Virus record (IMG/VR): IMGVR_UViG_3300008110_000439
Location: 1 to 51,557 of that record
Origin: a virus
Taxonomy: Duplodnaviria; Caudoviricetes
Direction: 5' to 3' (one strand)
Length of the DNA stretch: 51,557 nt
Shown here: positions 1 to 51,557 of the stretch, one piece after another
Position numbering within the stretch: position 1 is the stretch's first letter
Layout: each line of letters begins with the position of its first letter
The notes under the pieces: model-generated
Databases searched by the model: none
What the model was told of the DNA's origin: nothing
Seen by the model: the letters and a program-made list of their open reading frames with translations, nothing else
Made by a program: the position numbers and the translations under genes

Positions 1-182
1 CAAGCCGCAACGGTAAGGCTCAGCCACACCTGAACGGTAAAGCTCAGCCAAGCCGCAACGGTAAGGCTCAGCCACACCTGAACGGTAAGGCTCAGCCAAG
101 CCGCAACGGTAAGGCTCAGCCAAGCCGCAACGGTAAGGCTCAGCCACACCTGAATGGTAAGGCTCAGCCAAGCCGCAACGGT
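1..182. repeat. 24-bp tandem repeat array with two unit variants, truncated by the window start
   Basis: Units CAAGCCGC-AACGGTAAGGCTCAGC (A) and CACACCTG-AACGGTAAGGCTCAGC (B) in order A,B,A,B,A,A,B,partial A. Confidence 0.95.
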
Positions 183-410
183 TTAATTTATAAACCCTAC
201 CTCGTAACTTACACCGACACGTGCAATCGCATTGTCGCTAACACCTACTGCGCAGCAGTAAGGCTCAGTGACAGCTGCAATCGCACTTTTCCGGCATACC
301 TTACCGTACACCCCTATTTACAAACATTAGGGGCGCAGGCGCGGCCGCCAGGCGCCCCCGCGGGTGACGCTAAGTGGTGGTAGGGGAGGGGGTTTGTGGG
401 TAAGTGGGTG

Positions 411-509
411 TGGGAGTTTGTGTAAAAAAGAGTCTTAAGAACCCGAGGTTCCCAAGTCCCAAAATTTTTGGGAGTTTGTGTAAAAAAGAGTCTTAAGAAC
501 CCGAGGTTC
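411..509. repeat. 41-bp exact direct repeat with internal palindromes
   Basis: TGGGAGTTTGTGTAAAAAAGAGTCTTAAGAACCCGAGGTTC at 411-451 and 469-509; palindrome TCCCAAAA-T-TTTTGGGA at 457-473. Confidence 0.9.
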
Positions 510-653
510 GCGAGTTCCAAACTTTTTACAATAAGTATGAGTAAATTTACGTAAAGACACGCGGGCAAGATTCCGCAGCAGCATGTTATGTTTTGTGTGC
601 CCCAGCGACGTTAGAGCGTCCTGAGGCGTGATCAACCCAAACGGACTGAGCTG

Positions 654-1178
654 ATGACGAATACTGTACCTGCTAAGCAGGATGGGCAAGAGCTGCTTGA
701 CTTTACTGATGTACTACGTTACGAGCCTGATACGGGCAACTTCTTCTGGCTTGTGGACAGGCCACGTAGGACCAAGGCGGGGGACCAGGCAGGTTACTTA
801 AACAACAAAGGCTACGTAGAAATACGGTTTAATTATAAAACATATCAAGCACATAGAATTGCATGGTATTTACATACAGGCCAAGACCCTAAGGGATTCC
901 ATATTGACCATATAAACAATGACGGAGCAGATAACCGTTTCTGTAATTTACGACTAGCTACCCCGCAACAGAATGCTTGTAATACTAGAAAACGCGTCGG
1001 TACGGTTTCAGCGTACAAAGGTGTATCTTGGTATAGAGCAAAACAGAAATGGATAGCCCAGATAAGAGTAAATAATAAGGCTACGCATCTAGGTTACTAC
1101 GCTGATGAGTACGAAGCCCACGTAGCTTACTGCAGAGCGGCTCGTAAATACCACGGCGAATTTGCAAACTTTGGATAA
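654..1178 (+). CDS. HNH homing endonuclease with C-terminal AP2 DNA-binding domain
   Basis: YEPDTGNFFW, AHRIAW, IDHINNDGADNRFCNLR (HNH_3), YKGVSW...W.AQI...HLGYY..E.EA..AY (AP2). Confidence 0.9.
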   Translation: MTNTVPAKQDGQELLDFTDVLRYEPDTGNFFWLVDRPRRTKAGDQAGYLNNKGYVEIRFNYKTYQAHRIAWYLHTGQDPKGFHIDHINNDGADNRFCNLRLATPQQNACNTRKRVGTVSAYKGVSWYRAKQKWIAQIRVNNKATHLGYYADEYEAHVAYCRAARKYHGEFANFG

Positions 1179-1184
1179 ACACAG

Positions 1185-1206
1185 GGGCGCTGAGGCGCCC
1201 TTTTCT
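1185..1206 (+). terminator. Rho-independent terminator after the HNH gene
   Basis: GGGCGC-TGAG-GCGCCC followed by TTTTCT. Confidence 0.7.
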
Positions 1207-1225
1207 GTAATTTACTGGCGCCGCA

Positions 1226-1375
1226 TTAGGCATAGGCGGCCTCGATCTGCTCACCGCAGTGGGAGCAGTAGAGGTTGGTGTCTTCCCAGTTGACATCGAT
1301 AGCAATGACAGTCCAGCCGTCGGTGCCAGTGCTGAGCTGATCAGCTAGGCGTAGGGATTTGGATTGCGTGGTCAT
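1226..1375 (-). CDS. small hypothetical protein, 49 aa, not in ORF track
   Basis: Manual translation MTTQSKSLRLADQLSTGTDGWTVIAIDVNWEDTNLYCSHCGEQIEAAYA, one CxxC. Confidence 0.55.
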   Translation of the reverse strand: MTTQSKSLRLADQLSTGTDGWTVIAIDVNWEDTNLYCSHCGEQIEAAYA

Positions 1376-1409
1376 TAGTTGCTAAGGGGTAAGGGGAGCG
1401 GGATAAGGC

Positions 1410-1541
1410 TTAGCGGCGGGGCGGTCTGCCTAGGCAGCGCTGCAGCTTACGTTCCAGCGCCTTCATGCGGAGGGTGAGCAGGATCTGGCTGATGCAGAAC
1501 ATGGCGCAAGCCACGCTGAGTGCAGTAATGGGTGAGGACAT
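1410..1541 (-). CDS. small membrane peptide, 43 aa
   Basis: Manual translation MSSPITALSVACAMFCISQILLTLRMKALERK...; hydrophobic N-terminus; co-oriented with neighbours. Confidence 0.45.
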   Translation of the reverse strand: MSSPITALSVACAMFCISQILLTLRMKALERKLQRCLGRPPRR

Positions 1542-1564
1542 GGGGTGTAGTGCGGCCTAGCGGG

Positions 1565-1759
1565 TGAGACTCATGAGACTGGACTTGAGACAGCAATGCT
1601 TAGCTGCTTAGGGATGGGTTGGCGTAGCGGAAGAAGCTCTCTGCGGTTTCGTCGAGGGGGTCGACCGGGGAGAGGAGGTCTTCGCAGTTGTCCGCACCAC
1701 GACTAAGCAGGGTGGGGTAGGGCTGTGTGGCTGTCTCATTAGCTGTCTCATGAGTCTCA
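1565..1759. repeat. pair of 30-bp inverted repeats TGAGACTCATGAGAC-N6-TGAGACAGC
   Basis: 1565-1594 and 1730-1759 are reverse complements except for the N6 spacer. Confidence 0.85.
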
Positions 1760-1890
1760 CCTGGGAGGCTCACGCCCAACTCGTTACTTAGCCATTGCTG
1801 CACAGACTTAGGGGCGGTGCGGCCTAGGCGGGTAAGCACGTCGCGCATGAGTGCGAGCGCGATGTGGAGTGGCGTAATTGGTGCAGTCAT
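1600..1890 (-). CDS. hypothetical protein
   Basis: 96-aa ORF in the minus-strand cluster. Confidence 0.55.
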   Translation of the reverse strand: MTAPITPLHIALALMRDVLTRLGRTAPKSVQQWLSNELGVSLPGETHETANETATQPYPTLLSRGADNCEDLLSPVDPLDETAESFFRYANPSLSS

Positions 1891-1930
1891 TGGCGGAACA
1901 ACTTAGGGTCTGCGGAGTTGTGGTGCTGGT

Positions 1931-2116
1931 GTGCCTAGGGAGTGGGATAGCGAGGAGCGGGAACCATGGAATCCCAAGATTGCATCGATAATTAAGACTA
2001 TTGATCTACATAATGTGTACTACTTAAGTGGTGGCGGTGAACGCCACCTACTTATGGCGCAGATGCTACGGGAGTATATGTACGAATTAAAGGAGTGGCT
2101 AAGCGAGGCCAGTTAG
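1931..2116 (+). CDS. hypothetical protein
   Basis: 61-aa ORF (REPWN..I...IDLHN..YL) resembling small cyanophage proteins from recall. Confidence 0.55.
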   Translation: MPREWDSEEREPWNPKIASIIKTIDLHNVYYLSGGGERHLLMAQMLREYMYELKEWLSEAS

Positions 2117-2410
2117 ACGGTCCACGGTTGCGCGGTCCAGGTCTACAGCTTCGAGGACGGTGAGGGTGTTGTCGAGTTCATCGGCCGCGTAGACGTAGGT
2201 GTTGTCGAACCAGCCAAGGGTGCGGTAGAGGGGGCCGCGTGGGTTCTCTTGGCGGCTAAGCGTGGCGTGGATTGACCATTCGCTGGGAGCGATGTCTTTG
2301 AGGTAGGTGGTGCGTGCCACGTCCTGAGCCTCTTCAGGCGAGCTGGCTAAGACGAGGCACTCGCTAAGTAGTTCGACGGCGTAGAGGCGAAGGTTAAGCG
2401 GTGTGGACAT
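2099..2410 (-). CDS. hypothetical protein
   Basis: 103-aa ORF with VLASSPEEAQDVA motif. Confidence 0.6.
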   Translation of the reverse strand: MSTPLNLRLYAVELLSECLVLASSPEEAQDVARTTYLKDIAPSEWSIHATLSRQENPRGPLYRTLGWFDNTYVYAADELDNTLTVLEAVDLDRATVDRLTGLA

Positions 2411-2465
2411 TGGGGTAAGTACGAAAGTGGTAGGGCTTAATGGTGTGATTTAGCGGCTGCGCACC

Positions 2466-3236
2466 TTAACGCTTTAGCGCCAGCGCCCAGCGGGGTGCGC
2501 GGGTGGTGCTGCCTAGGTCAGCTTGGGCGGCGTGGCTTAGGTGCTTCACCACGATGCCGTCGGTGGGCCAGGAGCGGAACGTACCACCGCTTAGCCAGGC
2601 CGTGTGGAGCTGCTCGACCTCGGCCTGCTTAGTGCAGAGGAGGGTGTCGGGCACCTGGAAGGAAAGGCGGCTGAGTAGGTCGATGGTGGAGGTCTCGTCG
2701 GAGCGGGGGGTGTGGCTAAGGGGCGCGGTGTAAGCGCTGAAGTGGAGGCCGGTGCCGCTGAGCTGCTTCTTCCTTAGGGCGGCGGCGGGGGTGGATTGTT
2801 TGTGGTCGTCGGACCAGAGCTCGCCGGTCACGTCGAAGACGCCGCTGAGTGCTGTGGCGACACCGCTGAGGCGCTTGGGGATGTCGCTGATGAGGAGAGC
2901 CAGGGCCAGAGCACACTTACCGCTGCGGGTCCAGGCGGCTGTGAGGATGCCGTCTTCGTAGCGGAGGGCAAGGGCGATGCCATCGATCTTGGGCTGGACT
3001 ACGACGCCCACGGGCTTGGTGGCGTCCCACCAGTCACCTAGGTCGGAGCAGTCGAGACTTAGGAGGGCGGTGCCGCCGCCTGGTTGCTGGAGTTCGGGGG
3101 CGTGGGGGGCCACGCTGCGGAGCTGCGCGATGAGGGTGTCAAAGGCCTCGTCGCTCATCAGGGGCGTCCCAGCGCGGTAGGCAGCGTCGGCCTGGCGGAC
3201 TTGGTTGCGGAGCGATTCGACCGAAGCGGTAGGCAC
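2466..3236 (-). CDS. NAD+-dependent DNA ligase-like protein, domain Ia plus adenylation domain only
   Basis: Ia-like AY..GTPLMSDEAFD; motif I PKIDG; TRSG; motif III GE; motif IV PTDGIVVK; motif V PRWALALK then stop. Confidence 0.85.
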   Translation of the reverse strand: MPTASVESLRNQVRQADAAYRAGTPLMSDEAFDTLIAQLRSVAPHAPELQQPGGGTALLSLDCSDLGDWWDATKPVGVVVQPKIDGIALALRYEDGILTAAWTRSGKCALALALLISDIPKRLSGVATALSGVFDVTGELWSDDHKQSTPAAALRKKQLSGTGLHFSAYTAPLSHTPRSDETSTIDLLSRLSFQVPDTLLCTKQAEVEQLHTAWLSGGTFRSWPTDGIVVKHLSHAAQADLGSTTRAPRWALALKR

Positions 3237-3289
3237 AAGTGGTAAGGGGGTAAGGGGGTAAGCGGCGCTGGGGGGCGTTGCTTGAGATC

Positions 3290-3319
3290 AATGTAGCACT
3301 AGGTGGCGCGGCTGCGCAA
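3290..3319 (-). promoter_or_regulatory. putative sigma70-type promoter for the ligase-like gene cluster
   Basis: TTGCGC-18 bp-TACATT with TG extension on the minus strand. Confidence 0.45.
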
Positions 3320-3336
3320 GCGGGCGGCGCCGCGAC

Positions 3337-4059
3337 TTAGCCCATCGCATCCCTTAGGGCCTGGGTTAGGAGCGTGGGCAGTAGGCGGTCTGACGTGGCC
3401 TTGGTGCGGCCGTAGAAGTCGAAGATGGTGGGTACGGTGGGTTCCTTGGTGGTGAGGCGGAAGAGTAAGTCGAGTTTTCTGTTCTTGACTTGGTAGATGC
3501 CGTTGGACAGGTGGTTGGCGCGTCTGGAGGGCTTGCGGCGGTCGGGGACAGAGAAATAACGCGGGGCGTTTTTGCCGGAGCCCATACCGGTGTCGCTTTT
3601 GAGGGCAGTTAGCACTTGCTGGTACTGTCCGCGGGACATGTTTCCCTGGATGAGCCGTACCCCACGGCCTTTTAGGAAAGGGATGGCGTACATCGAAGGG
3701 TCGATGATGCCGTTCTTGCGTAGGGCGCGTGTGAAGCGGGTGATGTACGCAGGCTTACCGCCGGTGCCGTCCTCGGTGCTGACTGGATAGAGGTAACGCG
3801 CAGGATCCTGACCATCGGGACCGTCAGTGCTGATGCTTATACGCAGCTCTAGGCCGTCTGCGGCGTAGCGAGGGGAGCGCAGGGTGAACTGCACTGGATT
3901 AGCGAACTGCTCGCCCATGTACTGGGCAAGGTCTTTGCGCAGCTCGAAGCCCAGCTTCTGCATGCTGCGCTTGCCGGCGTAGGGCAGCTGCACCGACTGC
4001 AGCGCCGTGACGTAGCCGATAAGTTGGTCGGCCTGGAAGGTGATGGACTGGTTGGCCAT
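3337..4059 (-). CDS. phage protein, possibly of the virion morphogenesis/neck family
   Basis: 240-aa basic ORF; QLPYA...F.NPVQFT...FDFY pattern resembles a family usually found beside terminase genes. Confidence 0.5.
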   Translation of the reverse strand: MANQSITFQADQLIGYVTALQSVQLPYAGKRSMQKLGFELRKDLAQYMGEQFANPVQFTLRSPRYAADGLELRISISTDGPDGQDPARYLYPVSTEDGTGGKPAYITRFTRALRKNGIIDPSMYAIPFLKGRGVRLIQGNMSRGQYQQVLTALKSDTGMGSGKNAPRYFSVPDRRKPSRRANHLSNGIYQVKNRKLDLLFRLTTKEPTVPTIFDFYGRTKATSDRLLPTLLTQALRDAMG

Positions 4060-4084
4060 AAGGTGCGCAGCTAAGTGCTGGTGC

Positions 4085-4900
4085 TTAGGTGCTTAGCCCT
4101 GCCGCAAGCTTATCGAAGTACTGTTCGCAGCGTTCTAGATAGCGGTATTCGGCGCCACGCAGTTCAAGCTCACTCAAGGGTCTTAGGTCTACGGGACCTG
4201 CGCGGCGGGCGATGACGATGTAGGCAGCTTTAGCTTGTATACCAGTAAGGTGCTTAAGTCCGAGACTATAGGCACCTAACTGATCTGTGTAATCAACCAG
4301 CATAGCTTCGCTGCGTCGATTGAAGGATGATTTCCAGTCGACCAAGGTTGGGCCTACGCCTTGTACGTCTAATAGAGCATCACAAGTACCGGCAAAGCCT
4401 GCAGGGTGGTGAATACTGAACTCGATGGCGTGGATGGCTGTGACGTTCTCCTCAATCCACGCAAGGAGGGACCGCTTATACCCATTAGCGCTGAAGCCTA
4501 CCTTCGGTGCATTAGGAAGAACGCGCTTGAGGGCCCAGCGGGTGAGGGGAGCTGGGGCACGCAACAAGCCGTCAGGCTTCTCATAGATAGAGCCTTTCTT
4601 CTTAGCGGTTTGATCAGCAAGCTTCTTAGCAGCCCGGAGCACGTACTCAGCAGAGTTGTGCATGCGTGTGCCGCGTTCGGCTGCCGTGTCGCGTTCCACG
4701 GCAGCACGCTCTTCGCCAAGGCGAGCTACCCAGGCTTCGAGGGCGGTTTTGCTGTCGCTGGTTTCTTTGAGGATGCGGGTGACGCTGTGGTAAATCTCAC
4801 CGGCGCTGTCGCGGTAAATGCGCCCATTGGGGTCGGTCTCGTCGTCCCTTTCGAGCTGGGAGCGCTTAAGAGCGGCAAGGCGTTCGTTGGGCGTGAGCAC
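4085..4900 (-). CDS. PD-(D/E)XK exonuclease (MGME1/Cas4-like)
   Basis: YHSVTRIL, RGTRMH, FAGTCDAL, LVDWKSS, QLGAY motifs. Confidence 0.85.
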   Translation of the reverse strand: MLTPNERLAALKRSQLERDDETDPNGRIYRDSAGEIYHSVTRILKETSDSKTALEAWVARLGEERAAVERDTAAERGTRMHNSAEYVLRAAKKLADQTAKKKGSIYEKPDGLLRAPAPLTRWALKRVLPNAPKVGFSANGYKRSLLAWIEENVTAIHAIEFSIHHPAGFAGTCDALLDVQGVGPTLVDWKSSFNRRSEAMLVDYTDQLGAYSLGLKHLTGIQAKAAYIVIARRAGPVDLRPLSELELRGAEYRYLERCEQYFDKLAAGLST

Positions 4901-4940
4901 TAAGTGGGCGCGGGTAAGGGGAGCAGCGGATGGAGCGATA

Positions 4941-4969
4941 AAGAAAAAGCCCCCTAAGTGTGGGGGCTT
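4941..4969 (-). terminator. putative Rho-independent terminator
   Basis: AAGCCCC...GGGGCTT hairpin with an A-run on the plus side, giving a U-tract on minus. Confidence 0.55.
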
Positions 4970-4975
4970 GGCAGC

Positions 4976-5179
4976 TTATGTGAAACGGCTTGCCCACTCG
5001 CCACAGCCTTGAGAGCCGTGAACGACAGGCCAGAGGGTTCTGTAATTGGTGCCCTCTGGGAATGGGCCGCAAGTGGGAGCGTGGCGATGACACTCCCCCA
5101 AGGTGAAGGGAGGATCAAGGGATTGGTCCTCGAAGTGCCAGCCCCAGCGGCAAGTGCCGCAGATCTGGTGCTCCTTCAT
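4976..5179 (-). CDS. small Cys4 metal-binding protein
   Basis: CGTC...GECHRHAP...WP.V...GCGEW. Confidence 0.7.
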   Translation of the reverse strand: MKEHQICGTCRWGWHFEDQSLDPPFTLGECHRHAPTCGPFPEGTNYRTLWPVVHGSQGCGEWASRFT

Positions 5180-5180
5180 G

Positions 5181-5765
5181 TCAAGCCTTGTCTTCCTTGA
5201 AGGGATTACCGCCTACGAGGAGGCGCTCCAGGGCAAAGCCGGCAGCCTTGGCCTCTTCCCACTTAGCAGCAATGTTGGCGTCGGCGCCTTTCTTGCGGGG
5301 GACGGGGAGCAGCTTGTACTCGGTGTTGAGGCCGCTGCCTTCCTTACCCAGCGTGAAGTCCGTTGCGGTGAGGTCTTCGTAATCCTCGGTCTGGCTGATC
5401 GAGTCAAGTTCGCGGATGATCGACTTCTGGGTCAGGTTGAACACCTGGACCTCGTCCGCCTCGTAGTTGTAGACGGGCAGGGCGATGGCGAACTTAATGG
5501 CTTCAGGGCCGGTGCCTTCGCGGTTCTGGCGGCGGGTGAAGTCGCCGAGCTCGAGGGCGATGTCGTCGGGGGTGGGCTCTTGGGCGAAGCGGAAGGGCTT
5601 GGCCTTGCCGTCCGGGCCCTCAGCCCAGAGTTCGTAGTACTCGACCGGCTCGTCGCTCAGCAGGGCGAAACGGACGGAGGAGCCAGCAGCGATTTTGCTG
5701 GGGTTCAGGTAACCACCGCCTGCGCCGGCAACAGCGGCTTGGGCGTTCTTAGAGAGGAGAGCCAT
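5181..5765 (-). CDS. single-stranded DNA-binding protein (putative)
   Basis: Lies between primase and exonuclease; VYNY..DEVQV...TQKSI, G.GL.TEY.L.P, acidic composition, C-terminal GGNPF. Confidence 0.7.
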   Translation of the reverse strand: MALLSKNAQAAVAGAGGGYLNPSKIAAGSSVRFALLSDEPVEYYELWAEGPDGKAKPFRFAQEPTPDDIALELGDFTRRQNREGTGPEAIKFAIALPVYNYEADEVQVFNLTQKSIIRELDSISQTEDYEDLTATDFTLGKEGSGLNTEYKLLPVPRKKGADANIAAKWEEAKAAGFALERLLVGGNPFKEDKA

Positions 5766-5953
5766 GAGTGGGTTGTGGGGTTGTGCAGCAGGCAGTGCCG
5801 TGAGGCGGTGCCGAGTGCTTGAGAAGCTTAGGCGGGTGAGCGGGAAGCGGCAAGACGTAAGCCGTGGAGGAGGAACGGCTGAGGCGCTGCTGAGGCGCTG
5901 CGGTACTGGTGTACCACTGCTGAGCGGCGCTGCTTAGCAGCTCAGAAGCGTGA

Positions 5954-6377
5954 ACCCGTGAGTAACCCGTGAGTAGTGAATTCACGGGTCTGGCGAGGAC
6001 AAGAACCTAGTCATAGGAAGGGATTAGAGAGAAAAAGAGAGTAAACCCGTGAACCCGTGAACTGTTTTTCACCAGCTCTGCTGTCAGTCTCATCAATCTC
6101 ACCCCCGCTCCCCCGATTTTTTCCTTCCTAGGCGCTCACGGGTCACGGGTTCACGGGTTGCACCAGACCCATTCCGGCGCAATCGTTTTGCCCACTCACG
6201 GGTTGGATTCAGACCCGTGACTTTTTACACGGGTTGACAAGGCCAAAAGTTGCCCCTAAGCTGCGTCAAGCAGCTCGACACGAAGCCGAGGCGAGCCGCC
6301 AAGAAACGGTGTCTTGAGTGAGTCTCATGAGACAGCGCATTTTTAAGGCCTGCTAAGCTGCGTAAAGCAGCTCAACA
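5954..6377. promoter_or_regulatory. putative replication origin (iterons plus hairpins)
   Basis: Eleven ACCCGTGA/TCACGGGT copies in both orientations and two AGCTGC-N5-GCAGCT hairpin repeats in a non-coding gap just downstream of the primase gene. Confidence 0.65.
6234..6262 (+). promoter_or_regulatory. sigma70-type promoter
   Basis: TTGACA-17 bp-TAAGCT. Confidence 0.55.
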
Positions 6378-6413
6378 GGCCCGGCAAGCGCTACAGCTCA
6401 GCGACTTAGCCGC

Positions 6414-8954
6414 CTACTCAAGCTGCCAGCGCACTTGGTCGCGACGGACAGCGCGAACTAGACGACCAACGCCGTAGTCGTTGACCAGGCGTTCGAGCAT
6501 CTGCCTGGCCTCGCCTCCGCTGTTGGCCCACTTCTTCAGCACGAGGTCGCGATGGGTGACGGTGCCGGTCCCGTTGTCCTCGGCTAGGCGGACGATCTTG
6601 ACGACCCAATGGGGGAGATCGCCGCCACCCACCTGAGGAGCTAGCACGTCGAACTGGCAGATGAAGAAGCGGCAGAGCACCACGGCCCGTTCCATTACGT
6701 CCTTGGTGATCAACTCGCCCATGGCGTGCTCCGGGGCCTCTGCGGCGTAGTCAAGGGCGTGGAGCAGGCCAGCAGTACGCGCCAGGTAACCGCGCATCTT
6801 GCCGAGGAAGGCGGAGCGGCTGGCATAGGTGAGGTCGGCCTCAACGCTCCACTCGTCGCAGACCTGAGCAAAGAGCTCCCATGCCTCAGGATCCAGCCTC
6901 ACCACCTTGTGACGCCCAATAGAGGTGTCGAGCTCGTGAATTAGCTCGTGCAGCTCCTTCGTGATCTCAGCCTCGTTGAGGTTCTGCTTAGGAAAGACGT
7001 ATTCGGGGACGATCCAGAGGAAACGGGCCCAGAAGCCATCACCTGATTTGGCTGTGGCGTCATCACCGTGGAGCAGATCGGTGAGCTTGTCCTGCTGGAT
7101 GGCACCGAAGACGTTTACGGCAGTGCGGTCCACCATGATCGGGTCGCAGCCCTTGCGGACGATGTTGATCGAGCCGCCACTCCACATGCTGAGCCAGTGG
7201 GCCCGGTCACTATTGTTGCTGCGGTACTTGTCCATGTCACCGATGAACGCCGCAAGCTCGTCGTGGAAGCTGACGACGCCATGAACGTCCTCGCGCTCGA
7301 GAAGGGTGCAGAGGCCCTCAAGGGTGGCGTCTATCACGACACGTTGTCTAGGTAGGGCTGGGGGTTCTTCCCGGTCCTCCCTAGGCAGTGCTTTGTAGCG
7401 CATAAGGTCGCGCTTGTAAGCGCGTTGGTCTTGCCCGTCGAGAGTAAACAGGGGACCAAGAAACTGGTTGGCCACAGGTGTCTTTAGGGATGAGGCGGGA
7501 GCTACGGTGCCCATCCAAAAGACCAGTGGTTCGCGCCACCCCTCTTTGATCTGAACGCGAAAGCGCTTGCCCATCACTGCGCACATGGTGGTGATGAACG
7601 GTGCAATTAGCGCAGTATGGGCTACGGGGAAAGCATCAGCTCGGCCGCCTAAGAGGTCTGCGATACGTGGGTGGAATACAGATTGCAATTTGAGTTGAGT
7701 TGCGGCCGACTTAGACCACTGCTTAAAGCTGGTCTGGCGCAATTCTCTCAGTAGTTCGTCATCTTCGCTATTGCGCTGCTCCTTACGGATTTCGCGCAGA
7801 ACTGGCCATGGACGAGGCCAGCCGTTGTACTCAGCTGTATCGAAAACGTGGTAGATGCGCTTGTACGGAACACCTTGACGCTCATCGCTGCTTCGGCGGA
7901 TGGCCTCAGCTTGTTGTTCGAGGTTCCAGTGCTCGGTGGACCAGTTCGCGTTTACAGCAATGCTTATGGCTTGGTCTGCACCAAATTCATTAACTAGCGC
8001 TGCATAGATGCTGAAGGCGGCGCCATAGGTGTTGGTGCCTGGCTCAAGACGCTGAGGGCAGTAGGTAAGAGCAGTTATACAGAGCCGCACCTTTTCTTCG
8101 TGCGTGAGGCTGCTGTAGTGGGGGCCATTGGGCTTGTACTCGCTGTCGTAGGCCTCTTGGCTTTTGACGAAGGCGGCATAGGCCTTGGCATCAATGTCTC
8201 GATCAGGGAACTCAACAGCTTGCTGAGGAGCTGCAGTCTTAGGGAGTGCTTTGCCGAGCTGCTGACGAGCTGCGTTGCTAAGGAGGCCGCGCTTGCCTTC
8301 AGCAGTACGCAGGCTCAAGCCGGCTGCATCGCCGAGATGCTGCTCAGGGGGATCCGTCAGTGCAACCAGTTGACTTAGAGGGAAGCGCTCGCCGGTGGCA
8401 CTGATCACGCGGCTTAATTCGCCGGTTTCGGGATGCTTACCACCGGCCAGGCGCATGACACGAGCAGGATTGCAGAGTTTGGTGTCAATCTCTACGCCGG
8501 TAACGGTGCGCTTGACGTGGGCGAAGAGGCGCTTTTGAGCTTGGCGGAACTCGACGCCACTGCAGGGCTGGTCAAGGATCCAATAGTTGTGGACGGACTT
8601 TCCGCCTGTCCACATCTGCAGAGAGGGGTGGGGGAGACCAGCCTCTACCCATTGCTGCTTCTTTTCGTCGAGGTTGCTGAGGGGATTGTCGTCCTCGTAG
8701 AAAAGGGCGCGGCAGTAGGTGATCTCACTGTTCTTAGTTCCGCCCCAGTTTGGGATGTAGCCAAAGCCGTAGCCAGGACGTGCGGCAAGTTCCCGCTCGA
8801 TCCGTGCTTTGTCGAGGACCCCTTCAACGTCGATGTGGTGGCAGGGCAAGTCCTCTCCCTTTTTCTTTGGGGGGAAGAGGGCGATGAAGTAGCCCTCTTC
8901 GGCTGTGATGCCCAAGTGACTTAGCTGCTCTTCGACTTGGGTCCAATCCACCAT
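6414..8954 (-). CDS. RepB-like DNA primase fused to a DUF3987 (YfjI-like) P-loop domain; start uncertain (8954-9056)
   Basis: FYEDD, TGGKSVHNYW, NPARVMRLAG (RepB primase); APASSLKTP, DATLEGL, HDELAAF, GAIQ, GDGFWARFL (DUF3987). Confidence 0.8.
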   Translation of the reverse strand: MVDWTQVEEQLSHLGITAEEGYFIALFPPKKKGEDLPCHHIDVEGVLDKARIERELAARPGYGFGYIPNWGGTKNSEITYCRALFYEDDNPLSNLDEKKQQWVEAGLPHPSLQMWTGGKSVHNYWILDQPCSGVEFRQAQKRLFAHVKRTVTGVEIDTKLCNPARVMRLAGGKHPETGELSRVISATGERFPLSQLVALTDPPEQHLGDAAGLSLRTAEGKRGLLSNAARQQLGKALPKTAAPQQAVEFPDRDIDAKAYAAFVKSQEAYDSEYKPNGPHYSSLTHEEKVRLCITALTYCPQRLEPGTNTYGAAFSIYAALVNEFGADQAISIAVNANWSTEHWNLEQQAEAIRRSSDERQGVPYKRIYHVFDTAEYNGWPRPWPVLREIRKEQRNSEDDELLRELRQTSFKQWSKSAATQLKLQSVFHPRIADLLGGRADAFPVAHTALIAPFITTMCAVMGKRFRVQIKEGWREPLVFWMGTVAPASSLKTPVANQFLGPLFTLDGQDQRAYKRDLMRYKALPREDREEPPALPRQRVVIDATLEGLCTLLEREDVHGVVSFHDELAAFIGDMDKYRSNNSDRAHWLSMWSGGSINIVRKGCDPIMVDRTAVNVFGAIQQDKLTDLLHGDDATAKSGDGFWARFLWIVPEYVFPKQNLNEAEITKELHELIHELDTSIGRHKVVRLDPEAWELFAQVCDEWSVEADLTYASRSAFLGKMRGYLARTAGLLHALDYAAEAPEHAMGELITKDVMERAVVLCRFFICQFDVLAPQVGGGDLPHWVVKIVRLAEDNGTGTVTHRDLVLKKWANSGGEARQMLERLVNDYGVGRLVRAVRRDQVRWQLE

Positions 8955-9036
8955 GACCGGCTCGTGGGGTCCAAACACCATAACGGGAGTTGCCACGACT
9001 CGCAATGGGCTGTAGGATCGGTCCGTTCCGCTGGAT

Positions 9037-9846
9037 TTGCCGGTGTCATCCGCCAAGAGAGCCAGGATCCAGGCTTACCTGGAGCCAGAGCTAGCTGAAA
9101 TCATTCGTAAGCGTGCTGAGGAGGAGGATCGCCCCGAAAGCCGCGAGGTCACCAGGCTGGTACGCCTTGGTCTCGAGGCCGACGCTAAGAATTACGTCTT
9201 AGGCGGCAAGGCGTTTCGCACCAAGGCGGACATCCAGGCGCATGTACGGGCAGTGCGTGACGCAGCCGAGCTTGGTGAACGTATTACTGATCTTGTGGTG
9301 CTCGAGCTACTGGCACTCCACCCTGAGTGGGAGGAGAAGACAGCGGGCGGCGGATGGGTTGGCGCAGCGTTAATTAGTCATCCCGCCAAGAGGAAAGCCA
9401 CTAAGGAGATTGCGATCCTGTTTACAGGGGAGCAACGGGTGGTGGACATCAGCTGGACTAAGTTGCTGCCGTTTCTGCAGAAGGGCGTTAATGCCCCTAT
9501 TGCCGTGTGGGATTCACGTTTAAGTGAATTGCGCTTGGCTGCTAGGCAGGAAGTTGAGGCGCAGATACAGCCTCTGCGCAAGCCGGGGTGCGCTGTCGAT
9601 CACGTGTATCCACTCACCTTCGAGCAGTTGCTATACGACTGGCTCAGTGGAGAGGCCTTGAGGGTGGATGATGTGCCGCTGCGTGATGGTGTTGGTCAGG
9701 ACACCAGCCGCCATTTCTTAAAGCCCGAACAAGCTGAGTCTTGGCGGGATTACCACAGGCTCCATGCGCTACTCGACGTTATTTCTTACGAAGAGCACGC
9801 AAAGCGCACGGGCCGCGCTCACATCGATTGGACACCTTTTCTTTAA
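9037..9846 (+). CDS. RHH-like N-terminus fused to a DCL/DUF3223-like protein
   Basis: RIQAYL...AEE..R..S..V.RLV (ribbon-helix-helix); FRTK...LL.LHPEW.EK...DISW.K (DCL-like); VDHVYP.TF...W.DYH...S.EEH. Confidence 0.55.
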   Translation: MPVSSAKRARIQAYLEPELAEIIRKRAEEEDRPESREVTRLVRLGLEADAKNYVLGGKAFRTKADIQAHVRAVRDAAELGERITDLVVLELLALHPEWEEKTAGGGWVGAALISHPAKRKATKEIAILFTGEQRVVDISWTKLLPFLQKGVNAPIAVWDSRLSELRLAARQEVEAQIQPLRKPGCAVDHVYPLTFEQLLYDWLSGEALRVDDVPLRDGVGQDTSRHFLKPEQAESWRDYHRLHALLDVISYEEHAKRTGRAHIDWTPFL

Positions 9847-9851
9847 AACTC

Positions 9852-11702
9852 ATGGACGTACTTTTTGGTATTGAGCACATTAACTGTTTGGATAGAGCAG
9901 AGGTAGTTGCATTCGACGTTGAGACCACTGGTCTAGTTCCCGTGGTAGGGGGTCTAAGGCTTTTGCAACTCACTGCTGCCGACAAGCCGGTGGTGGTTTT
10001 GGATATGTGGGAGTTAGTTAAAGAAGAGTGGGAGAGCCTGCGTAAGTGGTGCTTAGAGCGGGAGCGTGTGTGGGTTGCGCACAACGCGGTGTTCGACTTG
10101 GGGTGGTTACAGGAGCACCGCATCGAGCTGAATGGTGCTGTTCATTGCACCATGCTTGCTTCGCGGCTTACCTCTAATGGGACCCCAAACCTGCGTCACG
10201 GTCTAGCTCCAGTGCTGGAACGCCACATGGGTTTGACTATTAGTAAGGAAGAGCAACGATCAGACTGGAGCGCACCGTTGCTTAGCGAGTCGCAGCTTAC
10301 CTATGCAGCACGCGATGTTTATGAGCTAATTAGGCTGTACCCGCTGCTTATGAAGAAGCTTGAGAAGGGGAAGTTGTTGCGCGCTTTTGATATGGAGTGT
10401 GCCGCGCTGCCCGTACTCGCTCATATGCAGAGGAGCGGGCTGCCGTTTAGTAGGCAAAAGCTTGAAGAGCTTCAGGCTTATTACGAGGAGCGGATTGAGA
10501 CGCTGGGCAAAGACTTTGTTGAGCAGCTTGATTCCGCTCTGCCTGAAGAAGGGAAGTTGCCACGCGATCCTGATGGTACCTTTAACTTAAGGGCTAAGGC
10601 GGAAGGTAGTATTCGGGCTGGCACTAAAGTTGCAGCGGGGTTTAACCTCAACTCGCCTAAGCAGTTGGTTGATAAGTTTACGCTTTTATTAGGTGAGGCG
10701 CCATTAGATGAGAAGACGGGCAAGAAGAGTGTTTCTGTTAGTGCTCTTAGGGCTTACGCAGCCGATCATGTCGTTGTGCAGACGTACCTGGGCTGGAAGA
10801 AAGCAGAAAAGCGGAGGCAGATGGTAGTAGCACTTATGGAGCATCAACATGCAGATGGTTTTATTCGTGCTAGCTACATGCAGTTGGGTGCTGATACTGG
10901 CAGGATGTCTTGCCGTAACCCGAACCTTCAGCAAGTACCGAGAGACAAAGGTTTTAGGGCTGCAGCTGAGGCGCCCGAGGGATGGTCTTTTGTTGTCGCT
11001 GACTTTGGTCAGATGGAGTTACGTCTGGCCGCTGCGGTATCTATGGATAAGCGGATGATCGCGGCATTTAAGGACGGGGAGGATCTCCACACAATTACAG
11101 CTGCGGCTATTTATCCAGAAGCCACAGAAGATCCCGCTGAGATGAAGTTGCGCAGACAGGTTGCTAAGTCGGCAAACTTTGGTTTGTTGTACGGCTCAGG
11201 TGCAAAAGGCTTGCGTGCTTACGCGGGTGCTATGGGTATAACAATGACTTTGGATGAAGCGGATGCAATTCGCAGCACATTCCGCAATACTTACTGTGGG
11301 ATTGCTGATTGGCAGAGCCTAAATGCGGACGAGGCAAATCGCACCTACGGTGATAAATGGGCTGAGGTAAGGGTTCCTGGTAGTGAGCTTCGGCGGTATT
11401 TGCCAGGAGAGCTCAACCGCCTGACCACGCGGTGTAACACACCGATTCAAGGGGCTGGTGCTGCTGTGCTGAAAGTTGCCCTGGCTGAGTTGTGGCCCCA
11501 CTTGCGTCAAGCGGGTGAAGACACAGTGCAATTAGCAGCTGTAATCCATGATGAGGTGGTCCTATTAGTACGCGAGGGGCTGGAAGAACAATGGGCCAAG
11601 CTACTTAGTGGTGTGATGGAGAAGGCCGAAGCCAAATGGCTGGGCGATATTCCGCCCTTAGCTGAGGCGGCTTGGGGTAAGACGTGGGCCGACGCTAAGT
11701 AG
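9852..11702 (+). CDS. polA: DNA polymerase family A with 3'-5' exonuclease
   Basis: ExoI FDVETTG, ExoII HNAVFD, ExoIII YAARD; TGRMSCRNPNLQQ; motif A DFGQMELR; motif B KSANFGLLYG; motif C HDE. Confidence 0.95.
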   Translation: MDVLFGIEHINCLDRAEVVAFDVETTGLVPVVGGLRLLQLTAADKPVVVLDMWELVKEEWESLRKWCLERERVWVAHNAVFDLGWLQEHRIELNGAVHCTMLASRLTSNGTPNLRHGLAPVLERHMGLTISKEEQRSDWSAPLLSESQLTYAARDVYELIRLYPLLMKKLEKGKLLRAFDMECAALPVLAHMQRSGLPFSRQKLEELQAYYEERIETLGKDFVEQLDSALPEEGKLPRDPDGTFNLRAKAEGSIRAGTKVAAGFNLNSPKQLVDKFTLLLGEAPLDEKTGKKSVSVSALRAYAADHVVVQTYLGWKKAEKRRQMVVALMEHQHADGFIRASYMQLGADTGRMSCRNPNLQQVPRDKGFRAAAEAPEGWSFVVADFGQMELRLAAAVSMDKRMIAAFKDGEDLHTITAAAIYPEATEDPAEMKLRRQVAKSANFGLLYGSGAKGLRAYAGAMGITMTLDEADAIRSTFRNTYCGIADWQSLNADEANRTYGDKWAEVRVPGSELRRYLPGELNRLTTRCNTPIQGAGAAVLKVALAELWPHLRQAGEDTVQLAAVIHDEVVLLVREGLEEQWAKLLSGVMEKAEAKWLGDIPPLAEAAWGKTWADAK

Positions 11703-11740
11703 CGCTGCTGTGTTGGTGTCCCTTATGGTGACGCAACTTA

Positions 11741-11956
11741 GTGGCGCAGGTTGTGGGTCTTACGGGTAGGCAGCTTGTGGTGTCGTGGTTACACGAAGAG
11801 ATCAAGCAGGCCACCACGGCAGACCTGCAGCGAGCAGCACAGTTCCTTGAGTGGGCTAGAGACGTGCGTAAGGGATGCGCTAAGCAGCGGGGTAAGGCGC
11901 GGCGCAGTCAGGCTGAGGGGTGGCGTAAGTACGTTGACTCCTCGGTTACTTGGTAA
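11741..11956 (+). CDS. hypothetical protein
   Basis: 71-aa ORF following polA. Confidence 0.6.
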   Translation: MAQVVGLTGRQLVVSWLHEEIKQATTADLQRAAQFLEWARDVRKGCAKQRGKARRSQAEGWRKYVDSSVTW

Positions 11957-11973
11957 ATCGCGCCACCGGGTCC

Positions 11974-12002
11974 TTGGCAGCATCTCCACATAGTGCTACA
12001 CT
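11974..12002 (+). promoter_or_regulatory. putative sigma70-type promoter
   Basis: TTGGCA-17 bp-TACACT; shares TAGTGCTACA with the promoter at 3290. Confidence 0.5.
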
Positions 12003-12026
12003 GTTAGGGCACATCCGAGGGAACCT

Positions 12027-12272
12027 ATGTTCCACGGCCAGAAGCGCTACTACCAAGTCCTGCTAGATCCAGCACGAGCTGAACTACTCGATGCCTTAGC
12101 GGAGGATCGGGGGATGCGCCCCTCGGCACTACTTCGCAAGATCGCCTACGAGGCCCTTGAGCAGGCCTTTCCACCGTCGCTGTACGCCTTAGCTACAACA
12201 CAAGATGAGGCGTCTCGGTTGACATCGATCCGCAACCAAGTAGAAGGTAGACGTAAGCCTAAGTCGCAATGA
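12027..12272 (+). CDS. ribbon-helix-helix DNA-binding protein (putative)
   Basis: YYQVLLD...LDALAE..GM.PSALLR.I. Confidence 0.65.
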   Translation: MFHGQKRYYQVLLDPARAELLDALAEDRGMRPSALLRKIAYEALEQAFPPSLYALATTQDEASRLTSIRNQVEGRRKPKSQ

Positions 12273-12358
12273 CTGTTTACCAACTCCTGGAATTCCTGCT
12301 TATGTACATGGTGCTATGCAGTGTAGCACTAATTATTGCATCTAAAGTTTTACCTTGA
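12269..12358 (+). CDS. 29-aa membrane micropeptide, copy 1
   Basis: MTVYQLLEFLLMYMVLCSVALIIASKVLP; ATGA/TGATG coupling at both ends; paralogue at 15710. Confidence 0.7.
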   Translation: MTVYQLLEFLLMYMVLCSVALIIASKVLP

Positions 12359-12636
12359 TGGCCTATTTTAAAAGCTCCCTTAGTGAAAAGGACTTCTATT
12401 TGTCCTTAGCTAATCGGCCTCGCAAGGCCGGTGTAAGCAGTGCATTTAGAGGTGTTTCTCGCATTTCACGCTCTCCCGACAAATGGAGGGCAGGTCTGAC
12501 TTACAAGGGCCGGCGCTATTACTTGGGGTCCCACGACACCGAGATAGAAGCTGCTAAGGCTTACAACAAAGCTGCCCTAGCCATTATCGGCGACCACGCT
12601 GTAATTAACCCCTTACCTGAACCTGCCGATGCCTGA
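12358..12636 (+). CDS. stand-alone AP2-domain DNA-binding protein
   Basis: SSAFRGVS...KWRA.L...GRRYYLGSH.TE.EAAKAYNKAA. Confidence 0.85.
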   Translation: MAYFKSSLSEKDFYLSLANRPRKAGVSSAFRGVSRISRSPDKWRAGLTYKGRRYYLGSHDTEIEAAKAYNKAALAIIGDHAVINPLPEPADA

Positions 12637-12865
12637 TCAACAAACATTAAATGAACAGCCAGCCGAAACGTTTATAACGGGGTACCTCGTCTATCAAGTT
12701 GGTTGTATCGAATGCGGAGTTAGTTCTTACCCGATAAAAGTTTGTGCAACTATCGAAGAAGCAGAGCAAGTAAAAAAGTCTCACCCAAACACGTGGGACA
12801 CAGAAGGCGGCGATGGTTACGTCACTATTATCAATCTTCAAACTTGCACAACAGAATACAAATGA
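12629..12865 (+). CDS. hypothetical protein (CxxC)
   Basis: 78-aa ORF, GCIECGVSS, overlaps neighbours. Confidence 0.65.
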   Translation: MPDQQTLNEQPAETFITGYLVYQVGCIECGVSSYPIKVCATIEEAEQVKKSHPNTWDTEGGDGYVTIINLQTCTTEYK

Positions 12866-13584
12866 CCACTTACAAGGCAACAAGTGATCAGTGGGCGTAC
12901 CAGGACCACTGGGCTAAGGAGGACGGGGATGCTGCCTGCTTACTTGAGTTGCGTTCCAGGGTCGAACAACTGGAAGCCAACACCAAGCAGTGGCGCACAG
13001 ATCACCTCCGCCTCGCCAACACATGCGCCTCGCTGGCCCCAGATCGCCTGAGCTTCTTTGACGCCCTGCTGCCAGACGACGAGGACTCCCAGCCAACTCC
13101 TAATTCACTCCCAATTAGGAGTTCGCTAGTGGAGCGGGTACACAGCTGCATCGTTGGCGAACCGGAATGCATCCTCGAGCTTCGCGCCAGGGTGGAGACG
13201 TTGGAAGGTGCTGCTCACAAGCACATCGTTGAAACCAGCGCCAACATTTTGGCCTTGGCCAGTCGGGTCGAGTCGCTGGAAGCTGCCGAGCGCCCAGCAT
13301 CAAAGGTCTATGAAATCAGCAAGCCGCTGAAACTCACTGCAAAGCAGCAAAAAGAGTTAAACGCACTGCTGCAACCCAACTCCAAGCCAACTCCTAATCC
13401 AAGCCAAATTAGGAGTTCGCTGGTGGAGCGGGTGCAAGCGGCGATCAATGACGTGGAGTTTCCTCATAGCAACGATGAGGCCCGCGCCGCGATCCACGAG
13501 GTGGCGATGTGGATGACCAGCAACCCCGATGTGTATTTTCCGCCTGCGCTTGTCTTTGCGCTTGAGCAGGAGGCCGAGCGATGA
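12862..13584 (+). CDS. modular repeat protein, hypothetical
   Basis: Start coupled to the upstream stop (ATGA); repeats (C)LLELRSRVE.LE x3 and S.PTPN...IRSSLVERV x2. Confidence 0.7.
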   Translation: MTTYKATSDQWAYQDHWAKEDGDAACLLELRSRVEQLEANTKQWRTDHLRLANTCASLAPDRLSFFDALLPDDEDSQPTPNSLPIRSSLVERVHSCIVGEPECILELRARVETLEGAAHKHIVETSANILALASRVESLEAAERPASKVYEISKPLKLTAKQQKELNALLQPNSKPTPNPSQIRSSLVERVQAAINDVEFPHSNDEARAAIHEVAMWMTSNPDVYFPPALVFALEQEAER

Positions 13585-13796
13585 CCGACATCACCCGCTA
13601 CAAGCTCGACGCTGCGTTCGCATCCCTGCGCACGTTCGACCACCTCGCCAAGCCCGATGACTTCATCGAAGTGTCGCTATGGCACAACGGTGAAGGCTTT
13701 GATGCTCACCTGAGCAGTCATGCCGAACAGTGCATCAGGCTCTCGTGGGGAGAGTTCAAGGCCCTGAAGAAACTTGTTAAGGAGCTGGATCAGTGA
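13581..13796 (+). CDS. hypothetical protein
   Basis: 71 aa, FIEVSLWHNGEGFD, ATGA-coupled. Confidence 0.7.
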   Translation: MTDITRYKLDAAFASLRTFDHLAKPDDFIEVSLWHNGEGFDAHLSSHAEQCIRLSWGEFKALKKLVKELDQ

Positions 13797-14068
13797 CACG
13801 CCTTATTTCCCCGCCCGCTGCAGTCATCCGCCAATGGGAAGCCGAATGGGACACCAACGGCGCCGCCCATTGCGACAAAGCCCTCTACATCGCCGCTAAG
13901 GCTGCAACCTGGAGCGCGAAGGCTGCCATTGAGTGCGCCCTGAAGGACACTGCCTCATGTCATTGGCGTGTTGCCGATGGCCCCGAAGATGGAGTGCAGC
14001 TTGTGCGAGCCAGTGATCTGGTGGCTTGGGCTGCTGCCATTGGCAAGCGTTACGAGGTTGAAGAATGA
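13793..14068 (+). CDS. hypothetical protein with PPxxVIxQW module
   Basis: ISPPAAVIRQW...IAAKAATW resembles the N-terminus of the next two paralogues. Confidence 0.65.
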   Translation: MTRLISPPAAVIRQWEAEWDTNGAAHCDKALYIAAKAATWSAKAAIECALKDTASCHWRVADGPEDGVQLVRASDLVAWAAAIGKRYEVEE

Positions 14069-14430
14069 CTGCCATCACCCCACCGCCGGAGCTGGTGCAG
14101 CAGTGGATGGAAGAGCTATACGGCGGTCCAGTTTCTGTGATTAGCCCGTTTGATCAACGCGTCCTTATAGCTGCCGCCCAATGGGGCGCGGACCAGCAAC
14201 TTGCAGAGGATGCAAAATGGCTGGATCACAATGCTCTAAATGAACCGCATCTGCGGATCACTCCAGTAGGTGAATCGTTAAAAGAAGCAATGCGCCCCAA
14301 GCCACCGAGCTTGAAGGAGCAGGTGCAACAGGCGTTGGGCCGGTTCAACGCCAATGCTCATACAAGTGCTGACGAAATGGTGAACGACTTCGGCACCATC
14401 CGCCGCGCCCTGGAGGCACTTCCCGAATGA
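14065..14430 (+). CDS. hypothetical protein, ITPPPELV family paralogue 1
   Basis: ITPPPELVQQW...AAQWGADQ...RPKPPSLKEQ...TIRRALEALPE. Confidence 0.75.
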   Translation: MTAITPPPELVQQWMEELYGGPVSVISPFDQRVLIAAAQWGADQQLAEDAKWLDHNALNEPHLRITPVGESLKEAMRPKPPSLKEQVQQALGRFNANAHTSADEMVNDFGTIRRALEALPE

Positions 14431-14519
14431 CTGAGTCGCTGGATAAGGTTGACTCCTTGCTGTGTCTGATCTTCTTCTTTGGTTTCCTTGTTGGCTTATT
14501 TGTAGGTAGCATCCGATGA
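14427..14519 (+). CDS. 30-aa membrane micropeptide
   Basis: MTESLDKVDSLLCLIFFFGFLVGLFVGSIR; ATGA-coupled at both ends. Confidence 0.65.
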   Translation: MTESLDKVDSLLCLIFFFGFLVGLFVGSIR

Positions 14520-14893
14520 CTGACCACCCGATCACTCCGCCGCCAGAGCTGGTGGGCGAGTGGCTGTGCGACGACGGCTACCCCTGGGATCCGTCTGAAC
14601 AGGTCACGATCACGATCACTACCAACCGACTACGCAATGTCGCCACCCAAGCCGCCCGCTGGGGGAGCGACCAGGAGCTGGAGGCGTGCGGCGCGTACCT
14701 AGAACGTTGTGCGCAATGGGAACCGGAGGACATTGACGAACTCCGCGCCGCCCGCCGCCCCAAGCCGCCGAGCCTGAAGGAGCAGGCGCTTGCTGCGCTT
14801 CCCAAAAGGCTTGACAACGGCTTTATGACAACAGTCAACGACGAGGAACTCGACACCATCCGCCTCGCCCTGGAGGCACTGCCCGATGACTGA
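14516..14893 (+). CDS. hypothetical protein, ITPPPELV family paralogue 2
   Basis: ITPPPELVGEW...AARWGSDQ...RPKPPSLKEQ...TIRLALEALPD. Confidence 0.75.
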   Translation: MTDHPITPPPELVGEWLCDDGYPWDPSEQVTITITTNRLRNVATQAARWGSDQELEACGAYLERCAQWEPEDIDELRAARRPKPPSLKEQALAALPKRLDNGFMTTVNDEELDTIRLALEALPDD

Positions 14894-15029
14894 TCAACAA
14901 CTGTTTCTCCTTTGCGGAACAATTGCTCTTTGCGCAGGTTCAATTGCAAATTCACTTGGCCTAGCAATTTTCGCAATTGCCTGCTTCCTTGCCTTTCTCG
15001 CTCTTTTGTATAAGCAGATCGTTGACTGA
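14886..15029 (+). CDS. 47-aa membrane peptide
   Basis: MTDQQLFLLCGTIALCAGSIANSLGLAIFAIACFLAFLALLYKQIVD fills the gap exactly. Confidence 0.6.
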   Translation: MTDQQLFLLCGTIALCAGSIANSLGLAIFAIACFLAFLALLYKQIVD

Positions 15030-15483
15030 CCTAACCCCCACCGATTTCCGAGCGCTGTGCGCTGAGCTGGTTGACAATCTGGAGCGCTATCAGTCCTGGT
15101 ACATCGAGGACAATGGCTACGGCATCGACGACCTTGAGGCCCTGCTGCGTCGCGCTGACGCCGCCCTGGCCCAGCCCGAGCCGCAGGGGCCGACGGATAA
15201 GGAGCTTGGCGAGACATATCGCGCTGCATATTACGCTTGTGAAAACCGTCAGGGTCCTGCCGCACAGGTATTTGGGCTGCGTGCCGTCCTTGCCCGCTGG
15301 GGTCGCCCCGCCATCGAGCCGGTGCCCGTCGCTGAGCGCCTGCCGGGACCGGGGGATTGCGATGCGGAGGGCTGGTGCTGGTGGTTTGACGGGTTCAATT
15401 GGATGCTCGGTAGGTTTGAAGAGTGGTACACCCACTGGCTCCCCCACCACGCGTTGCCCGTGCCGCAGCAGGAGGCTGAGTGA
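15022..15483 (+). CDS. hypothetical protein with C-terminal DUF551-like ERLP...THWLP module
   Basis: TDFRALCAEL...AALAQPEP.GPTD.EL...PV.ERLP...CWW...THWLP. Confidence 0.7.
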   Translation: MTDLTPTDFRALCAELVDNLERYQSWYIEDNGYGIDDLEALLRRADAALAQPEPQGPTDKELGETYRAAYYACENRQGPAAQVFGLRAVLARWGRPAIEPVPVAERLPGPGDCDAEGWCWWFDGFNWMLGRFEEWYTHWLPHHALPVPQQEAE

Positions 15484-15713
15484 TGGCTGAGCTATCAAAA
15501 GAGGCGCAAGCCGTGCTGGATGCTGCCTTCACACTGGCCGACAACCTTGACCGTGATGTCACCGATACGGAGATGATCGCCGCCGCCCTCCGCGCTGCTG
15601 CGGATCAGGTGGTGCCACACGAGTATTTGATCGGAGTTGATGCTGCAGTAGAAGCTCGGCAACTGACCCGCCTTCGTCTCCTCGCCATCGCCGCCGAGCT
15701 TCAAGCCGAATGA
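15480..15713 (+). CDS. hypothetical protein
   Basis: LS..AQAVLDA...IAAALRAAADQVVP...LLAIAAEL. Confidence 0.7.
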   Translation: MMAELSKEAQAVLDAAFTLADNLDRDVTDTEMIAAALRAAADQVVPHEYLIGVDAAVEARQLTRLRLLAIAAELQAE

Positions 15714-15799
15714 CACCCCACCTGCTGTTCGAGCTGCTGGTCGTCTACGTCGTGGCGTGCTGCTTGGCGCTGTGGCTGGCGTCCAAGCTGCTGCCGTGA
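15710..15799 (+). CDS. 29-aa membrane micropeptide, copy 2
   Basis: MTPHLLFELLVVYVVACCLALWLASKLLP; ATGA-coupled. Confidence 0.7.
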   Translation: MTPHLLFELLVVYVVACCLALWLASKLLP

Positions 15800-15963
15800 T
15801 TGGGGTGGGGAGGTGGCGCCGGCTCTCGCGCCTGCACGCCTCACCGCAGCCTCCACACTGCGGAATGCCCAGCGATTGAATCGTTGGATAAGCAGCGTAG
15901 CGGATAAGCGGCGGTTGCGTGCCAGGCGAACATTACCCCTACTGATCAACCCACTTACACCTC

Positions 15964-16200
15964 ATGAACTTAGGTGAACAGCGCTGCCCGCAATGCCATG
16001 GCGTGATGCGCCTGGTAATGCAGGAGCAGACCTACAACGGCAGAGCCAAGCGGCGCCGGAACCAGTGCTACGACTGCAAGCACCGCACCACCAGCTACGT
16101 GCTTAGCGAGGAGTTCTTCACGCAGCTCGTGGCTGCCCACGACATCGTGGAGCGTCTTCAGGGCTTCTACTTTGATCACTGCGATCCTGAGCAGGACTAG
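15964..16200 (+). CDS. NrdR-N-like zinc-ribbon protein
   Basis: CPQC...RRRNQCYDCKHRTTSY. Confidence 0.7.
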   Translation: MNLGEQRCPQCHGVMRLVMQEQTYNGRAKRRRNQCYDCKHRTTSYVLSEEFFTQLVAAHDIVERLQGFYFDHCDPEQD

Positions 16201-16202
16201 GG

Positions 16203-16231
16203 TTGCGCCATACACTTTGCTTAGCTAAGCT
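16203..16231 (+). promoter_or_regulatory. putative sigma70-type promoter
   Basis: TTGCGC-17 bp-TAAGCT. Confidence 0.4.
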
Positions 16232-16269
16232 GGTGGTGCTCTAAGCTACTCAACAAACCACACAAACTT

Positions 16270-16446
16270 ATGGATGCGCCACCTAGCGGGCGGTACACAG
16301 AGCGTTATGAAGTCACGCTTAGACATCGGGTCAGCAGGTTACTGCGCACCCAGGTGGTCGAGGCGGAAGACATGTACCACGCCATGATCTGCGCTAAGGA
16401 GCAGTACCTTGGCCATACCGTGGTCCGCATCACAGCACTTGACTAG
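16270..16446 (+). CDS. hypothetical protein, 58 aa, not in ORF track
   Basis: MDAPPSGRYTERYEVTLRHRVSRLLRTQVVEAEDMYHAMICAKEQYLGHTVVRITALD. Confidence 0.6.
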   Translation: MDAPPSGRYTERYEVTLRHRVSRLLRTQVVEAEDMYHAMICAKEQYLGHTVVRITALD

Positions 16447-16462
16447 TTCTACCAAGCAACCT

Positions 16463-16612
16463 ATGCAACTTAAGCGTTTTGTTTTTCACTTCCCTAAGTT
16501 AAATCTTTTTGAAGTGATTTCCGCTTCCTGCTTAGCTGAAGCGCGACAAAAGTTGATTGAGAGTCGCTTAGCCCCTTTCTACAACCAAGCTGTACTAATT
16601 AGCAATGACTGA
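16463..16612 (+). CDS. hypothetical protein
   Basis: MQLKRFVFHF...EVISASCLAEARQKL. Confidence 0.55.
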   Translation: MQLKRFVFHFPKLNLFEVISASCLAEARQKLIESRLAPFYNQAVLISND

Positions 16613-16838
16613 ACGCTTAGCCATTTACTTACTAAGACTTAATTGCGATCGACCAGTAAGGGTTACGCGGATACCTGGATCGCGCCATGGCGTAGCGGTC
16701 CAAGGCCTAGACCCACGGGACCTAGGTCGAGCGGGATTAAGTCTGCGCATTCAGGCCGCGCTTCGGCTTCTGTACTTAGTTAACCCTTTAGCTGGGGTGG
16801 TGTTTTTCAAGCATGTCGTTGAGGTGACCTTGCCATGA
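16605..16838 (+). CDS. hypothetical protein
   Basis: 77-aa ORF overlapping both neighbours. Confidence 0.5.
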   Translation: MTERLAIYLLRLNCDRPVRVTRIPGSRHGVAVQGLDPRDLGRAGLSLRIQAALRLLYLVNPLAGVVFFKHVVEVTLP

Positions 16839-17209
16839 GCCGAGCACGCATTTCTATTTATCGAGAAGATCGGATCTGGGATCTACGGTGCCAGGGCTAT
16901 GACTACGACTCGATTGCCCGCATCGTGAATGTTTCGCCCAGTCTCACGGGGGTAATTCGGCGTATTAGGCGGCGTCCCAGCGTGGAGGTAGATCCTGTTA
17001 GGCGCGGACGCCGGTGCAACTTCCTAAGCGATGCGCAGCTTGAGGACATAAAGCTGCGATACGCCAATGGGCAGCGACAAGGCGACATCGGCAAGGTGTA
17101 CGGACTTAGCAATTCGGCAATTAGCCACATTTGTACTGGTCGTACCTATACAGAACCCGAGCCTGGCTACAACTACGACTTCACCAACCGACTACTTAGG
17201 CGCAGCTGA
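16835..17209 (+). CDS. double helix-turn-helix DNA-binding protein
   Basis: IWDLRCQGYDYDSIARIVNVS and LSDAQLEDIK...Q.DIG..YGLSNSAISHI. Confidence 0.75.
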   Translation: MSRARISIYREDRIWDLRCQGYDYDSIARIVNVSPSLTGVIRRIRRRPSVEVDPVRRGRRCNFLSDAQLEDIKLRYANGQRQGDIGKVYGLSNSAISHICTGRTYTEPEPGYNYDFTNRLLRRS

Positions 17210-17338
17210 CTTGATCCAGCGGAGAACGCGGCTGTAAGGAATGCGCAGTGCAGCCGCAATGGACTTAGCACTCATGCCGCCTTTATGCATAAAGAGTACG
17301 AGCTTGGGGTCCGGCGGTGCTGGTGTTTCGCTGGTCAT
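17192..17338 (-). CDS. small HTH protein, 48 aa, not in ORF track
   Basis: MTSETPAPPDPKLVLFMHKGGMSAKSIAAALRIPYSRVLRWIKSAAPK. Confidence 0.6.
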   Translation of the reverse strand: MTSETPAPPDPKLVLFMHKGGMSAKSIAAALRIPYSRVLRWIKSAAPK

Positions 17339-17418
17339 GGGCGTATGCGCAGCAATGCAAGCAGTTTAGCGCGTTAAGTGTAAGCTGTTTGTTGGTTCCT
17401 CTTACCACTTCAAAACAT

Positions 17419-17700
17419 ATGGCAGACTTTGAGTCCGTTTCGTTGGCGGAAGTGAAGGTTCGCACTGGTCGCAAGTGCAAAACGGCCCCTCTGCGGGAAG
17501 CCGTGGCTGCGCTGCAGGTGGGTGATGCTTTCTTCGTGCCCTACTCCAGTGAGGAGGTCAAGGAGGGCTACCGGCCCAGCACCGTTACCCAGGTGGTTGG
17601 GACAATGAGCCGCGCCAATCCGGCGGTGCGTTACTCCGTTCGGCGTGACGCCAAGCAGGCGGGGTGCTTTGTGGTGTGCGTTGCTCGCCCCCAAGCCTGA
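17419..17700 (+). CDS. putative small DNA-binding protein
   Basis: GRK...L.VGDAFFVP...RYSVRR motif. Confidence 0.65.
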   Translation: MADFESVSLAEVKVRTGRKCKTAPLREAVAALQVGDAFFVPYSSEEVKEGYRPSTVTQVVGTMSRANPAVRYSVRRDAKQAGCFVVCVARPQA

Positions 17701-17785
17701 CCACGATGTAGTACGCTATGGGTCCCGGCGCAAGCTGGGGCCTTAGCCCTACCACTTAAACCACGTAAATCTCACAGCAAGTCTT

Positions 17786-18199
17786 ATGGGTCTCACGTTC
17801 CTTAGTAAAAGCCTCGAACGCACAGTCGATCTCGATGGCCTTAGCTCCTTACCCCTTAGTGATGTGCGGGCACTCCACGCCGAGCTGGTGGTGGCGGTGC
17901 AGTCGATGGACGACAGCGTGAACGAAGCGCTCAAGATGCAAGAGCTCAGCGGCATCTCCGCTGATATGGACTGGGTGCATCGCGTGCGTAAAAAGCGCCG
18001 CATCTGTGTGGCATTTGCTGCACAGGCCAAGCAGCTACTAGACACGAAGTCGAATGACAGCACGTTCCAGGGCGCTTACACGCAGCATCTAGACGCGCTG
18101 ATTCTTAAAGAACTTGGTGCGACGGTCTATGGCGAGATCAAGGATGAGGCGCGGGAGCTTGCGCTTGCTGATCTTCAAGCAGGGACTCCAGCCGCATAA
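17786..18199 (+). CDS. hypothetical protein
   Basis: 137-aa helical ORF. Confidence 0.65.
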   Translation: MGLTFLSKSLERTVDLDGLSSLPLSDVRALHAELVVAVQSMDDSVNEALKMQELSGISADMDWVHRVRKKRRICVAFAAQAKQLLDTKSNDSTFQGAYTQHLDALILKELGATVYGEIKDEARELALADLQAGTPAA

Positions 18200-18341
18200 T
18201 CTCCCACACAGCCTGCTGCAGCATCTCCTGGTAGCTGATGCAGGCACGGTAAAGCGCTGCTTCCCGTGGTGGCATTGACCGTACTGCTAATTCGATTTGT
18301 AACTCACGTTCTGGTGTTACAGATCGCTTAAGCCATTCCAT
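18138..18341 (-). CDS. hypothetical protein
   Basis: 67 aa, preceded by a TAGGCT element. Confidence 0.55.
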   Translation of the reverse strand: MEWLKRSVTPERELQIELAVRSMPPREAALYRACISYQEMLQQAVWEIMRLESLLEDQQAQAPAPHP

Positions 18342-18399
18342 AGGTCGAGTCTTGCTTAAGGTAGCCTAGGCCGGCCTACGTTGTTTTCTACGCTTACTA

Positions 18400-18633
18400 A
18401 TGACTGAATTTCGTGCCACGCTCCAGTGGATTGAGGATGAGGAGGAGAAGAGCCGCCATGGAGAAGGTGTAAGCCGCGCTCCAGCAGGTTCCAAAACCAA
18501 GGAATTTCGCCTCGTGGTCAAGCAGGCTGGAACGAAACCGATGACGCTCATTATGCGGGCAGAGTCGAAGCGAAAAGCTCAGCAATATGCGCAAGCCCGG
18601 TGGCCGAGTGCCCAGGTGGAGGTAATTGGATGA
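18400..18633 (+). CDS. hypothetical protein
   Basis: 77 aa, RAES...AQQYAQARWPSA. Confidence 0.65.
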   Translation: MTEFRATLQWIEDEEEKSRHGEGVSRAPAGSKTKEFRLVVKQAGTKPMTLIMRAESKRKAQQYAQARWPSAQVEVIG

Positions 18634-18785
18634 ATTGGTGGCGCGTAATGGCGAAGGCCTTAGGAGAGAAGGCGCATCCTGATCCTCGCGTAGCCGATCA
18701 AGTAGCCCTAATTCGTTTTGCAATCCTTTTAGCTTATATGCTTACTAACTTACACATTGTTCTTAATACGTGGAGGCATTGGTAG
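18630..18785 (+). CDS. small membrane protein of a cyanophage-type family
   Basis: W..AKALGEKA....AD.VA.IR...TN..I......HW, recalled family pattern. Confidence 0.65.
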   Translation: MNWWRVMAKALGEKAHPDPRVADQVALIRFAILLAYMLTNLHIVLNTWRHW

Positions 18786-19133
18786 GTGAATCGCCTATGT
18801 GAAAAGTGCAAAAGCTCTAGGCTGCGCATGACCGAATCCCATATGATCAGCGGCAATCGCGTACGTAGGGTTAGGCGAGTCTGTAGAGACTGTGGGCATC
18901 GCCACACGCTCTACGAAGTAAGCAAGGAGGTTCTTGAGGAACTTGACGAAAGCGTGGCGTTGCTTAAGCAACTTCGCAACATCTTAGGCGTGGATCAGCG
19001 CCTACCTTTAATTCAATGTGATTCTTGTACTTACTGGGGTGACAATGGGTGCTCGATGGACTTCCCGGAGGCTGGCGGCAAGTTTGCTGGCGAATGCTCC
19101 GTATACACGTCCCAAAGGGAAGAAGCAGTGTGA
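18786..19133 (+). CDS. NrdR-N-like zinc ribbon plus C-terminal Cys4 domain
   Basis: CEKC...RRVCRDCGHRHTLYE; CDSCTYW...CSMDFPEAGGKFAGEC. Confidence 0.7.
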   Translation: MNRLCEKCKSSRLRMTESHMISGNRVRRVRRVCRDCGHRHTLYEVSKEVLEELDESVALLKQLRNILGVDQRLPLIQCDSCTYWGDNGCSMDFPEAGGKFAGECSVYTSQREEAV

Positions 19134-19374
19134 GCAGTGCGGCAACCCTATGCACGGATTGCGGCTTTGCTCGGAGTGCTTCGGCAGATCTGAGGATGGG
19201 CGCAGGGAAAGGGCGCTTAAGTATCTGCAGGACAAGTGTGTTCCGCTGGAAAACGGAGGCCCTTGTGCTGCATGCGTTCACTGGGCCGGTAAGTGCGACC
19301 TAGGCTTGCCTGAGGCAGGCTCCACCTATGCCGCTAATTGTCCCGCCATGCTTACCGAGTGCTTAAGCCAATGA
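19084..19374 (+). CDS. Cys-rich protein with the shared Cys4 domain; start uncertain
   Basis: CEQC...CSEC...CAACVHWAGKCDLGLPEAGSTYAANC. Confidence 0.6.
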   Translation: MLANAPYTRPKGKKQCEQCGNPMHGLRLCSECFGRSEDGRRERALKYLQDKCVPLENGGPCAACVHWAGKCDLGLPEAGSTYAANCPAMLTECLSQ

Positions 19375-19649
19375 CGCATCCTTTTCTGAACCGCCTAGAA
19401 GTAGCGCTTATCCGCTTACTGGTTAGATCGCCCAATATCGGCTTCATCATGGTGAAGCACAGAGGAAGCAACGTGAGCTGGGTTCTGCATGACCTGAGCG
19501 ATCCAGCGCCTGGTGATCCTTATGAGGATGCCGAGGAAGCCCCGTCCTATGCCGATCAGCTCCATGGGGAGCCAACTTGTGAAGAAGATGGGGAGCCTTT
19601 GTCGATGCAGTTCGAGCGGCTCTACCATTTACCCGACGCAGAGCGTTAG
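19371..19649 (+). CDS. hypothetical protein
   Basis: ATGA-coupled, MTHPFLNRLE...SMQFERLYHLPDAER. Confidence 0.65.
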   Translation: MTHPFLNRLEVALIRLLVRSPNIGFIMVKHRGSNVSWVLHDLSDPAPGDPYEDAEEAPSYADQLHGEPTCEEDGEPLSMQFERLYHLPDAER

Positions 19650-19739
19650 GCGTGTATCTGCCCACGACGGGCCACGGATCTTTCGGGGTCCACCCACTTG
19701 TGTGGGGGCTTGACACCTACTACAAACCTTGGTTTTTCG

Positions 19740-19985
19740 ATGGACACTCAGTTTATTGGGGCACTCCAGCAGTTGAGCGCTGCGAAGCTTTGCGAAGAGC
19801 TGAAGCCATGGCAAATCGAGAACGGTAAGGCTGCGTTTCTTGATTACCTGTACGAACTGTACGAGCGAGGTTCAGCCGAACCAGGCTTGCGTGGCACGTA
19901 CACGGGTCTAGTCGAACGCTTCAAGCACGACACTTTTGAAATCATCCGCGCTGGTTTTATCAGTAGCGGCACTAATCCTGCTTAG
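19740..19985 (+). CDS. hypothetical protein
   Basis: FLDYLYELY.R.....GTYTGL. Confidence 0.6.
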   Translation: MDTQFIGALQQLSAAKLCEELKPWQIENGKAAFLDYLYELYERGSAEPGLRGTYTGLVERFKHDTFEIIRAGFISSGTNPA

Positions 19986-19990
19986 ACCTT

Positions 19991-20533
19991 GTGAAAAAAC
20001 TTATCGGTTTGTACAGCCCGGCTGCACAGTCGGGAAAATCTTCTGTCGCTAAGTTTTTAGCGCAGGAGTGTGGCTATGAAGTTGTACCTTTTGCGCAAAC
20101 GCTTAAGGAGATGCTTATTCCTGTACTTAATGCACTGGGATATAACAACGACGATGCTTACCGCTTAGTTCATGTGGACAAAGCTATCGTCGTGCCAAGG
20201 GCGGAGGTAAGTGTTCGGCATATGCTGCGCACGCTGGGTACAGAATGGGGTAGGCAGTGTGTCCATCCCGATATCTGGCTTAGGTGTTGGGAAGAACGCA
20301 TTAAGCCACATGATTTAGTTGTAGCGGATGACGTGCGTTTCCCTAATGAGGCGGAGTTAATCCGTCGCCTAGGGGGTGAGTTGTGGTGCGTTGAGCGACC
20401 GGGCGTGCTGCGTACCCATGAACATGCCAGCGAAGGGAGCTTGGACACGTACCAGCACTTCACGAAGCTTATTGCGAATAACGGGTCGCTTAGTGACTTA
20501 GTTGATAAGCTGCGTGAAATTGCGCAGCCTTAG
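19991..20533 (+). CDS. deoxynucleoside monophosphate kinase
   Basis: P-loop QSGKSS, FAQTLK, R.L..LGTEWGR, DDVRFPNE, H.SE motifs of T4 gp1/T5-like dNMP kinases. Confidence 0.9.
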   Translation: MKKLIGLYSPAAQSGKSSVAKFLAQECGYEVVPFAQTLKEMLIPVLNALGYNNDDAYRLVHVDKAIVVPRAEVSVRHMLRTLGTEWGRQCVHPDIWLRCWEERIKPHDLVVADDVRFPNEAELIRRLGGELWCVERPGVLRTHEHASEGSLDTYQHFTKLIANNGSLSDLVDKLREIAQP

Positions 20534-20841
20534 TGGCAAGTCTGCGGTATCACGCCGGTCGGATGGTTCTCTACGAGGGAACTGATGGCTGGCGTGTCCG
20601 CATTAAAAGCCATACGACCAAGCTTGATCTGCCGCTCAGCTGCGCTGACTTAGAGGAGGCGATACTCGAAGCGGAACAGCTCTATGCGGATGCGCGGGCT
20701 GTGACGAATACAGCTCCGAAGTGCTATCAGTGCGTTCATTGGAAGCCAAGCAAAGCAGAATGTGGATTGGACTTTCCTGAGGGCCGTTCCAGTGGAGGAA
20801 ACTACGCCAAGTACTGCTGCGCTTTCTGGGCTAAGCCTTAA
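20533..20841 (+). CDS. hypothetical protein with the shared Cys4 domain
   Basis: CYQCVHW...CGLDFPEG..SGGNYAKYC. Confidence 0.7.
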   Translation: MASLRYHAGRMVLYEGTDGWRVRIKSHTTKLDLPLSCADLEEAILEAEQLYADARAVTNTAPKCYQCVHWKPSKAECGLDFPEGRSSGGNYAKYCCAFWAKP

Positions 20842-20845
20842 TGCG

Positions 20846-21043
20846 GTGCCAGACGATGCAATTGATTGTGGTGATGGGTTCTATATAGAGCAGAGTACGG
20901 AACCGTGCGGAGAACCTAGGTACAGGAGTTGTAGTCCTGGTGGTGCAATAGGTCGGTATTCCAATGACTTATGGCAGGCTCAGATCTATATCGAGCATCT
21001 GAAGGGGAATCTACCGGGCGGATCCAGTCATATAACCGCTTAG
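20846..21043 (+). CDS. hypothetical protein
   Basis: GFYIE...RYRSC.PGG..RYSNDLWQA. Confidence 0.55.
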   Translation: MPDDAIDCGDGFYIEQSTEPCGEPRYRSCSPGGAIGRYSNDLWQAQIYIEHLKGNLPGGSSHITA

Positions 21044-21311
21044 CGCGAATGAGATCCCAATGAAGTTGGGACATCCACCAAAGCCATACAGGTGAGTGCG
21101 CTTTACTGATGTTGCAATCGAGGCAGGCTGGAACGCAATTTTCCGGTGATGTGGCTCCGCCCTTTGCCTTAGGCCTTACGTGATCGATGGTTGTGGCGTA
21201 GGTGCCACAGTAGGCACAGGTATGGTCCCAAGCGGAGAAGATTGAGGCTCTGAACTTTTGCCTAGTGGCTTTTTTGCTAAGCAGATGCGTGCCATCAATC
21301 TGATGCTCCAT
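20916..21311 (-). CDS. HNH endonuclease (McrA-like, zinc-binding)
   Basis: CAYCG...TIDHVRPKAKGG....NCVPACLDCNISK. Confidence 0.85.
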   Translation of the reverse strand: MEHQIDGTHLLSKKATRQKFRASIFSAWDHTCAYCGTYATTIDHVRPKAKGGATSPENCVPACLDCNISKAHSPVWLWWMSQLHWDLIRAKRLYDWIRPVDSPSDARYRSEPAISHWNTDLLHHQDYNSCT

Positions 21312-21471
21312 GGACGGGAAGCATGTAGGTGTCTATCTCTATGTCAATGATGTCGTCGTCGCTCTTAAAGCACTCGCTTATGCGCGCGTAAACGTCGCCC
21401 GCAATGTTGTCGGGCTCCTGGGCCGTCTCTAGGTAGAACTTACCTCGTATCTCGATGAGGTAGCGCTCCAT
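21295..21471 (-). CDS. acidic hypothetical protein, 58 aa, not in ORF track
   Basis: MERYLIEIRGKFYLETAQEPDNIAGDVYARISECFKSDDDIIDIEIDTY... Confidence 0.6.
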   Translation of the reverse strand: MERYLIEIRGKFYLETAQEPDNIAGDVYARISECFKSDDDIIDIEIDTYMLPVHGASD

Positions 21472-21499
21472 GGAGGAGAGACGGCTGATATAAGCCTAG

Positions 21500-22024
21500 C
21501 TAGGCCGACTGCTGCCAACTCGGCATCACGCGGGTTTGATTGTTGTAATGACCTGTAAGTGCGTAGTCTAGTGTCGGCTTACTGGACATAAGCAGGAATA
21601 CCATTTGACCTATTAGAAGGCCAGGGTAAAGGGGTAGATTATGGTATGTGCGGTTATTTTTTAGTTCCAATGTGAGCTTACTGCCAGTCCAATTGCAGTC
21701 AGCGAAGCCTGCATGGCTATGCTCATAACCTTCGCGCGCACGAGAAGACTTAAGACAGAATATTCCGCAAATGTCTTCGGGCATAATGAAGACCTCTTCC
21801 GTTTCAGCTAAGAGGAATTCTCCCGGTGCTAGGTAGTAAGGCTTCTGCTTAGTGCAGTGACTTATGTCGAGCAGTTGCAGCTCTGGAGTGTGGCTTACCT
21901 CGACCATTAGGTGCGCACCAAGGCGCAGATCAAGGGAGGCGGGATTTAAGAGGGCTTCCTCGAAAGGAGTGACCATAGCCTCGTCACAGCAAAGGCGCTT
22001 AATTTCGTCGTCGTGCAGAATCAC
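21500..22024 (-). CDS. dcd: dCTP deaminase
   Basis: LNPASLDLRLG, L.PGEF.LAET.E, KSSRAREG, AGF.D, LTLELKN, IGQMVF. Confidence 0.9.
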   Translation of the reverse strand: MILHDDEIKRLCCDEAMVTPFEEALLNPASLDLRLGAHLMVEVSHTPELQLLDISHCTKQKPYYLAPGEFLLAETEEVFIMPEDICGIFCLKSSRAREGYEHSHAGFADCNWTGSKLTLELKNNRTYHNLPLYPGLLIGQMVFLLMSSKPTLDYALTGHYNNQTRVMPSWQQSA

Positions 22025-22042
22025 AAGTTTAAGCGCGTAAGC

Positions 22043-23110
22043 TTAGTAGTCCCATTGTACCTTAGGTCTACCAGTTCGGATACCGGTATGGATGAATCCC
22101 TTGGGTGCGCCTAGGCCTGTGCTATAGGGCCAGTTTTTAACGCACCAGTCCTGTAGTTTATAAATGTCTACGCCCTCGATATACCAGTCCACAGCCCCGA
22201 CATTGGGGGCGTTGTACAGGTGCTCCGAGTTGCTGGCCCCGCCAACAGAATCGTTGATGGCCTTAGGCCTGTAACCACTCGTAATAATCACAGGTTTATT
22301 ACCGAAGGCGGTGCGGGCGCGTTCTAGAAAAGCCGCAAGTTCGGCAGCAGTATCAATTTGATGCTGGACCGTAAAGCGGCGTGCCTCTTGGCCTAGGGCA
22401 AATTCGCTTAAGGTAATGTGAGGAGTTAGGTGAGCAGTAAAAGGAGAGTTGGGCGTCAGACGACCTGGCTGCTGTGTAACTTTGGGTGCTTGTTGCGTAC
22501 CAAGGAACAGGCTTAGTTCAGCAGCACGACGGCGGACTAGGCCCGGCAGCACTTTGCCATCACCTTTGTTCCATTTCGGCAGCTCTTCCGCAGCCACTTT
22601 GCCGGGGACCTCGCCAGCTAGAAGACGCTTGCGTAGTGTCGATTCTTCGACCGCACCAAGGCCCACGTTGTAGGCCCAGCTAATTAGGGCAGCTTGCTGA
22701 TTAGTGGGAAACTTAGCAAGTGGAGGAATTAGCTGAAACAGCCGCTTAGCGTAAGTACTTTGTACTTGTGCGCTTAGTAGTTGTTCGGCTTTTTCTTTGC
22801 TTACCTTATCGCCTAAGCGAACGGAGCGGCCGTCAAGGATTGTGGTGCCGTAGCCAATGGTGGGGATGCCGGCTGGGCAGATGTAGGCGTCCAGGCGCAA
22901 GCCCTCGAATTCGCGAATCAACTTGAGCGCCGGTTCGAGCCAGGCTGGATCGGGAGATGCCTTGACTGGAGGTGCAGCACGAAACAGTTCTAGGAATTCC
23001 GTCTGCTGCTCAGCGCTTAGCCAAGCCCAGGCTGCGTTCCAGGCAGCTATTTGGTGTGGTTGGGGGGCTTGCTTGTCGGTCCACTTGGCAGCTGTCAGAA
23101 AGTTGCTCAT
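22043..23110 (-). CDS. endolysin: GH24 lysozyme plus peptidase M15 domain
   Basis: FEGLRLDAYICPAGIPTIGYGTT...GLVRRRAAE; ITSGYR...N..VGGASNSEH...AVD...FIH. Confidence 0.9.
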   Translation of the reverse strand: MSNFLTAAKWTDKQAPQPHQIAAWNAAWAWLSAEQQTEFLELFRAAPPVKASPDPAWLEPALKLIREFEGLRLDAYICPAGIPTIGYGTTILDGRSVRLGDKVSKEKAEQLLSAQVQSTYAKRLFQLIPPLAKFPTNQQAALISWAYNVGLGAVEESTLRKRLLAGEVPGKVAAEELPKWNKGDGKVLPGLVRRRAAELSLFLGTQQAPKVTQQPGRLTPNSPFTAHLTPHITLSEFALGQEARRFTVQHQIDTAAELAAFLERARTAFGNKPVIITSGYRPKAINDSVGGASNSEHLYNAPNVGAVDWYIEGVDIYKLQDWCVKNWPYSTGLGAPKGFIHTGIRTGRPKVQWDY

Positions 23111-23370
23111 CGGTGGCTTAAGGCAGCTTTGATGGGGTCATAGGCCAGTACCACAAGGTCCAGCATGTCCTTATTTAACTTTCCGCCCGTGCTTTTAACA
23201 ATGGCGCTGCTTATTGCACTTTGCACGACAGAAGGTGGGGCCTGGTTCATAAGCAACTTTGGCACCTCTGCGTCGAGTTGCTTGTAGATCTTGGGTAGCG
23301 CTTGCTCTAGGGCTTTGTCCATAGCCAACTTAAGCAGCACTTTGGCTAGGCGGATAAGTAGATGCTTCAT
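23107..23370 (-). CDS. lysis-cassette hypothetical protein
   Basis: 87 aa, coupled to the endolysin. Confidence 0.6.
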   Translation of the reverse strand: MKHLLIRLAKVLLKLAMDKALEQALPKIYKQLDAEVPKLLMNQAPPSVVQSAISSAIVKSTGGKLNKDMLDLVVLAYDPIKAALSHR

Positions 23371-23372
23371 GG

Positions 23373-23627
23373 TCAGTCGGCCTTCCTACTAAGGCTAATC
23401 AGTGTGGTGAGTACGCCCATCAAAACGGTGACGGTACGAGCATCAACGTCGTTGCAGCCCAGTGGTGCGGGGTCAATATTGGCGCCATCGGCAGTACCAC
23501 TGTATTTGGCGTACCAGGGCCAGACCTGAGGGAGGACGTAGAAGCGACAGGCACCCCACTGCAGGATGGCGACCAAGGTGAGCACTCCGGCTACACCGAC
23601 AATTGACCTCCACAGCCAATTAGGCAT
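23373..23627 (-). CDS. membrane protein (holin-like)
   Basis: Two hydrophobic segments, in the lysis cassette. Confidence 0.55.
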   Translation of the reverse strand: MPNWLWRSIVGVAGVLTLVAILQWGACRFYVLPQVWPWYAKYSGTADGANIDPAPLGCNDVDARTVTVLMGVLTTLISLSRKAD

Positions 23628-23890
23628 CAGCGAACCTGTGCAGAGGGGCTGTGCTCAAAATGCAGTTTGGGTGAAGCGGCGTTGATAGCGAAGGGAATAA
23701 GGAAGCTCAAACCGATGGCGAGACCTACGCCGATAGCTACCCGGGTTTCAATTTCGCGGAGGCGGGAGAACACAGCAGCCATATCGCCGCGTTTTTCGCT
23801 GAGTTGGATCAGCACAGTTTCGAGCTTGCCCTCTAAAGAACCAAGCTTGTGGTAAATGTCCCCATGCGAGACATCATCTGCTGGTGGCAT
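23627..23890 (-). CDS. coiled-coil plus transmembrane protein (holin/hemolysin XhlA-like)
   Basis: LGSLEGKLE...RLREIETR followed by a TM helix. Confidence 0.55.
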   Translation of the reverse strand: MPPADDVSHGDIYHKLGSLEGKLETVLIQLSEKRGDMAAVFSRLREIETRVAIGVGLAIGLSFLIPFAINAASPKLHFEHSPSAQVR

Positions 23891-23916
23891 GGGGATAATT
23901 ACGCCTCGGTAGTAGC

Positions 23917-24117
23917 CTAGCAATCCACAGCGTCAGCATATTCGGGCTGGGTTTTGAGCCAGGCGTAGCCGATGGCTAGCGGGTTGTCGCCGGGCTGTAG
24001 TTCGCTGGTGGGTGCGAACACTGTGCGGTCGTAGACCGGGCTGGCATTCTCGTTGCGGGCATCAGCGTTGGCGTAATGCGAAACCTGCATCAGCGTCTGC
24101 TCTTTGTCGCAGCGCAT
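23917..24117 (-). CDS. tail fibre assembly-like protein, probably 5'-truncated
   Basis: C-terminal Y.WLKTQPEYADAVDC pattern; follows the fibre genes. Confidence 0.55.
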   Translation of the reverse strand: MRCDKEQTLMQVSHYANADARNENASPVYDRTVFAPTSELQPGDNPLAIGYAWLKTQPEYADAVDC

Positions 24118-24148
24118 CAGGGTGATGCGGAAATTATGGGTGCGTGAC

Positions 24149-25243
24149 CTAGAAGGTCATTTCGACAGTATCTAGTCTACATACCCACCTGATAGGAGTC
24201 GCAGCTGCCCCATACGCATAAACCTCTAAACAGTTTAAGGTTGAATTTAGACCCAAACCCACGTACCAATTTACGGTATTGGTATCGCCGTGTGTTTTGT
24301 TGACTTGCGCAGGAGACATTATGGTTATGCTGCCCAAAGTGGACCCACATTTCACAACTACTTCAAAACTCCAGCGGGCAGCGTCGCCCCCATCGGTGAC
24401 ACCAGCGATTACGTCACCGCGTACTGAGTACAAGCTATTCAGTGGCACGGTTAATTGATTGCTGGACGATGGAGAGCTTGTATTAGATTTTAACAACATT
24501 GGAGTAGAATCTGTGGTTTGTCCTCCGAGAACTAGTGTTGCCGTTTGTGAGGTGCCATAGTTATATGACCCAAGCGGATTTGCACTCGCTGGATTAACGC
24601 AATAGCCTACAATGCCGCGCGTTGTTCCATAAACTCCTCCTACCACAGCAGAAGCTTCACTATTTGCAAGGTGTGCCTCTCCGCCAATGACAACAGCTTT
24701 GTCGGCTGTTATTTGGCTGGATGAGCCGCCAACGCACGTCGAGTAGAGTCCACTGACATAGTTGCCGTAACCAATAGCTACTGACGCAAAATTACTTGCC
24801 GTACACCCGTCTCCATAACTAAGTGATACCATCCCAGAAGAAATATTATACTGACCTCCGATAATGGAGGACGCAAAACCGCTTGCTGAGTTATATCTAC
24901 CCCCGAGGATACTGGCATAGTCTCCGGTTGCCGCTTCAGTTCCTAACCAGCGGCTTTTTTGAAAGTCTGTCGCGTATTCTCCCCTCTTGTTGCCGCCTGT
25001 AGCTGTTCCGTCGGGTACTTGCGCTAGTGTTGCACCGGTACCCTTTGCAGCAAGTGCAACATCAAGGTTGCTGTAGCTCGCGTCAGTAGCAGTTAAGGCA
25101 TCAACTGGTCTCGTGTTATTGGGTGAGGCGGTACCTTCACTTTCGACAAAATGGGTGAGACCTCCTCCTGCAAAGTTGGGTAAGTTAAGTGTGCCAGTTG
25201 TTGCTGTAATGGTGTCTGTCTTGTGGTTGATGTTGATAGCCAT
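24149..25243 (-). CDS. tail fibre/adhesin paralogue B (Hep_Hag/YadA-like repeats)
   Basis: GG..N.ASG..S repeats; shares AKGTGATLAQVPD and the C-terminal domain with 25243-26436. Confidence 0.8.
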   Translation of the reverse strand: MAININHKTDTITATTGTLNLPNFAGGGLTHFVESEGTASPNNTRPVDALTATDASYSNLDVALAAKGTGATLAQVPDGTATGGNKRGEYATDFQKSRWLGTEAATGDYASILGGRYNSASGFASSIIGGQYNISSGMVSLSYGDGCTASNFASVAIGYGNYVSGLYSTCVGGSSSQITADKAVVIGGEAHLANSEASAVVGGVYGTTRGIVGYCVNPASANPLGSYNYGTSQTATLVLGGQTTDSTPMLLKSNTSSPSSSNQLTVPLNSLYSVRGDVIAGVTDGGDAARWSFEVVVKCGSTLGSITIMSPAQVNKTHGDTNTVNWYVGLGLNSTLNCLEVYAYGAAATPIRWVCRLDTVEMTF

Positions 25244-26436
25244 CAGTAGGTCATCTCCGTAGTGTTGATTTTGCAGACCCAGCGGATTGTGGTGGCTGCT
25301 GCGCCTGTGACGGTGACGGCAATGCCGCCATTGGTGGTGTCAGCGGTGACGGCAACGGTCCAAGCGGTAGCGCCGGTGTCATAGGCAATGCGATCCAAAA
25401 CGACCGTGCCCACGACGGCGGTACTAGCAGCGGTGGCGCCGCGCTTGATCGCGCCTTTGAAGTTCCATGCGGCTGTATCACCAGCACCGGTCACGCCAGC
25501 GATCACCTCACCCGAGAAGCTGTAGGCGCTGTTATTGGGAAGGATGACTTGGTTGGTGGTGCCTGCGGCGCTGGTGTTGCTGGTGAGGACTGTTGCGGTG
25601 GCGTCAGTGGTTTGGCGGCCTAGGAGAAGGAGGGCAGATTGGGTGACGCCACCAGTAGAAGCAATAGGTGCGTTGCAAGCGGCAAAAACGTGATAGCCCG
25701 TAATTTGTCGAGAAAGTCCAAATCTTCCTCCAGGAATTACACTATATATTCCGTTTGCGAGATTTTCCGATCCTCCGCCAACGGTTGATGAATTAAAAGA
25801 AGCAGTATTGCTAAAACCTCCCGCAACCGTTGTATATGCGTTGCTTGCCAAATTGCTTTGTCCACCCCCCACAAACGAATACTGCCCACTCGCCGTATTG
25901 GTGCTCCCCCCGCACACCGTTGCGTGGGTGCCGGTTTGAGCAACGTTGTTGAAGCCGCCGCCGACGAAGCTGTAGTTGCTTGAGGCGGTGTTACTTGCGC
26001 CGCTGCCGACGAAGCTGTAGGTACCAGAGGCAAGGTTGCTAGTACCTCCGGCAACAGTTGCATACGAGGCACTGGCAGTGTTTCTTTCGCCACCGCCAAC
26101 AGTGGGAGCAAATGCTGCGGCTGTAGAAGCAGTGTTGTATGAGCCACCAGCAATAGTTGCGTTTCTTGCAGACGCAACTTGCGAAGCGGTATCCCGCACC
26201 TTTTGCCAATCTGTCGCGCCAGTGCCACGCTTGTTGCCACCAACAATGGTTTCATCCGGCACCTGAGCCAGCGTTGCGCCTGTGCCTTTGGCCACCAGTG
26301 CGATGTCAGCGTTAGCCACACCAACTGGCGCTTCGCTGATCGCCGTCACCGGCACCGCACTATTTACGCCGCTGTTGAACAGCCTGGCAACAATCCGCAG
26401 TGACGATGACGCCCAGCCGACTGGGTTCAGGTTCAT
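25243..26436 (-). CDS. tail fibre/adhesin paralogue A (Hep_Hag/YadA-like repeats)
   Basis: Repeated 14-aa VGGG.SN.AS..YS units. Confidence 0.8.
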   Translation of the reverse strand: MNLNPVGWASSSLRIVARLFNSGVNSAVPVTAISEAPVGVANADIALVAKGTGATLAQVPDETIVGGNKRGTGATDWQKVRDTASQVASARNATIAGGSYNTASTAAAFAPTVGGGERNTASASYATVAGGTSNLASGTYSFVGSGASNTASSNYSFVGGGFNNVAQTGTHATVCGGSTNTASGQYSFVGGGQSNLASNAYTTVAGGFSNTASFNSSTVGGGSENLANGIYSVIPGGRFGLSRQITGYHVFAACNAPIASTGGVTQSALLLLGRQTTDATATVLTSNTSAAGTTNQVILPNNSAYSFSGEVIAGVTGAGDTAAWNFKGAIKRGATAASTAVVGTVVLDRIAYDTGATAWTVAVTADTTNGGIAVTVTGAAATTIRWVCKINTTEMTY

Positions 26437-26834
26437 GTCAGGTCACCCCCGAACGCCAGCACACGCACCGTACCGGTGGTGGGTGCAACCGTGATCGTGG
26501 CACCAAGCTTGTAGTTTGCGTTAGGTAGCACCAGATCGGTGTAGGCCGTCACCAGGCGGTAAGCCTTGACGGTGTTGCTACCGGTCGCGGCGCTGATCGT
26601 GATCTGATCGAACAGGTCCCAGTTGGCGCCGCCGTTAGGAGACAGAAACAAGTTGACAAGCGATGCCACTGTGGTCGCGGTGCCCTGCACGTTGACGCTC
26701 AGAATCCTGGTGCCAGCCGAGGCGCCAACAATCAGATCGCTGATCGTGCCGGTGCCATCGGTGGCGGTGTTTGCCGTGCTAAGCGATAGGCGGCCGATGC
26801 GTGGCGTGGAGATGAAGGCGGGTGAAGCAGCCAT
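26433..26834 (-). CDS. virion structural protein
   Basis: 133 aa, beta-rich, in the tail fibre cluster. Confidence 0.65.
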   Translation of the reverse strand: MAASPAFISTPRIGRLSLSTANTATDGTGTISDLIVGASAGTRILSVNVQGTATTVASLVNLFLSPNGGANWDLFDQITISAATGSNTVKAYRLVTAYTDLVLPNANYKLGATITVAPTTGTVRVLAFGGDLT

Positions 26835-26837
26835 GGC

Positions 26838-27038
26838 TCAGATGCAGTTGCTGTTGAGGTAAAGGTTGTCACCAACGGAGCTGCCACCTCCGCCGGCAGT
26901 GCCGATCTCCACCATCGCGCCAGCGGCGTTCTTGATGTACAGCTTGCCGGCCGTTTTGTCCCACGCAGGTTCACCAACGGCAAATGATCCTGCAGATGGG
27001 GTGGTGGTGCCCTGCCGTAGCAGGATAGTGTTGGCCAT
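26838..27038 (-). CDS. short fibre-related protein
   Basis: MANTILLR...GEPAWD....KLYI resembles the N-terminus of 27038-28366. Confidence 0.65.
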   Translation of the reverse strand: MANTILLRQGTTTPSAGSFAVGEPAWDKTAGKLYIKNAAGAMVEIGTAGGGGSSVGDNLYLNSNCI

Positions 27039-28366
27039 CAGAATGTGCCTCCGTCAATCGTTGCGTTGGGACTTAGGTAATCGGTGCCATCAACCGCTGC
27101 GGTGAAAGCGGAGGTGCCGTTGCCCTTGAGGATGCCGGTCAAAGTGGTGGCGCCGGTGCCCCCGTAGGCGACGGTCAGAGTGCTGCCGTTCCAGGTACCA
27201 GTTGTAATAGTGCCCAGCGTGGTAATGCTGGTTTGACCGACGTAGGTAGGGGCAATGTCAACGCCAGAACCGCTGACGCTGATCCGGTTACTTGTACCGC
27301 TGACCGAGAAGGTGTTGCCGGTCAGGCCCAGGCCGTTACCAGCCAGGTAAGTGCCAGCCCCCGAGAATTGCGCAAAGGCGACCGAGGTGCTGCCCAAGGT
27401 GCCGCCGGGGTCAGCGGTACAAACCCAGCCAGTGTCGCCGTTGACAGTGCCTTGCTCGACAAAGGTGAAGGCCGAGATGAACTCAGCCCAGGCATCCATG
27501 TCGGTGGATCGGGTCCAGGCGCCAGCCGCAACGATGTAGATGCCGTTCTGGCTGGCGGTGCTCTGGTTCTTGACCAGAACACGGTCGCCGGCAATCACGC
27601 TGATGCCGTCGATCGTCTGCGTGGCGGACAGGGTGATGCTTGCCGTGGTTGCCACCCTCACCGAGCTCTTCACGTCAAGGCCCTGGGCCACCGAGTCGAC
27701 GTACCCCTTGTTTGCCGCGTCGCTATCGGCCGTACAAAGCGCCAGGTTGGTGATTTTCTGGCTGTTGGCGGACACTGCGGCGGTGGGCGCCGCCATCTGA
27801 TCCAGACGGCTGGTGCGAACCTGGGTGTCGAAGTCGCTGATCTTGGCGGCGGTCAGCGTCGGGATGTCGGTCGCGCTGAGGGTGGTGCCGCTGGTGGCAC
27901 GCCCCTTAGCGTCGACGGTCACTTTGGTGTAAGTTCCGGCCGTGACACCACTGTTGGCCAGGGTCAACGTGACTGAGGTGCTGCCAGAGCCAGTCGCATC
28001 ACCCGTGAAGGTGATGTTCTGGTTGCCGGTGATGTACAACTGAGCCTTAACAAAGGCTGTGGTGGCGACCTTGGTGCTGTTGTCAGCAGTGAGCTGTGTT
28101 GAGGCAGTGGCGGTCGCGCCCGTGAGATCAACACTGCCCGTGAAGGTCTTATTACCGGAGACTGTCTGTGCGCTGCTTAGGGTTAAAAAGGCCCCTGAGC
28201 CGGCGATTGCTGGGGTAGTTGTCGCAGTGCCACCAGCACCGCCGGTGCCTTTGCCGTAGTAGAGGACATCATCGACCTCGTTGTAGGCGAGCTCGGCGTT
28301 GTCCAACGATGTGGGAGCACCGGGTGCGCCGCTGGTCCGTCGTTTAATGCGAAGTGTGTTGGCCAT
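27038..28366 (-). CDS. tail fibre protein
   Basis: AGTYTKVTVDAKGR, DAANKGYVD, GDRVLVKNQS...QNGIY motifs. Confidence 0.85.
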   Translation of the reverse strand: MANTLRIKRRTSGAPGAPTSLDNAELAYNEVDDVLYYGKGTGGAGGTATTTPAIAGSGAFLTLSSAQTVSGNKTFTGSVDLTGATATASTQLTADNSTKVATTAFVKAQLYITGNQNITFTGDATGSGSTSVTLTLANSGVTAGTYTKVTVDAKGRATSGTTLSATDIPTLTAAKISDFDTQVRTSRLDQMAAPTAAVSANSQKITNLALCTADSDAANKGYVDSVAQGLDVKSSVRVATTASITLSATQTIDGISVIAGDRVLVKNQSTASQNGIYIVAAGAWTRSTDMDAWAEFISAFTFVEQGTVNGDTGWVCTADPGGTLGSTSVAFAQFSGAGTYLAGNGLGLTGNTFSVSGTSNRISVSGSGVDIAPTYVGQTSITTLGTITTGTWNGSTLTVAYGGTGATTLTGILKGNGTSAFTAAVDGTDYLSPNATIDGGTF

Positions 28367-28638
28367 CAGAAGTTGCCTCCGTCAGCGAGGGTGGGGACGG
28401 TCCAGGTTGAATCCGCTTTGAAAACGGCGGAAGCGGCGTCGTAGTACACGATGCTTTTGTCTATTTTACTGACTTCATCAACCACAAGACCGCCTGGGCC
28501 AGTAGGGCCAGTAGGGCCTTGCGGTCCAACTGTGACTGCAGTGACGGTTGAAGTTACGGGGACAGTTACTACGGTGCTGCTGCCGTTTTCGGTGACGGTG
28601 ACGGTATTGGTTACGGCACTGACGTTGACGGTGGTCAT
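28366..28638 (-). CDS. short structural protein with a collagen-like stretch
   Basis: GPQGPTGPTGP; C-terminal DGGNF. Confidence 0.7.
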   Translation of the reverse strand: MTTVNVSAVTNTVTVTENGSSTVVTVPVTSTVTAVTVGPQGPTGPTGPGGLVVDEVSKIDKSIVYYDAASAVFKADSTWTVPTLADGGNF

Positions 28639-29045
28639 GCTGTGTAGCCCTCGGACACGTACACGATGCCCTCGAGGTAATACTCCTTCAGGCCGGAGGG
28701 GTTGGTGAGCAGTACGTCGTAGTACGCCTCGTCAGGGAATATGGCCGTTTGGTCGTCGGTTAGGGCGATGGCGATAGTGCCAGTAAGGCGGTTGGTGTAG
28801 GTAACCGTGAAGTCGGCGTATTTGCTGGTGCGGGCTTGGTTCCAGGCTTGGGCGGCGACGGTCCAGCCGGTCAGGTTGATTGCTGCGTCAGTGCTGTCTT
28901 TGAACTGCAGCGTGATGCTGTAGTCCGCCCGGCGCTGCAGGCTGATGTTGTAAGTGCCGGGCGAGATAGCCATGAACTGCAGCGTGATGCTGTAGTCCGC
29001 CCGGCGCTGCAGGCTGATGTTGTAAGTGCCGGGCGAGATAGCCAT
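28635..29045 (-). CDS. tail-associated structural protein with duplicated N-terminal 24 aa
   Basis: INLTGWT..AQ...YYDVLLT...YLEG.V.V pattern. Confidence 0.7.
   Translation of the reverse strand: MAISPGTYNISLQRRADYSITLQFMAISPGTYNISLQRRADYSITLQFKDSTDAAINLTGWTVAAQAWNQARTSKYADFTVTYTNRLTGTIAIALTDDQTAIFPDEAYYDVLLTNPSGLKEYYLEGIVYVSEGYTA
28902..29045. repeat. perfect 72-bp tandem duplication
   Basis: 28902-28973 identical to 28974-29045. Confidence 0.95.
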
Positions 29046-29054
29046 AAGTTCAGC

Positions 29055-29192
29055 TTAGCGTCCTTGACCTCTCCAAACTTTCTTACCGCGGCGCCGGGGA
29101 CGGCTGCGGGCGCCTTGGCCGATGCTGGTGGTTTTGGGCACCGGCTCTTTGCGGATGGTGCCGGAAAGGCCGGCTTTTGCTTTGACTGCCAT
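29055..29192 (-). CDS. small basic protein, 45 aa, not in ORF track
   Basis: MAVKAKAGLSGTIRKEPVPKTTSIGQGARSRPRRRGKKVWRGQGR; coupled to the upstream stop. Confidence 0.7.
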   Translation of the reverse strand: MAVKAKAGLSGTIRKEPVPKTTSIGQGARSRPRRRGKKVWRGQGR

Positions 29193-29389
29193 CAGTCTTC
29201 AGAAGTGGGGAGACCAAGCAGCTCGCGCAGCTCGGCGACGGACAGCCCGGCTGCTTCCAGTTTTTGTTCGGCGCTGAGTACTGGAGCTGGTTCGGGTTGT
29301 GGACGTGCTTCAATCTCAGCGATCTCTTCGGCAGTCAGCGGAATGGTTTCCTGTTCGCCGGTTTGGACGTTGATAACAGCGCGATACAT
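29192..29389 (-). CDS. tail fibre assembly-like small protein
   Basis: INVQTGEQETIPLTAEEI...EQKL...GLS..EL..LLG. Confidence 0.7.
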   Translation of the reverse strand: MYRAVINVQTGEQETIPLTAEEIAEIEARPQPEPAPVLSAEQKLEAAGLSVAELRELLGLPTSED

Positions 29390-29392
29390 GGT

Positions 29393-30418
29393 TCAGCCCT
29401 CGTAGAAAACGTTGATGTTGCCAGCGTCAAAAGTACCTGCTGCTGTTAGGGCAAGGCGAATGGATGTAAGTGGGTTAGCTAGTAGTATTTGAGCCGTTGT
29501 CCAACATGTGTACCCTGAGATATTGTCAAACATATACTGCCCGGTAATTACCCAAAGATTGCCACCTATGTTGTGTGCAACGACGGAACCCGATATACTG
29601 TTTGCGGTTCCTCCTCCCCACATAATAGCGCCGAGCCCACTGGTCAAGCCAGCGCTTGTTACACCACCTTGCAGTATATTTGTATTGCCAATATAATTGA
29701 TGACCTCAAAACCGTATGAAGTGCCTAGCTGAACCAGAAAATGATCCGAACTAGAACAGCTCATGGTTCTAAACACTAAAGTTACACGCTTAGCCCAAGT
29801 GGGTATGCCAAGAAATTCTACTGTTGTGGGTGTAAAGACAGGAGCAGTGGGATTCTGCATAGTGCCGCGGTTAAGCAGCCCTGAACCACCGTTAAGGGTG
29901 GATGCTCCTAAAGCAGTAAATGTGCCATCAACGCTGACCGTATCTGTTCCTGCATCTACTTTGAATAGATCGGGCTTGGTATCGCCCTCAATCCTGAAGT
30001 CAACGTCAGCGCCGCCATCGTTGAACACCACCTCGGTGGAGCCGAGGAAGTTGACGCGCTGGACGCCCGCGGTGGTAATGGCTACTTGGTCAGTGCCAGG
30101 GCTATAGACGCCGGTATCGGTACCGCTGTCCTTGAAGTACAGCGACGGTGCAGCAGCCGTGCCGTTTTCCAAGGCAATGCTTGTCCACTCACCATCGAGC
30201 TGATACAGCGTGATCCAGCCGCTGTTGGCACCGTTGCGGATTTTGTAAAGCCCTGTTGAGGTATCCGCCCACGGCATGTAGGCGACTGTTTCTGGTGGTG
30301 CGGTCGCGCTGCTGTTTTGTGAGAACAGCGCCAAGAAGGCATCGTTCAGGTCTGCGCGTACAGCCGAGCCATTCCCGTTAGGGATTACGTCTGTACCAGT
30401 CCAGTCGTAGGTGGCCAT
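29393..30418 (-). CDS. tail fibre protein
   Basis: VRADLN.A..AL...NS; GTAAAPSL.F...DTGVY; VVFNDGGADVDFRIEGD. Confidence 0.8.
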   Translation of the reverse strand: MATYDWTGTDVIPNGNGSAVRADLNDAFLALFSQNSSATAPPETVAYMPWADTSTGLYKIRNGANSGWITLYQLDGEWTSIALENGTAAAPSLYFKDSGTDTGVYSPGTDQVAITTAGVQRVNFLGSTEVVFNDGGADVDFRIEGDTKPDLFKVDAGTDTVSVDGTFTALGASTLNGGSGLLNRGTMQNPTAPVFTPTTVEFLGIPTWAKRVTLVFRTMSCSSSDHFLVQLGTSYGFEVINYIGNTNILQGGVTSAGLTSGLGAIMWGGGTANSISGSVVAHNIGGNLWVITGQYMFDNISGYTCWTTAQILLANPLTSIRLALTAAGTFDAGNINVFYEG

Positions 30419-30421
30419 GAA

Positions 30422-33400
30422 CTACGCGCCTTTGCCGTATCCTAACGCCGACCATGCAAACAGTCGATCTACTGCGGTTCCGCCACTGTTGCGGAAGGTC
30501 ACGTCGAAGCCGTTTTTAGTGACGTTGGTTACGTTGAAGTAGTCGCCGGATTGCAGGTTCTGAGCGGTAATGCCGATGGACGGTAGAACGGTGTTAACTC
30601 CGCCCAGCACAGCTGTGCCGGTCCAGTAGGGGTTGTCAAAGGTGATGCTCTTGGTGCCCGCTCCGCTCTGCACTGCAACTATGGAGCTTTCGATGCGGCG
30701 CTGGAAGGATGCCTTGTAGCCCAGCTCGTAACAGGCATACGCTTGTGCCGGATCAGACATTGCGGCGTCGAGCTTGAACTGGAATGCGCGTGCTGTGAAA
30801 GTACCGTTGCCGAACTCTTGGTAATTACTCCACGTTGGCGATCCAGTCGGGTCATCGTCGGTGGTGCGCACGCAGATCTTGGAGTTCGCCTGACCGGCCA
30901 CGGCACTTTCAAAGTTTGTCCACGTATCAATGAGTTCGGTTCGTGCGTCGATCAGGTCAGACGGGTAGAAACCGCCACCAACAAGATGACGACGAATGTC
31001 TAATGAATATTTAGCCCCAAGATCTAGGATGTCGTTAAAGACGTATGTGCCAGTTGTTGCAGTATCGCCGTAATAGTCTAAGTCTGCAAGTAAGTCGAAA
31101 TCTGGAATAGTATCAAATAATGCCGTGCCGCCGAGCGTCAAAGCTTGGTACGCAGCACTATAGAAAAGATTTGTACTTTCACCTAGAAATGGTGGAACGG
31201 TTGTGTCCTCCCGCCTGTCGATGACAGGTAATGCGCTGAGTGGATCAGGCAGGTCAGCAATGACGCTGGCTTCGGCGAGGCTCTGTTTGCCGCTGCTGTC
31301 TTCAAATTTGACGATATATTCGCCTTCAACCATTGGCACAATTGCCTCAGTGCTGTAGCCAGGCACTGCAGGGATGAGATCCTGCGAGGTGGCCCATGTG
31401 CCAGTGCCGTCTACGACGCTGGTGTGGCGAATGTGGACACGGCCACCCACTTTTACGTCGAGGTCAGTCGTAGCGTCCCAGCGCAATCGGGCTGAGTTGG
31501 CGCTGATCTGCTCAAGGGTGAGGTTTTGTACGCCAGCCGGTTCAATTAGTTTGCCGCGTGCGGATACATCTAGTCGGGCTGCTACTACCGAGGGGAACTT
31601 TCCGGCATTCAGTCCATAAACAAGAACTTCGTAATCGCCTGGTGCGGTGTCATAAATGACGTACTCTTGCGTGGTGACTGTGCCCTGTGTCCAGTTGCCG
31701 TCTTTTCGGCGCCACTGCACGCGATATTCGACGGCATTTACTTGGCCGCGTTCGTTGACAGGTGCGTTGACAGGTGCTAGCCAGCTAATAATGAGTTTGG
31801 AAAGGACTTGCCCTGTTTCTTCATACAAAATCTCCGAAAATGTAAGTGCCCTAGGTGTGCCGGCTGGTTCGTTTAAATTGGTAATGTCGCGTTCTTCTAG
31901 CGCTGTGCCGCGTTCGATGTAGTCGTACTTGCTGGCGTTGTAGGCAATAGCGCTGATGGCATAGGTGGTGCCGTCTTGCTCTTGTACGCTGAGCACTCGC
32001 CAAGTTGAGGTTTCAATGTCGTCGGTCTGGTAGATCCAGACACTGTTGGAATTGGGGGTTACGGAGAAGGCAGTGTCAACTGTGATGACGTTGCCTGTGA
32101 TGCCTGCAATGCTGCGTGTCTCGACACTGCCATTAGGCAGGATGACTGATAGATCAGCCCCTGGCACCGTTAGGCCAATGGCATCATCAACCGTGATGGT
32201 TGTTGTAGTTGCGCTGGAAATGCGTCCACCACGTCTGGCGCCCGCTCTTACAGGATCCGCTACTTCAATGATCTGTCCGGGGCGCACCAGCACGCCGGCT
32301 TCGATGGAAGCATTGAAACTGATGATTTCACCTTCGTAGCGTTCAGAGTACAGAAGCCATTCACCAATGCGATAAGCCTGACCGCGACTGGTACAGGCAA
32401 AAGCACTGATTTCAGTTTTTACAACGCCATACTTTTGGATGCCCTCGGCATCTTCAACTACTTCATAAGCAATATCGCGACTGTCGATATCTAGGTAACT
32501 AACTACACAAACTGTGGGGCGCGTTTTGCGGCTAGCACCTTGGTAACTAAAACCATCCTCGGTAACATTTGCCAGCGTAAACAGATAGGCCGTATCTGCA
32601 GGTTTATCTTGGCTGATGGTTAGTGCGCCAGTGCTCCAGTACGGCATGGCCCGGAACACTGAGCACATGTCGTTGATCAGCTTGTATGCCTCTTCTGCTG
32701 TCTGGATGTTGATGTTGCAGGAGAAGCGCGGCTCGAAACCGCCAAAACCGTCAGGTACCAACGCCGAGGCGTACTGGCTCGCGGCATAGAACGCAAACTT
32801 ATCTAGTTGGACAGCTTGGATATGGTCGCCGAATCCGTAGCGTTTGCTGGTAAGCAGGTCCCATAAAATCCAGGCCGGATCAGAGCACCACTGCGCCGCG
32901 CCGAGGGTGCCGTTCCAGATGCCGGCATAAATCAAACGGCCTGTAACAGGATCTACCGTCGCATTACTTGGAATGCGTACCTTGATACCGCGGATCAGGT
33001 AGGAACGGGAAGGTATGCTGCTGAACTGTTCAGCGTCAATGCGTAGCCAAACTAGTGCGCTGTTTGGGTATTTGAGTTTGCCGTAAACAATCTCTGTGTA
33101 AGAAGTCCAGTTGAACGCATTAACAACTTTGGGATCTGTGCTGTCAGGTCGGTCGCGCTCTACCTTGATAGTCAGGGGGTAAACAGGTGCCAGATTGATT
33201 AGGTAGTCGCGCTGATACGCGTCAGCGGTCCGGCCGATAAAGGTATCCGTAACGGCTAGCGTGTCACCGCCACCATTGTAATTTACATAAATACGCAGGC
33301 CAACTTGTGATCCAAGGACATCGCCTTCGTTTGTGAATGTCTGCAGCTGCGGAACCGTAATGGTTATGCGGACTGCATTTACAGACGTGTCACTAATGGT

Positions 33401-33760
33401 TTTAACAACTGGTACCCCGTATTGCACTTGAACGCCGACGGTCTTTTCGTCTTCAATGTCGCTAGTACCAGGGATGTACGCCTGACCTTGCGTACCGTTT
33501 CGCGTGGTAATCGTTACATTTTGAAAGTTGTAGGTGCCGTTGGCGTTTTGCAACGGCGTATTGTCAAGGAAGACGGACTGATAACCGTTCTTGAGGCCCT
33601 GAATTTCGCCTTCACTGATCAGGTCAAGGACTTGGGCGTATTGCTTGGAATTAAGGCTGTCGCCCTCTGTCGTAGGTGTACGTGGTGTTGGCTGCGCTTG
33701 CGCTCCACCGCCACCGCCGCCTTTGCCACCACCGCCACCTGCGCCATAGATGCGTGCCAT
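30422..33760 (-). CDS. tail tip / host specificity protein J (lambda-like)
   Basis: DLISEGEIQG, SDPAWILWDLL, EPRFSCN, CTSRGQA.R.G.W, FN3-like segments. Confidence 0.95.
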   Translation of the reverse strand: MARIYGAGGGGGKGGGGGGAQAQPTPRTPTTEGDSLNSKQYAQVLDLISEGEIQGLKNGYQSVFLDNTPLQNANGTYNFQNVTITTRNGTQGQAYIPGTSDIEDEKTVGVQVQYGVPVVKTISDTSVNAVRITITVPQLQTFTNEGDVLGSQVGLRIYVNYNGGGDTLAVTDTFIGRTADAYQRDYLINLAPVYPLTIKVERDRPDSTDPKVVNAFNWTSYTEIVYGKLKYPNSALVWLRIDAEQFSSIPSRSYLIRGIKVRIPSNATVDPVTGRLIYAGIWNGTLGAAQWCSDPAWILWDLLTSKRYGFGDHIQAVQLDKFAFYAASQYASALVPDGFGGFEPRFSCNINIQTAEEAYKLINDMCSVFRAMPYWSTGALTISQDKPADTAYLFTLANVTEDGFSYQGASRKTRPTVCVVSYLDIDSRDIAYEVVEDAEGIQKYGVVKTEISAFACTSRGQAYRIGEWLLYSERYEGEIISFNASIEAGVLVRPGQIIEVADPVRAGARRGGRISSATTTTITVDDAIGLTVPGADLSVILPNGSVETRSIAGITGNVITVDTAFSVTPNSNSVWIYQTDDIETSTWRVLSVQEQDGTTYAISAIAYNASKYDYIERGTALEERDITNLNEPAGTPRALTFSEILYEETGQVLSKLIISWLAPVNAPVNERGQVNAVEYRVQWRRKDGNWTQGTVTTQEYVIYDTAPGDYEVLVYGLNAGKFPSVVAARLDVSARGKLIEPAGVQNLTLEQISANSARLRWDATTDLDVKVGGRVHIRHTSVVDGTGTWATSQDLIPAVPGYSTEAIVPMVEGEYIVKFEDSSGKQSLAEASVIADLPDPLSALPVIDRREDTTVPPFLGESTNLFYSAAYQALTLGGTALFDTIPDFDLLADLDYYGDTATTGTYVFNDILDLGAKYSLDIRRHLVGGGFYPSDLIDARTELIDTWTNFESAVAGQANSKICVRTTDDDPTGSPTWSNYQEFGNGTFTARAFQFKLDAAMSDPAQAYACYELGYKASFQRRIESSIVAVQSGAGTKSITFDNPYWTGTAVLGGVNTVLPSIGITAQNLQSGDYFNVTNVTKNGFDVTFRNSGGTAVDRLFAWSALGYGKGA

Positions 33761-34368
33761 CAGCCGATCACCTGAACAGTGTCAATGCCAGCCGAAATCA
33801 CAACCGAGCCCACCAGCGTCTCGCCGTAAACAATCGGCACCGGCACGCCCTGGCGGCTGGTCTGCTGGATGCCGGAGAAGCTGTAGGACTTACGCGGGTC
33901 TTGGTTGGTGTCTGACCCAGTGGCTCCAAGCGTTGGGCCGATTTTTGGCACCGGCGTGAGCAGTTGCGCTACGCCGCCGAGTACCAGGGTGGCGCCGATA
34001 CCAGCAAGCACGGTGCTAACGGCAACGGGAGCCGCAAGACCTAATAGGCCAATAGTTGCGCCACCCGTAAAGAAAGCTGCGGCAATTAAGCCCACGCCCG
34101 CAATAATCCGACCTGTGGCACCAGCACCTGCGAGCACGGGTACGATCTTAATTTGCTGCTGGCCTGCTGGGTCGTAAATTTCCTCGAGGCTTAGGTCATA
34201 GCTGCCGACGCTGACCCGGTAGTGCTGGTCGGCCATGTGCTTCTCCAGCTGCGGGAAGTTGGCCAGCAGGAACCGCATTGCCTCGGCAGCACTGGCGACA
34301 TCTGCCTCAAATACACGCCGGCTGAGGAACTTGGCGAGTCGGCCGTAAACGCGGATCTTACGCAACAT
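33760..34368 (-). CDS. tail assembly protein I (lambda-like)
   Basis: IRVYG.L, SYSFSG...QGVPVPIVYG...VGS..IS. Confidence 0.9.
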   Translation of the reverse strand: MLRKIRVYGRLAKFLSRRVFEADVASAAEAMRFLLANFPQLEKHMADQHYRVSVGSYDLSLEEIYDPAGQQQIKIVPVLAGAGATGRIIAGVGLIAAAFFTGGATIGLLGLAAPVAVSTVLAGIGATLVLGGVAQLLTPVPKIGPTLGATGSDTNQDPRKSYSFSGIQQTSRQGVPVPIVYGETLVGSVVISAGIDTVQVIG

Positions 34369-34376
34369 GGCCCAGC

Positions 34377-35102
34377 TCAGCCTCTATCTATGGTAACGAG
34401 GTCGGGATGGCGCAGTCTACGACCTGTGCATTTTTGTAGCCAGCCCCCACCACCATAAAGATCGCGGCTACTTAGGCGTCCGCGAATGTGATGTAGTACC
34501 AGGCAGTCGCCGATGTAGACGCCGCAGTGGTTTAAGCCCTTGCCACTGATGTTCATAAGTAAAAAGTCGCCTTTCTGTAACTCTTCCTCGTCTTCCAGTT
34601 CGCGAAAGCCTGTCGTGGCCCAGCAGTCGTCAAACATTGGCGCGGTCTCGAATTGCTCTGGCGTTAAGGGGCGCTCCCAATCTGGGAGGTTTAAGCCGTG
34701 CTCTGCGTACCAGTCACGCGCCAGTGTCCAACAGTCGCTAATTCCCCATGTCCACTGCCGACCAATCAAGGGGGCTTTATAGCCCGAGGGTTTGCAGGTG
34801 CCCCACGCTTCGGTTTTTGGGTTGACGATGTGCCATGGCAAGCCGCTTACTTCGCAACCCATGAGATCCGGCTGGCTTGGTACTGGTGGTGTCATCGGAT
34901 GCGAATGCACCACCGCAATGATCTCGCCGGTGTCCTCTGCCGCTGCATAGTCGTCCGGGTCAAGGATGAACTGATCCGTGCCAGTGCAGAGATTTCGACA
35001 TGGCCAGTAACGCTCACGGCCTTTGATAACCAGTAACAAACCGCAGGCTTCGCGTGGATCCTCGGCCTTGGCGTGGTCCAGTGCTGCGATGCGCCAGGTC
35101 AT
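34377..35102 (-). CDS. tail assembly protein K (JAB plus NlpC/P60)
   Basis: PREACG, HSHP...S..D, DCWTL.RDWY, NHCGVY...LHH. Confidence 0.95.
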
Positions 35103-35776
35103 GCGAAGTAAACGCCAATACCCGGGTAGGACCCGAATGGCAATTCAGATGTCGCACCAAAATGGGCCTTGCAGTCGGTCAGTGTTTTTAGGCAGGTAGG
35201 TAGTGGACCGCTGTAGCTGCACTCGGTTGATTTGTACACCCACTGGCAAATGTTGGCAATGCACTGCCGCTTAGGTGCGCTGACACCAGCAAGGTCAAAT
35301 GCGGCGGCAAGTTCAAACTCAACTACGGCGCGATTTTCGACTGTCTTGCGATCAACGTAATAAACTTCTCGTGGAAATTCGGCGGTAGGATCCGGGCTGT
35401 AGGGGCTCACCCCACCAGGGAAATTAGCCGCATCGATATATCGGGCTAGAGTGCGAATGCGTGTAAACTTAGCGCCCTCTAGACCATCAGGCAGTCCCAA
35501 GAGCAGTGCAGTAATTGTGTTAAGGATGTTGCTCACTCGGACCTTGGGACGCGGTAATTGCCCATTTCCGCTGTACTCAAAACCATCGGCTTCGAGAGGC
35601 AAACGTTCGTAGCTATTACCGTTCCACACCACCTCGCCATTGTTGTTGAGGCTTGTACCGGCGTGGAAACGGCGTGTTTCGCTGATCCCATGTTGTGCCA
35701 AGTTCAGCTCTAGTTCGAACAGCTCTATGAGAGCACCTGGCGCTACTTCTTGTAGGGCTGAAACGGGGACAGTCAT
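35099..35776 (-). CDS. minor tail protein L
   Basis: PRPK..VSN, C.W.YKS.EC.Y, C.K...DCK.HF..LPFG.YPG. Confidence 0.95.
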
Positions 35777-36474
35777 GGTTCAAACACTCTCTTAAAACTA
35801 GCCTGAACATCATTATTATTATGATTATTAAATGTGGTCGTCCAATCAGTGCAGATGTATTTACCCAATACGCCGGTCAAAGGGTCAGTCCACGCAAATG
35901 CTGTCTGCCCACGTGCTTGCCTAAGGAAAGTTCTGATCTCGTCGCGTTCTGTGTTTGTACGGTTGCGTAATTGCAGATTCCAAGATTCAGCTTGAGCATT
36001 TAATCCAAACTTTAGTCGTTTAGTATAACCTTCCCCGTATTTAAATGTATTAGTGTTTGCTTGGTATTTATGATCTGCAGTGAAATCAGGTATCCAGGTA
36101 AACGTGGTTGCAGTACCAGCAGGAATGGCTGCATTAGTTGCAGAGGGCTCGTAACGAAGCTCGAAGGTAGCGGTGACGGTCCTGTAATCGCAGGACTCAA
36201 GACGTACATCCCATTCATTACAGATAAACTGGGCAGTCTCACTAAAAGGTGTTAGCCACTCAAATGTTTCTAGACCGTCACGCGCTTTGAGGAATGTGAC
36301 TATACCTGCAATGTCCGATATACTGCGATTGCTAAACGTTAAATTCCAGGTGTCGCGAAAAGGATTTATTCCAAATGTTGTTCGCTCTTCATAAGTACCG
36401 AGGCGTACTTGATCTAGTCGAGGCTGAGATACCTCGCTTGCTGGACGATCTGGTGTATAGGTAAAGGTTGTCAT
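35773..36474 (-). CDS. minor tail protein M with two tandem domains
   Basis: Two copies of TF.(W/Y).P...FG.N....WNL...NR...FL..R.G...F.W..P....(F/Y)IC..W.......A.F....EP. Confidence 0.85.
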   Translation of the reverse strand: MTTFTYTPDRPASEVSQPRLDQVRLGTYEERTTFGINPFRDTWNLTFSNRSISDIAGIVTFLKARDGLETFEWLTPFSETAQFICNEWDVRLESCDYRTVTATFELRYEPSATNAAIPAGTATTFTWIPDFTADHKYQANTNTFKYGEGYTKRLKFGLNAQAESWNLQLRNRTNTERDEIRTFLRQARGQTAFAWTDPLTGVLGKYICTDWTTTFNNHNNNDVQASFKRVFEP

Positions 36475-39400
36475 CAGGCCAACAGGCCTCCGGGCCGTTT
36501 TTGCTTAATCAGCTCAACCTGTACGGCTGCTGCAATTACCATACCCAACTGTTGACTGCGAGTATCATCACCTTGAGCTTGCGTGCCCTGCGCGTCTACA
36601 TTCACGGTCACATTGGTGGTATTACCACCCCCAGCTACACCAAGCTTACCATCAGCACCACGCCTTAAGGGAATGATGGCTTCGGGGCCGGCTTCGCCCA
36701 TAAGCCCCGTGCCAGGGACGCCGCCGTTGGCGAATTTGAATAGTGTCGGCTTGTTGACGATGCCGCCCATGGCGAAGGGGACGATGCCGTTGGCTGCGTA
36801 GGCGTTGCCTAGGGCGTTCATTTTGAGCTTGGAGAAGAAACCGCCTCCCTGGGATGCCCAATCGGTAGTGCCAGCGATTGAAGCACCTCCGCTTAGTGCG
36901 CCCGCACCAGTCAAACCAGATAGACCTGGCACGGCCGCGCTGGAGCCAAACTTAGGCCCGCTGGGGAATAGTTGAAGGATTGAATTAAGGATCGCCATTT
37001 CAATCCACTTAGCGATTATTCTCCCAGCCATCTCTAGGAAGTAATTAGCAATGTTGCTAAAGAAGGAGCCAAGGGCTTGTTGTGCGGAAGCTGTGCCGTT
37101 GATGACACTGGTGAACGACGAAGAGAATGTACTACCGATAGCTTCTGCTGCGGTGAGGATTTGGCCAAGCGGGTTAATGAGTGCTTGAAGCTCTTTGCCC
37201 AGCTCCTTTATGCGCTCGATTCCCCGCTGATCAGTAAGGCTCTTGAAGGATTCTTCTTCACCGGTGAACGCACCAGGGAATACGCCGCCTACTACGCCGC
37301 TAGTCAGCAAACCACCAGGCCCGCCAGCTGTAGGAGCAAAAGCCTGGGTAAGCGCATCCTTGATTTGTGTAGCTAAGGTTGCCTGCTTTTCTAGTTGTGC
37401 TGTTGTTTCTTTTGTGCTGTCGTAGTTGATTTGTTTTAGTTCTGCGTTGACAGTGTCTAGGCGATTCTGTACAGCCTGGGCGTCGAGACCTTTGGCGCGA
37501 GCTTCGGCGAGTTTTTGCTGCAGGGAGGCTTTCTCCGACAGTAAAACTTCTTCCGTGATATCTAGGGCAGCTGCTTTCTGCTTAAGTTTTAGATCTTCAG
37601 CCAGAAGTAGGTTATTCTGCTTATAGGCTTTTTGTATCTTTGCTTCGTAATCTAGGAGCGTCTCATACAGCGTGTCCTTAGCTACGGCATTGAACTGCCT
37701 ACCTAGTTGCGTGATTGTGCCATCAAAATCGCTCTGCAGCTTGCGCATAAGCGATTCCTGAGCCTTAGCGGCTTTGTCCGCAGACTTGTCTGGTGGAGAA
37801 GGGAAATTAGTAGAAAGGTCTTTAAAGTCGAGCTTTACATTACCTAGGCCACCAGAGATACCACTTTCAATATCTTTGACTATCTTTTTAATAATTTCAC
37901 CAATGCCTACAACAGCGCCAATACCGGCAGCGCCACCTAATACGGCGCCCACAACACGACCCTTTGTTGCACCAGCACTTAGGCCGGCGATGAGGGTTTG
38001 TGCGGCGAGTCGAGCGCTCTCAATAACAAGTAGCGCCTTCTCAATGGAAAGCATTGTGCGGAGTACAACTAAGACACCTTTAATAGCAGTAGTGAATGTG
38101 GCTATATTATTAGCGACAAATACACCAGCAGAAACGCCACCAAAGACAATAAGTACCTTGGTTACATTTACAATAAGATCACGTAATTGTCCAAGCAGTC
38201 CAAAACCGGACGCAATAATTTTGTACATATTTAGTATTCCTGCTGCCACGCCATTTACAGCGGCGGTAAGAGCAGGTGTGATATTTGTGATGAAATTAGC
38301 GAATGCATTTTGGAATTCAGCGCCTAAGGGTTGCAGGGCTTTACCAACACTTAGTCGCATGCCATCGAAGGCAACGCGCAGACGAGCGCCAGCGTCTTCC
38401 GAAGACTTAGCAATGTCTCTTGCAGTGCCTGAGTAGCGATCACGCAGAATTGCAAGGAACTTCATGAGGTCGTTAAGACCGACCTGACCTTGCTCTAGGG
38501 CTTTCTGTAGTTCGGGGCCTGTTTTGCCGGCGGCTTGCGCAAATAGGGTGAACGTGCCAGGCAAGCGTTCAGCAATTTGGTTGAGTTCCTCGGCACTTAC
38601 TTTGCCTTTGGAGAAGACCTGTGTGAGGGCAAGAACGGCGCCGTCGGCCTGCTGAGCGTTGCCTCCAGTAGCTTTTACAGCTTCGTTGATGGCGCGGAAT
38701 GCAAAGCTGGAATCCATAACGGTCCCGCCTGCACCTTTTACCGCAGCGGTAAGGCGTGTGAGCCCGCCGATGGCTTCTTCCTGGGGAATGTTGAGCTCAC
38801 GTGTTGCGCCTGCTGCGACTCGTAGAGCGGTTTCGTAGTCTTGTTGACTTCCAACGATGCCGCGCAGGGCGATTTGAAGTTTGCCGATTTGTGCGGCGTA
38901 ATTTGCGGTGCCTGCGATTTGTTGGCGGAACATACCCACCTGAGCACCAACGGCTGCACCAGCAAAGGCACCGCCGACCGTACCAAGGCCAGGAATAGCG
39001 GAGCCGATAGCCGCACCACCGATACCGCCTAAGAAGCCTTCCGGGCCACCGAAGATGCCGCCGGAGATGGCTGCGCCGGCTGCTTGGATGGCTTGGCCTG
39101 CTGTAAGTCGGCCACGGCGTTTGCGGTCACGCGCCTCGAGCTGACGATCGAATGCAGTTAGCTCATCGCGGAAGGCCTTGTCGCGAATCTGTCCCTCTAA
39201 GTCAAGGCCTTGGAGCAGTTTGTCTGTATAGATATTGTCATACTTAGTTTGTATCTCGGCACGTTGAACTTTAGAGTTTTCGTAGATGCGGTTTACGTCG
39301 TCTAGAGCGCTTTTGATGCTTTCCTGAGCACGGCGGCCGGCTTCAGGGAACGCCTGAGGACCGATGGGCTGAGCGTAGGCAGCTTCGTCTACGCGGATAC

Positions 39401-40568
39401 GGTCAGGTGTACGCGCTCCACGGGCGATCATTGCCCCTGTTGCGGGATCGCGGTAACCGCCTACGCCAGGAGCTAAGGGGCCTTGAGTGCTGTAATACTC
39501 CTGGATGCCTGCTACCTTCTGGCCGCGGCGTTCAGTAGCGGACTGGGCACGGGCAAGACGTTCAAAAGCCTCGGCCGTACCAGTCAGCTCGCGTCTTAGT
39601 TCGCGTTGAACGTCAGCGATACGATTAGATACATTGACATAATCCGTGCTGCCTCGCACAGTATTAGCTAGGCGTTCGCTTAACTCGCTTAGCTCTTGAC
39701 TTAAGGCAGCGGTGGTATTAGGTAATTCACCGAAGCGACGATCTATCCCTTCGGGACTTAGTAAACTAGGATCAGCGAAAGCGGCCGCACCAGCACGGAC
39801 AGTTTCGCGGCCTGCCCGAATGGATTCTTGATAAGTGAGCTGGCGCTGCTGAGCTAGAGCGCGGTTTAGGCGATCTTGTGCATTGGCACGTGTCTCAACA
39901 TTGCTGGTTAAGCGCCGTTCGCGTTGTGACAGCGTGTCGATAGTGTCAATCGCTTGGCGCTGCTCCGCGATAAGTGACTGCAGGTCTTGGAGTTGTCGTC
40001 TCGCACCAGCAGAGGTGGAGGCCAAGGCCTGCCCTAAAACACGCCCAAAGGCACGGCTGGTCTGTACCGTCTGCGCTTCAGCTTGCTGAAGGCGGCCAGT
40101 AAGCTCTGCGATATCCTGACCTAAGGCAGTAAATGTGTTGCCGGTAAGGGACGCTTCTGTGCGAAGTTTACCTAAGTCAGTGATGTAACTTCTTAGGGAA
40201 GCTTGTGACTGATTAGTGCCTGAAGATATAGCTAAGATTCCTTGTCTTAGTGTTTCTAATTCGCTGTCTGTACGGCGGGAGGCTTGGCGGAATTGCTCGA
40301 TGTCTGCGGCGAGCTGGGCCCAGGTTGAGGAGCCGCGTTCCACCTGAGATTGCAGACCGCGCAGTGCGTCGATCTGACCCTTAATTACTTGTTCGGTATT
40401 ACGGCTGTCGCGGCCGTAATCGATGATGCTCTGCCTGGCCCGCTCGATTGCAGCATTATTAGGGCCGATGGACTTTTCAAGCTCGCGAAAAGCACCCTTC
40501 AGCTTGTCAAGGCCCTCAACACCTTGAAGGCCAAGCTTGATTAGGATCTCGCTTACCTGCTTAGCCAT
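36474..40568 (-). CDS. tape measure protein
   Basis: 1364 aa; SKGKVSAEELNQIAERLPG tape domain; FAMGG...GEAGPEAIIPL C-terminus. Confidence 0.95.
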   Translation of the reverse strand: MAKQVSEILIKLGLQGVEGLDKLKGAFRELEKSIGPNNAAIERARQSIIDYGRDSRNTEQVIKGQIDALRGLQSQVERGSSTWAQLAADIEQFRQASRRTDSELETLRQGILAISSGTNQSQASLRSYITDLGKLRTEASLTGNTFTALGQDIAELTGRLQQAEAQTVQTSRAFGRVLGQALASTSAGARRQLQDLQSLIAEQRQAIDTIDTLSQRERRLTSNVETRANAQDRLNRALAQQRQLTYQESIRAGRETVRAGAAAFADPSLLSPEGIDRRFGELPNTTAALSQELSELSERLANTVRGSTDYVNVSNRIADVQRELRRELTGTAEAFERLARAQSATERRGQKVAGIQEYYSTQGPLAPGVGGYRDPATGAMIARGARTPDRIRVDEAAYAQPIGPQAFPEAGRRAQESIKSALDDVNRIYENSKVQRAEIQTKYDNIYTDKLLQGLDLEGQIRDKAFRDELTAFDRQLEARDRKRRGRLTAGQAIQAAGAAISGGIFGGPEGFLGGIGGAAIGSAIPGLGTVGGAFAGAAVGAQVGMFRQQIAGTANYAAQIGKLQIALRGIVGSQQDYETALRVAAGATRELNIPQEEAIGGLTRLTAAVKGAGGTVMDSSFAFRAINEAVKATGGNAQQADGAVLALTQVFSKGKVSAEELNQIAERLPGTFTLFAQAAGKTGPELQKALEQGQVGLNDLMKFLAILRDRYSGTARDIAKSSEDAGARLRVAFDGMRLSVGKALQPLGAEFQNAFANFITNITPALTAAVNGVAAGILNMYKIIASGFGLLGQLRDLIVNVTKVLIVFGGVSAGVFVANNIATFTTAIKGVLVVLRTMLSIEKALLVIESARLAAQTLIAGLSAGATKGRVVGAVLGGAAGIGAVVGIGEIIKKIVKDIESGISGGLGNVKLDFKDLSTNFPSPPDKSADKAAKAQESLMRKLQSDFDGTITQLGRQFNAVAKDTLYETLLDYEAKIQKAYKQNNLLLAEDLKLKQKAAALDITEEVLLSEKASLQQKLAEARAKGLDAQAVQNRLDTVNAELKQINYDSTKETTAQLEKQATLATQIKDALTQAFAPTAGGPGGLLTSGVVGGVFPGAFTGEEESFKSLTDQRGIERIKELGKELQALINPLGQILTAAEAIGSTFSSSFTSVINGTASAQQALGSFFSNIANYFLEMAGRIIAKWIEMAILNSILQLFPSGPKFGSSAAVPGLSGLTGAGALSGGASIAGTTDWASQGGGFFSKLKMNALGNAYAANGIVPFAMGGIVNKPTLFKFANGGVPGTGLMGEAGPEAIIPLRRGADGKLGVAGGGNTTNVTVNVDAQGTQAQGDDTRSQQLGMVIAAAVQVELIKQKRPGGLLA

Positions 40569-40916
40569 CGGCCTCCTTGGCCAACTCGCTCAGTGCTGCG
40601 GTCTCCATGATTTGGAGATCCTCAAGCATTTCGCGTGGATTAGCCACATTGTAGAGGGCGAATAAGCCTCCAGGACCGAGCAGGATCTCGTACTTCAGAC
40701 CCATGTAGCCGGCCATAGTGGTAGACCACTGAGTCTGCATACGCAGGAACATCATGACGGTGTCCCAGTTTTCCTCCCACACCTCATAGGTGCTGCCGTC
40801 ATCCTCTGGCTCGATGGATGGAGGCGGAAGACTTAAGCCAAACGCCTTAGCGTCGTCGTTGGTTTTGTCCTCCACCCGCTTACCACCACCGGTCCAGTGG
40901 ATAGCGGCGCCTTTTA
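40561..40916 (-). CDS. tail assembly chaperone GT part (DUF1799-like), reached by -1 frameshift
   Basis: VWEENW....FLRMQTQW...GL.Y...LQIME; reading frame open back to the slippery site. Confidence 0.8.
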
Positions 40917-41240
40917 GTTTCCCTGCTTAGCGCCGTCGAAGGTTTCGGTATAGGCGCGGAGCACACCACGAATCCAGTACGGATCGTCGCTGAGTTCCTT
41001 GGCAGCTTCGATGGAATAGGGCACAGCTTTGCCGGATTCGTCATCGATGCCGTCCCAGCCCACTAGGACTGCTTTGAGCAGCTCAAACTCGCCTTTGTCG
41101 CTGAGCTTGGCGAATTCGTTGCGGCCCACGCGCTTAAAGGTAGCGTCGAAGGTCGAGCTGTCGAACGTGCCGCCGTCTGTGGGCTCTTCAACCGTTACAG
41201 GCCATTTGAAGGTTTTGACCTTCTTACGGACGAACGCCAT
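40914..41240 (-). CDS. tail assembly chaperone G
   Basis: Between tail tube and tape measure; VGWDGI.D; ends G-GGA-AAC-TAA. Confidence 0.85.
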   Translation of the reverse strand: MAFVRKKVKTFKWPVTVEEPTDGGTFDSSTFDATFKRVGRNEFAKLSDKGEFELLKAVLVGWDGIDDESGKAVPYSIEAAKELSDDPYWIRGVLRAYTETFDGAKQGN

Positions 41241-41282
41241 AAGTTGTGTGGGTGATAACTCCTCTAGCTTAGCTGCTAAGTG

Positions 41283-41314
41283 AAAAAGCCACTAAGCGGT
41301 GAAGCTTAGTGGCT
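41283..41314 (-). terminator. Rho-independent terminator after the tail tube gene
   Basis: AGCCACTAAGC-N6-GCTTAGTGGCT hairpin with an A-run on the plus side. Confidence 0.7.
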
Positions 41315-41350
41315 AAGTGGCGTGGGGTCTAAGTGGCGTTTAAGCGCGGC

Positions 41351-42286
41351 TTAGGTGTAGACGATGCTGAATTCGTCGTTGCCAGCAGTCGAGGGAACTG
41401 CGGTGTAGGGGATGGTCAGCATGGCGATACCGTCTTGGTCGCCATAGCTCACGTCGCCGATGTCGATCTTCGTGGAGGCGAAATCGACAATGTTGCCGGG
41501 AGTTTGACCGTGCTGGAAGAGCAGGTTGCCCAGGCTGGAATCAGTGAGGGCGGCCGTGAAGTAGTTCTTCGTGGCCATGTTCACGGCTTCCAGGGTGACG
41601 GAACCGGTAGAGCGGCGGTCGGTAAGCAGGGTCTGCTTGGCACAGCCCACCAGCTCGCGGTACACCAAGGTGTTGCCGATGTCGAAAGACACCGACTGCA
41701 GGCAGCCGGCGTAAGACAGAAGTTGGAAGTCTGTGGTGTTGCCGGCCTTGAAGATGACCGGTGTGGCCTGGTTGGCGTAGGTAGGTGTGGGAGCTGCAGT
41801 ATCCGTGGGGGTGTTGTAGATACCGGTGAAGGTGAAGTCGATCGTGGGGATCTGACCAACAGTGCCATTCAGTGTGAAGGTGCCACGGGCACCGGTCACT
41901 TTGTGCAGCACGCCATCGATGTTGTAGTAGATGGTGACGCTGGAGAAGCTGGCGCTAACCGGCGCGTAGGTCACGCTAGTGGTGGATACCACTGTTTCAC
42001 TCAGGCCACATGCCTTGAGTGCTTTGCCGTAGGCAGGAGCAGTGCCGGCGGTGCCAGAACCAGCAAGCTCAACGCTGAAGGTGCATTCAACGCGGGTGTT
42101 AGCCAGTAGCTGTTCCGAGGCGCCGAGATAGGGACGGACAAGATCGCGGCTCACCACATCGCTCTGCAGCGGAGTGATGTTGAGATCGCGTACCAGCACG
42201 GCGTCGGCGCCGTCGGGAAGTGGATCAGTGCCGTAGGTGGCTTCTGTCTCAATGAGGATGAGACGCTTACGCAGAAGAAGGGGCAT
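41351..42286 (-). CDS. major tail tube protein
   Basis: E.TYGTDP, VELAGSGTAGTAP..G..LKACG, H..TGARG, GNDE. Confidence 0.85.
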   Translation of the reverse strand: MPLLLRKRLILIETEATYGTDPLPDGADAVLVRDLNITPLQSDVVSRDLVRPYLGASEQLLANTRVECTFSVELAGSGTAGTAPAYGKALKACGLSETVVSTTSVTYAPVSASFSSVTIYYNIDGVLHKVTGARGTFTLNGTVGQIPTIDFTFTGIYNTPTDTAAPTPTYANQATPVIFKAGNTTDFQLLSYAGCLQSVSFDIGNTLVYRELVGCAKQTLLTDRRSTGSVTLEAVNMATKNYFTAALTDSSLGNLLFQHGQTPGNIVDFASTKIDIGDVSYGDQDGIAMLTIPYTAVPSTAGNDEFSIVYT

Positions 42287-42322
42287 TGGAGTTACCTCTC
42301 GGGGTAAGTGGGAAACATCCGC

Positions 42323-42514
42323 TTACGCGGAAATGCGGGTGCGAATGCCTGTTTCAGGGTCGAGGAGGTAAGTACCACCGTGCCCATGGAACTCATCGAC
42401 AACGCTAGGCGAAGGGGGTTGCGAGGCCTCGACGGCGGCTTCGCTAAGTGGCGCTACAGATTGTTCATCCACCACCTCAGTAATTTGCTCGGTGGAATCA
42501 GAAGTCTTAGCCAT
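42323..42514 (-). CDS. small conserved phage protein
   Basis: HG.GG.YLLDPETG.R. Confidence 0.65.
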   Translation of the reverse strand: MAKTSDSTEQITEVVDEQSVAPLSEAAVEASQPPSPSVVDEFHGHGGTYLLDPETGIRTRISA

Positions 42515-42585
42515 AAGTTGCTTAGCGGACAGTCTCAGGCTAAGTCGTGGTGCTGCTTAGGCGTACCAGGACACAGTGGCGCTAC

Positions 42586-43005
42586 TTAGGTGAGGCTGCT
42601 TACGGCCGTGCGGTAGCGCACGTCGAATTCGCAGAAAATTACGCCAGCGGGTTGGTCAGCTTCGAGGAGGTTGAACGTGACTTGGGTGGGTTGGATGTCG
42701 ATTGCAAGGCCGCCCAGGGTTAGGTCGGCCATGAGCTTGCTATGGAGACTTTCGATAGTGGGGTCGGCCAGCTGATCAGGGATGTTGCCTCGGACGATGA
42801 CGACGATGCGGACGCGAAGAGTCCAGTCGAGGGTGGGGAGGCTGGTGTTCTGCTCGGCAGTGTCGCTGACGGGCTCGACGATAATGGCGGGCGATTCTGC
42901 CCTGGCCATAGGCTCTACACGGCTGCGGTAGATGCGCGTGCTAACGCCGACCGTACCAGTCAAGGTGGTGCGGATCGCAGCAAGGATCTGCTCACGTCTG
43001 GACAT
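42586..43005 (-). CDS. tail terminator / tail completion protein
   Basis: RREQIL...RIYRSR...AD.TLGGLA; position before the tail tube gene. Confidence 0.75.
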   Translation of the reverse strand: MSRREQILAAIRTTLTGTVGVSTRIYRSRVEPMARAESPAIIVEPVSDTAEQNTSLPTLDWTLRVRIVVIVRGNIPDQLADPTIESLHSKLMADLTLGGLAIDIQPTQVTFNLLEADQPAGVIFCEFDVRYRTAVSSLT

Positions 43006-43046
43006 AGGTTTGCTGCGAGTGCTTTAGCCCAGCGTAAGTCGCTGGG

Positions 43047-43367
43047 TCAATTACACGCCATGCTTACGGTGAGAGTGCGGCCCGCTAGTTGAGTAGTAGT
43101 TACGACGCGAACGTAACGAACGACGTACCCGGTGTAGAAGTCGCCATGCGTACCAGCGGCTTTTGTCTTGGCCGTGTCCAGTGATGCCCAGGTGGTGCCG
43201 TTGTGAGAACCCTGGATCTCCCACGTAATGTCGCCGCCAGTTACGGTACAGATAAAGGACAAATTACTACCACGTACTTCTACGGTTTCTGACGTACCTA
43301 CCGCCGTAAGCGTGGTAAAAGTATAAATGTTGCTGCTGATGTCAGCACTTTGCCCATAAATAGTCAT
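43047..43367 (-). CDS. beta-rich hypothetical structural protein
   Basis: IQGSHNGTTW...RYVRV. Confidence 0.65.
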   Translation of the reverse strand: MTIYGQSADISSNIYTFTTLTAVGTSETVEVRGSNLSFICTVTGGDITWEIQGSHNGTTWASLDTAKTKAAGTHGDFYTGYVVRYVRVVTTTQLAGRTLTVSMACN

Positions 43368-43392
43368 GACCTATTCCGCTGTTTAACGCAGT

Positions 43393-43542
43393 CTACTTAG
43401 CTGGGAGTGAGCCGAATGGGCCTGGATCAGGGGCGCCGTTGGTGATGGCTACAGCGCGACGGTATAGATGGCAGTCGAGTTTACCGGCTGCCTCTAAGGC
43501 CGCGCGTACCTTTACCCAGTTATCTCGGGTGTGGTTGTCCAT
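43393..43542 (-). CDS. small conserved protein, 49 aa, not in ORF track
   Basis: MDNHTRDNWVKVRAALEAAGKLDCHLYRRAVAITNGAPDP... Confidence 0.65.
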   Translation of the reverse strand: MDNHTRDNWVKVRAALEAAGKLDCHLYRRAVAITNGAPDPGPFGSLPAK

Positions 43543-43820
43543 TACGTTTTCTGGAGGGCAATTTGGATGAACGCGCCATCGTCGATGAGCATGGTTTCGC
43601 GCACTGTGTAGGCCGTACCAGCGACGGTGATCGTTGCGCCGTAAATCAGCGTGCCGAAATCCGATGCGCGAGCGGTAAGCGTGTAGTCCGTGGTCAAGAC
43701 CGTTCCATCGCTGACGATTTCGCTGGGCATGTCCAGGATGCCCAGGGCGGTGGTACGGCCGCTGGTACAGGTGACACCAAAGTCGTTGAGGAACAGGTTG
43801 AGATCTTCGCTTAGCGCCAT
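43542..43820 (-). CDS. head-tail joining protein
   Basis: FL.DFGV...GILD.P...G.TITV.G..YTVR....DDG. Confidence 0.75.
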   Translation of the reverse strand: MALSEDLNLFLNDFGVTCTSGRTTALGILDMPSEIVSDGTVLTTDYTLTARASDFGTLIYGATITVAGTAYTVRETMLIDDGAFIQIALQKT

Positions 43821-43860
43821 TGTTTCGATTGATGTGATGGAAGTCTAGGTAGAACGCAAA

Positions 43861-43890
43861 GAAAAGCCCCAGACCACTTAGGCCTGGGGC
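43861..43890 (-). terminator. Rho-independent terminator after the head genes
   Basis: AGCCCCAG...CTGGGGCT hairpin with an A-run on the plus side. Confidence 0.65.
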
Positions 43891-43914
43891 TCGGGGACGC
43901 TTTCCGCTAAAAGC

Positions 43915-44328
43915 TTAGGCGTACTTCTTCACGGCGACAGCGTTGATGCTGTAGGTGTGAGAAGAGGAGGAGGTGGTGCTCACAGCCTTGACGTAGCGCT
44001 TGGCGGCGCCTTTGGGGAACACGATGTACTGCTTGGAAGCAGTGGTGCTCACCTGGCTGAAGGCCACAGCGGAGGACGCAACTTCGGAACCACCGCGGTA
44101 GAAGACGGTAGTCACGTCGCCGTAGCTGCCGCCTTGGAGGGTGTCGGCGCTTTGGATCTTGACATCGAGGGTGCTGGTGCCGCCATTGGCAACATCCAGG
44201 ATCAACACTACGTCGCCTTCGTAGTCGTTGAGGTCAACGGCGGTGCCGTCGAGGTTGCTGGTACGGACAGCGGTGGGGGCCAGAGCCAGGTGCTCCAGCT
44301 TTTCCAGGCCGGTAGACAGGATGGACAT
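43915..44328 (-). CDS. putative capsid decoration/structural protein
   Basis: G.AVDL.DY.G...LDVKIQ...KRYVK; follows the capsid gene. Confidence 0.7.
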   Translation of the reverse strand: MSILSTGLEKLEHLALAPTAVRTSNLDGTAVDLNDYEGDVVLILDVANGGTSTLDVKIQSADTLQGGSYGDVTTVFYRGGSEVASSAVAFSQVSTTASKQYIVFPKGAAKRYVKAVSTTSSSSHTYSINAVAVKKYA

Positions 44329-44331
44329 GGA

Positions 44332-44580
44332 TCAGTCCTCGGTGGGTTGAGGGGCAGGTTTGGCAGCCTTGGCCTTGGTGGCCGGAGGCTTAGCGGGCTT
44401 GGCTTCAGCTTCGACGGAAGGGGCGGGCACCTCGGTGGGTGCGACCTCTTCAGCCTTGGCGCGTTCAGCTTTGCCGCTGCTAAGTAGAAGGGTGGCGTCG
44501 GCGTCAGCGATGTCCAGGGTGGAGCCGGCGGTGGCCGGCTCTCCTGAGATCATCACCTGCCTAAGCAAGGTGATTCGCAT
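44332..44580 (-). CDS. small capsid-adjacent protein
   Basis: DA..LL..GKAE followed by an Ala/Pro/Lys tail. Confidence 0.7.
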   Translation of the reverse strand: MRITLLRQVMISGEPATAGSTLDIADADATLLLSSGKAERAKAEEVAPTEVPAPSVEAEAKPAKPPATKAKAAKPAPQPTED

Positions 44581-44611
44581 CGTTACTCAGCGATAGTGCA
44601 ACTGCTTAGGC

Positions 44612-47600
44612 TCAGGTGCCGTAGCAGAAGGCGCCAGGCTGCTTGACGGCGAAGTCAACGTCCTGCAGAGCGATGATGCGGACGGTGCCTGCGGTGGCGC
44701 CGGCGTAGGGATCGACGGTCAGGTCGAGGCCGGACCACATGCCCATGATCATCATCGAGAAGTCACCAAACAGTGCGTCGTTGTTGAGCAGCTGGTTGGA
44801 GACGATGGCTGGATAGCCGTTGATCTCGTCGTTCTCGTACACGAAGCCAGCAGCCACGGCGGTGGCGGACTTGGCGGTGGACTTGAGAGCGCCACGGGCA
44901 GCAGCGTTGATGATGTAGCGCATGGAGCCGGCATCGGCGTTAGCGCTGGCCACATCGGTTTCCATGCCGATGTACTCGGCGAAGGTGCCGAAAGTGCTGA
45001 TGGTCTGGCTGCCGACGCCGGTGGTGTTCACCAGGCCCAGAGGCTGGTTGCTGGAACCGGTGCCGTAGATGCCAGCGCGGTCCAGCTCGAGGGCGATCAC
45101 GCGGGCGAGGTCGTTGCGCACCATGCCTTCCACATCGATGGAGGACTGGAGCAGCAGGCGACGGCTGTAGTCAACGAATGCACCCACTGTCTTGGGGGTC
45201 ATGTTGACTTGGTCGATGGACTGCTGAGATTCCGTGGGAGCCACGTTCTCACCAACCCAGTAAGCCGTGCTGGCCGAGGCTTGGCGGGGGATGCTGATGT
45301 TGCCCTGCAGGCCGCTCAGCATGGTCACACCGGCGTTGGCCAGAGCGAGACGATTGCGGAGCAGGTCGATGAAGGAACCGCTCAGCAGCTCGTCGGCGAC
45401 GAGGTTGCCACCAGCAGAGGGAGTACCAGCGACGAGGTCACGACGCAGCACCTCGTTGGGCACCACGATGCCGTTGGAGGAACGCTCGTACTTCTTAGCG
45501 GCGGCTTCGCCGACTTCGATCTCGAATTCGGCAGCACGGCGGGCCGAGGCATCGCCTTGGTTTGCCAGGAAGTTGAGGGCGCGAACGAAGCTGAAGCGCT
45601 TGGTCTCTTTATCCGACAGACCCACGTCGTTGGTGGTGATGTCAGCGGAGCGGATGGGTTGTTCCATGGGGGTAGAGCCGAGTTTGTCGAGGACGGCGGC
45701 GCGAGCCTCATCGAGGGTGCGACCACCTTCGATCAGTTCACGGGCCAGGTCTTGCATCTGGTGCTTAGAGCCCAGTGCGGTGATGGCGGCGATGCGGGTC
45801 CGCTCGGCCTCAGCGGCCTTGGACCGGATCACCTCCAGATCAGGGGTGTTTTCCATTTCGGGAATGGGGGTAGATGCGGTTTGGGCCGCTTGGCGTTGGT
45901 CCTGCATCTCCTCTACTTCCGTAGGGGGAACAGGCGCTTCATTAGTGATAATAGGTGTGGCGCCTTCACAGTCCCCAGTAAGTTGCGTGGTTGCGCTGCG
46001 AAGTTCAGGCACAACGTCGGTAATTAGTGAGCGCCCGATTCCAATGGTGGGATCAGCTGGGATACTCACCACGCTTACCTCGTGGGGGGACCACTTAGTT
46101 GCTACGTAGTCGCCATTGCGCTCTTCCATCTTGTCGATGGCGTAGCCGAAGCTGATGCCCCGAAGGATGCCATCCTTCACATCATCCAGCACTTCTTGGG
46201 CGAATTTGTTGCGGGAGAAGCGGACCTTGGCATAGCCACGCTTGTCTTTGTCGTTGATGTAGGCACGCTCTACTACACCGACAACCTTGTCGGGATTGTG
46301 GTTGAACAGCAGAGGGGCGCCGTCATTGAGGCGGGCTAGGTCAGCTGCGTCACCTTCGTGGCTGAGTACTTCGTTGCCGAAGTAACGGGCCACGGGATAC
46401 TCAGAGCTGAAGGGGAACTCGAAGGTCCGCTCCTCAAGTGCGCGGAAGTGAGTGGCTTCGGTTCGGGTATAAGTGCCGCTTAGGTCGCGCTGGGCGGTTT
46501 CAAGAGTGCGAAGAGCTTCGATTTTGCGCAGCGTCGAGAACTTGTGGCCGACAAGAGTTTCGGTGGCGTCCCAGCCGTCAGCACCTTCGCGGTAGATGCG
46601 AATTAGAGCAGCGGGATCTTCGGCGGTGGCGTTGATGCTGAACTCGGAGTCGGGGACGCCGAGGGTGCCTTCGCGCATCACGTGTTCGATACGGCCGCGT
46701 GCCGTACCACCGGAGCTGTTCCAGCTAACGAAATCGCCTGTACTTAGGTCGGAGGGCTTAGCGCGTTCCACGGATTCATCAGCGGCACTTAGTTCTTCAA
46801 CCTTAATGCGCTCGCCTGTTGCTTCCTCGAATTGAATCGGGGTGTAATCGTGCTCGCGAAGCCATTGACGGGCCTCGGAAGCCGTGAATTCACTTAGGCG
46901 GAAGCGGATTGCTTGAAGATCGGTGCCTTGCTCACCTGTTTTGATGCCGAAGATGAAATCGACACCCTTACCTGCGGCGTTGTTGCGGCGGCGGAAGCGG
47001 TCGTAAGCCGAGGGGTCCTTCAGGCGAGCGGCGTGCTCTTGCGGGTAGGGACGACCCTCATTAGGTTCTTCGGCCTCGGACATTAGGCGCTCAGGGACGA
47101 TCCAAAATTTGCAGACGCCTGCCGGATCGATGTCGCCGCTGACGATTTCGCAGGCGCGGGGACCGGCATAGAAGGCGCAGTTTGCGCAGACCATGCCATC
47201 AGAAGCGAAGGGGCTTTCGCTCATGTAATGGGCACCGTGAGCACCAGAACCCTGGTCGAAGGCGCCGAGGTCTTCGGCGATCTCTTCGAGGGCTTCGTAT
47301 AGCGCGACTTGCGGGGCTTTTAGCTCCGCAGTCAGTTCGCGGTCTTTGTCGATGGTGCTCATGATGTTGTCACTCCAGGATTTGCCGGGATCGCCACCCC
47401 ATGCTGCCCAGGCGACCCGGCCAGGAGAGGGGTAGCCTTCTTCGCCTGGACTGAAGCCTTGGCCCTGTTTGTCTACTTCGTGGCGGGCGAACCACGCGGA
47501 CATGGTTCGGACGGTCTCAGCGCTAAGGGGGTCGCCGCTAAGTATTTGGGAGGCGCGGTTGGCTGCGACTTCCGTGCCACCGGCATTGCCTTCTGCCTTC

Positions 47601-47656
47601 CAAGCCCGGTAGCGCTGAGCTTCCTCGCGCATCGCAGCGGTAGGTAAGTAGCTCAT
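44612..47656 (-). CDS. multidomain prohead protease-major capsid protein fusion (HK97 fold)
   Basis: Protease PLLFNHN...ISFGY...EVSVVSIPAD; capsid AGGNLV, IPRQ...AYWVGE, FGDFS; about 390 aa of extra N-terminal domains. Confidence 0.9.
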   Translation of the reverse strand: MSYLPTAAMREEAQRYRAWKAEGNAGGTEVAANRASQILSGDPLSAETVRTMSAWFARHEVDKQGQGFSPGEEGYPSPGRVAWAAWGGDPGKSWSDNIMSTIDKDRELTAELKAPQVALYEALEEIAEDLGAFDQGSGAHGAHYMSESPFASDGMVCANCAFYAGPRACEIVSGDIDPAGVCKFWIVPERLMSEAEEPNEGRPYPQEHAARLKDPSAYDRFRRRNNAAGKGVDFIFGIKTGEQGTDLQAIRFRLSEFTASEARQWLREHDYTPIQFEEATGERIKVEELSAADESVERAKPSDLSTGDFVSWNSSGGTARGRIEHVMREGTLGVPDSEFSINATAEDPAALIRIYREGADGWDATETLVGHKFSTLRKIEALRTLETAQRDLSGTYTRTEATHFRALEERTFEFPFSSEYPVARYFGNEVLSHEGDAADLARLNDGAPLLFNHNPDKVVGVVERAYINDKDKRGYAKVRFSRNKFAQEVLDDVKDGILRGISFGYAIDKMEERNGDYVATKWSPHEVSVVSIPADPTIGIGRSLITDVVPELRSATTQLTGDCEGATPIITNEAPVPPTEVEEMQDQRQAAQTASTPIPEMENTPDLEVIRSKAAEAERTRIAAITALGSKHQMQDLARELIEGGRTLDEARAAVLDKLGSTPMEQPIRSADITTNDVGLSDKETKRFSFVRALNFLANQGDASARRAAEFEIEVGEAAAKKYERSSNGIVVPNEVLRRDLVAGTPSAGGNLVADELLSGSFIDLLRNRLALANAGVTMLSGLQGNISIPRQASASTAYWVGENVAPTESQQSIDQVNMTPKTVGAFVDYSRRLLLQSSIDVEGMVRNDLARVIALELDRAGIYGTGSSNQPLGLVNTTGVGSQTISTFGTFAEYIGMETDVASANADAGSMRYIINAAARGALKSTAKSATAVAAGFVYENDEINGYPAIVSNQLLNNDALFGDFSMMIMGMWSGLDLTVDPYAGATAGTVRIIALQDVDFAVKQPGAFCYGT

Positions 47657-49170
47657 AGGTTTGGCTCAGTAAACGGATCTGGGGAGGAGGGCGTAGGGGA
47701 AGAGGCGGGAATTAGACCTAGGTCCTTATCGAGGGTCAAACCCGCATCCTTAGCGAGTTGCTGTTCGCGGGCCAGTTCGCTGACGTTGTCGTCGTAGTCG
47801 CCGCCGCTTTGGGCGATGATCTGGGACTTGGTCATGTAGCCGGCTTGCTCGGCTTCGCGGTAGGCCTTGACTTCCTTGAGCGGATCGACCCAGGTCCAAC
47901 CCCGTGGCATCCAGTGAGGACTGTCATAGCGCTCGGGACGAAGCTCGTAATCCGGGAAGCTAAGTTCACCGCTAAGAACGGCGAGGCTTAGCCACTCGCG
48001 GAAGACGCGCATGTGGAAGTTTTCAATTAGGTAGTTCTGGACTACGCGCCAGTGCTCGCGATCTTCTAAGAGGCTGAGGCGCGAACTTGAGTAATTAGTG
48101 TCGGAAAAGTCGCGGCTCAAGGTTTCGTAGCTGCAGCCGAAGCCGGAGGCGAAACGGCGCACCTTGTTGCGCACGAACATCTCGAACTGTTGGTCTGGGG
48201 AATCGATCGAGGGAACGGTGACATTTTCGCCGGGCGCTAGATACTTAAACGTACCAGGTTCGAATTCACTAATTCGTTGATTATTCTCTATGTCGTCGGC
48301 TGTAAGTTCCCCTTCATTATTAGTGACGAAACCCATTAGCGAAGCACCGGCGCGGGCACGGATGACTGCGGCTTCCTCGTAGCCCTGCAGCTGATGCGCG
48401 TCGGACATCACCGGGTGGAACCAGGGCACTCCACGGTTTTGTGAAGGCCGCTCTGGCAAGAAAAGGTGAATTACGTCTTCGGCGGGTAGGAAGACGTGTT
48501 TGGCGTTGTTCTGGGGGACGTTCTGGAACCAGTAGTCGCCGGGGTGCCTTGTGAGCATGGCGTAGCGCACTGGGCGGCCCCACTCGTTGACCTCAACGCC
48601 GTTGCGCCATTCGTTGGCTGGGGCGAGGGTGGTGCCGTTGTACTCCTCGTCTAGAAGGTCGCTTTCGAGGATCTGTAGCGCGAGGGGGACCTTGGAGCCG
48701 CCAAAGGAGCGCCTAATGATGCGGAAAATGGCTTCGCCGGATTCGGGGAGGGCTCCGGTGGCTAGCCATTCGAGTTGGTGGAAGCTGTAACGGCCGGCTA
48801 CGTCGCAGTGCTCGGCGCGGGTCCAGACCTGCCACTTGGCCTCGATGAGTTTATTGATGCGGTCGTCGCGCTTGTTGCCACGTAGTTGCTGCACCTGGCT
48901 TTGCAGCTTGATGCCCGTGCCAACGACGTTGATCTGGGTGGTGCGCTTGGCCTGTTTGGCGTAAGGGTTGTTGCGGACCAGCTCGCGGGAGCGGTCGCGC
49001 AGTTTGCGCAGGCTGGTGCGAATCTCCGCGTCAGCGCTGGTTTGATTAGCGAGCCAGTCGGCCGTGAGGCGGGAGATGATGGCGCCTTGGTACTGGCGGC
49101 GTGCAGTGCGTGCCGGGGCGACGGGCTTGGCGAAGCCGAGTGCGCGAAGGAGGTTAGTGCGGATGCCCAT
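47653..49170 (-). CDS. portal protein, lambda family
   Basis: LRDRSRELVRNNPYA, GVEVNEWGRPVRY, RGVPW, NYSSSR, WVDPLKE. Confidence 0.95.
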   Translation of the reverse strand: MGIRTNLLRALGFAKPVAPARTARRQYQGAIISRLTADWLANQTSADAEIRTSLRKLRDRSRELVRNNPYAKQAKRTTQINVVGTGIKLQSQVQQLRGNKRDDRINKLIEAKWQVWTRAEHCDVAGRYSFHQLEWLATGALPESGEAIFRIIRRSFGGSKVPLALQILESDLLDEEYNGTTLAPANEWRNGVEVNEWGRPVRYAMLTRHPGDYWFQNVPQNNAKHVFLPAEDVIHLFLPERPSQNRGVPWFHPVMSDAHQLQGYEEAAVIRARAGASLMGFVTNNEGELTADDIENNQRISEFEPGTFKYLAPGENVTVPSIDSPDQQFEMFVRNKVRRFASGFGCSYETLSRDFSDTNYSSSRLSLLEDREHWRVVQNYLIENFHMRVFREWLSLAVLSGELSFPDYELRPERYDSPHWMPRGWTWVDPLKEVKAYREAEQAGYMTKSQIIAQSGGDYDDNVSELAREQQLAKDAGLTLDKDLGLIPASSPTPSSPDPFTEPNL

Positions 49171-49174
49171 CGTC

Positions 49175-49747
49175 TTAGTTGAAGCGGACGAACATGTTGC
49201 GCGGGTTGCCGAGGCCATTGGCCATGAGTTGCGCCGCTTCTTCGCGTTTTACGTCAGCTTTTAGCTTTGCTTCAAGCTGAAGTAGGTCGGCGAGGTCGTA
49301 CTTCTTCAGATTACGGGTGCCGATGCGATATTCCTGGACAGCTCCACCGCTCAGGATGGTGCGGATCGCGGCCTGGACGGCATCAAGGTCTTTCTGGGAT
49401 TGGGTGCGACCGTCGTAAGCGGTGGGAATGCCGGCATAAGTGAGTGCAGGCAGCACTTCGGTGGAGCCCGTACCGACGGTGATGGTGGAGCCGGCCTTAG
49501 TGGCAATGGCCTGCCAGTACCAAGTGCCGGCATCGAAAGGTGCGCTGGTAGCGGCAGAGATGGTGAACTGCCAGCCACTTCCGTAGGCGCTACCTACAAC
49601 GGTTGAGCCTTCGGCTGCAGTATTAGTGCGTAGGTAATAGGTGAGCGTGTAATCGGTGCTGCTTATGGGGTTACCGAGGTTATCGACGGTGGCCTCGTCG
49701 CGCCACGTGATGGTGTCGCCGGCTTGGATCTGGGAGGGAATCTGCAC
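49175..49747 (-). CDS. head completion/adaptor protein (gpW-like C-terminus)
   Basis: VQEYRIGTRNL...L.DL; between terminase and portal. Confidence 0.7.
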   Translation of the reverse strand: MQIPSQIQAGDTITWRDEATVDNLGNPISSTDYTLTYYLRTNTAAEGSTVVGSAYGSGWQFTISAATSAPFDAGTWYWQAIATKAGSTITVGTGSTEVLPALTYAGIPTAYDGRTQSQKDLDAVQAAIRTILSGGAVQEYRIGTRNLKKYDLADLLQLEAKLKADVKREEAAQLMANGLGNPRNMFVRFN

Positions 49748-49751
49748 GGGC

Positions 49752-51557
49752 TCACCAGCTCTTGACGAAATTGCCTCGTTTAGGGGCGTTTTGTTGTTGT
49801 GATCGTAGCGGAGCTGCCTGCTTAGGTTCATTACGGCGCTCTAGTTGGTCCCAGATGGTGCGTCTGTCGTATTTCTGATAGAGGCGATGCAAAGCTGCGT
49901 AGGCGTAATTCATCTCGTCAAGGGCTTCGTTTGCTGCTTGGCTTTTCTTTACCCAAATGCGTTCGGGGAAGCCGTTGCGGAAACGCAGGATTTGTTTCTC
50001 GGCTGTGAGTTCCTCAAAGTAGTCGGTGCCGATGGTGGGGTAAAAGTGCAGGTAGCCGGGTCCAGGGTCGTTGTGCTTGAGGCGGCCAAACAAAAGAGAC
50101 TTGATACCGTCCGAGCCAACAGGGAAGAGCTGTGCCCCCTTCTTTAGGGCTTTGCCTTTGAAGTTCACGTCCACCTTTGTGGCCTTGCCTAGGGGTGGTT
50201 TGCCCTTCTGGCTTTGGCCCTTGATGGCGATGACGCCGATGTTGGCGCGTTCGCGGGCGTATTGGTAGACCTCCTGGGTGTGGTGGCCGCCTGAGTCGAT
50301 GGCGCAGCAGAGCACGCTCATTTCCTCGCCGGTTTCGTTGGTGTAGGGCTTACCAAGCACCTCGTCGAGCTGTTTCCAGACTTCAGGGCGGCTTGGGCTG
50401 CCGTAGATCTTGACGCGGTCAATCAACCAGCCCTCTTCTTCCCGGCCCCAGGCCCAGACGCTCAGACTGAGACGGTCGTCCTGAACGTCGCAGCCCACGG
50501 TGAGGGCAAGCGCTTCTGGTGGCGGGCAGTGCTGCTTATAGGTCTCCTTACCGGCGCGTTCCATAAGCGAATCCGCGCCGATCTTGGAGGCGTACTCGTC
50601 CTCCCACGTCTCGCCTAGGACGGTGTTGACGAAGGTTTTTAGTTGCTCAGCGTCGTGCTTAGTATCCAAAAACTCCTCCACCAGATTAGGCCAAGTGGCG
50701 TTGGGGGAGTAGCTGTAGGCGGCCCAGATATGGAAGCCGATGTGCTTGCCGTTGCCAGGGGAGGTGGGGCGCCATTCACCGCGCTCGACCATCCAGCGCT
50801 TCTTGGAGTGAGGTATTAAAGTGCTACAGCTCTCGCACTTATATGTGGCGGTGGCGGGGTCGTTGTCGCTCCACGTCATTTGGGGCCAGCGGAGGTACTG
50901 CATGTGGTTGCAGTAGGGGCATGGGACGAAGTAGCGGCGCTGATCGGTCTGCTGGAACATCCGCTCGACGCGGCTGAAGTCTTTGACCGTGGGGGTGGAG
51001 CCGGCGACGATCTTGCGATTCCAGTAGTACTCGGTACGGCGGATGCCGAGCTTGATCTGGTCGCCCTCTGCACCAGCAGAGGCGGGGTAACCGTCGATTT
51101 CGTCGAAGAGGACGATGCGCCGGCTGACTCGGCGGAAGCCGCGGGGTGAATTAGCGCCCACGAGACTTAGCGTTCCACCGGGGAACTGTTTCTGGAGGAT
51201 CGTGTTAGCGCCGTCTTTGGCTTTGCTGTCGCTGACAAGGCCGCGGAGGCACGGGGTGTCGCGCAGCATGGGCGCGATTTCTTCTTTGGAGTAGCCCTGC
51301 GCGTCCTCGATGGTGGGCAGGACGAGCATTATGGGGGCAGGGTCTTGGTGTACGTGGTAGGCGATAACGTGGTTGAGTATTTTGCTGTAGCCCACGCGGG
51401 CTGATTTCATTACCGTTACTTGTTCTACGTTATTGCTGCTTATTGCGTCCATAATGCCCTTTTGGTAGGGCAAAGTGTGCCAACGGCCGCCTTCTGCGCT
51501 GCTTTCGGCGCTAAGGAAGGCGTAGGTGTCGGCCCACTCGCTGAGGGTGAGCTTGCG
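49752..51557 (-). CDS. terL: terminase large subunit, gpA family, 5' end outside the window
   Basis: LSEWAD, KSARVGYS, FDEIDGYP, STPT, FVNTVLGETW, GCDVQ, IDSGG, NEALD; frame open to the window end. Confidence 0.95.
   Translation of the reverse strand, partial: RKLTLSEWADTYAFLSAESSAEGGRWHTLPYQKGIMDAISSNNVEQVTVMKSARVGYSKILNHVIAYHVHQDPAPIMLVLPTIEDAQGYSKEEIAPMLRDTPCLRGLVSDSKAKDGANTILQKQFPGGTLSLVGANSPRGFRRVSRRIVLFDEIDGYPASAGAEGDQIKLGIRRTEYYWNRKIVAGSTPTVKDFSRVERMFQQTDQRRYFVPCPYCNHMQYLRWPQMTWSDNDPATATYKCESCSTLIPHSKKRWMVERGEWRPTSPGNGKHIGFHIWAAYSYSPNATWPNLVEEFLDTKHDAEQLKTFVNTVLGETWEDEYASKIGADSLMERAGKETYKQHCPPPEALALTVGCDVQDDRLSLSVWAWGREEEGWLIDRVKIYGSPSRPEVWKQLDEVLGKPYTNETGEEMSVLCCAIDSGGHHTQEVYQYARERANIGVIAIKGQSQKGKPPLGKATKVDVNFKGKALKKGAQLFPVGSDGIKSLLFGRLKHNDPGPGYLHFYPTIGTDYFEELTAEKQILRFRNGFPERIWVKKSQAANEALDEMNYAYAALHRLYQKYDRRTIWDQLERRNEPKQAAPLRSQQQNAPKRGNFVKSW

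Follow-up and report, generated by a model that had tools for sequence, protein, structure and literature searches.

CTWAG, a probable lineage-specific iterated palindrome in a group of tailed phages

Introduction

Why should a phage genome accumulate a short palindrome? The question is raised by the window (the whole stretch of DNA analysed here, a complete viral record of 51,557 bp from a group of uncultured freshwater phages) and its many copies of CTWAG, that is, CTAAG or CTTAG. In enterobacteria, CCWGG is over-represented through Dcm methylation and Vsr very-short-patch repair. Chi-type hotspots are enriched in phages that rely on host RecBCD or AddAB; they are asymmetric, act on one strand, and are enriched in the host too. 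CTWAG resembles CCWGG in being a W-centred palindromic pentamer of the form C-Y-W-R-G. It is like Chi a short word enriched across a phage genome, which would reflect selection for density and not position, but unlike Chi it is palindromic and is depleted in sampled candidate hosts.

The closest analogues are HIP1 and the alternate HIPs of cyanobacteria, short palindromes over-represented throughout the genome, in coding and non-coding DNA alike, whose copies are considered to arise in place through mutation (Elhai 2015, PMC4390886; Delaye et al. 2011, PMC3025956). HIP1 reaches 7402 copies against 60 expected and is scarce in horizontally acquired genes, a property used to flag xenologs (Delaye et al. 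2011, PMC3025956). Alternate HIPs include the palindromic pentamer GCSGC, and the word "phage" occurs 0 times in the paper describing them (Elhai 2015, PMC4390886). Work on palindrome avoidance in phages and bacteria concerns similarly short restriction- or modification-type palindromes and reports the opposite sign: such sites are avoided, while CTWAG has accumulated (Rusinov et al. 2015, PMC4687349). Among the papers listed for the motif, titles and opening lines of abstracts yielded no account of a motif like CTWAG, and a search of the literature on highly iterated palindromes together with phages returned nothing on phage genomes.

Results

Abundance and sequence context

From position 1 to 51,557, the plus strand holds 70 CTAAG and 129 CTTAG, a total of 199 CTWAG sites or 3.9 per kb. 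Base composition predicts 85.9 sites, and Markov models of order 1, 2 and 3 predict 94.9, 110.4 and 159.1. None of 100 dinucleotide shuffles of the window reached 199 (95.2 ± 10.0, largest 122). The sequence-only reading had reported over-representation on both strands in coding and non-coding DNA, and this is borne out; its hand counts (15 sites in 1381-2640, 2 in 12600-15960 and 8 in 23900-33700) were exact.

Such an excess could be a by-product of composition and codon usage, through a preference for GCT, CTA and AAG, off-frame stops, or stop-codon context. The commonest coding context is indeed GCT-AAG (Ala-Lys, 34 sites), C-TAA-G surrounds 10 of the 19 TAA stops, and every coding CTWAG contains an off-frame TAA or TAG. 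We weighed this explanation against codon-aware nulls, built on 75 crude in-house gene calls with 300 shuffles per null. The 156 coding sites compare with 75.1 ± 8.0 after synonymous shuffling, 110.1 ± 5.5 after synonymous shuffling that also preserves dinucleotides, and 61.4 ± 7.5 after shuffling of codon order. CTWAG ranked first of 512 pentamers in all three nulls (z 8.3 to 12.6), so the enrichment persists after codon and dinucleotide correction, the check that had been proposed for it. Each of the four allowed frame and orientation classes is enriched 1.7-2.8x, and synonymous alternatives are depleted (NCT-AAA 0.44, NCA-AAG 0.41, CTW-TCN 0.46). The enrichment is stronger, about 3x, in the 3,054 intergenic nucleotides, where 24 sites stand against 7.8 ± 2.6 and 0 of 500 shuffles reached 24. 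TAA is only slightly raised over the genome and TAG is depleted. As far as the applied nulls go, the compositional explanation is refuted, and we give it practically no credence. Selection for off-frame ("ambush") stops was rejected on the same grounds, namely the TAA and TAG levels and the greater enrichment of non-coding DNA. Overall the excess is 2-3.4x, or about 4x over sister lineages.

A frequent extension to GCTAAGTGG had been suggested, but this 9-mer has only 5 copies, the flanks carry little information, and the search for a longer motif ended with a weak R-CTWAG-Y flank preference. The commonest 8-mer, CTAAGCAG, has 18 copies over both strands. Even spacing, as for a repair-directing site, was also rejected: CTWAG is clustered (variance/mean 1.7), with 47 gaps of at most 40 nt against 28.5 expected. 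Motif variants whose outer base is A exceed baseline (CTAAT/ATTAG 2.2x, ATAAG 1.6x). This tolerance is a protein-like specificity, and the same tolerance is seen in CCWGG-rich lineages.

Non-coding sites

Several non-coding stretches carry the motif:

4905..4975, minus strand: terminator-like hairpin with an 8-bp G+C stem and U run, CUUAG at the loop/stem edge (whole-stretch fold z -0.8, weak)
5822..6413: origin-like non-coding region with AACCCGTG/CACGGGT iterons at 5950-6240 and CTAAG-headed hairpins at 6240-6385 (fold z = -5.0)
16201..16269, plus strand: intergenic cluster of three CTWAG (CTTAGCTAAGC...CTAAGC)
41245..41349, minus strand: intergenic cluster of six CTWAG downstream of the tail tube gene, with terminator hairpin GCCACUAAGC/GCUUAGUGGC and U run (-27.4 kcal/mol, z = -3.6)
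42515..42585, minus strand: intergenic cluster of three CTWAG that lacks a stable fold (z = +1.25)
43822..43914, minus strand: terminator hairpin with CUAAG in the loop (-32.8 kcal/mol, z = -3.9)

At all three places where the motif had been said to lie within terminators (4905..4975, 41245..41349 and 43822..43914), we found motif-bearing terminator-like hairpins. The homologue of the origin-like region in the related genome G412 adds a 24-bp x 6.3 array, CTTAGCTGCGTAAGTGCCAAGGGG. Some non-coding clusters and origin-adjacent repeats thus do hold CTWAG. As a whole, however, the sites do not form an operator, iteron or promoter-type set, since 156 of the 199 are coding and their positions turn over.

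Origin and turnover of sites

In the portal gene, CTWAG sites occupy different alignment columns in different subclades. The window and G412 share only 2 of 8 sites in the helicase and 4 of 10-12 in PolA. Across portal, capsid and terminase, 6 of 20 sites fall on baseline-majority residues, against 66.6% of other positions (P=0.0009), and several sites could be reached only through transversions and a changed amino acid, such as Leu-Pro CTG CCN to Leu-Ser CTT AGC. These alignments show that many sites were created by amino-acid replacements. Near-uninformative flanks, column turnover and residue changes at sites are together what in-situ origin by substitution, as proposed for HIPs, would leave behind. 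CTWAG is neither a mobile repeat nor a set of conserved operators. Retention across four genomes was 40 of 87 CTWAG positions (46%) compared with 36.6% for other pentamers, and 55 of 61 non-coding sites were retained against 42.7 expected; this conservation excess is modest, and the compared genomes are not independent of one another.

Motif-poor blocks

Enrichment along the window is patchy, as had been noted from the sequence alone. Seven blocks are enriched 1.8-3.1x, and two are at about 1.0x:

12700..16250: widely shared mobile cassette (P0001 gene, phrog_32006 paralogues), 4 sites against 4.2 expected
23100..36480, minus strand: lysis-adjacent genes, tail fibres, gpJ and tail-tip module, 13 sites against 12.6 expected

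The cassette has patches 84-95% identical in nucleotide sequence to otherwise unrelated contigs, its GC and AT skews are reversed, and 13896-15969 within it has no CTWAG at all. The second block departs from the genome-wide factor of 2.08x with P=0.004. G407, a near-identical relative, has a different, unrelated tail-tip module (28-40% amino-acid identity), likewise CTWAG-poor, and its CTWAG density falls at the same tail-tip boundary as in the window. A sampled baseline clade was rejected as the tail-tip donor at only 65-75% nucleotide similarity, and no donor was found. These comparisons show both motif-poor blocks to be horizontally exchanged modules. The proposal that CTWAG separates resident from imported DNA holds for the cassette and for the tail-tip/fibre module, and the scarcity of the motif in exchanged DNA parallels that of HIP1.

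Distribution among related phages

The 22 CTWAG-high portal tips (2.1-5.4 sites/kb) are monophyletic with support of 0.999. Their sister group of 11 tips is intermediate (1.0-2.3 sites/kb), and all remaining tips have 0-1.2. Pooled, 21 high loci hold 717 CTWAG against 270.8 expected. In orthologous genes, sister clades have 0-1 sites where the high clade has 6-7, which also argues against a by-product of codon usage. Three cultured Synechococcus siphophages have no CTWAG excess. On this pattern, the excess is a derived trait. The view of CTWAG as a lineage-specific motif is upheld: it is confined to one portal clade and a replication-module lineage, and sister clades, cultured relatives and sampled cyanobacteria are without it. 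The window or a part of it occurs in 20 of the 21 sequencing runs listed, all in the form of contigs; the 20 come from 15 studies, mostly labelled freshwater or lake metagenomes. No prophage relatives were found in genomes.

Some related phage lineages are enriched in CCWGG rather than CTWAG. In the group sister to the high clade both motifs are mildly raised (CCWGG 1.51, CTWAG 1.26). The motifs differ by exactly the two transitions expected from deamination of an inner 5-methylcytosine, so CTWAG could be a relic of CCWGG, left when inner-cytosine methylation and unrepaired deamination on both strands turned CCWGG into CTWGG/CCWAG and then CTWAG. CTWAG-rich genomes, however, show no loss of CCWGG (the window has 147 against 130 ± 10, and a further comparison gave 1.10-1.15x), and the half-converted forms CCWAG/CTWGG reach only 1.15-1.6x baseline. 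At none of the six portal sites does any of the 84 aligned sequences carry CCWGG, and several sites required the transversions and amino-acid changes described above. By analogy with CpG decay, an excess of about 4x over baseline would also exceed the yield of decay at hypermutable sites. We consider such a relic very improbable.

Presumed hosts and the case for a host-imposed drive

The drive could instead lie in the host. An orphan host methyltransferase, with methyl-directed or very-short-patch-type repair recognizing CTWAG, would ratchet sites up, and sister phages whose hosts have a CCWGG system would become CCWGG-rich, much as in the model of Elhai for HIP1 and the alternate HIPs, and as with Dcm/Vsr. 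Such a drive would suit a phage that itself encodes neither a methyltransferase nor Vsr. Six-frame searches of the window and G412 gave no match to the methyltransferase families PF01555, PF00145 and PF02086, in line with the sequence-only reading that no methyltransferase was visible, and Vsr (PF03852) had no match in the window, G412 or the CCWGG-rich phages. Three structurally unrelated, mutually related CCWGG-rich records (G786, G788, G789) also have no C5 methyltransferase gene, nor does the fragment G791, one of five CCWGG-rich members of the portal family. CCWGG stands at 1.54x in picocyanobacterial loci, and together with these phages this is consistent with the host driving the sister motif. 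A GATC-type excess is common to window and hosts: GATC is at 1.66x in the window at order 1, and all three cultured cyanosiphophages, like many host loci, have GATCG/TGATC as top pentamers (z against order 1). Even between close relatives the motif can differ, CTWAG in L399/L400 and CCWGG in L401, the outcome expected if the host strain changed, and alternate HIPs are reported to have a cognate methyltransferase each (Elhai 2015, PMC4390886).

As far as sampled cyanobacteria go, the host survey weighs against such a drive; amelioration toward a host's genome signature would likewise show as an excess of CTWAG in that host. It covered about 800 species representatives (401 Cyanobiaceae and 401 Cyanobacteriota, one genome per species) plus 20-kb loci, and found no CTWAG excess and no genome near phage density among these representatives, from which the actual host, or other strains, may differ. 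GCTAAG reached at most 0.73 per kb in the 401 Cyanobiaceae compared with 1.78 in the window, and GCTWAGC at most 0.23 per kb in the 401 Cyanobacteriota compared with 0.66. The seven densest genomes, when fetched, had a CTWAG observed/expected ratio of at most 1.07. In high-GC picocyanobacterial loci this ratio was 0-0.5 (0.22 pooled), placing CTWAG among the most depleted pentamers. GCTWAGC is nearly absent from many cyanobacterial genomes (0-20 copies in 5-8 Mb), which suggests that CTWAG-containing sites are under selection in Cyanobacteriota.

Three imported blocks (the cassette and two tail-tip modules) are poor in the motif, although their donors must have shared a cell with these phages. 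The transition neighbours that a deamination ratchet should deplete are also not depleted: TTAAG/CTTAA is at 1.07 and TTTAG/CTAAA at 0.82 of baseline lineages, alongside the raised half-converted forms. The strongest depletion among neighbours is that of a transversion neighbour, GTTAG/CTAAC (0.61 of baseline). No depletion of T:G-derived neighbours was seen for CTWAG or CCWGG. CTWAG thus differs from Dcm/Vsr-driven CCWGG both in this hallmark and in the Vsr and C5 methyltransferase genes, which were found in none of the window, G412 and the CCWGG-rich phages. On balance a host-imposed drive is possible, at odds only slightly below those of a factor carried by the phage lineage.

Replication module and candidate drivers

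Two genes of the early module are central to what follows:

6414..9056, minus strand: DUF3987 helicase (Pfam) with an N-terminal primase-polymerase-like part, whose lineage tracks the enrichment
9741..11702, plus strand: Family A DNA polymerase (PolA), in an early module common to G412 (71%)

The first product is a putative prim-pol, labelled so from a conserved alignment motif and with no family match. Among metagenome loci encoding a prim-pol/helicase at least 64% identical to that of the window, 14 of 16 are CTWAG-rich, a set that includes the near-duplicates L390/L391, L396/L412 and L399/L400 and so amounts to about 12-13 independent sequences; at 52% identity or less, 0 of 7 are. G412 has a portal only 49-51% identical to that of the window, but its helicase and PolA reach 79% and 71%, and it has 209 CTWAG (1.97x, rank 2). 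L294 is also CTWAG-rich (2.25x), and G413, G414, L293, L295 and L296 are not. G402, whose portal is 81% identical, has a different replication module and CTWAG at baseline. Two loci of the same helicase lineage, L401 (72%) and L402 (64%), have CCTGG as top pentamer and no CTWAG enrichment, so the replication module alone does not fix the motif.

Individual genes were tried as drivers and rejected. Relatives of PolA (about 50% identity, AT-rich) are not enriched (0.16-0.91). The 71-aa P0001 is 90% identical in G412, but it is part of the mobile cassette and only 4 of 80 loci encoding it have an observed/expected ratio of at least 1.5, one being G412; the whole records behind two of these loci gave 0.98 and 1.29. 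The HTH protein at 16835-17209 is present in the CCWGG-rich G786/788/789 and absent from G412. Pfam and PHROGs left most early proteins unnamed, and no candidate for a reader gene was identified among them.

Discussion

CTWAG is very probably a real, lineage-specific element that accumulated in situ. We interpret it as a HIP-like iterated palindrome of a phage lineage, with sites gained through point substitutions whichever the strand or frame. It would build up wherever DNA has long been resident in the lineage, and recombination imports would start without it. Its genome-wide excess in coding and non-coding DNA is that of a HIP, at a magnitude far below HIP1. It differs from HIPs in that the carrier is a phage lineage and not a cell, that the motif is A+T-centred and contains stop triplets, and that the carrier genomes (the window and G412) have no cognate methyltransferase gene.

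We propose that a symmetric, dimeric reader of C-Y-W-R-G type recognizes the motif in duplex DNA. Through binding, modification, or strand processing tied to repair or replication, such a reader would favour fixing the gain of a site over its loss. Of the roles suggested from the sequence alone, protein binding, modification, nicking and repair conversion would all be candidates, narrowed a little by the lack of a deamination or very-short-patch signature; nicking would parallel the site-specific single-strand interruptions in the virion DNA of T5-type or tf-type phages. That the phage lineage itself carries the reader is a tentative proposal, to which we give somewhat less than an even chance. 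If it does, the early or replication module would be the most likely place, with the prim-pol/helicase, PolA, a PD-(D/E)XK exonuclease and an SSB-like protein as candidates; this module adjoins the origin-like region, itself made of CTWAG-headed hairpins and repeats. A more specific form of the proposal, which we regard as unlikely, is that the replication machinery (the AEP-type prim-pol/helicase or an origin-adjacent partner) needs CTWAG in duplex or template DNA as a loading or initiation site. A high density of palindromic start sites on both strands would then have evolved, to the point of overriding protein conservation, and the specificity would be switchable between CTWAG and CCWGG.

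Oligonucleotide-based host prediction can mislead here, since the pentamer most enriched in the phage is one of the most depleted in the hosts presumed for it. CTWAG density is, in turn, a ready marker of resident versus recently imported DNA in these mosaic phages. Decades after HIP1-type palindromes became known, there is still no agreement on their mechanism, and an element of the same kind now appears in small, fast-evolving and abundant phages. With baseline, intermediate and high sister groups, a sister motif in CCWGG, and datable imports that start from zero, comparative genomics and simple biochemistry can test how fast sites are gained, which way selection acts and what the reader is. 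If the replication-site proposal is true, CTWAG would represent a phage-encoded, methyltransferase-independent drive on genome signature, a phage counterpart of the HIP elements.

Phage genome and its relatives

The record IMGVR_UViG_3300008110_000439 (51,557 bp, 56.1% G+C, rated 100% complete) belongs to a lambda-like siphovirus. Pfam matches in the window include the following products:

gpA-type large terminase
lambda-family portal
prohead protease fused to the major capsid protein
tail tube and gpJ
lysozyme plus M15 peptidase
dCTP-deaminase-like protein and dNMP kinase
two HNH proteins and two AP2-domain proteins
family A DNA polymerase (PolA) and a DUF3987 helicase of 880 aa
PD-(D/E)XK nuclease
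protein resembling the adenylation domain of NAD-dependent ligase

Several further features were noted in passing:

1-182, 24-bp tandem array of 7.6 copies (CAAACCGCAACGGTAAGGCTCAGC) at the left end of the record, within open frame 3-383 (the left end of G412, a complete related genome, has a different array, 25 bp x 4)
9037-9846, coding-like open frame of 269 aa with no Pfam name, overlapping the start of the PolA frame (9741-11702, plus strand) by about 100 nt in a different frame
28901-29045, perfect tandem duplication, 72 bp x 2, within gene 28635-29045
44612-47656, minus strand, single 1014-aa frame comprising an Hva1_TUDOR-like domain, an S78 prohead protease and an HK97-type major capsid domain

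The nearest cultured phages are the Synechococcus siphophages S-LBS1, S-CBS1 and S-CBS3, with portal identities of 50-51%. IMG/VR holds 291 portal relatives, and no prophage relatives were found in the species-representative genomes searched. Twenty sequencing runs, drawn from 15 studies and mostly labeled as freshwater or lake metagenomes, contain parts of the window sequence.

CTWAG is enriched beyond codon and dinucleotide effects

The window contains 199 sites of the palindrome CTWAG (CTAAG or CTTAG), against 86 to 110 expected at Markov orders 0-2 and 159 at order 3. Dinucleotide shuffles gave 95.2 ± 10.0 sites and reached 199 in none of 100 runs. Our recount of the regional numbers in the sequence-only reading agreed with them exactly. 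That reading allowed that the excess might vanish once codons and dinucleotides were corrected for; instead, CTWAG ranked first among 512 pentamers under each of three codon-aware nulls. These were run on 75 genes from our own crude gene calls, which hold 156 sites, compared with 75.1 expected by synonymous shuffling (z = 10.1), 110.1 by synonymous shuffling that keeps every dinucleotide (z = 8.3) and 61.4 by codon-order shuffling (z = 12.6). We consider it extremely improbable that the excess is an artefact.

An excess was seen in all four classes of frame and orientation that avoid an in-frame stop, and synonymous alternatives to the CTWAG codon contexts were depleted.

CTWAG sites in called genes by frame and orientation (class, observed, expected)
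NCT-AAG, 58, 28.0
CTA-AGN, 36, 12.7
CTT-AGN, 31, 15.9
NNC-TTA-GNN, 28, 16.1

Strictly intergenic DNA (3,054 nt) contained 24 sites against 7.8 ± 2.6 (0 of 500 shuffles), and 10 of the 19 TAA stops lie in the context C-TAA-G. The motif also sits in the stem or loop of three terminator-like hairpins, as had been described, but the frequent extension to GCTAAGTGG claimed alongside them proved rare (5 copies), and the flanks carry little information. These results make the excess a DNA-level effect on both strands and not one of codon usage. Among other words, TAATTA is over-represented in the window (30 copies vs. about 10 expected), as are AATTA and CTAATT, and GATC stands at 1.66x at order 1.

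On the plus strand, CTTAG outnumbers CTAAG by 27:18 and 76:35 in genes of the two orientations (P = 8e-5 against a coding-sense model). This strand is G- and T-rich in 16 of 17 3-kb windows, the same direction as the CTTAG excess. GC skew is positive in 16 of the 17 windows whatever the gene orientation, the sole reversal being at 12-15 kb; this skew suggests unidirectional replication or another genome-long polar process.

The excess is a derived trait of one lineage

Our portal phylogeny covers 84 sequences, takes the cultured cyanosiphophages as root and gives FastTree local values as support. The 22 tips with 2.1-5.4 CTWAG sites per kb form a single clade (support 0.999); the 11 tips sister to it lie at 1.0-2.3 per kb, and the remaining tips at 0-1.2. 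The earlier view of the motif as lineage-specific is thus upheld, and the excess is a derived trait of one lineage. Observed/expected ratios for relatives used order-1 Markov models only, on loci of which many are fragments and several near-duplicates; the 21 high loci combined have 717 sites against 270.8 expected. Cultured cyanosiphophages stand at 0.58-0.69. Low values outside the high clade are the plain baseline for a word containing TAA or TAG.

Individual sites turn over. CTWAG columns in the portal gene differ between subclades of the high clade, and the window and G412 share the column at just 2 of 8 helicase sites and 4 of 10-12 PolA sites. Across the portal, capsid and terminase genes of the window, 6 of 20 sites lie on baseline-majority residues, compared with 66.6% of other pentamer positions (P = 0.0009), and baseline-invariant residues are replaced at some sites (e.g., Pro to Ser, 48/48 sequences). 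In four close genomes, 46% of CTWAG positions were kept vs. 36.6% for other pentamers. Nine close relatives, in comparisons that are non-independent, conserved 105 of 132 sites (101.5 expected) and 92 of 120 (81.8 expected), with 55 of 61 in non-coding DNA (42.7 expected). Retention is thus a little higher than average.

Motif-poor blocks are imported DNA

Seven blocks of the genome are enriched 1.8-3.1x, and two stand at 1.0x:

12.7-16.25 kb, cassette, 4 CTWAG sites vs. 4.2 expected
23.1-36.5 kb, tail-tip/fibre module, 13 sites vs. 12.6 expected (P = 0.004 against the genome-wide factor)

The cassette recurs in many otherwise unrelated contigs, with patches 84-95% identical in nucleotide sequence, and is the only stretch of the window with reversed GC and AT skew (12-15 kb). 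Three adjacent paralogues of PHROG 32006, a family of unknown function with homologues in most related genomes, lie at 13793-14893. In the related genome G407, the proteins of head and tail shaft match those of the window at 90-100% identity but the tail-tip genes at just 28-40%, and CTWAG drops from 4-10 to 0-1 per kb immediately beyond the tape-measure gene. The more distant G410 has a tail-tip module 64-70% identical to that of the window and keeps a density of 3-4 per kb. The poor patches are imported DNA, as the sequence-only reading had it in setting a resident backbone against imports: the cassette and the tail-tip module have both been exchanged. CTWAG density therefore follows the residence time of DNA in the lineage.

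The excess accompanies the replication module, with exceptions

G402, a complete genome with a portal 81% identical to that of the window, is without PolA, DUF3987 helicase and nuclease, and its CTWAG is at baseline. G412 has a portal identity of just 49-51%, with helicase 79%, PolA 71%, nuclease 70% and SSB-like protein 71%; its 209 sites amount to 1.97x (rank 2). Further relatives stand at 2.25x (L294, 72%) and 0-1.05 (G413, G414, L293, L295 and L296, 53% or less). Of 23 loci from metagenomes, 16 have a helicase identity of at least 64% and include three near-duplicate pairs; 14 of these 16 are at 1.9-3.4x, and none of the seven at 52% or below reaches 1.5x. The exceptions, L401 (72%) and L402 (64%), are not enriched and have CCTGG as top pentamer. 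The excess thus goes with the replication module, though not without exception.

An origin-like region with AACCCGTG iterons and CTAAG-headed hairpins adjoins the helicase gene and is common to G412, where there is an extra 24-bp x 6.3 array starting with CTTAG.

5950-6240 (G412 locus L284, 7300-7590), about 14 copies of AACCCGTG/CACGGGT in both orientations, in the non-coding gap between helicase and SSB-like genes

This iteron-like set, conserved in G412, is probably a replication origin.

CCWGG is a sister motif in other freshwater phages

CCWGG enrichment in other freshwater phage lineages is a sister phenomenon: 2.62x in a five-tip portal clade, 1.51x in the sister group of the high clade and 1.84-1.96x in the larger records G786, G788 and G789, whose structural and replication genes are unlike those of the window and alike among themselves. 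Values of about 1.8-2.6x were seen across L041, L042, L049-L051, these three records, L401 and L402. No C5 methyltransferase gene was found in the four CCWGG-rich records searched. In the window, CCWGG is at expectation (147 vs. 130 ± 10).

CTWAG might be a deamination relic of CCWGG, but we regard this as very unlikely. In both motif classes, variants carrying A in the outer position are raised as well and transition neighbors are not depleted. This pattern speaks against deamination chemistry and in favor of C-Y-W-R-G-type readers whose specificity is protein-like.

Sampled candidate hosts do not mirror the motif

Cyanobacteria were sampled as species representatives only. CTWAG was not in excess in 20-kb loci taken from Cyanobium, Synechococcus and Vulcanococcus genomes (observed/expected 0-0.5, pooled 0.22). 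GCTAAG reached at most 0.73 per kb in 401 Cyanobiaceae genomes vs. 1.78 in the window, where it outnumbers the reversed control word by 92:15 (maximum ratio in Cyanobiaceae about 2.7). CTWAG observed/expected values were at most 1.07 in the seven fetched genomes densest in GCTAAG and in five more, selected visually because the word was frequent there compared with its control. GCTWAGC reached at most 0.23 per kb in 401 genomes of the phylum (Cyanobacteriota) vs. 0.66 in the window. G434, G578, G739 and many other cyanobacterial genomes have almost none (0-20 copies in 5-8 Mb), a scarcity suggesting that a restriction site of GCTNAGC type is avoided there.

A host system that drives CTWAG accumulation is possible though doubtful. 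It would fit the finding of no candidate reader gene in the phage, CCWGG-rich phages that likewise are without a methyltransferase, host loci that are mildly CCWGG-rich and a switch between CTWAG (the L399/L400 lineages) and CCWGG (L401) at 72-74% helicase identity. Motif-poor imports, sampled hosts that do not mirror CTWAG and the link to the replication module argue for a reader borne by the phage. The probability left over from these explanations falls to one that we have not considered.

Resemblance to highly iterated palindromes

CTWAG behaves like a highly iterated palindrome (HIP), with in situ origin, spread over coding and non-coding DNA, and scarcity in foreign DNA. In these respects it resembles cyanobacterial HIP as described in Elhai 2015 (PMC4390886) and Delaye 2011 (PMC3025956). 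It differs in that its carrier is a phage lineage, its fold excess is far weaker and the carrying genome has no cognate methyltransferase; our genome search bore out the earlier remark that none is visible in the window. We lean tentatively toward a reader of CTWAG that would be a factor carried by the phage lineage itself.

What the first reader, a model, noticed from the sequence alone, without database searches (positions are those of the whole stretch)
2466..3236. Stand-alone NAD+-ligase adenylation domain with no OB, Zn-finger, HhH or BRCT domains
Seen: a 256-aa ORF retaining the Ia-like NMN-binding segment and motifs I, III, IV and V, ending immediately after motif V. It has its own promoter-like element, and no OB-fold remainder is recognisable nearby. 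Knowledge: LigA needs the OB domain for nick sealing, but the isolated N-terminal domain can self-adenylate from NAD+. Inference: a repurposed enzyme, such as an NAD-consuming adenylyltransferase, a DNA/RNA end-capping enzyme, an anti-defence factor, or a ligase completed in trans by a partner such as the SSB.
Basis: partly seen in the sequence, partly recalled or inferred. Interest (0 to 1): 0.75.

Follow-up and report, generated by a model that had tools for sequence, protein, structure and literature searches.

The report
OB-less NAD ligase core in phages
A phage gene encodes only the NAD-binding and catalytic half of a bacterial-type DNA ligase, and this short form is a conserved, selected family that always sits beside a very basic protein resembling the tail protein that touches the DNA end.

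Summary
The 256-aa ORF at 2466-3236 (-) is real. It is a LigA-type Ia + nucleotidyltransferase (NTase) core that stops at the NTase/OB boundary. It is not a broken gene. At least 238 clusters of the same length exist (best 120: 230-291 aa, 95-47% identity). The nearest full-length LigA is only 29% identical. dN/dS is 0.04-0.33. The adenylylation residues are invariant. No OB domain was found in the window or in 10 related records, and no HhH or ATP-ligase domain in the 5 records searched.

New here: in all 39 short-ligase loci a 240-aa, pI-10 protein (window 3337-4059) is present, and in 36 it is the gene immediately upstream. Its model best matches the solved tail completion protein of phage 80alpha, which contacts the packaged DNA end.

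Best reading (0.45): the catalytic subunit of a trans-completed NAD+ ligase or 5'-adenylyltransferase. The linkage reflects few evolutionary events, and primase is equally syntenic. The "own promoter" was not reproduced. The SSB-partner idea has no support.

The parts
2466..3236 (-). 256-aa LigA-type Ia + nucleotidyltransferase core with no OB, Zn, HhH or BRCT domain. It is the catalytic protein of the finding.
   Evidence: ORF. PF01653 E 4e-18. phrog_3359 matched over positions 3-246 of 325 only. The AF2 model has pLDDT 87 and its top Foldseek PDB hits are LigA adenylation domains, E 1e-21.
3087..3236 (-). Domain Ia-like N-terminal helices (about residues 1-50) with the NMN-contact residues Y20, D29, F32 and D33.
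   Evidence: Alignment with E. coli LigA: Eco Y22, D32, Y35 and D36 are kept in 14, 14, 14 (13 F, 1 Y) and 13 of 14 family rows. Helices 6-21 and 29-42 are present in the model.
2988..2990 (-). Codon of K83, the motif I (KxDG) lysine and predicted AMP acceptor.
   Evidence: Read from the sequence: aag atc gat ggc. Invariant in 26 of 26 rows and aligned to Eco K115.
2472..2474 (-). Codon of K255 (Eco K314 equivalent), the penultimate residue. The protein ends at the NTase/OB border.
   Evidence: Invariant in 26 of 26 rows. All family members end 0-6 residues later.
3337..4059 (-). 240-aa very basic protein (pI 10.2, net +16), a phrog_1924 member, with a tail-completion-protein-like fold. It is the conserved upstream neighbour and the candidate DNA-binding partner.
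   Evidence: phrog_1924 E 1.5e-26, with no Pfam or NCBIfam hit. A homologue is present in 39 of 39 short-ligase loci. The model has pLDDT 86. Its best PDB match is 9mu2_P at Z 8.7, rmsd 3.6 over 101 residues, and that chain is 80alpha gp51, the tail completion protein. pI.
6414..9056 (-). 880-aa primase/DUF3987 helicase, the head of the conserved block primase - basic protein - ligase core.
   Evidence: PF13148 E 5e-48. The nearest upstream gene of 150 aa or more falls into one single-linkage cluster of 700-950-aa primase-helicases in 28 of 34 loci.
4085..4900 (-). PD-(D/E)XK exonuclease between the primase region and the basic protein. At this position it occurs only in this phage's close relatives.
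   Evidence: PF12705 and phrog_298. Homologues are found only in L003 and L010.
2099..2410 (-). 103-aa acidic ORF directly downstream. It is not a conserved part of the module.
   Evidence: Homologues are found only in L003 and L009. Downstream neighbours fall into 15 unrelated clusters among 34 loci.

Best explanation
The gene encodes a working, minimised NAD+-dependent nucleotidyltransferase: the catalytic core (domain Ia + NTase) of a LigA-type ligase. It reacts with NAD+ to form a lysyl(K83)-AMP intermediate and passes the AMP to a 5'-phosphate on DNA. It has none of the OB, Zn, HhH or BRCT modules that clamp LigA onto a nick, so DNA binding and nick or end recognition must come from another protein. 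The best candidate is the very basic 240-aa protein encoded immediately upstream (3337-4059). That protein appears to derive from the tail completion protein family (lambda gpZ / HK97 gp10 / 80alpha gp51), whose solved member touches the 5'-phosphate end of the packaged DNA. Together they would act as a two-part ligase or end-joining enzyme within the primase-helicase replication block. Shown: the domain content, the conservation, the selection, the retained active-site residues, the absence of an OB domain and the gene linkage. Inferred: self-adenylylation, DNA as the substrate, physical contact between the two proteins, and nick or end sealing.
For: (1) This is a family, not an accident. There are 238 hits of 140-448 aa, and the best 120 are 230-291 aa at 95-47% identity. 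All 26 aligned members stop 0-6 residues after the K314 equivalent.
(2) Selection is purifying: dN/dS is 0.179 against L003 and 0.038-0.325 over 71 (non-independent) pairs.
(3) The chemistry residues are kept. Of the seven residues listed as essential in Table 1 of PMC5052709, K115, D117, G118, E173 and K290 are unchanged in 14 of 14 family rows. Y225 is Y in 10 rows and F in 4. E113 is Q in 13 of 14. R136 (13 R, 1 K), D285, G286, K314 and the Ia residues are also kept.
(4) The fold is that of the LigA adenylation domain.
(5) No OB domain was found in the window or in 10 relatives' records. Eight of these 11 records are rated at least 90% complete and one has terminal repeats. No HHH_2 or ATP-ligase domain was found in any of the 5 records searched.
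(6) Starting from the ligase, the basic protein is present in 39 of 39 short-ligase loci. It is immediately upstream on the same strand in 36, and it is absent from the 4 loci with long ligases. Starting from the basic protein, a short ligase lies directly downstream in 34 of 48 loci.
(7) The basic protein has median pI 10.2 and net charge +20 over 36 members, whereas the ligase core is neutral (pI 6.6). It is also under purifying selection, 0.07-0.29.
(8) Its model has a long N-terminal helix, a beta insert and a long C-terminal helix. Its top match among 48,161 PDB representatives is 80alpha gp51. That protein is described as contacting the DNA end, with a 5' phosphate, inside the tail (passages of bioRxiv 10.1101/2024.12.10.627806).
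(9) Precedents for ligases completed in trans exist. T5-like phages encode subunit A (aden + OB) and subunit B (HhH + BRCT), and PDB entries 9hu3 and 9i5i are titled 'PR1 phage heterodimeric DNA ligase'. In trypanosomes, REL1 receives its OB fold in trans from KREPA2 (abstract of PMC4366279).
Against: The linkage counts are not independent events. On the partner tree, presence of the ligase needs only 3 changes (2 forced by well-supported branches), so the co-occurrence may trace to one or a few ancestral insertions. The primase-helicase upstream is about as syntenic (28 of 34 loci), so adjacency does not single out the basic protein. The basic-protein family is much larger (3,504 representatives at E <= 1e-3) and occurs without any ligase in 11 of 48 loci and in Pseudomonas phage KT1. 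In three of these (KT1, L092, L095) it lies directly before TerS-TerL, as a late or virion gene would. No other tail completion protein was recognised in the window's tail module, so this protein may simply be the phage's virion tail completion protein. The three loci where the two genes are not adjacent carry partners of the ligase-less type. No fusion of the two proteins was found. The match to the tail completion protein is modest: Z 8.7 against a typical background best of 7-8. Foldseek found nothing in the PDB. Only 1 of 36 members reaches Pfam Minor_tail_Z, at E 0.01. hhalign against lambda gpZ gives a probability of 2%. Several residues invariant in LigA are changed in the family: R200 to Q in 14 of 14 rows, R277 and R308 variable, R208 kept in 10 of 14. 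By my recollection these serve DNA or interdomain contacts in LigA, so the substrate or the mode of binding may differ.
Confidence: 0.45

Rival explanations
1. Genome-end adenylyltransferase. The core does not seal nicks. Guided by the protein that resembles an end-binding tail completion protein, it adenylylates the 5'-phosphate of the phage genome terminus (an AppDNA cap), either to protect the end or to pre-activate the cohesive end for joining after injection.
For: The neighbour resembles a protein seen at the 5'-phosphate DNA end in the 80alpha/SaPI1 neck, and lambda gpZ was proposed to bind one DNA end. TerL is of the lambda gpA type, phrog_15. By my recollection that type implies cohesive ends. 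In KT1, L092 and L095 the phrog_1924 gene lies directly before TerS-TerL. LigA-invariant arginines that I recall as nick or interdomain contacts are lost: R200 to Q, R277 variable. No other tail completion protein was recognised in the tail module.
Against: In the ligase-bearing loci the pair follows the primase-helicase, and about 6 kb of small genes separate it from TerL in the four relatives where TerL was found (about 2.5 kb in the window if its ends join). No 5'-adenylylated phage genome end is known to me. No evidence places either protein in the virion.
Confidence: 0.17
2. Self-sufficient minimal NAD+ ligase. The Ia + NTase core seals nicks alone, or by riding on the replisome (primase-helicase, polymerase). 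The basic neighbour is merely the phage's tail completion protein in inherited synteny.
For: The whole block primase - basic protein - ligase is syntenic (28 of 34 loci). Few gain or loss events explain the linkage. The basic family exists widely without the ligase. All catalytic residues are kept. The introduction of PMC4797296 says only the NTase domain is needed for every step.
Against: PMC4797296 and PMC5052709 describe nick binding by LigA as resting on the OB and HhH domains. By my recollection the isolated N-terminal fragment self-adenylylates but does not seal nicks. The core is not basic (pI 6.6, net -1) and has lost loops and arginines relative to LigA. The short ligase was never seen without the basic protein in the same locus (0 of 39).
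Confidence: 0.15
3. NAD+ sensor, sink or counter-defence factor. The protein binds or consumes NAD+ (or a related nucleotide) without a nucleic-acid substrate, by analogy with the solo NLig-Ia proteins proposed to be NAD+ sensors.
For: Iyer et al. 2022 (PMC9503650, passages read) report solo Ia domains in 81 phages and propose NAD+ sensing. All NMN- and AMP-binding residues are kept here.
Against: A sensor would not need the full set of catalytic residues to stay invariant: K83, D85, E139, D226, K231 and K255. One AMP per enzyme molecule is no sink unless there is an acceptor. The gene sits in the replication block, not among defence-related genes. No PADLOC scan was run.
Confidence: 0.1
4. 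Protein AMPylase. The core transfers AMP from NAD+ to the basic neighbour or to another protein.
For: Tight gene coupling, with gaps of 8-40 nt or overlapping stop and start codons in many loci. The neighbour has many conserved polar or basic residues.
Against: I recall no ligase-fold NTase that AMPylates another protein. The invariant partner residues (T59, G83, Y89, L90, Y189) do not by themselves mark an acceptor site.
Confidence: 0.05
5. Decaying remnant of a full-length ligA with no function.
For: One relative (L039, the same contig as L074) carries a 2-nt insertion that breaks the gene.
Against: The length is conserved across identities from 95% to 31%. dN/dS is 0.04-0.33. The catalytic residues are invariant. 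No OB remnant exists in any frame.
Confidence: 0.02

Closest known systems
Bacterial NAD+-dependent DNA ligase LigA (E. coli LigA; PF01653 + PF03120 + PF03119 + HhH + BRCT)
   Same: It has domain Ia with the NMN-contact residues and an NTase domain with motifs I, III, IV and V and the K314 equivalent. The predicted fold matches LigA adenylation domains.
   Different: Identity is only 28% to EcoLigA in the alignment and 29% to the best full-length hit. It stops at the NTase/OB border and has no OB, Zn finger, HhH or BRCT domain. Relative to LigA it has lost about 18 aa between Ia and NTase, the 'GDGT' loop after R136, and about 20 aa after motif III. Family-wide substitutions are H23R, E113Q, E143K/R, R200Q and D283P. 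It scores 80 bits against the 444-bit cut-off of TIGR00575.
Heterodimeric NAD+ ligase of T5-like phages (subunits A and B; PDB 9hu3 and 9i5i, 'PR1 phage heterodimeric DNA ligase' with nicked DNA)
   Same: It is a phage NAD+ ligase whose functions are spread over separate polypeptides. The window protein aligns to subunit A over its whole length at about 25% identity.
   Different: Subunit A (323 aa) keeps the OB domain, and the adjacent subunit B carries HhH + BRCT. Here no OB or HhH domain exists in the genome, and the neighbour is unrelated to LigA's C-terminal half (hhalign probability 0.1%). I saw only PDB titles for the PR1 enzyme and found no paper.
Solo NLig-Ia proteins of phages (Iyer, Burroughs, Anantharaman and Aravind 2022, PMC9503650)
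   Same: Both are stand-alone pieces of LigA encoded by phages, with the NAD+-binding residues kept.
   Different: Those proteins are Ia only, without a catalytic module. This one keeps the whole NTase domain. The same paper states that NAD+ ligases occur only in viruses above about 68 kb, whereas this record is 51.6 kb (passages read; the supplements were not visible).
Trypanosome RNA editing ligase REL1 with KREPA2
   Same: It is a ligase with only the catalytic domain, whose nucleic-acid-binding fold is supplied in trans by a partner (abstract of PMC4366279). This is an analogy of mechanism.
   Different: REL1 is an ATP-dependent RNA ligase, its partner supplies a true OB fold, and it is eukaryotic. 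There is no sequence relationship.
Tail completion proteins (lambda gpZ, HK97 gp10, SPP1 gp16.1, 80alpha gp51), for the neighbour at 3337-4059
   Same: Both have a long N-terminal helix, a beta-containing middle part and a long C-terminal helix. The best PDB match is gp51, at Z 8.7 over 101 of 109 residues. The neighbour is very basic, like gpZ (pI 12). There are weak sequence links through phrog_27 and Pfam Minor_tail_Z and through Atlas clusters in which 13% of members carry Minor_tail_Z.
   Different: It is twice the size of gp51. It is encoded next to replication genes rather than between the head-closure and tail-terminator genes. It is below every curated Pfam cut-off. Whether it is in the virion is unknown.

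Membership tests
LigA (NAD+-dependent DNA ligase) | N-terminal domain Ia with the NMN-binding residues (Eco Y22, D32, Y35, D36) | tested here: met
   The window has Y20, D29, F32 and D33. These are kept in 14, 14, 14 (13 F, 1 Y) and 13 of 14 family rows. H23 is R in 14 of 14.
LigA (NAD+-dependent DNA ligase) | NTase domain with the KxDG lysine and motifs III, IV and V plus the K314 equivalent | tested here: met
   K83, D85, G86, E139, D226, G227 and K255 are invariant in 26 of 26 rows, and K231 is nearly invariant there and K in 14 of 14 rows of the second alignment. PF01653 E 4e-18.
LigA (NAD+-dependent DNA ligase) | OB-fold domain (PF03120) following the NTase domain | tested here: not met
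   The protein ends at Eco residue 315. PF03120 is absent from the protein, from the whole record in six frames and from 10 related records. The control genomes rang in 11 of 14.
LigA (NAD+-dependent DNA ligase) | Zn finger, HhH and BRCT modules | tested here: not met
   No such Pfam hits on the protein. HHH_2 is absent from 5 of 5 records searched. PF03119 and BRCT were not searched genome-wide.
LigA (NAD+-dependent DNA ligase) | Score above the curated equivalog cut-off (TIGR00575) | tested here: not met
   79.9 bits against a cut-off of 444.
LigA (NAD+-dependent DNA ligase) | Self-adenylylation with NAD+ and nick sealing | not testable with these tools
   Needs enzyme assays.
T5-like heterodimeric NAD+ ligase | Subunit A made of Ia + NTase + OB | tested here: not met
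   phrog_3359 (325 positions) is matched only over positions 3-246. T5-like subunit A has PF03120 at residues 252-321. The window protein has none.
T5-like heterodimeric NAD+ ligase | Adjacent subunit B with HhH + BRCT | tested here: not met
   The neighbours carry no such domains. HHH_2 is absent from the genome. The upstream neighbour is unrelated to LigA's C-terminal half.
Solo NLig-Ia proteins | Ia domain alone, with no catalytic module | tested here: not met
   A complete NTase domain is present.
Tail completion protein (gpZ / HK97 gp10), for the neighbour 3337-4059 | Characteristic fold: a long bent N-terminal helix, a loop or beta region, and a long C-terminal helix | tested here: inconclusive
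   The model has helices 19-51 and 215-239. The best of 48,161 chains is gp51, at Z 8.7, rmsd 3.6 and 101 aligned residues. The next best has Z 5.5, but the typical background best is Z 7-8. Foldseek found no match in the PDB. BFVD gave only weak rows for HK97 gp10.
Tail completion protein (gpZ / HK97 gp10), for the neighbour 3337-4059 | Sequence membership (Pfam Minor_tail_Z or HK97-gp10_like; PHROG tail completion) | tested here: inconclusive
   36 of 36 members hit phrog_1924 ('minor tail protein'). One of 36 hits phrog_27 at E 0.005 and one of 36 hits Minor_tail_Z at E 0.01, below the cut-off. The KT1 homologue hits phrog_27 at E 2.5e-6. hhalign against lambda gpZ gives a probability of 2%.
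Tail completion protein (gpZ / HK97 gp10), for the neighbour 3337-4059 | Gene placed between the head-closure and tail-terminator genes; protein present in the virion | tested here: not met
   The gene lies in the replication block, far from the tail module (42.5-44.3 kb). Virion presence cannot be tested here.

The most novel reading that the evidence does not exclude
A previously undescribed two-component DNA-end enzyme. A protein derived from the tail completion protein family has replaced the OB/HhH clamp of LigA and presents a DNA 5'-phosphate end or nick to a stand-alone NAD+-dependent Ia + NTase core. The pair either seals the phage's own genome ends or nicks, or caps them with AMP. A virion-type DNA-end binder would then have been recruited as a ligase subunit.
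Probability: 0.2. Interest if true: 0.85.

Novelty: new variant of a known kind. Interest (0 to 1): 0.7.

Why it matters
LigA is described as a fixed six-module enzyme whose OB and HhH domains are needed to hold a nick. A broad survey reported NAD+ ligases only in viruses above about 68 kb (PMC9503650, passages read). Here a widespread aquatic group of 50-58-kb siphoviruses keeps only the NAD+-reactive catalytic core under purifying selection. If it seals DNA, it defines the smallest NAD+ ligase core and a new kind of DNA-binding partner. That would inform how ligases recognise nicks, and such a small core might be of use as a laboratory enzyme. If it only adenylylates ends, it would be a new form of genome-end chemistry in phages. 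Either way the question is directly testable with two small recombinant proteins.

Tried and rejected
1. Complex prediction of the ligase core with the basic neighbour, each given as an alignment, returned 'no answer' (score 0.00 in two runs). This is not evidence either way.
2. Foldseek of the neighbour's model against the PDB found nothing at E <= 0.001.
3. The profile of the neighbour found nothing against PDB sequences at E <= 10.
4. hhalign of the neighbour's profile found no relation to full-length LigAs (probability 0.1%), to the 106-aa ORF in the lambda-Z position (0.1%) or to 80alpha gp51 (0.4%). The relation to lambda gpZ was weak (2.3%).
5. Fusion forms were sought. The 'longer' search with the ligase gave only classical LigAs. 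The top 150 representatives of the neighbour's family are 133-309 aa. The 'longer' search with the neighbour's alignment (549-2000 aa) found nothing. These are weak negatives.
6. The GenBank phage collection gave no match above 28.4% identity for the ligase among the 40 records listed; all 256 matching records fall in the <60% band. It gave two weak matches for the neighbour. Megablast of the first 12 kb found nothing.
7. Downstream small ORFs were inspected as a possible third subunit. They fall into 15 unrelated clusters with no shared Zn or OB signature.
9. No tRNA genes were found.
10. Literature searches for this architecture or for the PR1 enzyme found nothing relevant. The search for residue roles failed, so the roles of R200, R208, R277 and R308 are from memory.
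11. The SSB-as-partner idea is rejected because the SSB-like ORF is not conserved with the ligase.
12. The first dN/dS script timed out and was rewritten.
Full report
**What is there**

The window is a whole IMG/VR virus record of 51,557 bp, which CheckV rates 100% complete. It has a siphovirus layout. On the minus strand it carries a lambda-type large terminase, a portal, a capsid-protease fusion, tail genes and an endolysin. A plus-strand block holds a family-A DNA polymerase and nucleotide-metabolism genes. A further minus-strand block at 9.0-1.6 kb holds a primase/DUF3987 helicase, a weak SSB-like ORF, a PD-(D/E)XK exonuclease, a 240-aa protein, the target ORF, and two small acidic ORFs.

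The target is a 256-aa ORF at 2466-3236 (-) with a GTG start. It matches Pfam DNA_ligase_aden at E 4e-18 and two PHROG NAD-ligase families. phrog_3359, the 325-position profile of T5-like 'subunit A', is matched only over positions 3-246.

**Checking the observation**

I aligned 14 family members with E. coli LigA residues 1-326 and five full-length LigAs.
- The Ia residues Y20, D29, F32 and D33 correspond to Eco Y22, D32, Y35 and D36.
- Motif I is K83-I-D-G. R104 corresponds to Eco R136.
- Motif III is E139. The adenine-stacking residue is Y169.
- Motif IV is D226-G227 and motif V is K231. K255 corresponds to Eco K314.

The protein ends one residue after K255. EcoLigA's NTase domain is aa 70-316 and its OB domain is aa 317-404 (introduction of PMC4797296). 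The ORF therefore stops at the domain border, 25 residues after the motif V lysine, and not 'immediately after motif V'.

The AF2 model (pLDDT 87) finds LigA adenylation domains as its top Foldseek hits, at E 1e-21. A six-frame search finds no OB domain anywhere in the record. HHH_2 and ATP-ligase domains are also absent. The promoter-like element claimed in the 100-nt spacer upstream was not found by the consensus scan.

**Not a wreck but a family**

A search among proteins of 140-448 aa gave 238 hits. The best 120 are 230-291 aa, 95% down to 47% identical, and all carry PF01653. A search among proteins of 449-2000 aa gave only ordinary LigAs. The best has E 8e-12 and 29% identity, and all 120 listed carry the OB domain.

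All 26 aligned members end 0-6 residues after the K314 equivalent, and the catalytic residues are invariant.

Nei-Gojobori dN/dS is 0.179 against the 94%-identical relative L003. It is 0.038-0.325 in all 71 pairs with at least 70% identity. These pairs share branches, and some contigs are near-duplicates. One relative (L039, the same contig as L074) has a 2-nt insertion that breaks the gene.

PF03120 is absent from the window and from 10 relatives' records (0 of 11). Eight of the 11 are rated at least 90% complete and one has direct terminal repeats.

No record among the 50,697 GenBank phages holds a close member. The best listed match is 28.4% identical, to LigAs of large phages.

**How it differs from LigA**

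The family lacks three segments found in LigA: about 18 residues between Ia and NTase, the 'GDGT' loop after R136, and about 20 residues after motif III. It also carries systematic changes.

| Eco residue | State in the 14 family rows |
|---|---|
| H23 | R in 14 of 14 |
| E113 | Q in 13 of 14 |
| E143 | K or R in 12 of 14 |
| R200 | Q in 14 of 14 |
| D283 | P in 12 of 14 |
| R277 | variable |
| R308 | variable |
| R208 | kept in 10 of 14 |

Table 1 of PMC5052709 lists seven residues as essential. K115, D117, G118, E173 and K290 are unchanged, Y225 is Y or F, and E113 (N6 contact) is replaced by Q. The roles of R200, R208, R277 and R308 (interdomain or DNA contacts) are from my memory of the Shuman laboratory's mutational papers, which I could not retrieve.

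**The neighbourhood**

Starting from the ligase, I fetched 43 viral loci. Thirty-nine carry the short form. Four carry long forms of 384-674 aa with an OB domain.

A homologue of the 240-aa protein at window 3337-4059 is present in 39 of 39 short-ligase loci and in 0 of 4 long-ligase loci. It is the gene immediately upstream on the same strand in 36 of the 39. The exceptions are L018, L037 and L041.

Starting instead from that protein, 48 loci were fetched. A short ligase lies directly downstream in 34. Three loci end at the gene. Eleven have no ligase.

Downstream neighbours of the ligase fall into 15 unrelated clusters and show no shared motif. The nearest large upstream gene is a primase-helicase of one single-linkage cluster in 28 of 34 loci. 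The conserved block is therefore primase-helicase, basic protein, ligase core.

**What the neighbour is**

It has no Pfam or NCBIfam hit. All 36 aligned members hit phrog_1924, annotated 'minor tail protein'.

The family is strongly basic, with median pI 10.2 and net charge +20. The ligase core is neutral, with median pI 6.6. The neighbour's dN/dS is 0.07-0.29.

Its model (pLDDT 86) has a long N-terminal helix (19-51), a beta-rich middle and a long C-terminal helix (215-239). Foldseek finds nothing in the PDB. An all-against-representatives structural search puts 9mu2_P first, at Z 8.7, rmsd 3.6 A and 101 of 109 residues. The next hit has Z 5.5. I confirmed by sequence that 9mu2_P is 80alpha gp51, an 'HK97 gp10 family phage protein'.

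The paper on that structure (bioRxiv 10.1101/2024.12.10.627806; passages read) makes these points:
- gp51 has the same helix-loop/hairpin-helix plan.
- It is equated with lambda gpZ, SPP1 gp16.1 and HK97 gp10.
- gpZ has an extra beta domain at its apex.
- gpZ was proposed to bind one DNA end.

Several weaker signals point the same way:
- The Pseudomonas phage KT1 homologue hits phrog_27 'tail completion or Neck1' at E 2.5e-6 and Pfam Minor_tail_Z at E 0.009.
- One of 36 members hits Minor_tail_Z at E 0.01.
- Atlas clusters near the protein carry Minor_tail_Z in 13% of members.
- Lambda gpZ is likewise extremely basic.

The Z-score is close to the tool's stated background, and hhalign against gpZ gives only 2%. 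I rate 'derived from the tail completion family' as likely but not shown.

**Cautions on the linkage**

The neighbour's family is far larger than the ligase family: 3,504 representatives at E <= 1e-3, all of about 130-310 aa among the top 150, with no fusions.

Members without a ligase still follow a primase or RusA gene. In KT1, L092 and L095 they directly precede TerS-TerL.

On a tree of 62 neighbour proteins (53 with a ligase, 9 without; L083, L085, L086 and L094 were left out as near-copies), presence of the ligase needs only 3 changes. Two of these are forced by well-supported branches. The three loci with non-adjacent genes carry neighbours of the ligase-less type.

The 39-of-39 count therefore reflects a few ancient events plus long-kept synteny, not 39 independent trials.

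No other tail completion protein is recognisable in the window's tail module. The 106-aa ORF in the lambda-Z position is acidic and unrelated. The neighbour may therefore simply be this phage's virion tail completion protein.

**Most likely mechanism**

The invariant Ia and NTase residues argue that the protein reacts with NAD+ to form lysyl-AMP. This is inferred, by homology with LigA fragments that I recall as self-adenylylating.

A neutral, clamp-less core should need help to find a 5'-phosphate on DNA. The adjacent, co-oriented, often nearly abutting or overlapping gene encodes a pI-10 protein whose closest structural relative touches a DNA 5'-phosphate end. That makes it the best candidate for the missing DNA-binding part.

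Trans-completed ligases have precedents:
- T5-like phages encode an A subunit (aden + OB) and a B subunit (HhH + BRCT). The PR1 enzyme has been solved with nicked DNA (PDB titles only).
- Trypanosome REL1 receives its OB fold from KREPA2 (abstract of PMC4366279).

I put 0.45 on 'catalytic subunit of a trans-completed NAD+ ligase or 5'-adenylyltransferase'. The rivals are:

| Reading | Probability |
|---|---|
| Genome-end adenylylation without sealing | 0.17 |
| Self-sufficient or replisome-borne minimal ligase, with the neighbour only syntenic | 0.15 |
| NAD+ sensor or sink | 0.10 |
| Protein AMPylation | 0.05 |
| Decay | 0.02 |

**Novelty**

The survey of viral NAD+ systems (PMC9503650; passages read) describes solo Ia domains. 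It states that NAD+ ligases occur only in viruses above about 68 kb. In the passages I read it does not mention an Ia + NTase-only form.

Four literature searches found no description of this architecture. I file it as a new variant of a known kind: a LigA-derived catalytic core living without an OB fold, in a conserved block with a basic protein that resembles a tail completion protein.

**Limits**

- The record may not be closed. It begins with a 24-nt tandem repeat, and the TerL frame stays open to the right end. The close relative L003 has about 5.8 kb before TerL that the window lacks. L003 and a relative with terminal repeats also lack an OB domain.
- The host is unknown. The nearest TerL (45% identity) is from a Synechococcus phage, followed by Roseobacter phages.

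Noticed in passing
window 1-182 and 411-527; window 49752-51557: The left contig end is a 24-nt tandem repeat (7.6 copies), followed by a 58-nt repeat (2 copies). The TerL reading frame stays open to the right end. The 94%-identical relative L003 has about 5.8 kb between the 96-aa ORF and TerL that the window lacks. The record may therefore not be closed, despite CheckV's 100%.
   Followed up: partly
L039:10001-10760 (same contig as L074): One relative's short-ligase gene is split into two ORFs by a 2-nt insertion relative to L020. This is either a decayed copy or an assembly error.
   Followed up: yes
L043:9944-11098 and L044:9944-11098: Phage contigs of 117-135 kb encode 384-aa Ia + NTase + OB proteins that stop after the OB domain. 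This is a second kind of truncated or split NAD+ ligase, like T5 subunit A.
   Followed up: partly
L046:5971-6702 (Pseudomonas phage KT1), L092:3306-4202, L095:5561-6340: In phages without the ligase, the phrog_1924 gene lies directly before TerS-TerL. In KT1 it follows two holin genes. This is an unusual place for a neck or tail completion gene.
   Followed up: partly
window 43047-43367 (-): A 106-aa acidic ORF occupies the lambda-Z position between the head-closure and tail-terminator genes. It shows only weak Ig / F5-F8-type hits and no relation to the basic protein. No canonical tail completion protein is recognisable in the tail module.
   Followed up: partly
window 44612-47656 (-): A 1,014-aa ORF joins an N-terminal part (phrog_2859), a protease-like stretch (phrog_80) and a major head protein (phrog_617). 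This looks like a capsid-protease fusion.
   Followed up: no
window 14065-14430 (+) and 14516-14893 (+): Two adjacent paralogous ORFs both match phrog_32006, of unknown function.
   Followed up: no
window 654-1178 (+), 12355-12636 (+), 20916-21311 (-): There are three HNH endonuclease genes or fragments. The first is HNH_3 + AP2 and lies on the opposite strand between the ligase block and the contig end.
   Followed up: no
window 19991-20533 (+) and 21500-22024 (-): A dNMP kinase and a dCTP deaminase lie beside the family-A polymerase. This could point to altered nucleotide pools or modified DNA.
   Followed up: no
window 4947-4969 (-) and 4265-4293 (-): A strong terminator-like hairpin (8 pairs, 6 of them G-C, followed by a T run) lies just upstream of the exonuclease gene. 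A 9-of-12 promoter-like site lies about 200 nt upstream of the basic protein's start. Together they could delimit a transcription unit that includes the basic protein and the ligase core.
   Followed up: no

Follow-up and report, generated by a model that had tools for sequence, protein, structure and literature searches.

Genomic setting and the cassette-bearing gene

The window, that is, the whole stretch of DNA that was analysed (51,557 bases), is a whole assembly on one contig and a lambda-like tailed phage genome. Its structural and packaging genes comprise terminase gpA, a lambda-type portal, a capsid-protease fusion, a tape measure protein and the tail proteins L, M and J, and further genes encode a family-A DNA polymerase, a DUF3987 helicase, a PD-(D/E)XK exonuclease, a ligase domain, a dCTP deaminase, an endolysin and several HNH proteins. 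By its large terminase, the closest cultured relative is Synechococcus phage S-LBS1, at 45% identity. Most sequencing runs in which parts of the locus occur carry a freshwater label, and the Logan contigs of any one run contained at most 56% of the sampled words; the carriers are uncultured freshwater phages that probably infect picocyanobacteria. Beyond the exonuclease, no recombination proteins were recognised. The ORF neighbouring the exonuclease gene was considered as a single-strand annealing protein and set aside, having no match in PDB, Pfam or NCBIfam and none to an annealing protein.

The locus of interest is an ORF of 240 codons that carries two copies of a palindromic cassette in frame (Table 1), with small AP2 and ribbon-helix-helix-like ORFs upstream. 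The encoded protein matched no Pfam, PHROG or NCBIfam family, and 789 relatives were found at E<=1e-3 among 3701 candidates, most of them about 165 aa long and covering 40-62% of the query. Across this family, module A ends in ...LANTCASLAPDRLKFFNALLPDD, module B is a coiled coil ending in ...ISKPLKLT..LL, several C-type modules share the form SLVERV...EARAAIREVAAW with differing tails, and a fourth module, ITPPPELVQQW, corresponds to phrog_32006. The cassette lies either between modules or at the extreme N-terminus of single-module genes, as in a 73-aa gene of locus L062 that starts with MTNSQPTPNPVPIRSS. In other contigs the ITPPPELVQQW module follows the cassette, unlike in the three paralogous genes of the window. 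AlphaFold2 modelling of the 240-aa protein (mean pLDDT 65) predicted helices together with a low-confidence, non-helical coil at residues 69-87 and 171-179, which correspond to the opening part of each cassette together with the residues that immediately precede it.

Table 1. Features of the cassette locus and related positions in the window.
Feature	Position	Strand	Remarks
Full HNH-AP2 gene	654-1178		
ORF neighbouring the PD-(D/E)XK exonuclease gene	3337-4059		
Promoter-like site	11974		only one in 11700-15000
Small ribbon-helix-helix-like ORF	12027-12272		
Stand-alone AP2-domain ORF, 93 aa	12355..12636	+	without HNH domain; upstream of the cassette gene
ORF with both cassettes, 240 aa	12862..13584	+	module A, cassette 1, middle module (B-type), cassette 2, module C
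Cassette copy 1	13084..13125	+	peptide DSQPTPNSLPIRSS; left arm 13095-13104, spacer 13105-13113, right arm 13114-13123
Inter-cassette segment	13126..13377	+	starts C-type-like (LVERVHSCIVGEPEC), goes on as B-type coiled-coil module
Candidate internal start, in-frame GTG	13129..13131 (copy 2 equivalent 13423-13425)	+	7 nt after AGGAG of the right arm
Cassette copy 2	13378..13419	+	peptide NSKPTPNPSQIRSS, consensus form; left arm 13389-13398, spacer 13399-13407, right arm 13408-13417
Core dyads, AACTCCTAAT-N9-ATTAGGAGTT	13095-13123 and 13389-13417		10-nt arms, exact; 9-nt spacers TCACTCCCA and CCAAGCCAA
Extended dyads, AGC-C-...-C-GCT	13091-13127 and 13385-13421		15-nt arms, 93% complementary
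Longer imperfect palindrome	13370-13436		around copy 2; 29-nt arms, 72% complementary
Three paralogous small genes, phrog_32006 (ITPPPELVQQW)	13793-14068, 14065-14430, 14516-14893	+	plain ATG start, without cassette here
Further HNH gene	20916-21311		
Additional 10-bp inverted repeat	41287		

A repeated palindrome read as peptide

The earlier note had described two arm-spacer-arm elements with identical arms and unlike spacers, and both are confirmed at the positions of the extended dyads in Table 1. The arm pattern occurs twice in the window, also when up to three mismatches are allowed, and none of 100 dinucleotide shuffles gave two occurrences. Between the copies, the spacers are unlike at 4 of 9 positions, and the dyads are contained in a direct repeat of 58 nt (88% identity) whose copies lie 294 nt apart. 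Since ACT CCT AAT (TPN) and ATT AGG AGT (IRS) are reverse-complement codons and both copies are in frame, the PTPN...IRSS peptide repeat follows from the DNA dyad, and the explanation offered in the note holds on this point.

The dyad is the core of a cassette of about 45 nt with the consensus AAC TCC AAG CCA, left arm, NNNNNCCAA, right arm, CG, and with the peptide NSKPTPN-xxx-IRSS. Conservation exceeds the arms, running from AAC TCC AAG CC through them to CG and including the last four bases of the spacer, CCAA. A single 10-bp inverted repeat in 51.5 kb is unremarkable: perfect repeats of this length with a loop of 3-20 nt arise at a mean of 1.1 hits per simulated sequence, and the window holds five overlapping hits at three places, namely the two cassette copies and one other. 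What lifts the dyad above chance is its repetition, its extended arms and its recurrence in other contigs.

Distribution

Exact arms with a spacer of 3-20 nt were found in at least 80 IMG/VR contigs, with 67 exact copies having the 9-nt spacer in loci L001-L080. Among 99 instances with at most three arm mismatches, 57 distinct in-frame family contexts remained after duplicate removal, and all 57 use one reading frame and one orientation, although a second frame is also open; the collecting filter scored only the frame in use and favoured CC or TC before the left arm. Across 50,697 deposited phage records there was no match to the 240-aa protein, and DNA searches with the cassette gave best matches of E>=0.5. 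Bacterial genomes yielded 18 stretches with the exact dyad, of which the sole family context was a Synechococcus MAG contig (L114), the others being AT-rich intergenic hairpins. Searches of the literature brought up no paper on this cassette.

Mosaic joints at the cassette

The flanks of the cassette are combined in many ways. Seventy-three distinct flank contexts, including a few spurious ones, sort into about 20 classes upstream and 24 downstream, which occur in 40 combinations and with 27 spacers; seven of the upstream classes are each found next to two or more downstream classes. Of the 70 instance pairs whose flanks match on at least one side, 61 do not match on the other. Individual joints are sharp: L081 and L014 are 99-100% identical from 11 nt before the left arm onward and unrelated upstream of that point, L011 and L045 are alike up to the left arm and unrelated past the right arm, and these two pairs together with L020/L037 show 90-100% identity up to and through the cassette and are unrelated beyond it.

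The mosaic breakpoints for which the earlier note had proposed a test are indeed enriched at the cassette edges. Internal ends of alignments with at least 88% identity fall within 40 nt of the cassette centre in 60 of 226 cases (27%) against an expected 6.7%, an approximately four-fold excess among 68 non-redundant segments, with the qualification that the instances had all been collected by way of the cassette, a choice that biases the result towards joints there. At control joints placed in the flanks, 62 of 79 pairs were discordant downstream and 33 of 62 upstream; as the downstream control is nearly as discordant as the cassette itself (61 of 70), the enrichment is moderate and not unique to it. 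Other short islands of shared sequence occur in the same family, including a 33-nt ITPPPELVQQW island that is exact in 18 of 140 loci, and a RAAIREVAAW island with a third-position identity of 0.72-0.75, compared with 0.3-0.45 in its flanks.

Two relatives, P0116 and P0035, have the organisation A-cassette-C, which equals the window protein minus its inter-cassette segment, and the window's middle module is joined at a point other than the cassette. The in-frame insertion and excision of modules suggested by the earlier note is supported as far as the position of the cassette at joints of exchangeable modules and the two relatives without the inter-cassette segment are concerned; a dedicated recombinase core is not supported. 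Contigs of sequencing runs X1, X2, X3 and X5 contained no 13095-13389 joint of the kind that deletion of 294 bp would leave, in assemblies of a type that drops rare variants, and no recombinant was observed directly. Run X2 contains contigs covering only about 13365-13434 with unlike loose ends on both sides, and exact contigs in X2 and X3 end at 13094, as expected from an assembly graph in which one sequence is shared by many genomic contexts.

Taken together, comparison of these sequences supports the reading that the cassette marks the joints of interchangeable modules of small phage proteins, at which recombination would have shuffled them.

Conservation of the dyad

Three samples of cassettes that were not chosen for their arms allow the fate of the palindrome to be followed. 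In 22 loci anchored on modules A and B, the dyad is perfect in 5, carries 1-3 changes in 13, is decayed in 3 (L091-L093) and is absent from 1 (L085); a codon-degenerate scan for PTPN-xxx-IRSSLVE returned 19 stretches, 16 perfect and 3 with synonymous, uncompensated changes; and a flank-anchored metagenome scan returned 17, of which 8 were perfect and 9 had 1-4 changes. Over 36 distinct rows of an 18-pair structure, the proportion of paired cells is 91.0%, compared with 91.2% after shuffling, and covariation scores 0.067, compared with 0.076. The compensatory arm changes by which the earlier note had proposed to judge the dyad did not appear, the single pair with a double change (L140) comparing with 1.8 expected. 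Six kinds of arm transition keep a G-U pair and three break pairing, a difference that is not significant. With covariation no higher than in shuffles and no significant G-U excess, selection for complementarity is not detectable. Decayed copies persist in intact genes, and homologues with a similar peptide have lost the symmetry (L091-L093, L103, L104). The cruciform that the note had called conserved is accordingly not supported, given uncompensated changes, pairing at the shuffled level and homologues without symmetry. Of the two observations that the note had set against its own reading, loss of symmetry in homologues with a similar peptide was thus encountered, yet breakpoints are enriched.

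Given the peptide and the codon usage of the genome, the flank codons are as fixed as those of the arms (P = 5.7e-5 and 5.8e-5). Third-position identity over a set of 17 unbiased rows is 0.96 in the left arm, 0.88 in the right arm, 0.92 in the upstream flank and 0.62 in the adjacent SLVERV codons; the greater likeness of the arms than of SLVERV could, on these alignments, reflect nucleotide-level selection instead of shared recent descent. Across 11 full-length B-type genes, the cassette has an amino-acid identity of 0.49-0.69, with 0.71-0.78 at codon positions 1 and 2 and 0.70-0.80 at position 3, while in the same genes the ASKVY and RAAIR peptides reach 0.96-1.00 in amino acids, 0.98-1.00 at positions 1 and 2 and 0.70-0.72 at position 3, and variable segments have a position-3 identity of 0.3-0.45. 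The cassette thus behaves as a linker under weak constraint, with a DNA likeness close to that of synonymous sites in the conserved islands, and it lies between unrelated segments. Such a pattern fits the replacement of variable segments by recombination at shared islands; it is compatible with selection on the hairpin but can be explained without it. An 18-pair palindrome is unlikely to have arisen by chance, so a present function of the hairpin is possible.

Hairpin folding and relation to gene junctions

The two cassettes fold as RNA at -22.4 kcal/mol (z -2.6) for copy 1 and -31.3 kcal/mol (z -5.3) for copy 2; Rfam gave no match for the cassette up to E=10, and the compensatory pairing that characterises conserved structured RNAs was not seen. 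The same dyad occurs at gene junctions in unrelated contigs or genomes (L027, L063, L019, L044, L048, L119), where AAC TCC TAA in the left arm closes the upstream ORF, and a Shine-Dalgarno sequence followed by a start codon is supplied by the right arm or by another copy of that arm; in L119 the Shine-Dalgarno sequence is separated by 5 nt from the ATG of a 439-codon ORF. The family reads the element one base further on, in the +1 frame, which places TAA and TAG out of frame and turns the hairpin into TPN...IRS. We infer that the cassette most likely descends from such a stop/Shine-Dalgarno junction hairpin that became fused into reading frames.

Both window copies and the majority of SLVERV-type contexts show the arrangement AGGAG-N7-GTG; in contexts of the ITPPPELV or LQLTPEQ type, neither ATG nor GTG nor TTG stands at the same distance after AGGAG. 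At the corresponding Val codon, GTG occurs in 15 of 19 copies from the codon-degenerate scan, and GTT or GTA in 5 of 20 rows not selected for GTG. An internal start at this GTG was considered and rejected, the codon being unconserved and drifting like any Val codon. The arms contain less common codons, with AGG and AGT accounting for 0.07 and 0.14 of their synonymous sets.

Alternative explanations

The earlier note had read the element as a tyrosine-recombinase core, an integron-like attC site or an operator for a dimeric regulator, to which a dyad around an asymmetric spacer and a position at module joints would be suited. Tyrosine-recombinase cores have inverted arms around an overlap of 6-8 bp that is identical in partner sites, and integron attC cores follow the consensus RYYYAAC...GTTRRRY. 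Here the spacer is 9 nt long and unlike at 4 of 9 positions between the copies, 27 spacer variants occur in the 73 contexts, and arm variants are uncompensated; the flanks AGCCAAC and GTTCGCT do not fit the attC consensus, there is no IntI, and the site lies in frame inside ORFs. As the note had stated, no recombinase is visible: scanning of the 60 ORFs (Pfam on all 60, PHROGs on 30) returned no integrase, recombinase or transposase. An operator is made less likely by the location of the dyad inside an ORF and by the lack of a promoter-like site beside it, the single one found in 11700-15000 lying upstream (Table 1) and none at 12900-13500. The chance that any of these three readings applies is very slim, and there is no support for a dedicated recombinase site or a maintained cruciform. 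A further reading, in which the cassette would act as a dedicated in-frame recombination signal and functional counterpart of attC, its hairpin being extruded in replication or recombination and recognised by a putative enzyme of the phage or the host (one candidate being the conserved AP2-domain protein whose gene lies just upstream in some genomes), with modules excised, inserted or exchanged in frame at a high rate and the first five, variable loop bases setting which sites pair, is regarded as improbable. Equally doubtful is that a nuclease or DNA-binding protein with specificity for sequence or structure, for instance one of the HNH-AP2 homing-endonuclease lineage, acts on the cassette, with breaks there being repaired from a co-infecting genome to leave mosaic joints. 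Nuclease genes have been reported at boundaries of exchange between phages (PMC10055350), and the genome encodes an HNH-AP2 protein and another HNH protein. Moreover, a conserved AP2 homologue lies at most about 450 nt upstream of a cassette in 16 of 18 loci having AP2 (2-3 kb away in L050 and L052), and only 17 nt upstream in five (L004, L021, L055, L062, L066). Against this, an AP2 gene is found within 1.5 kb in only 2 of 22 module-anchored loci, the adjacent AP2 protein has no nuclease domain, HNH homologues are kilobases from the cassettes, and the site is intact in genomes that carry AP2 or HNH genes. Highly improbable, too, is a selfish palindromic mini-element that inserts in frame into genes in the manner of Rickettsia palindromic elements, which are about 100-150 bp long, occur in many copies per genome, are translated in proteins and are inserted in otherwise collinear conserved genes. 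The cassette is indeed palindromic and translated, reads TPN...IRS on either strand and is found in many different proteins, and some homologous modules lack it (L085 and the ITPPPELV genes of the window); however, the 57 contexts share one frame and orientation despite the open second frame (with a filter that scored only the shared frame), pairs that match in both flanks and differ just by the presence of the cassette were not found, the genome has only 2 copies, and no transposase was found among the 60 ORFs.

Two further explanations place the cassette at the level of the transcript or the protein. The hairpin might work in the mRNA, the Shine-Dalgarno sequence of the right arm (UAGGAG) being masked by the anti-Shine-Dalgarno-like left arm (CUCCUA) until ribosomes on the upstream module open it, with a pause between modules or an internal GTG start from which fused and separate modules would both be made. 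The stable folds, the AGGAG-N7-GTG arrangement of both window copies and most SLVERV-type contexts, the use of the same dyad as a stop/Shine-Dalgarno junction or 5'-leader hairpin in unrelated contigs such as L119, and the less common arm codons AGG and AGT are all consistent with this, but covariation is lacking, the 6 versus 3 kinds of transition are not significant, GTG drifts and has no equivalent start codon in ITPPPELV-type and LQLTPEQ-type contexts, decayed copies sit in intact genes, and Rfam has no match; such a function is rather unlikely. Also unlikely is a linker kept purely as peptide, whose palindrome became fixed by accident in a single ancestral sequence and whose copies are alike in DNA only through recent common descent. 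In its favour, arm substitutions are uncompensated and near-neutral, perfect dyads are confined to 5 of 22 and 8 of 17 unbiased copies, the codons of flanks and arms are equally fixed given the peptide, and one 10-bp inverted repeat per genome is expected by chance. Repeat-covered DNA, however, makes up an estimated 0.2% or so of the genome, so a chance inverted repeat there is unlikely; pairing reaches 18 pairs, the same dyad recurs at gene junctions elsewhere, and the unrelated flanks around the copies could not be produced by descent without recombination at the site.

Proposed mechanism and significance

The reading that we favour, with a probability of roughly 0.55, is that the cassette is a shared linker-coding island that provides short homology for module shuffling. 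It would form a weakly constrained, flexible linker at the 5' edge of the exchangeable helical modules that make up the small early proteins of this highly mosaic family, and would be one of a few short islands of shared DNA available to general short-homology recombination. Co-infecting relatives and paralogous genes would serve as exchange partners, and recombination between them would swap, insert and delete modules while the reading frame is kept. The palindrome would be an ancestral property, most likely derived from a hairpin at a gene junction whose left arm carried a stop codon and whose right arm carried a Shine-Dalgarno sequence, and would not itself be kept by selection. Both homologous recombination as the mechanism and the junction-hairpin origin are inferred from the patterns described above.

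Modular evolution of phages is usually described between genes, and a short DNA island marking in-frame joints within proteins is rare, with the adhesins of T-even phages as the main example. Here, one translated palindromic cassette of about 45 nt is common to well over a hundred metagenomic phage contigs. If it is a true recombination handle, it would provide a concrete case for testing how phages assemble multi-domain proteins out of a common library of parts, as well as a marker for finding such parts in metagenomes. Furthermore, it illustrates how a gene-junction hairpin could turn into a protein linker.

Relation to known systems

With tyrosine-recombinase cores and attC sites, the cassette shares inverted arms around a variable centre and a location between exchangeable units, and it differs by the lack of a recombinase, the 9-nt unequal spacers, the lack of the attC consensus and the in-frame position inside ORFs. 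Likewise, it resembles the hairpins that mask Shine-Dalgarno sequences at junctions under translational coupling, having arms with UAGGAG and its complement and, in unrelated contigs, a stop in the left arm and a start after the right one; in contrast to them, the family reads the element through as a linker, and a downstream start is neither general nor conserved. Rickettsia palindromic elements and in-frame MITE-like repeats are similarly palindromic and translated as part of a protein. The cassette departs from the Rickettsia elements in measuring about 45 nt, in having 2 copies per genome and in lying always in one frame at module boundaries, and neither the clean insertion polymorphism nor the many copies per genome of such elements were found for it.

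Closer parallels exist in T4-type and T-even phages. Promoter-early stem-loops (PeSLs) are small repeated stem-loop cassettes among small non-essential genes of T4-type phages, and recombination between them shuffles modules (PMC2839356). The repeated small stem-loop and the module shuffling are alike, whereas PeSLs are intergenic and combine promoter and terminator, and the cassette is translated, keeps the frame across the joint and gave no promoter- or terminator-like match; the sigma-70-like promoter with a terminator stem-loop in an intergenic position that defines PeSLs was not found at either cassette. In the tail-fibre or gp38 adhesin genes of T-even phages, conserved glycine-rich motifs between hypervariable segments mediate intragenic module swapping (PMC3157838). 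Comparably, the joints found here lie at the edges of the cassette. The glycine-rich motifs form a structural core and are kept as peptide, whereas the cassette corresponds to a low-confidence coil with weak peptide constraint, is palindromic and also occurs at the extreme N-terminus of single-module genes. In relation to both the T-even adhesins and the PeSLs, the cassette is set apart by being translated, palindromic and frame-keeping. No family spacer is present as its own reverse complement in coding orientation, which would have indicated spacer inversion, and the feature that typifies the T-even adhesins, a short stretch of conserved sequence that is flanked by variable segments and coincides with exchange points, is found at the cassette.

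Conserved islands and module joints

The cassette, an in-frame palindromic unit encoding a linker peptide, is not the only DNA-conserved island: a second is the 33-nt stretch encoding ITPPPELVQQW (phrog_32006), which 18 of the 140 fetched loci carry unchanged even at synonymous sites. This island is non-palindromic and marks the 5' edge of a different module. In L085 a C-type domain opens with LVERVHSCIVGEPEC, the sequence that also begins the middle module of the window's cassette gene; after it the window's module changes to a B-type coiled coil, and this C-type/B-type switch is a joint made without the cassette. At L071, an ORF terminates with a family-type cassette (…TSKPTPNFLQIRS) followed by a stop, and a tRNA gene is predicted by ARAGORN 31 nt further on. 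Non-coding DNA seems to have taken the place of the downstream module.

The dyad outside the cassette gene and neighbouring genes

The cassette's dyad, its inverted arms and spacer, also occurs in an intergenic block common to four AT-rich viral contigs, ordered as dyad, second TTAGGAG, tiny ORF (ATGACCACCTCCTAG, including the anti-SD-like CACCTCCT), and finally GC stem plus T run and TATAAT; the block resembles a terminator-promoter junction cassette. Apart from the cassette copies, only one perfect inverted repeat with arms of 10 bp or more and a short loop occurs in the window genome; it lies between the genes for the tail assembly chaperone and the tail tube.

Upstream, the AP2-domain protein is conserved across 17 loci at 53-62% identity (an 18th match, 39%). 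At several loci its stop codon overlaps, as ATGA, the start codon of the gene that carries the cassette. In the window, a short frame read by eye terminates in ATGA, overlapping the start of the cassette gene; it may represent a small gene lying between the AP2 ORF and the cassette gene.

Coordinates of the features described
Feature	Location	Detail
AP2-domain protein	window 12355-12636	93 aa, stand-alone, without HNH domain
Short reading frame	window 12637-12864	unannotated (…CIECGVSSYPIKVCATIEE…TTEYK)
Start of the middle module (LVERVHSCIVGEPEC), and the L085 stretch compared with it	window 13126-13170; L085 1501-1905	
ITPPPELVQQW stretch	window 14075-14107	exact in L004, L013, L014, L020 and 14 others
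Inverted repeat	window 41287-41316	11-bp arms, 6-nt loop
Dyad-bearing intergenic block	L006 387; L044 9380; L048 10764; L078 716	
Cassette at the end of an ORF, through the predicted tRNA gene	L071 12113-12243	
Predicted tRNA gene	L071 12173-12243
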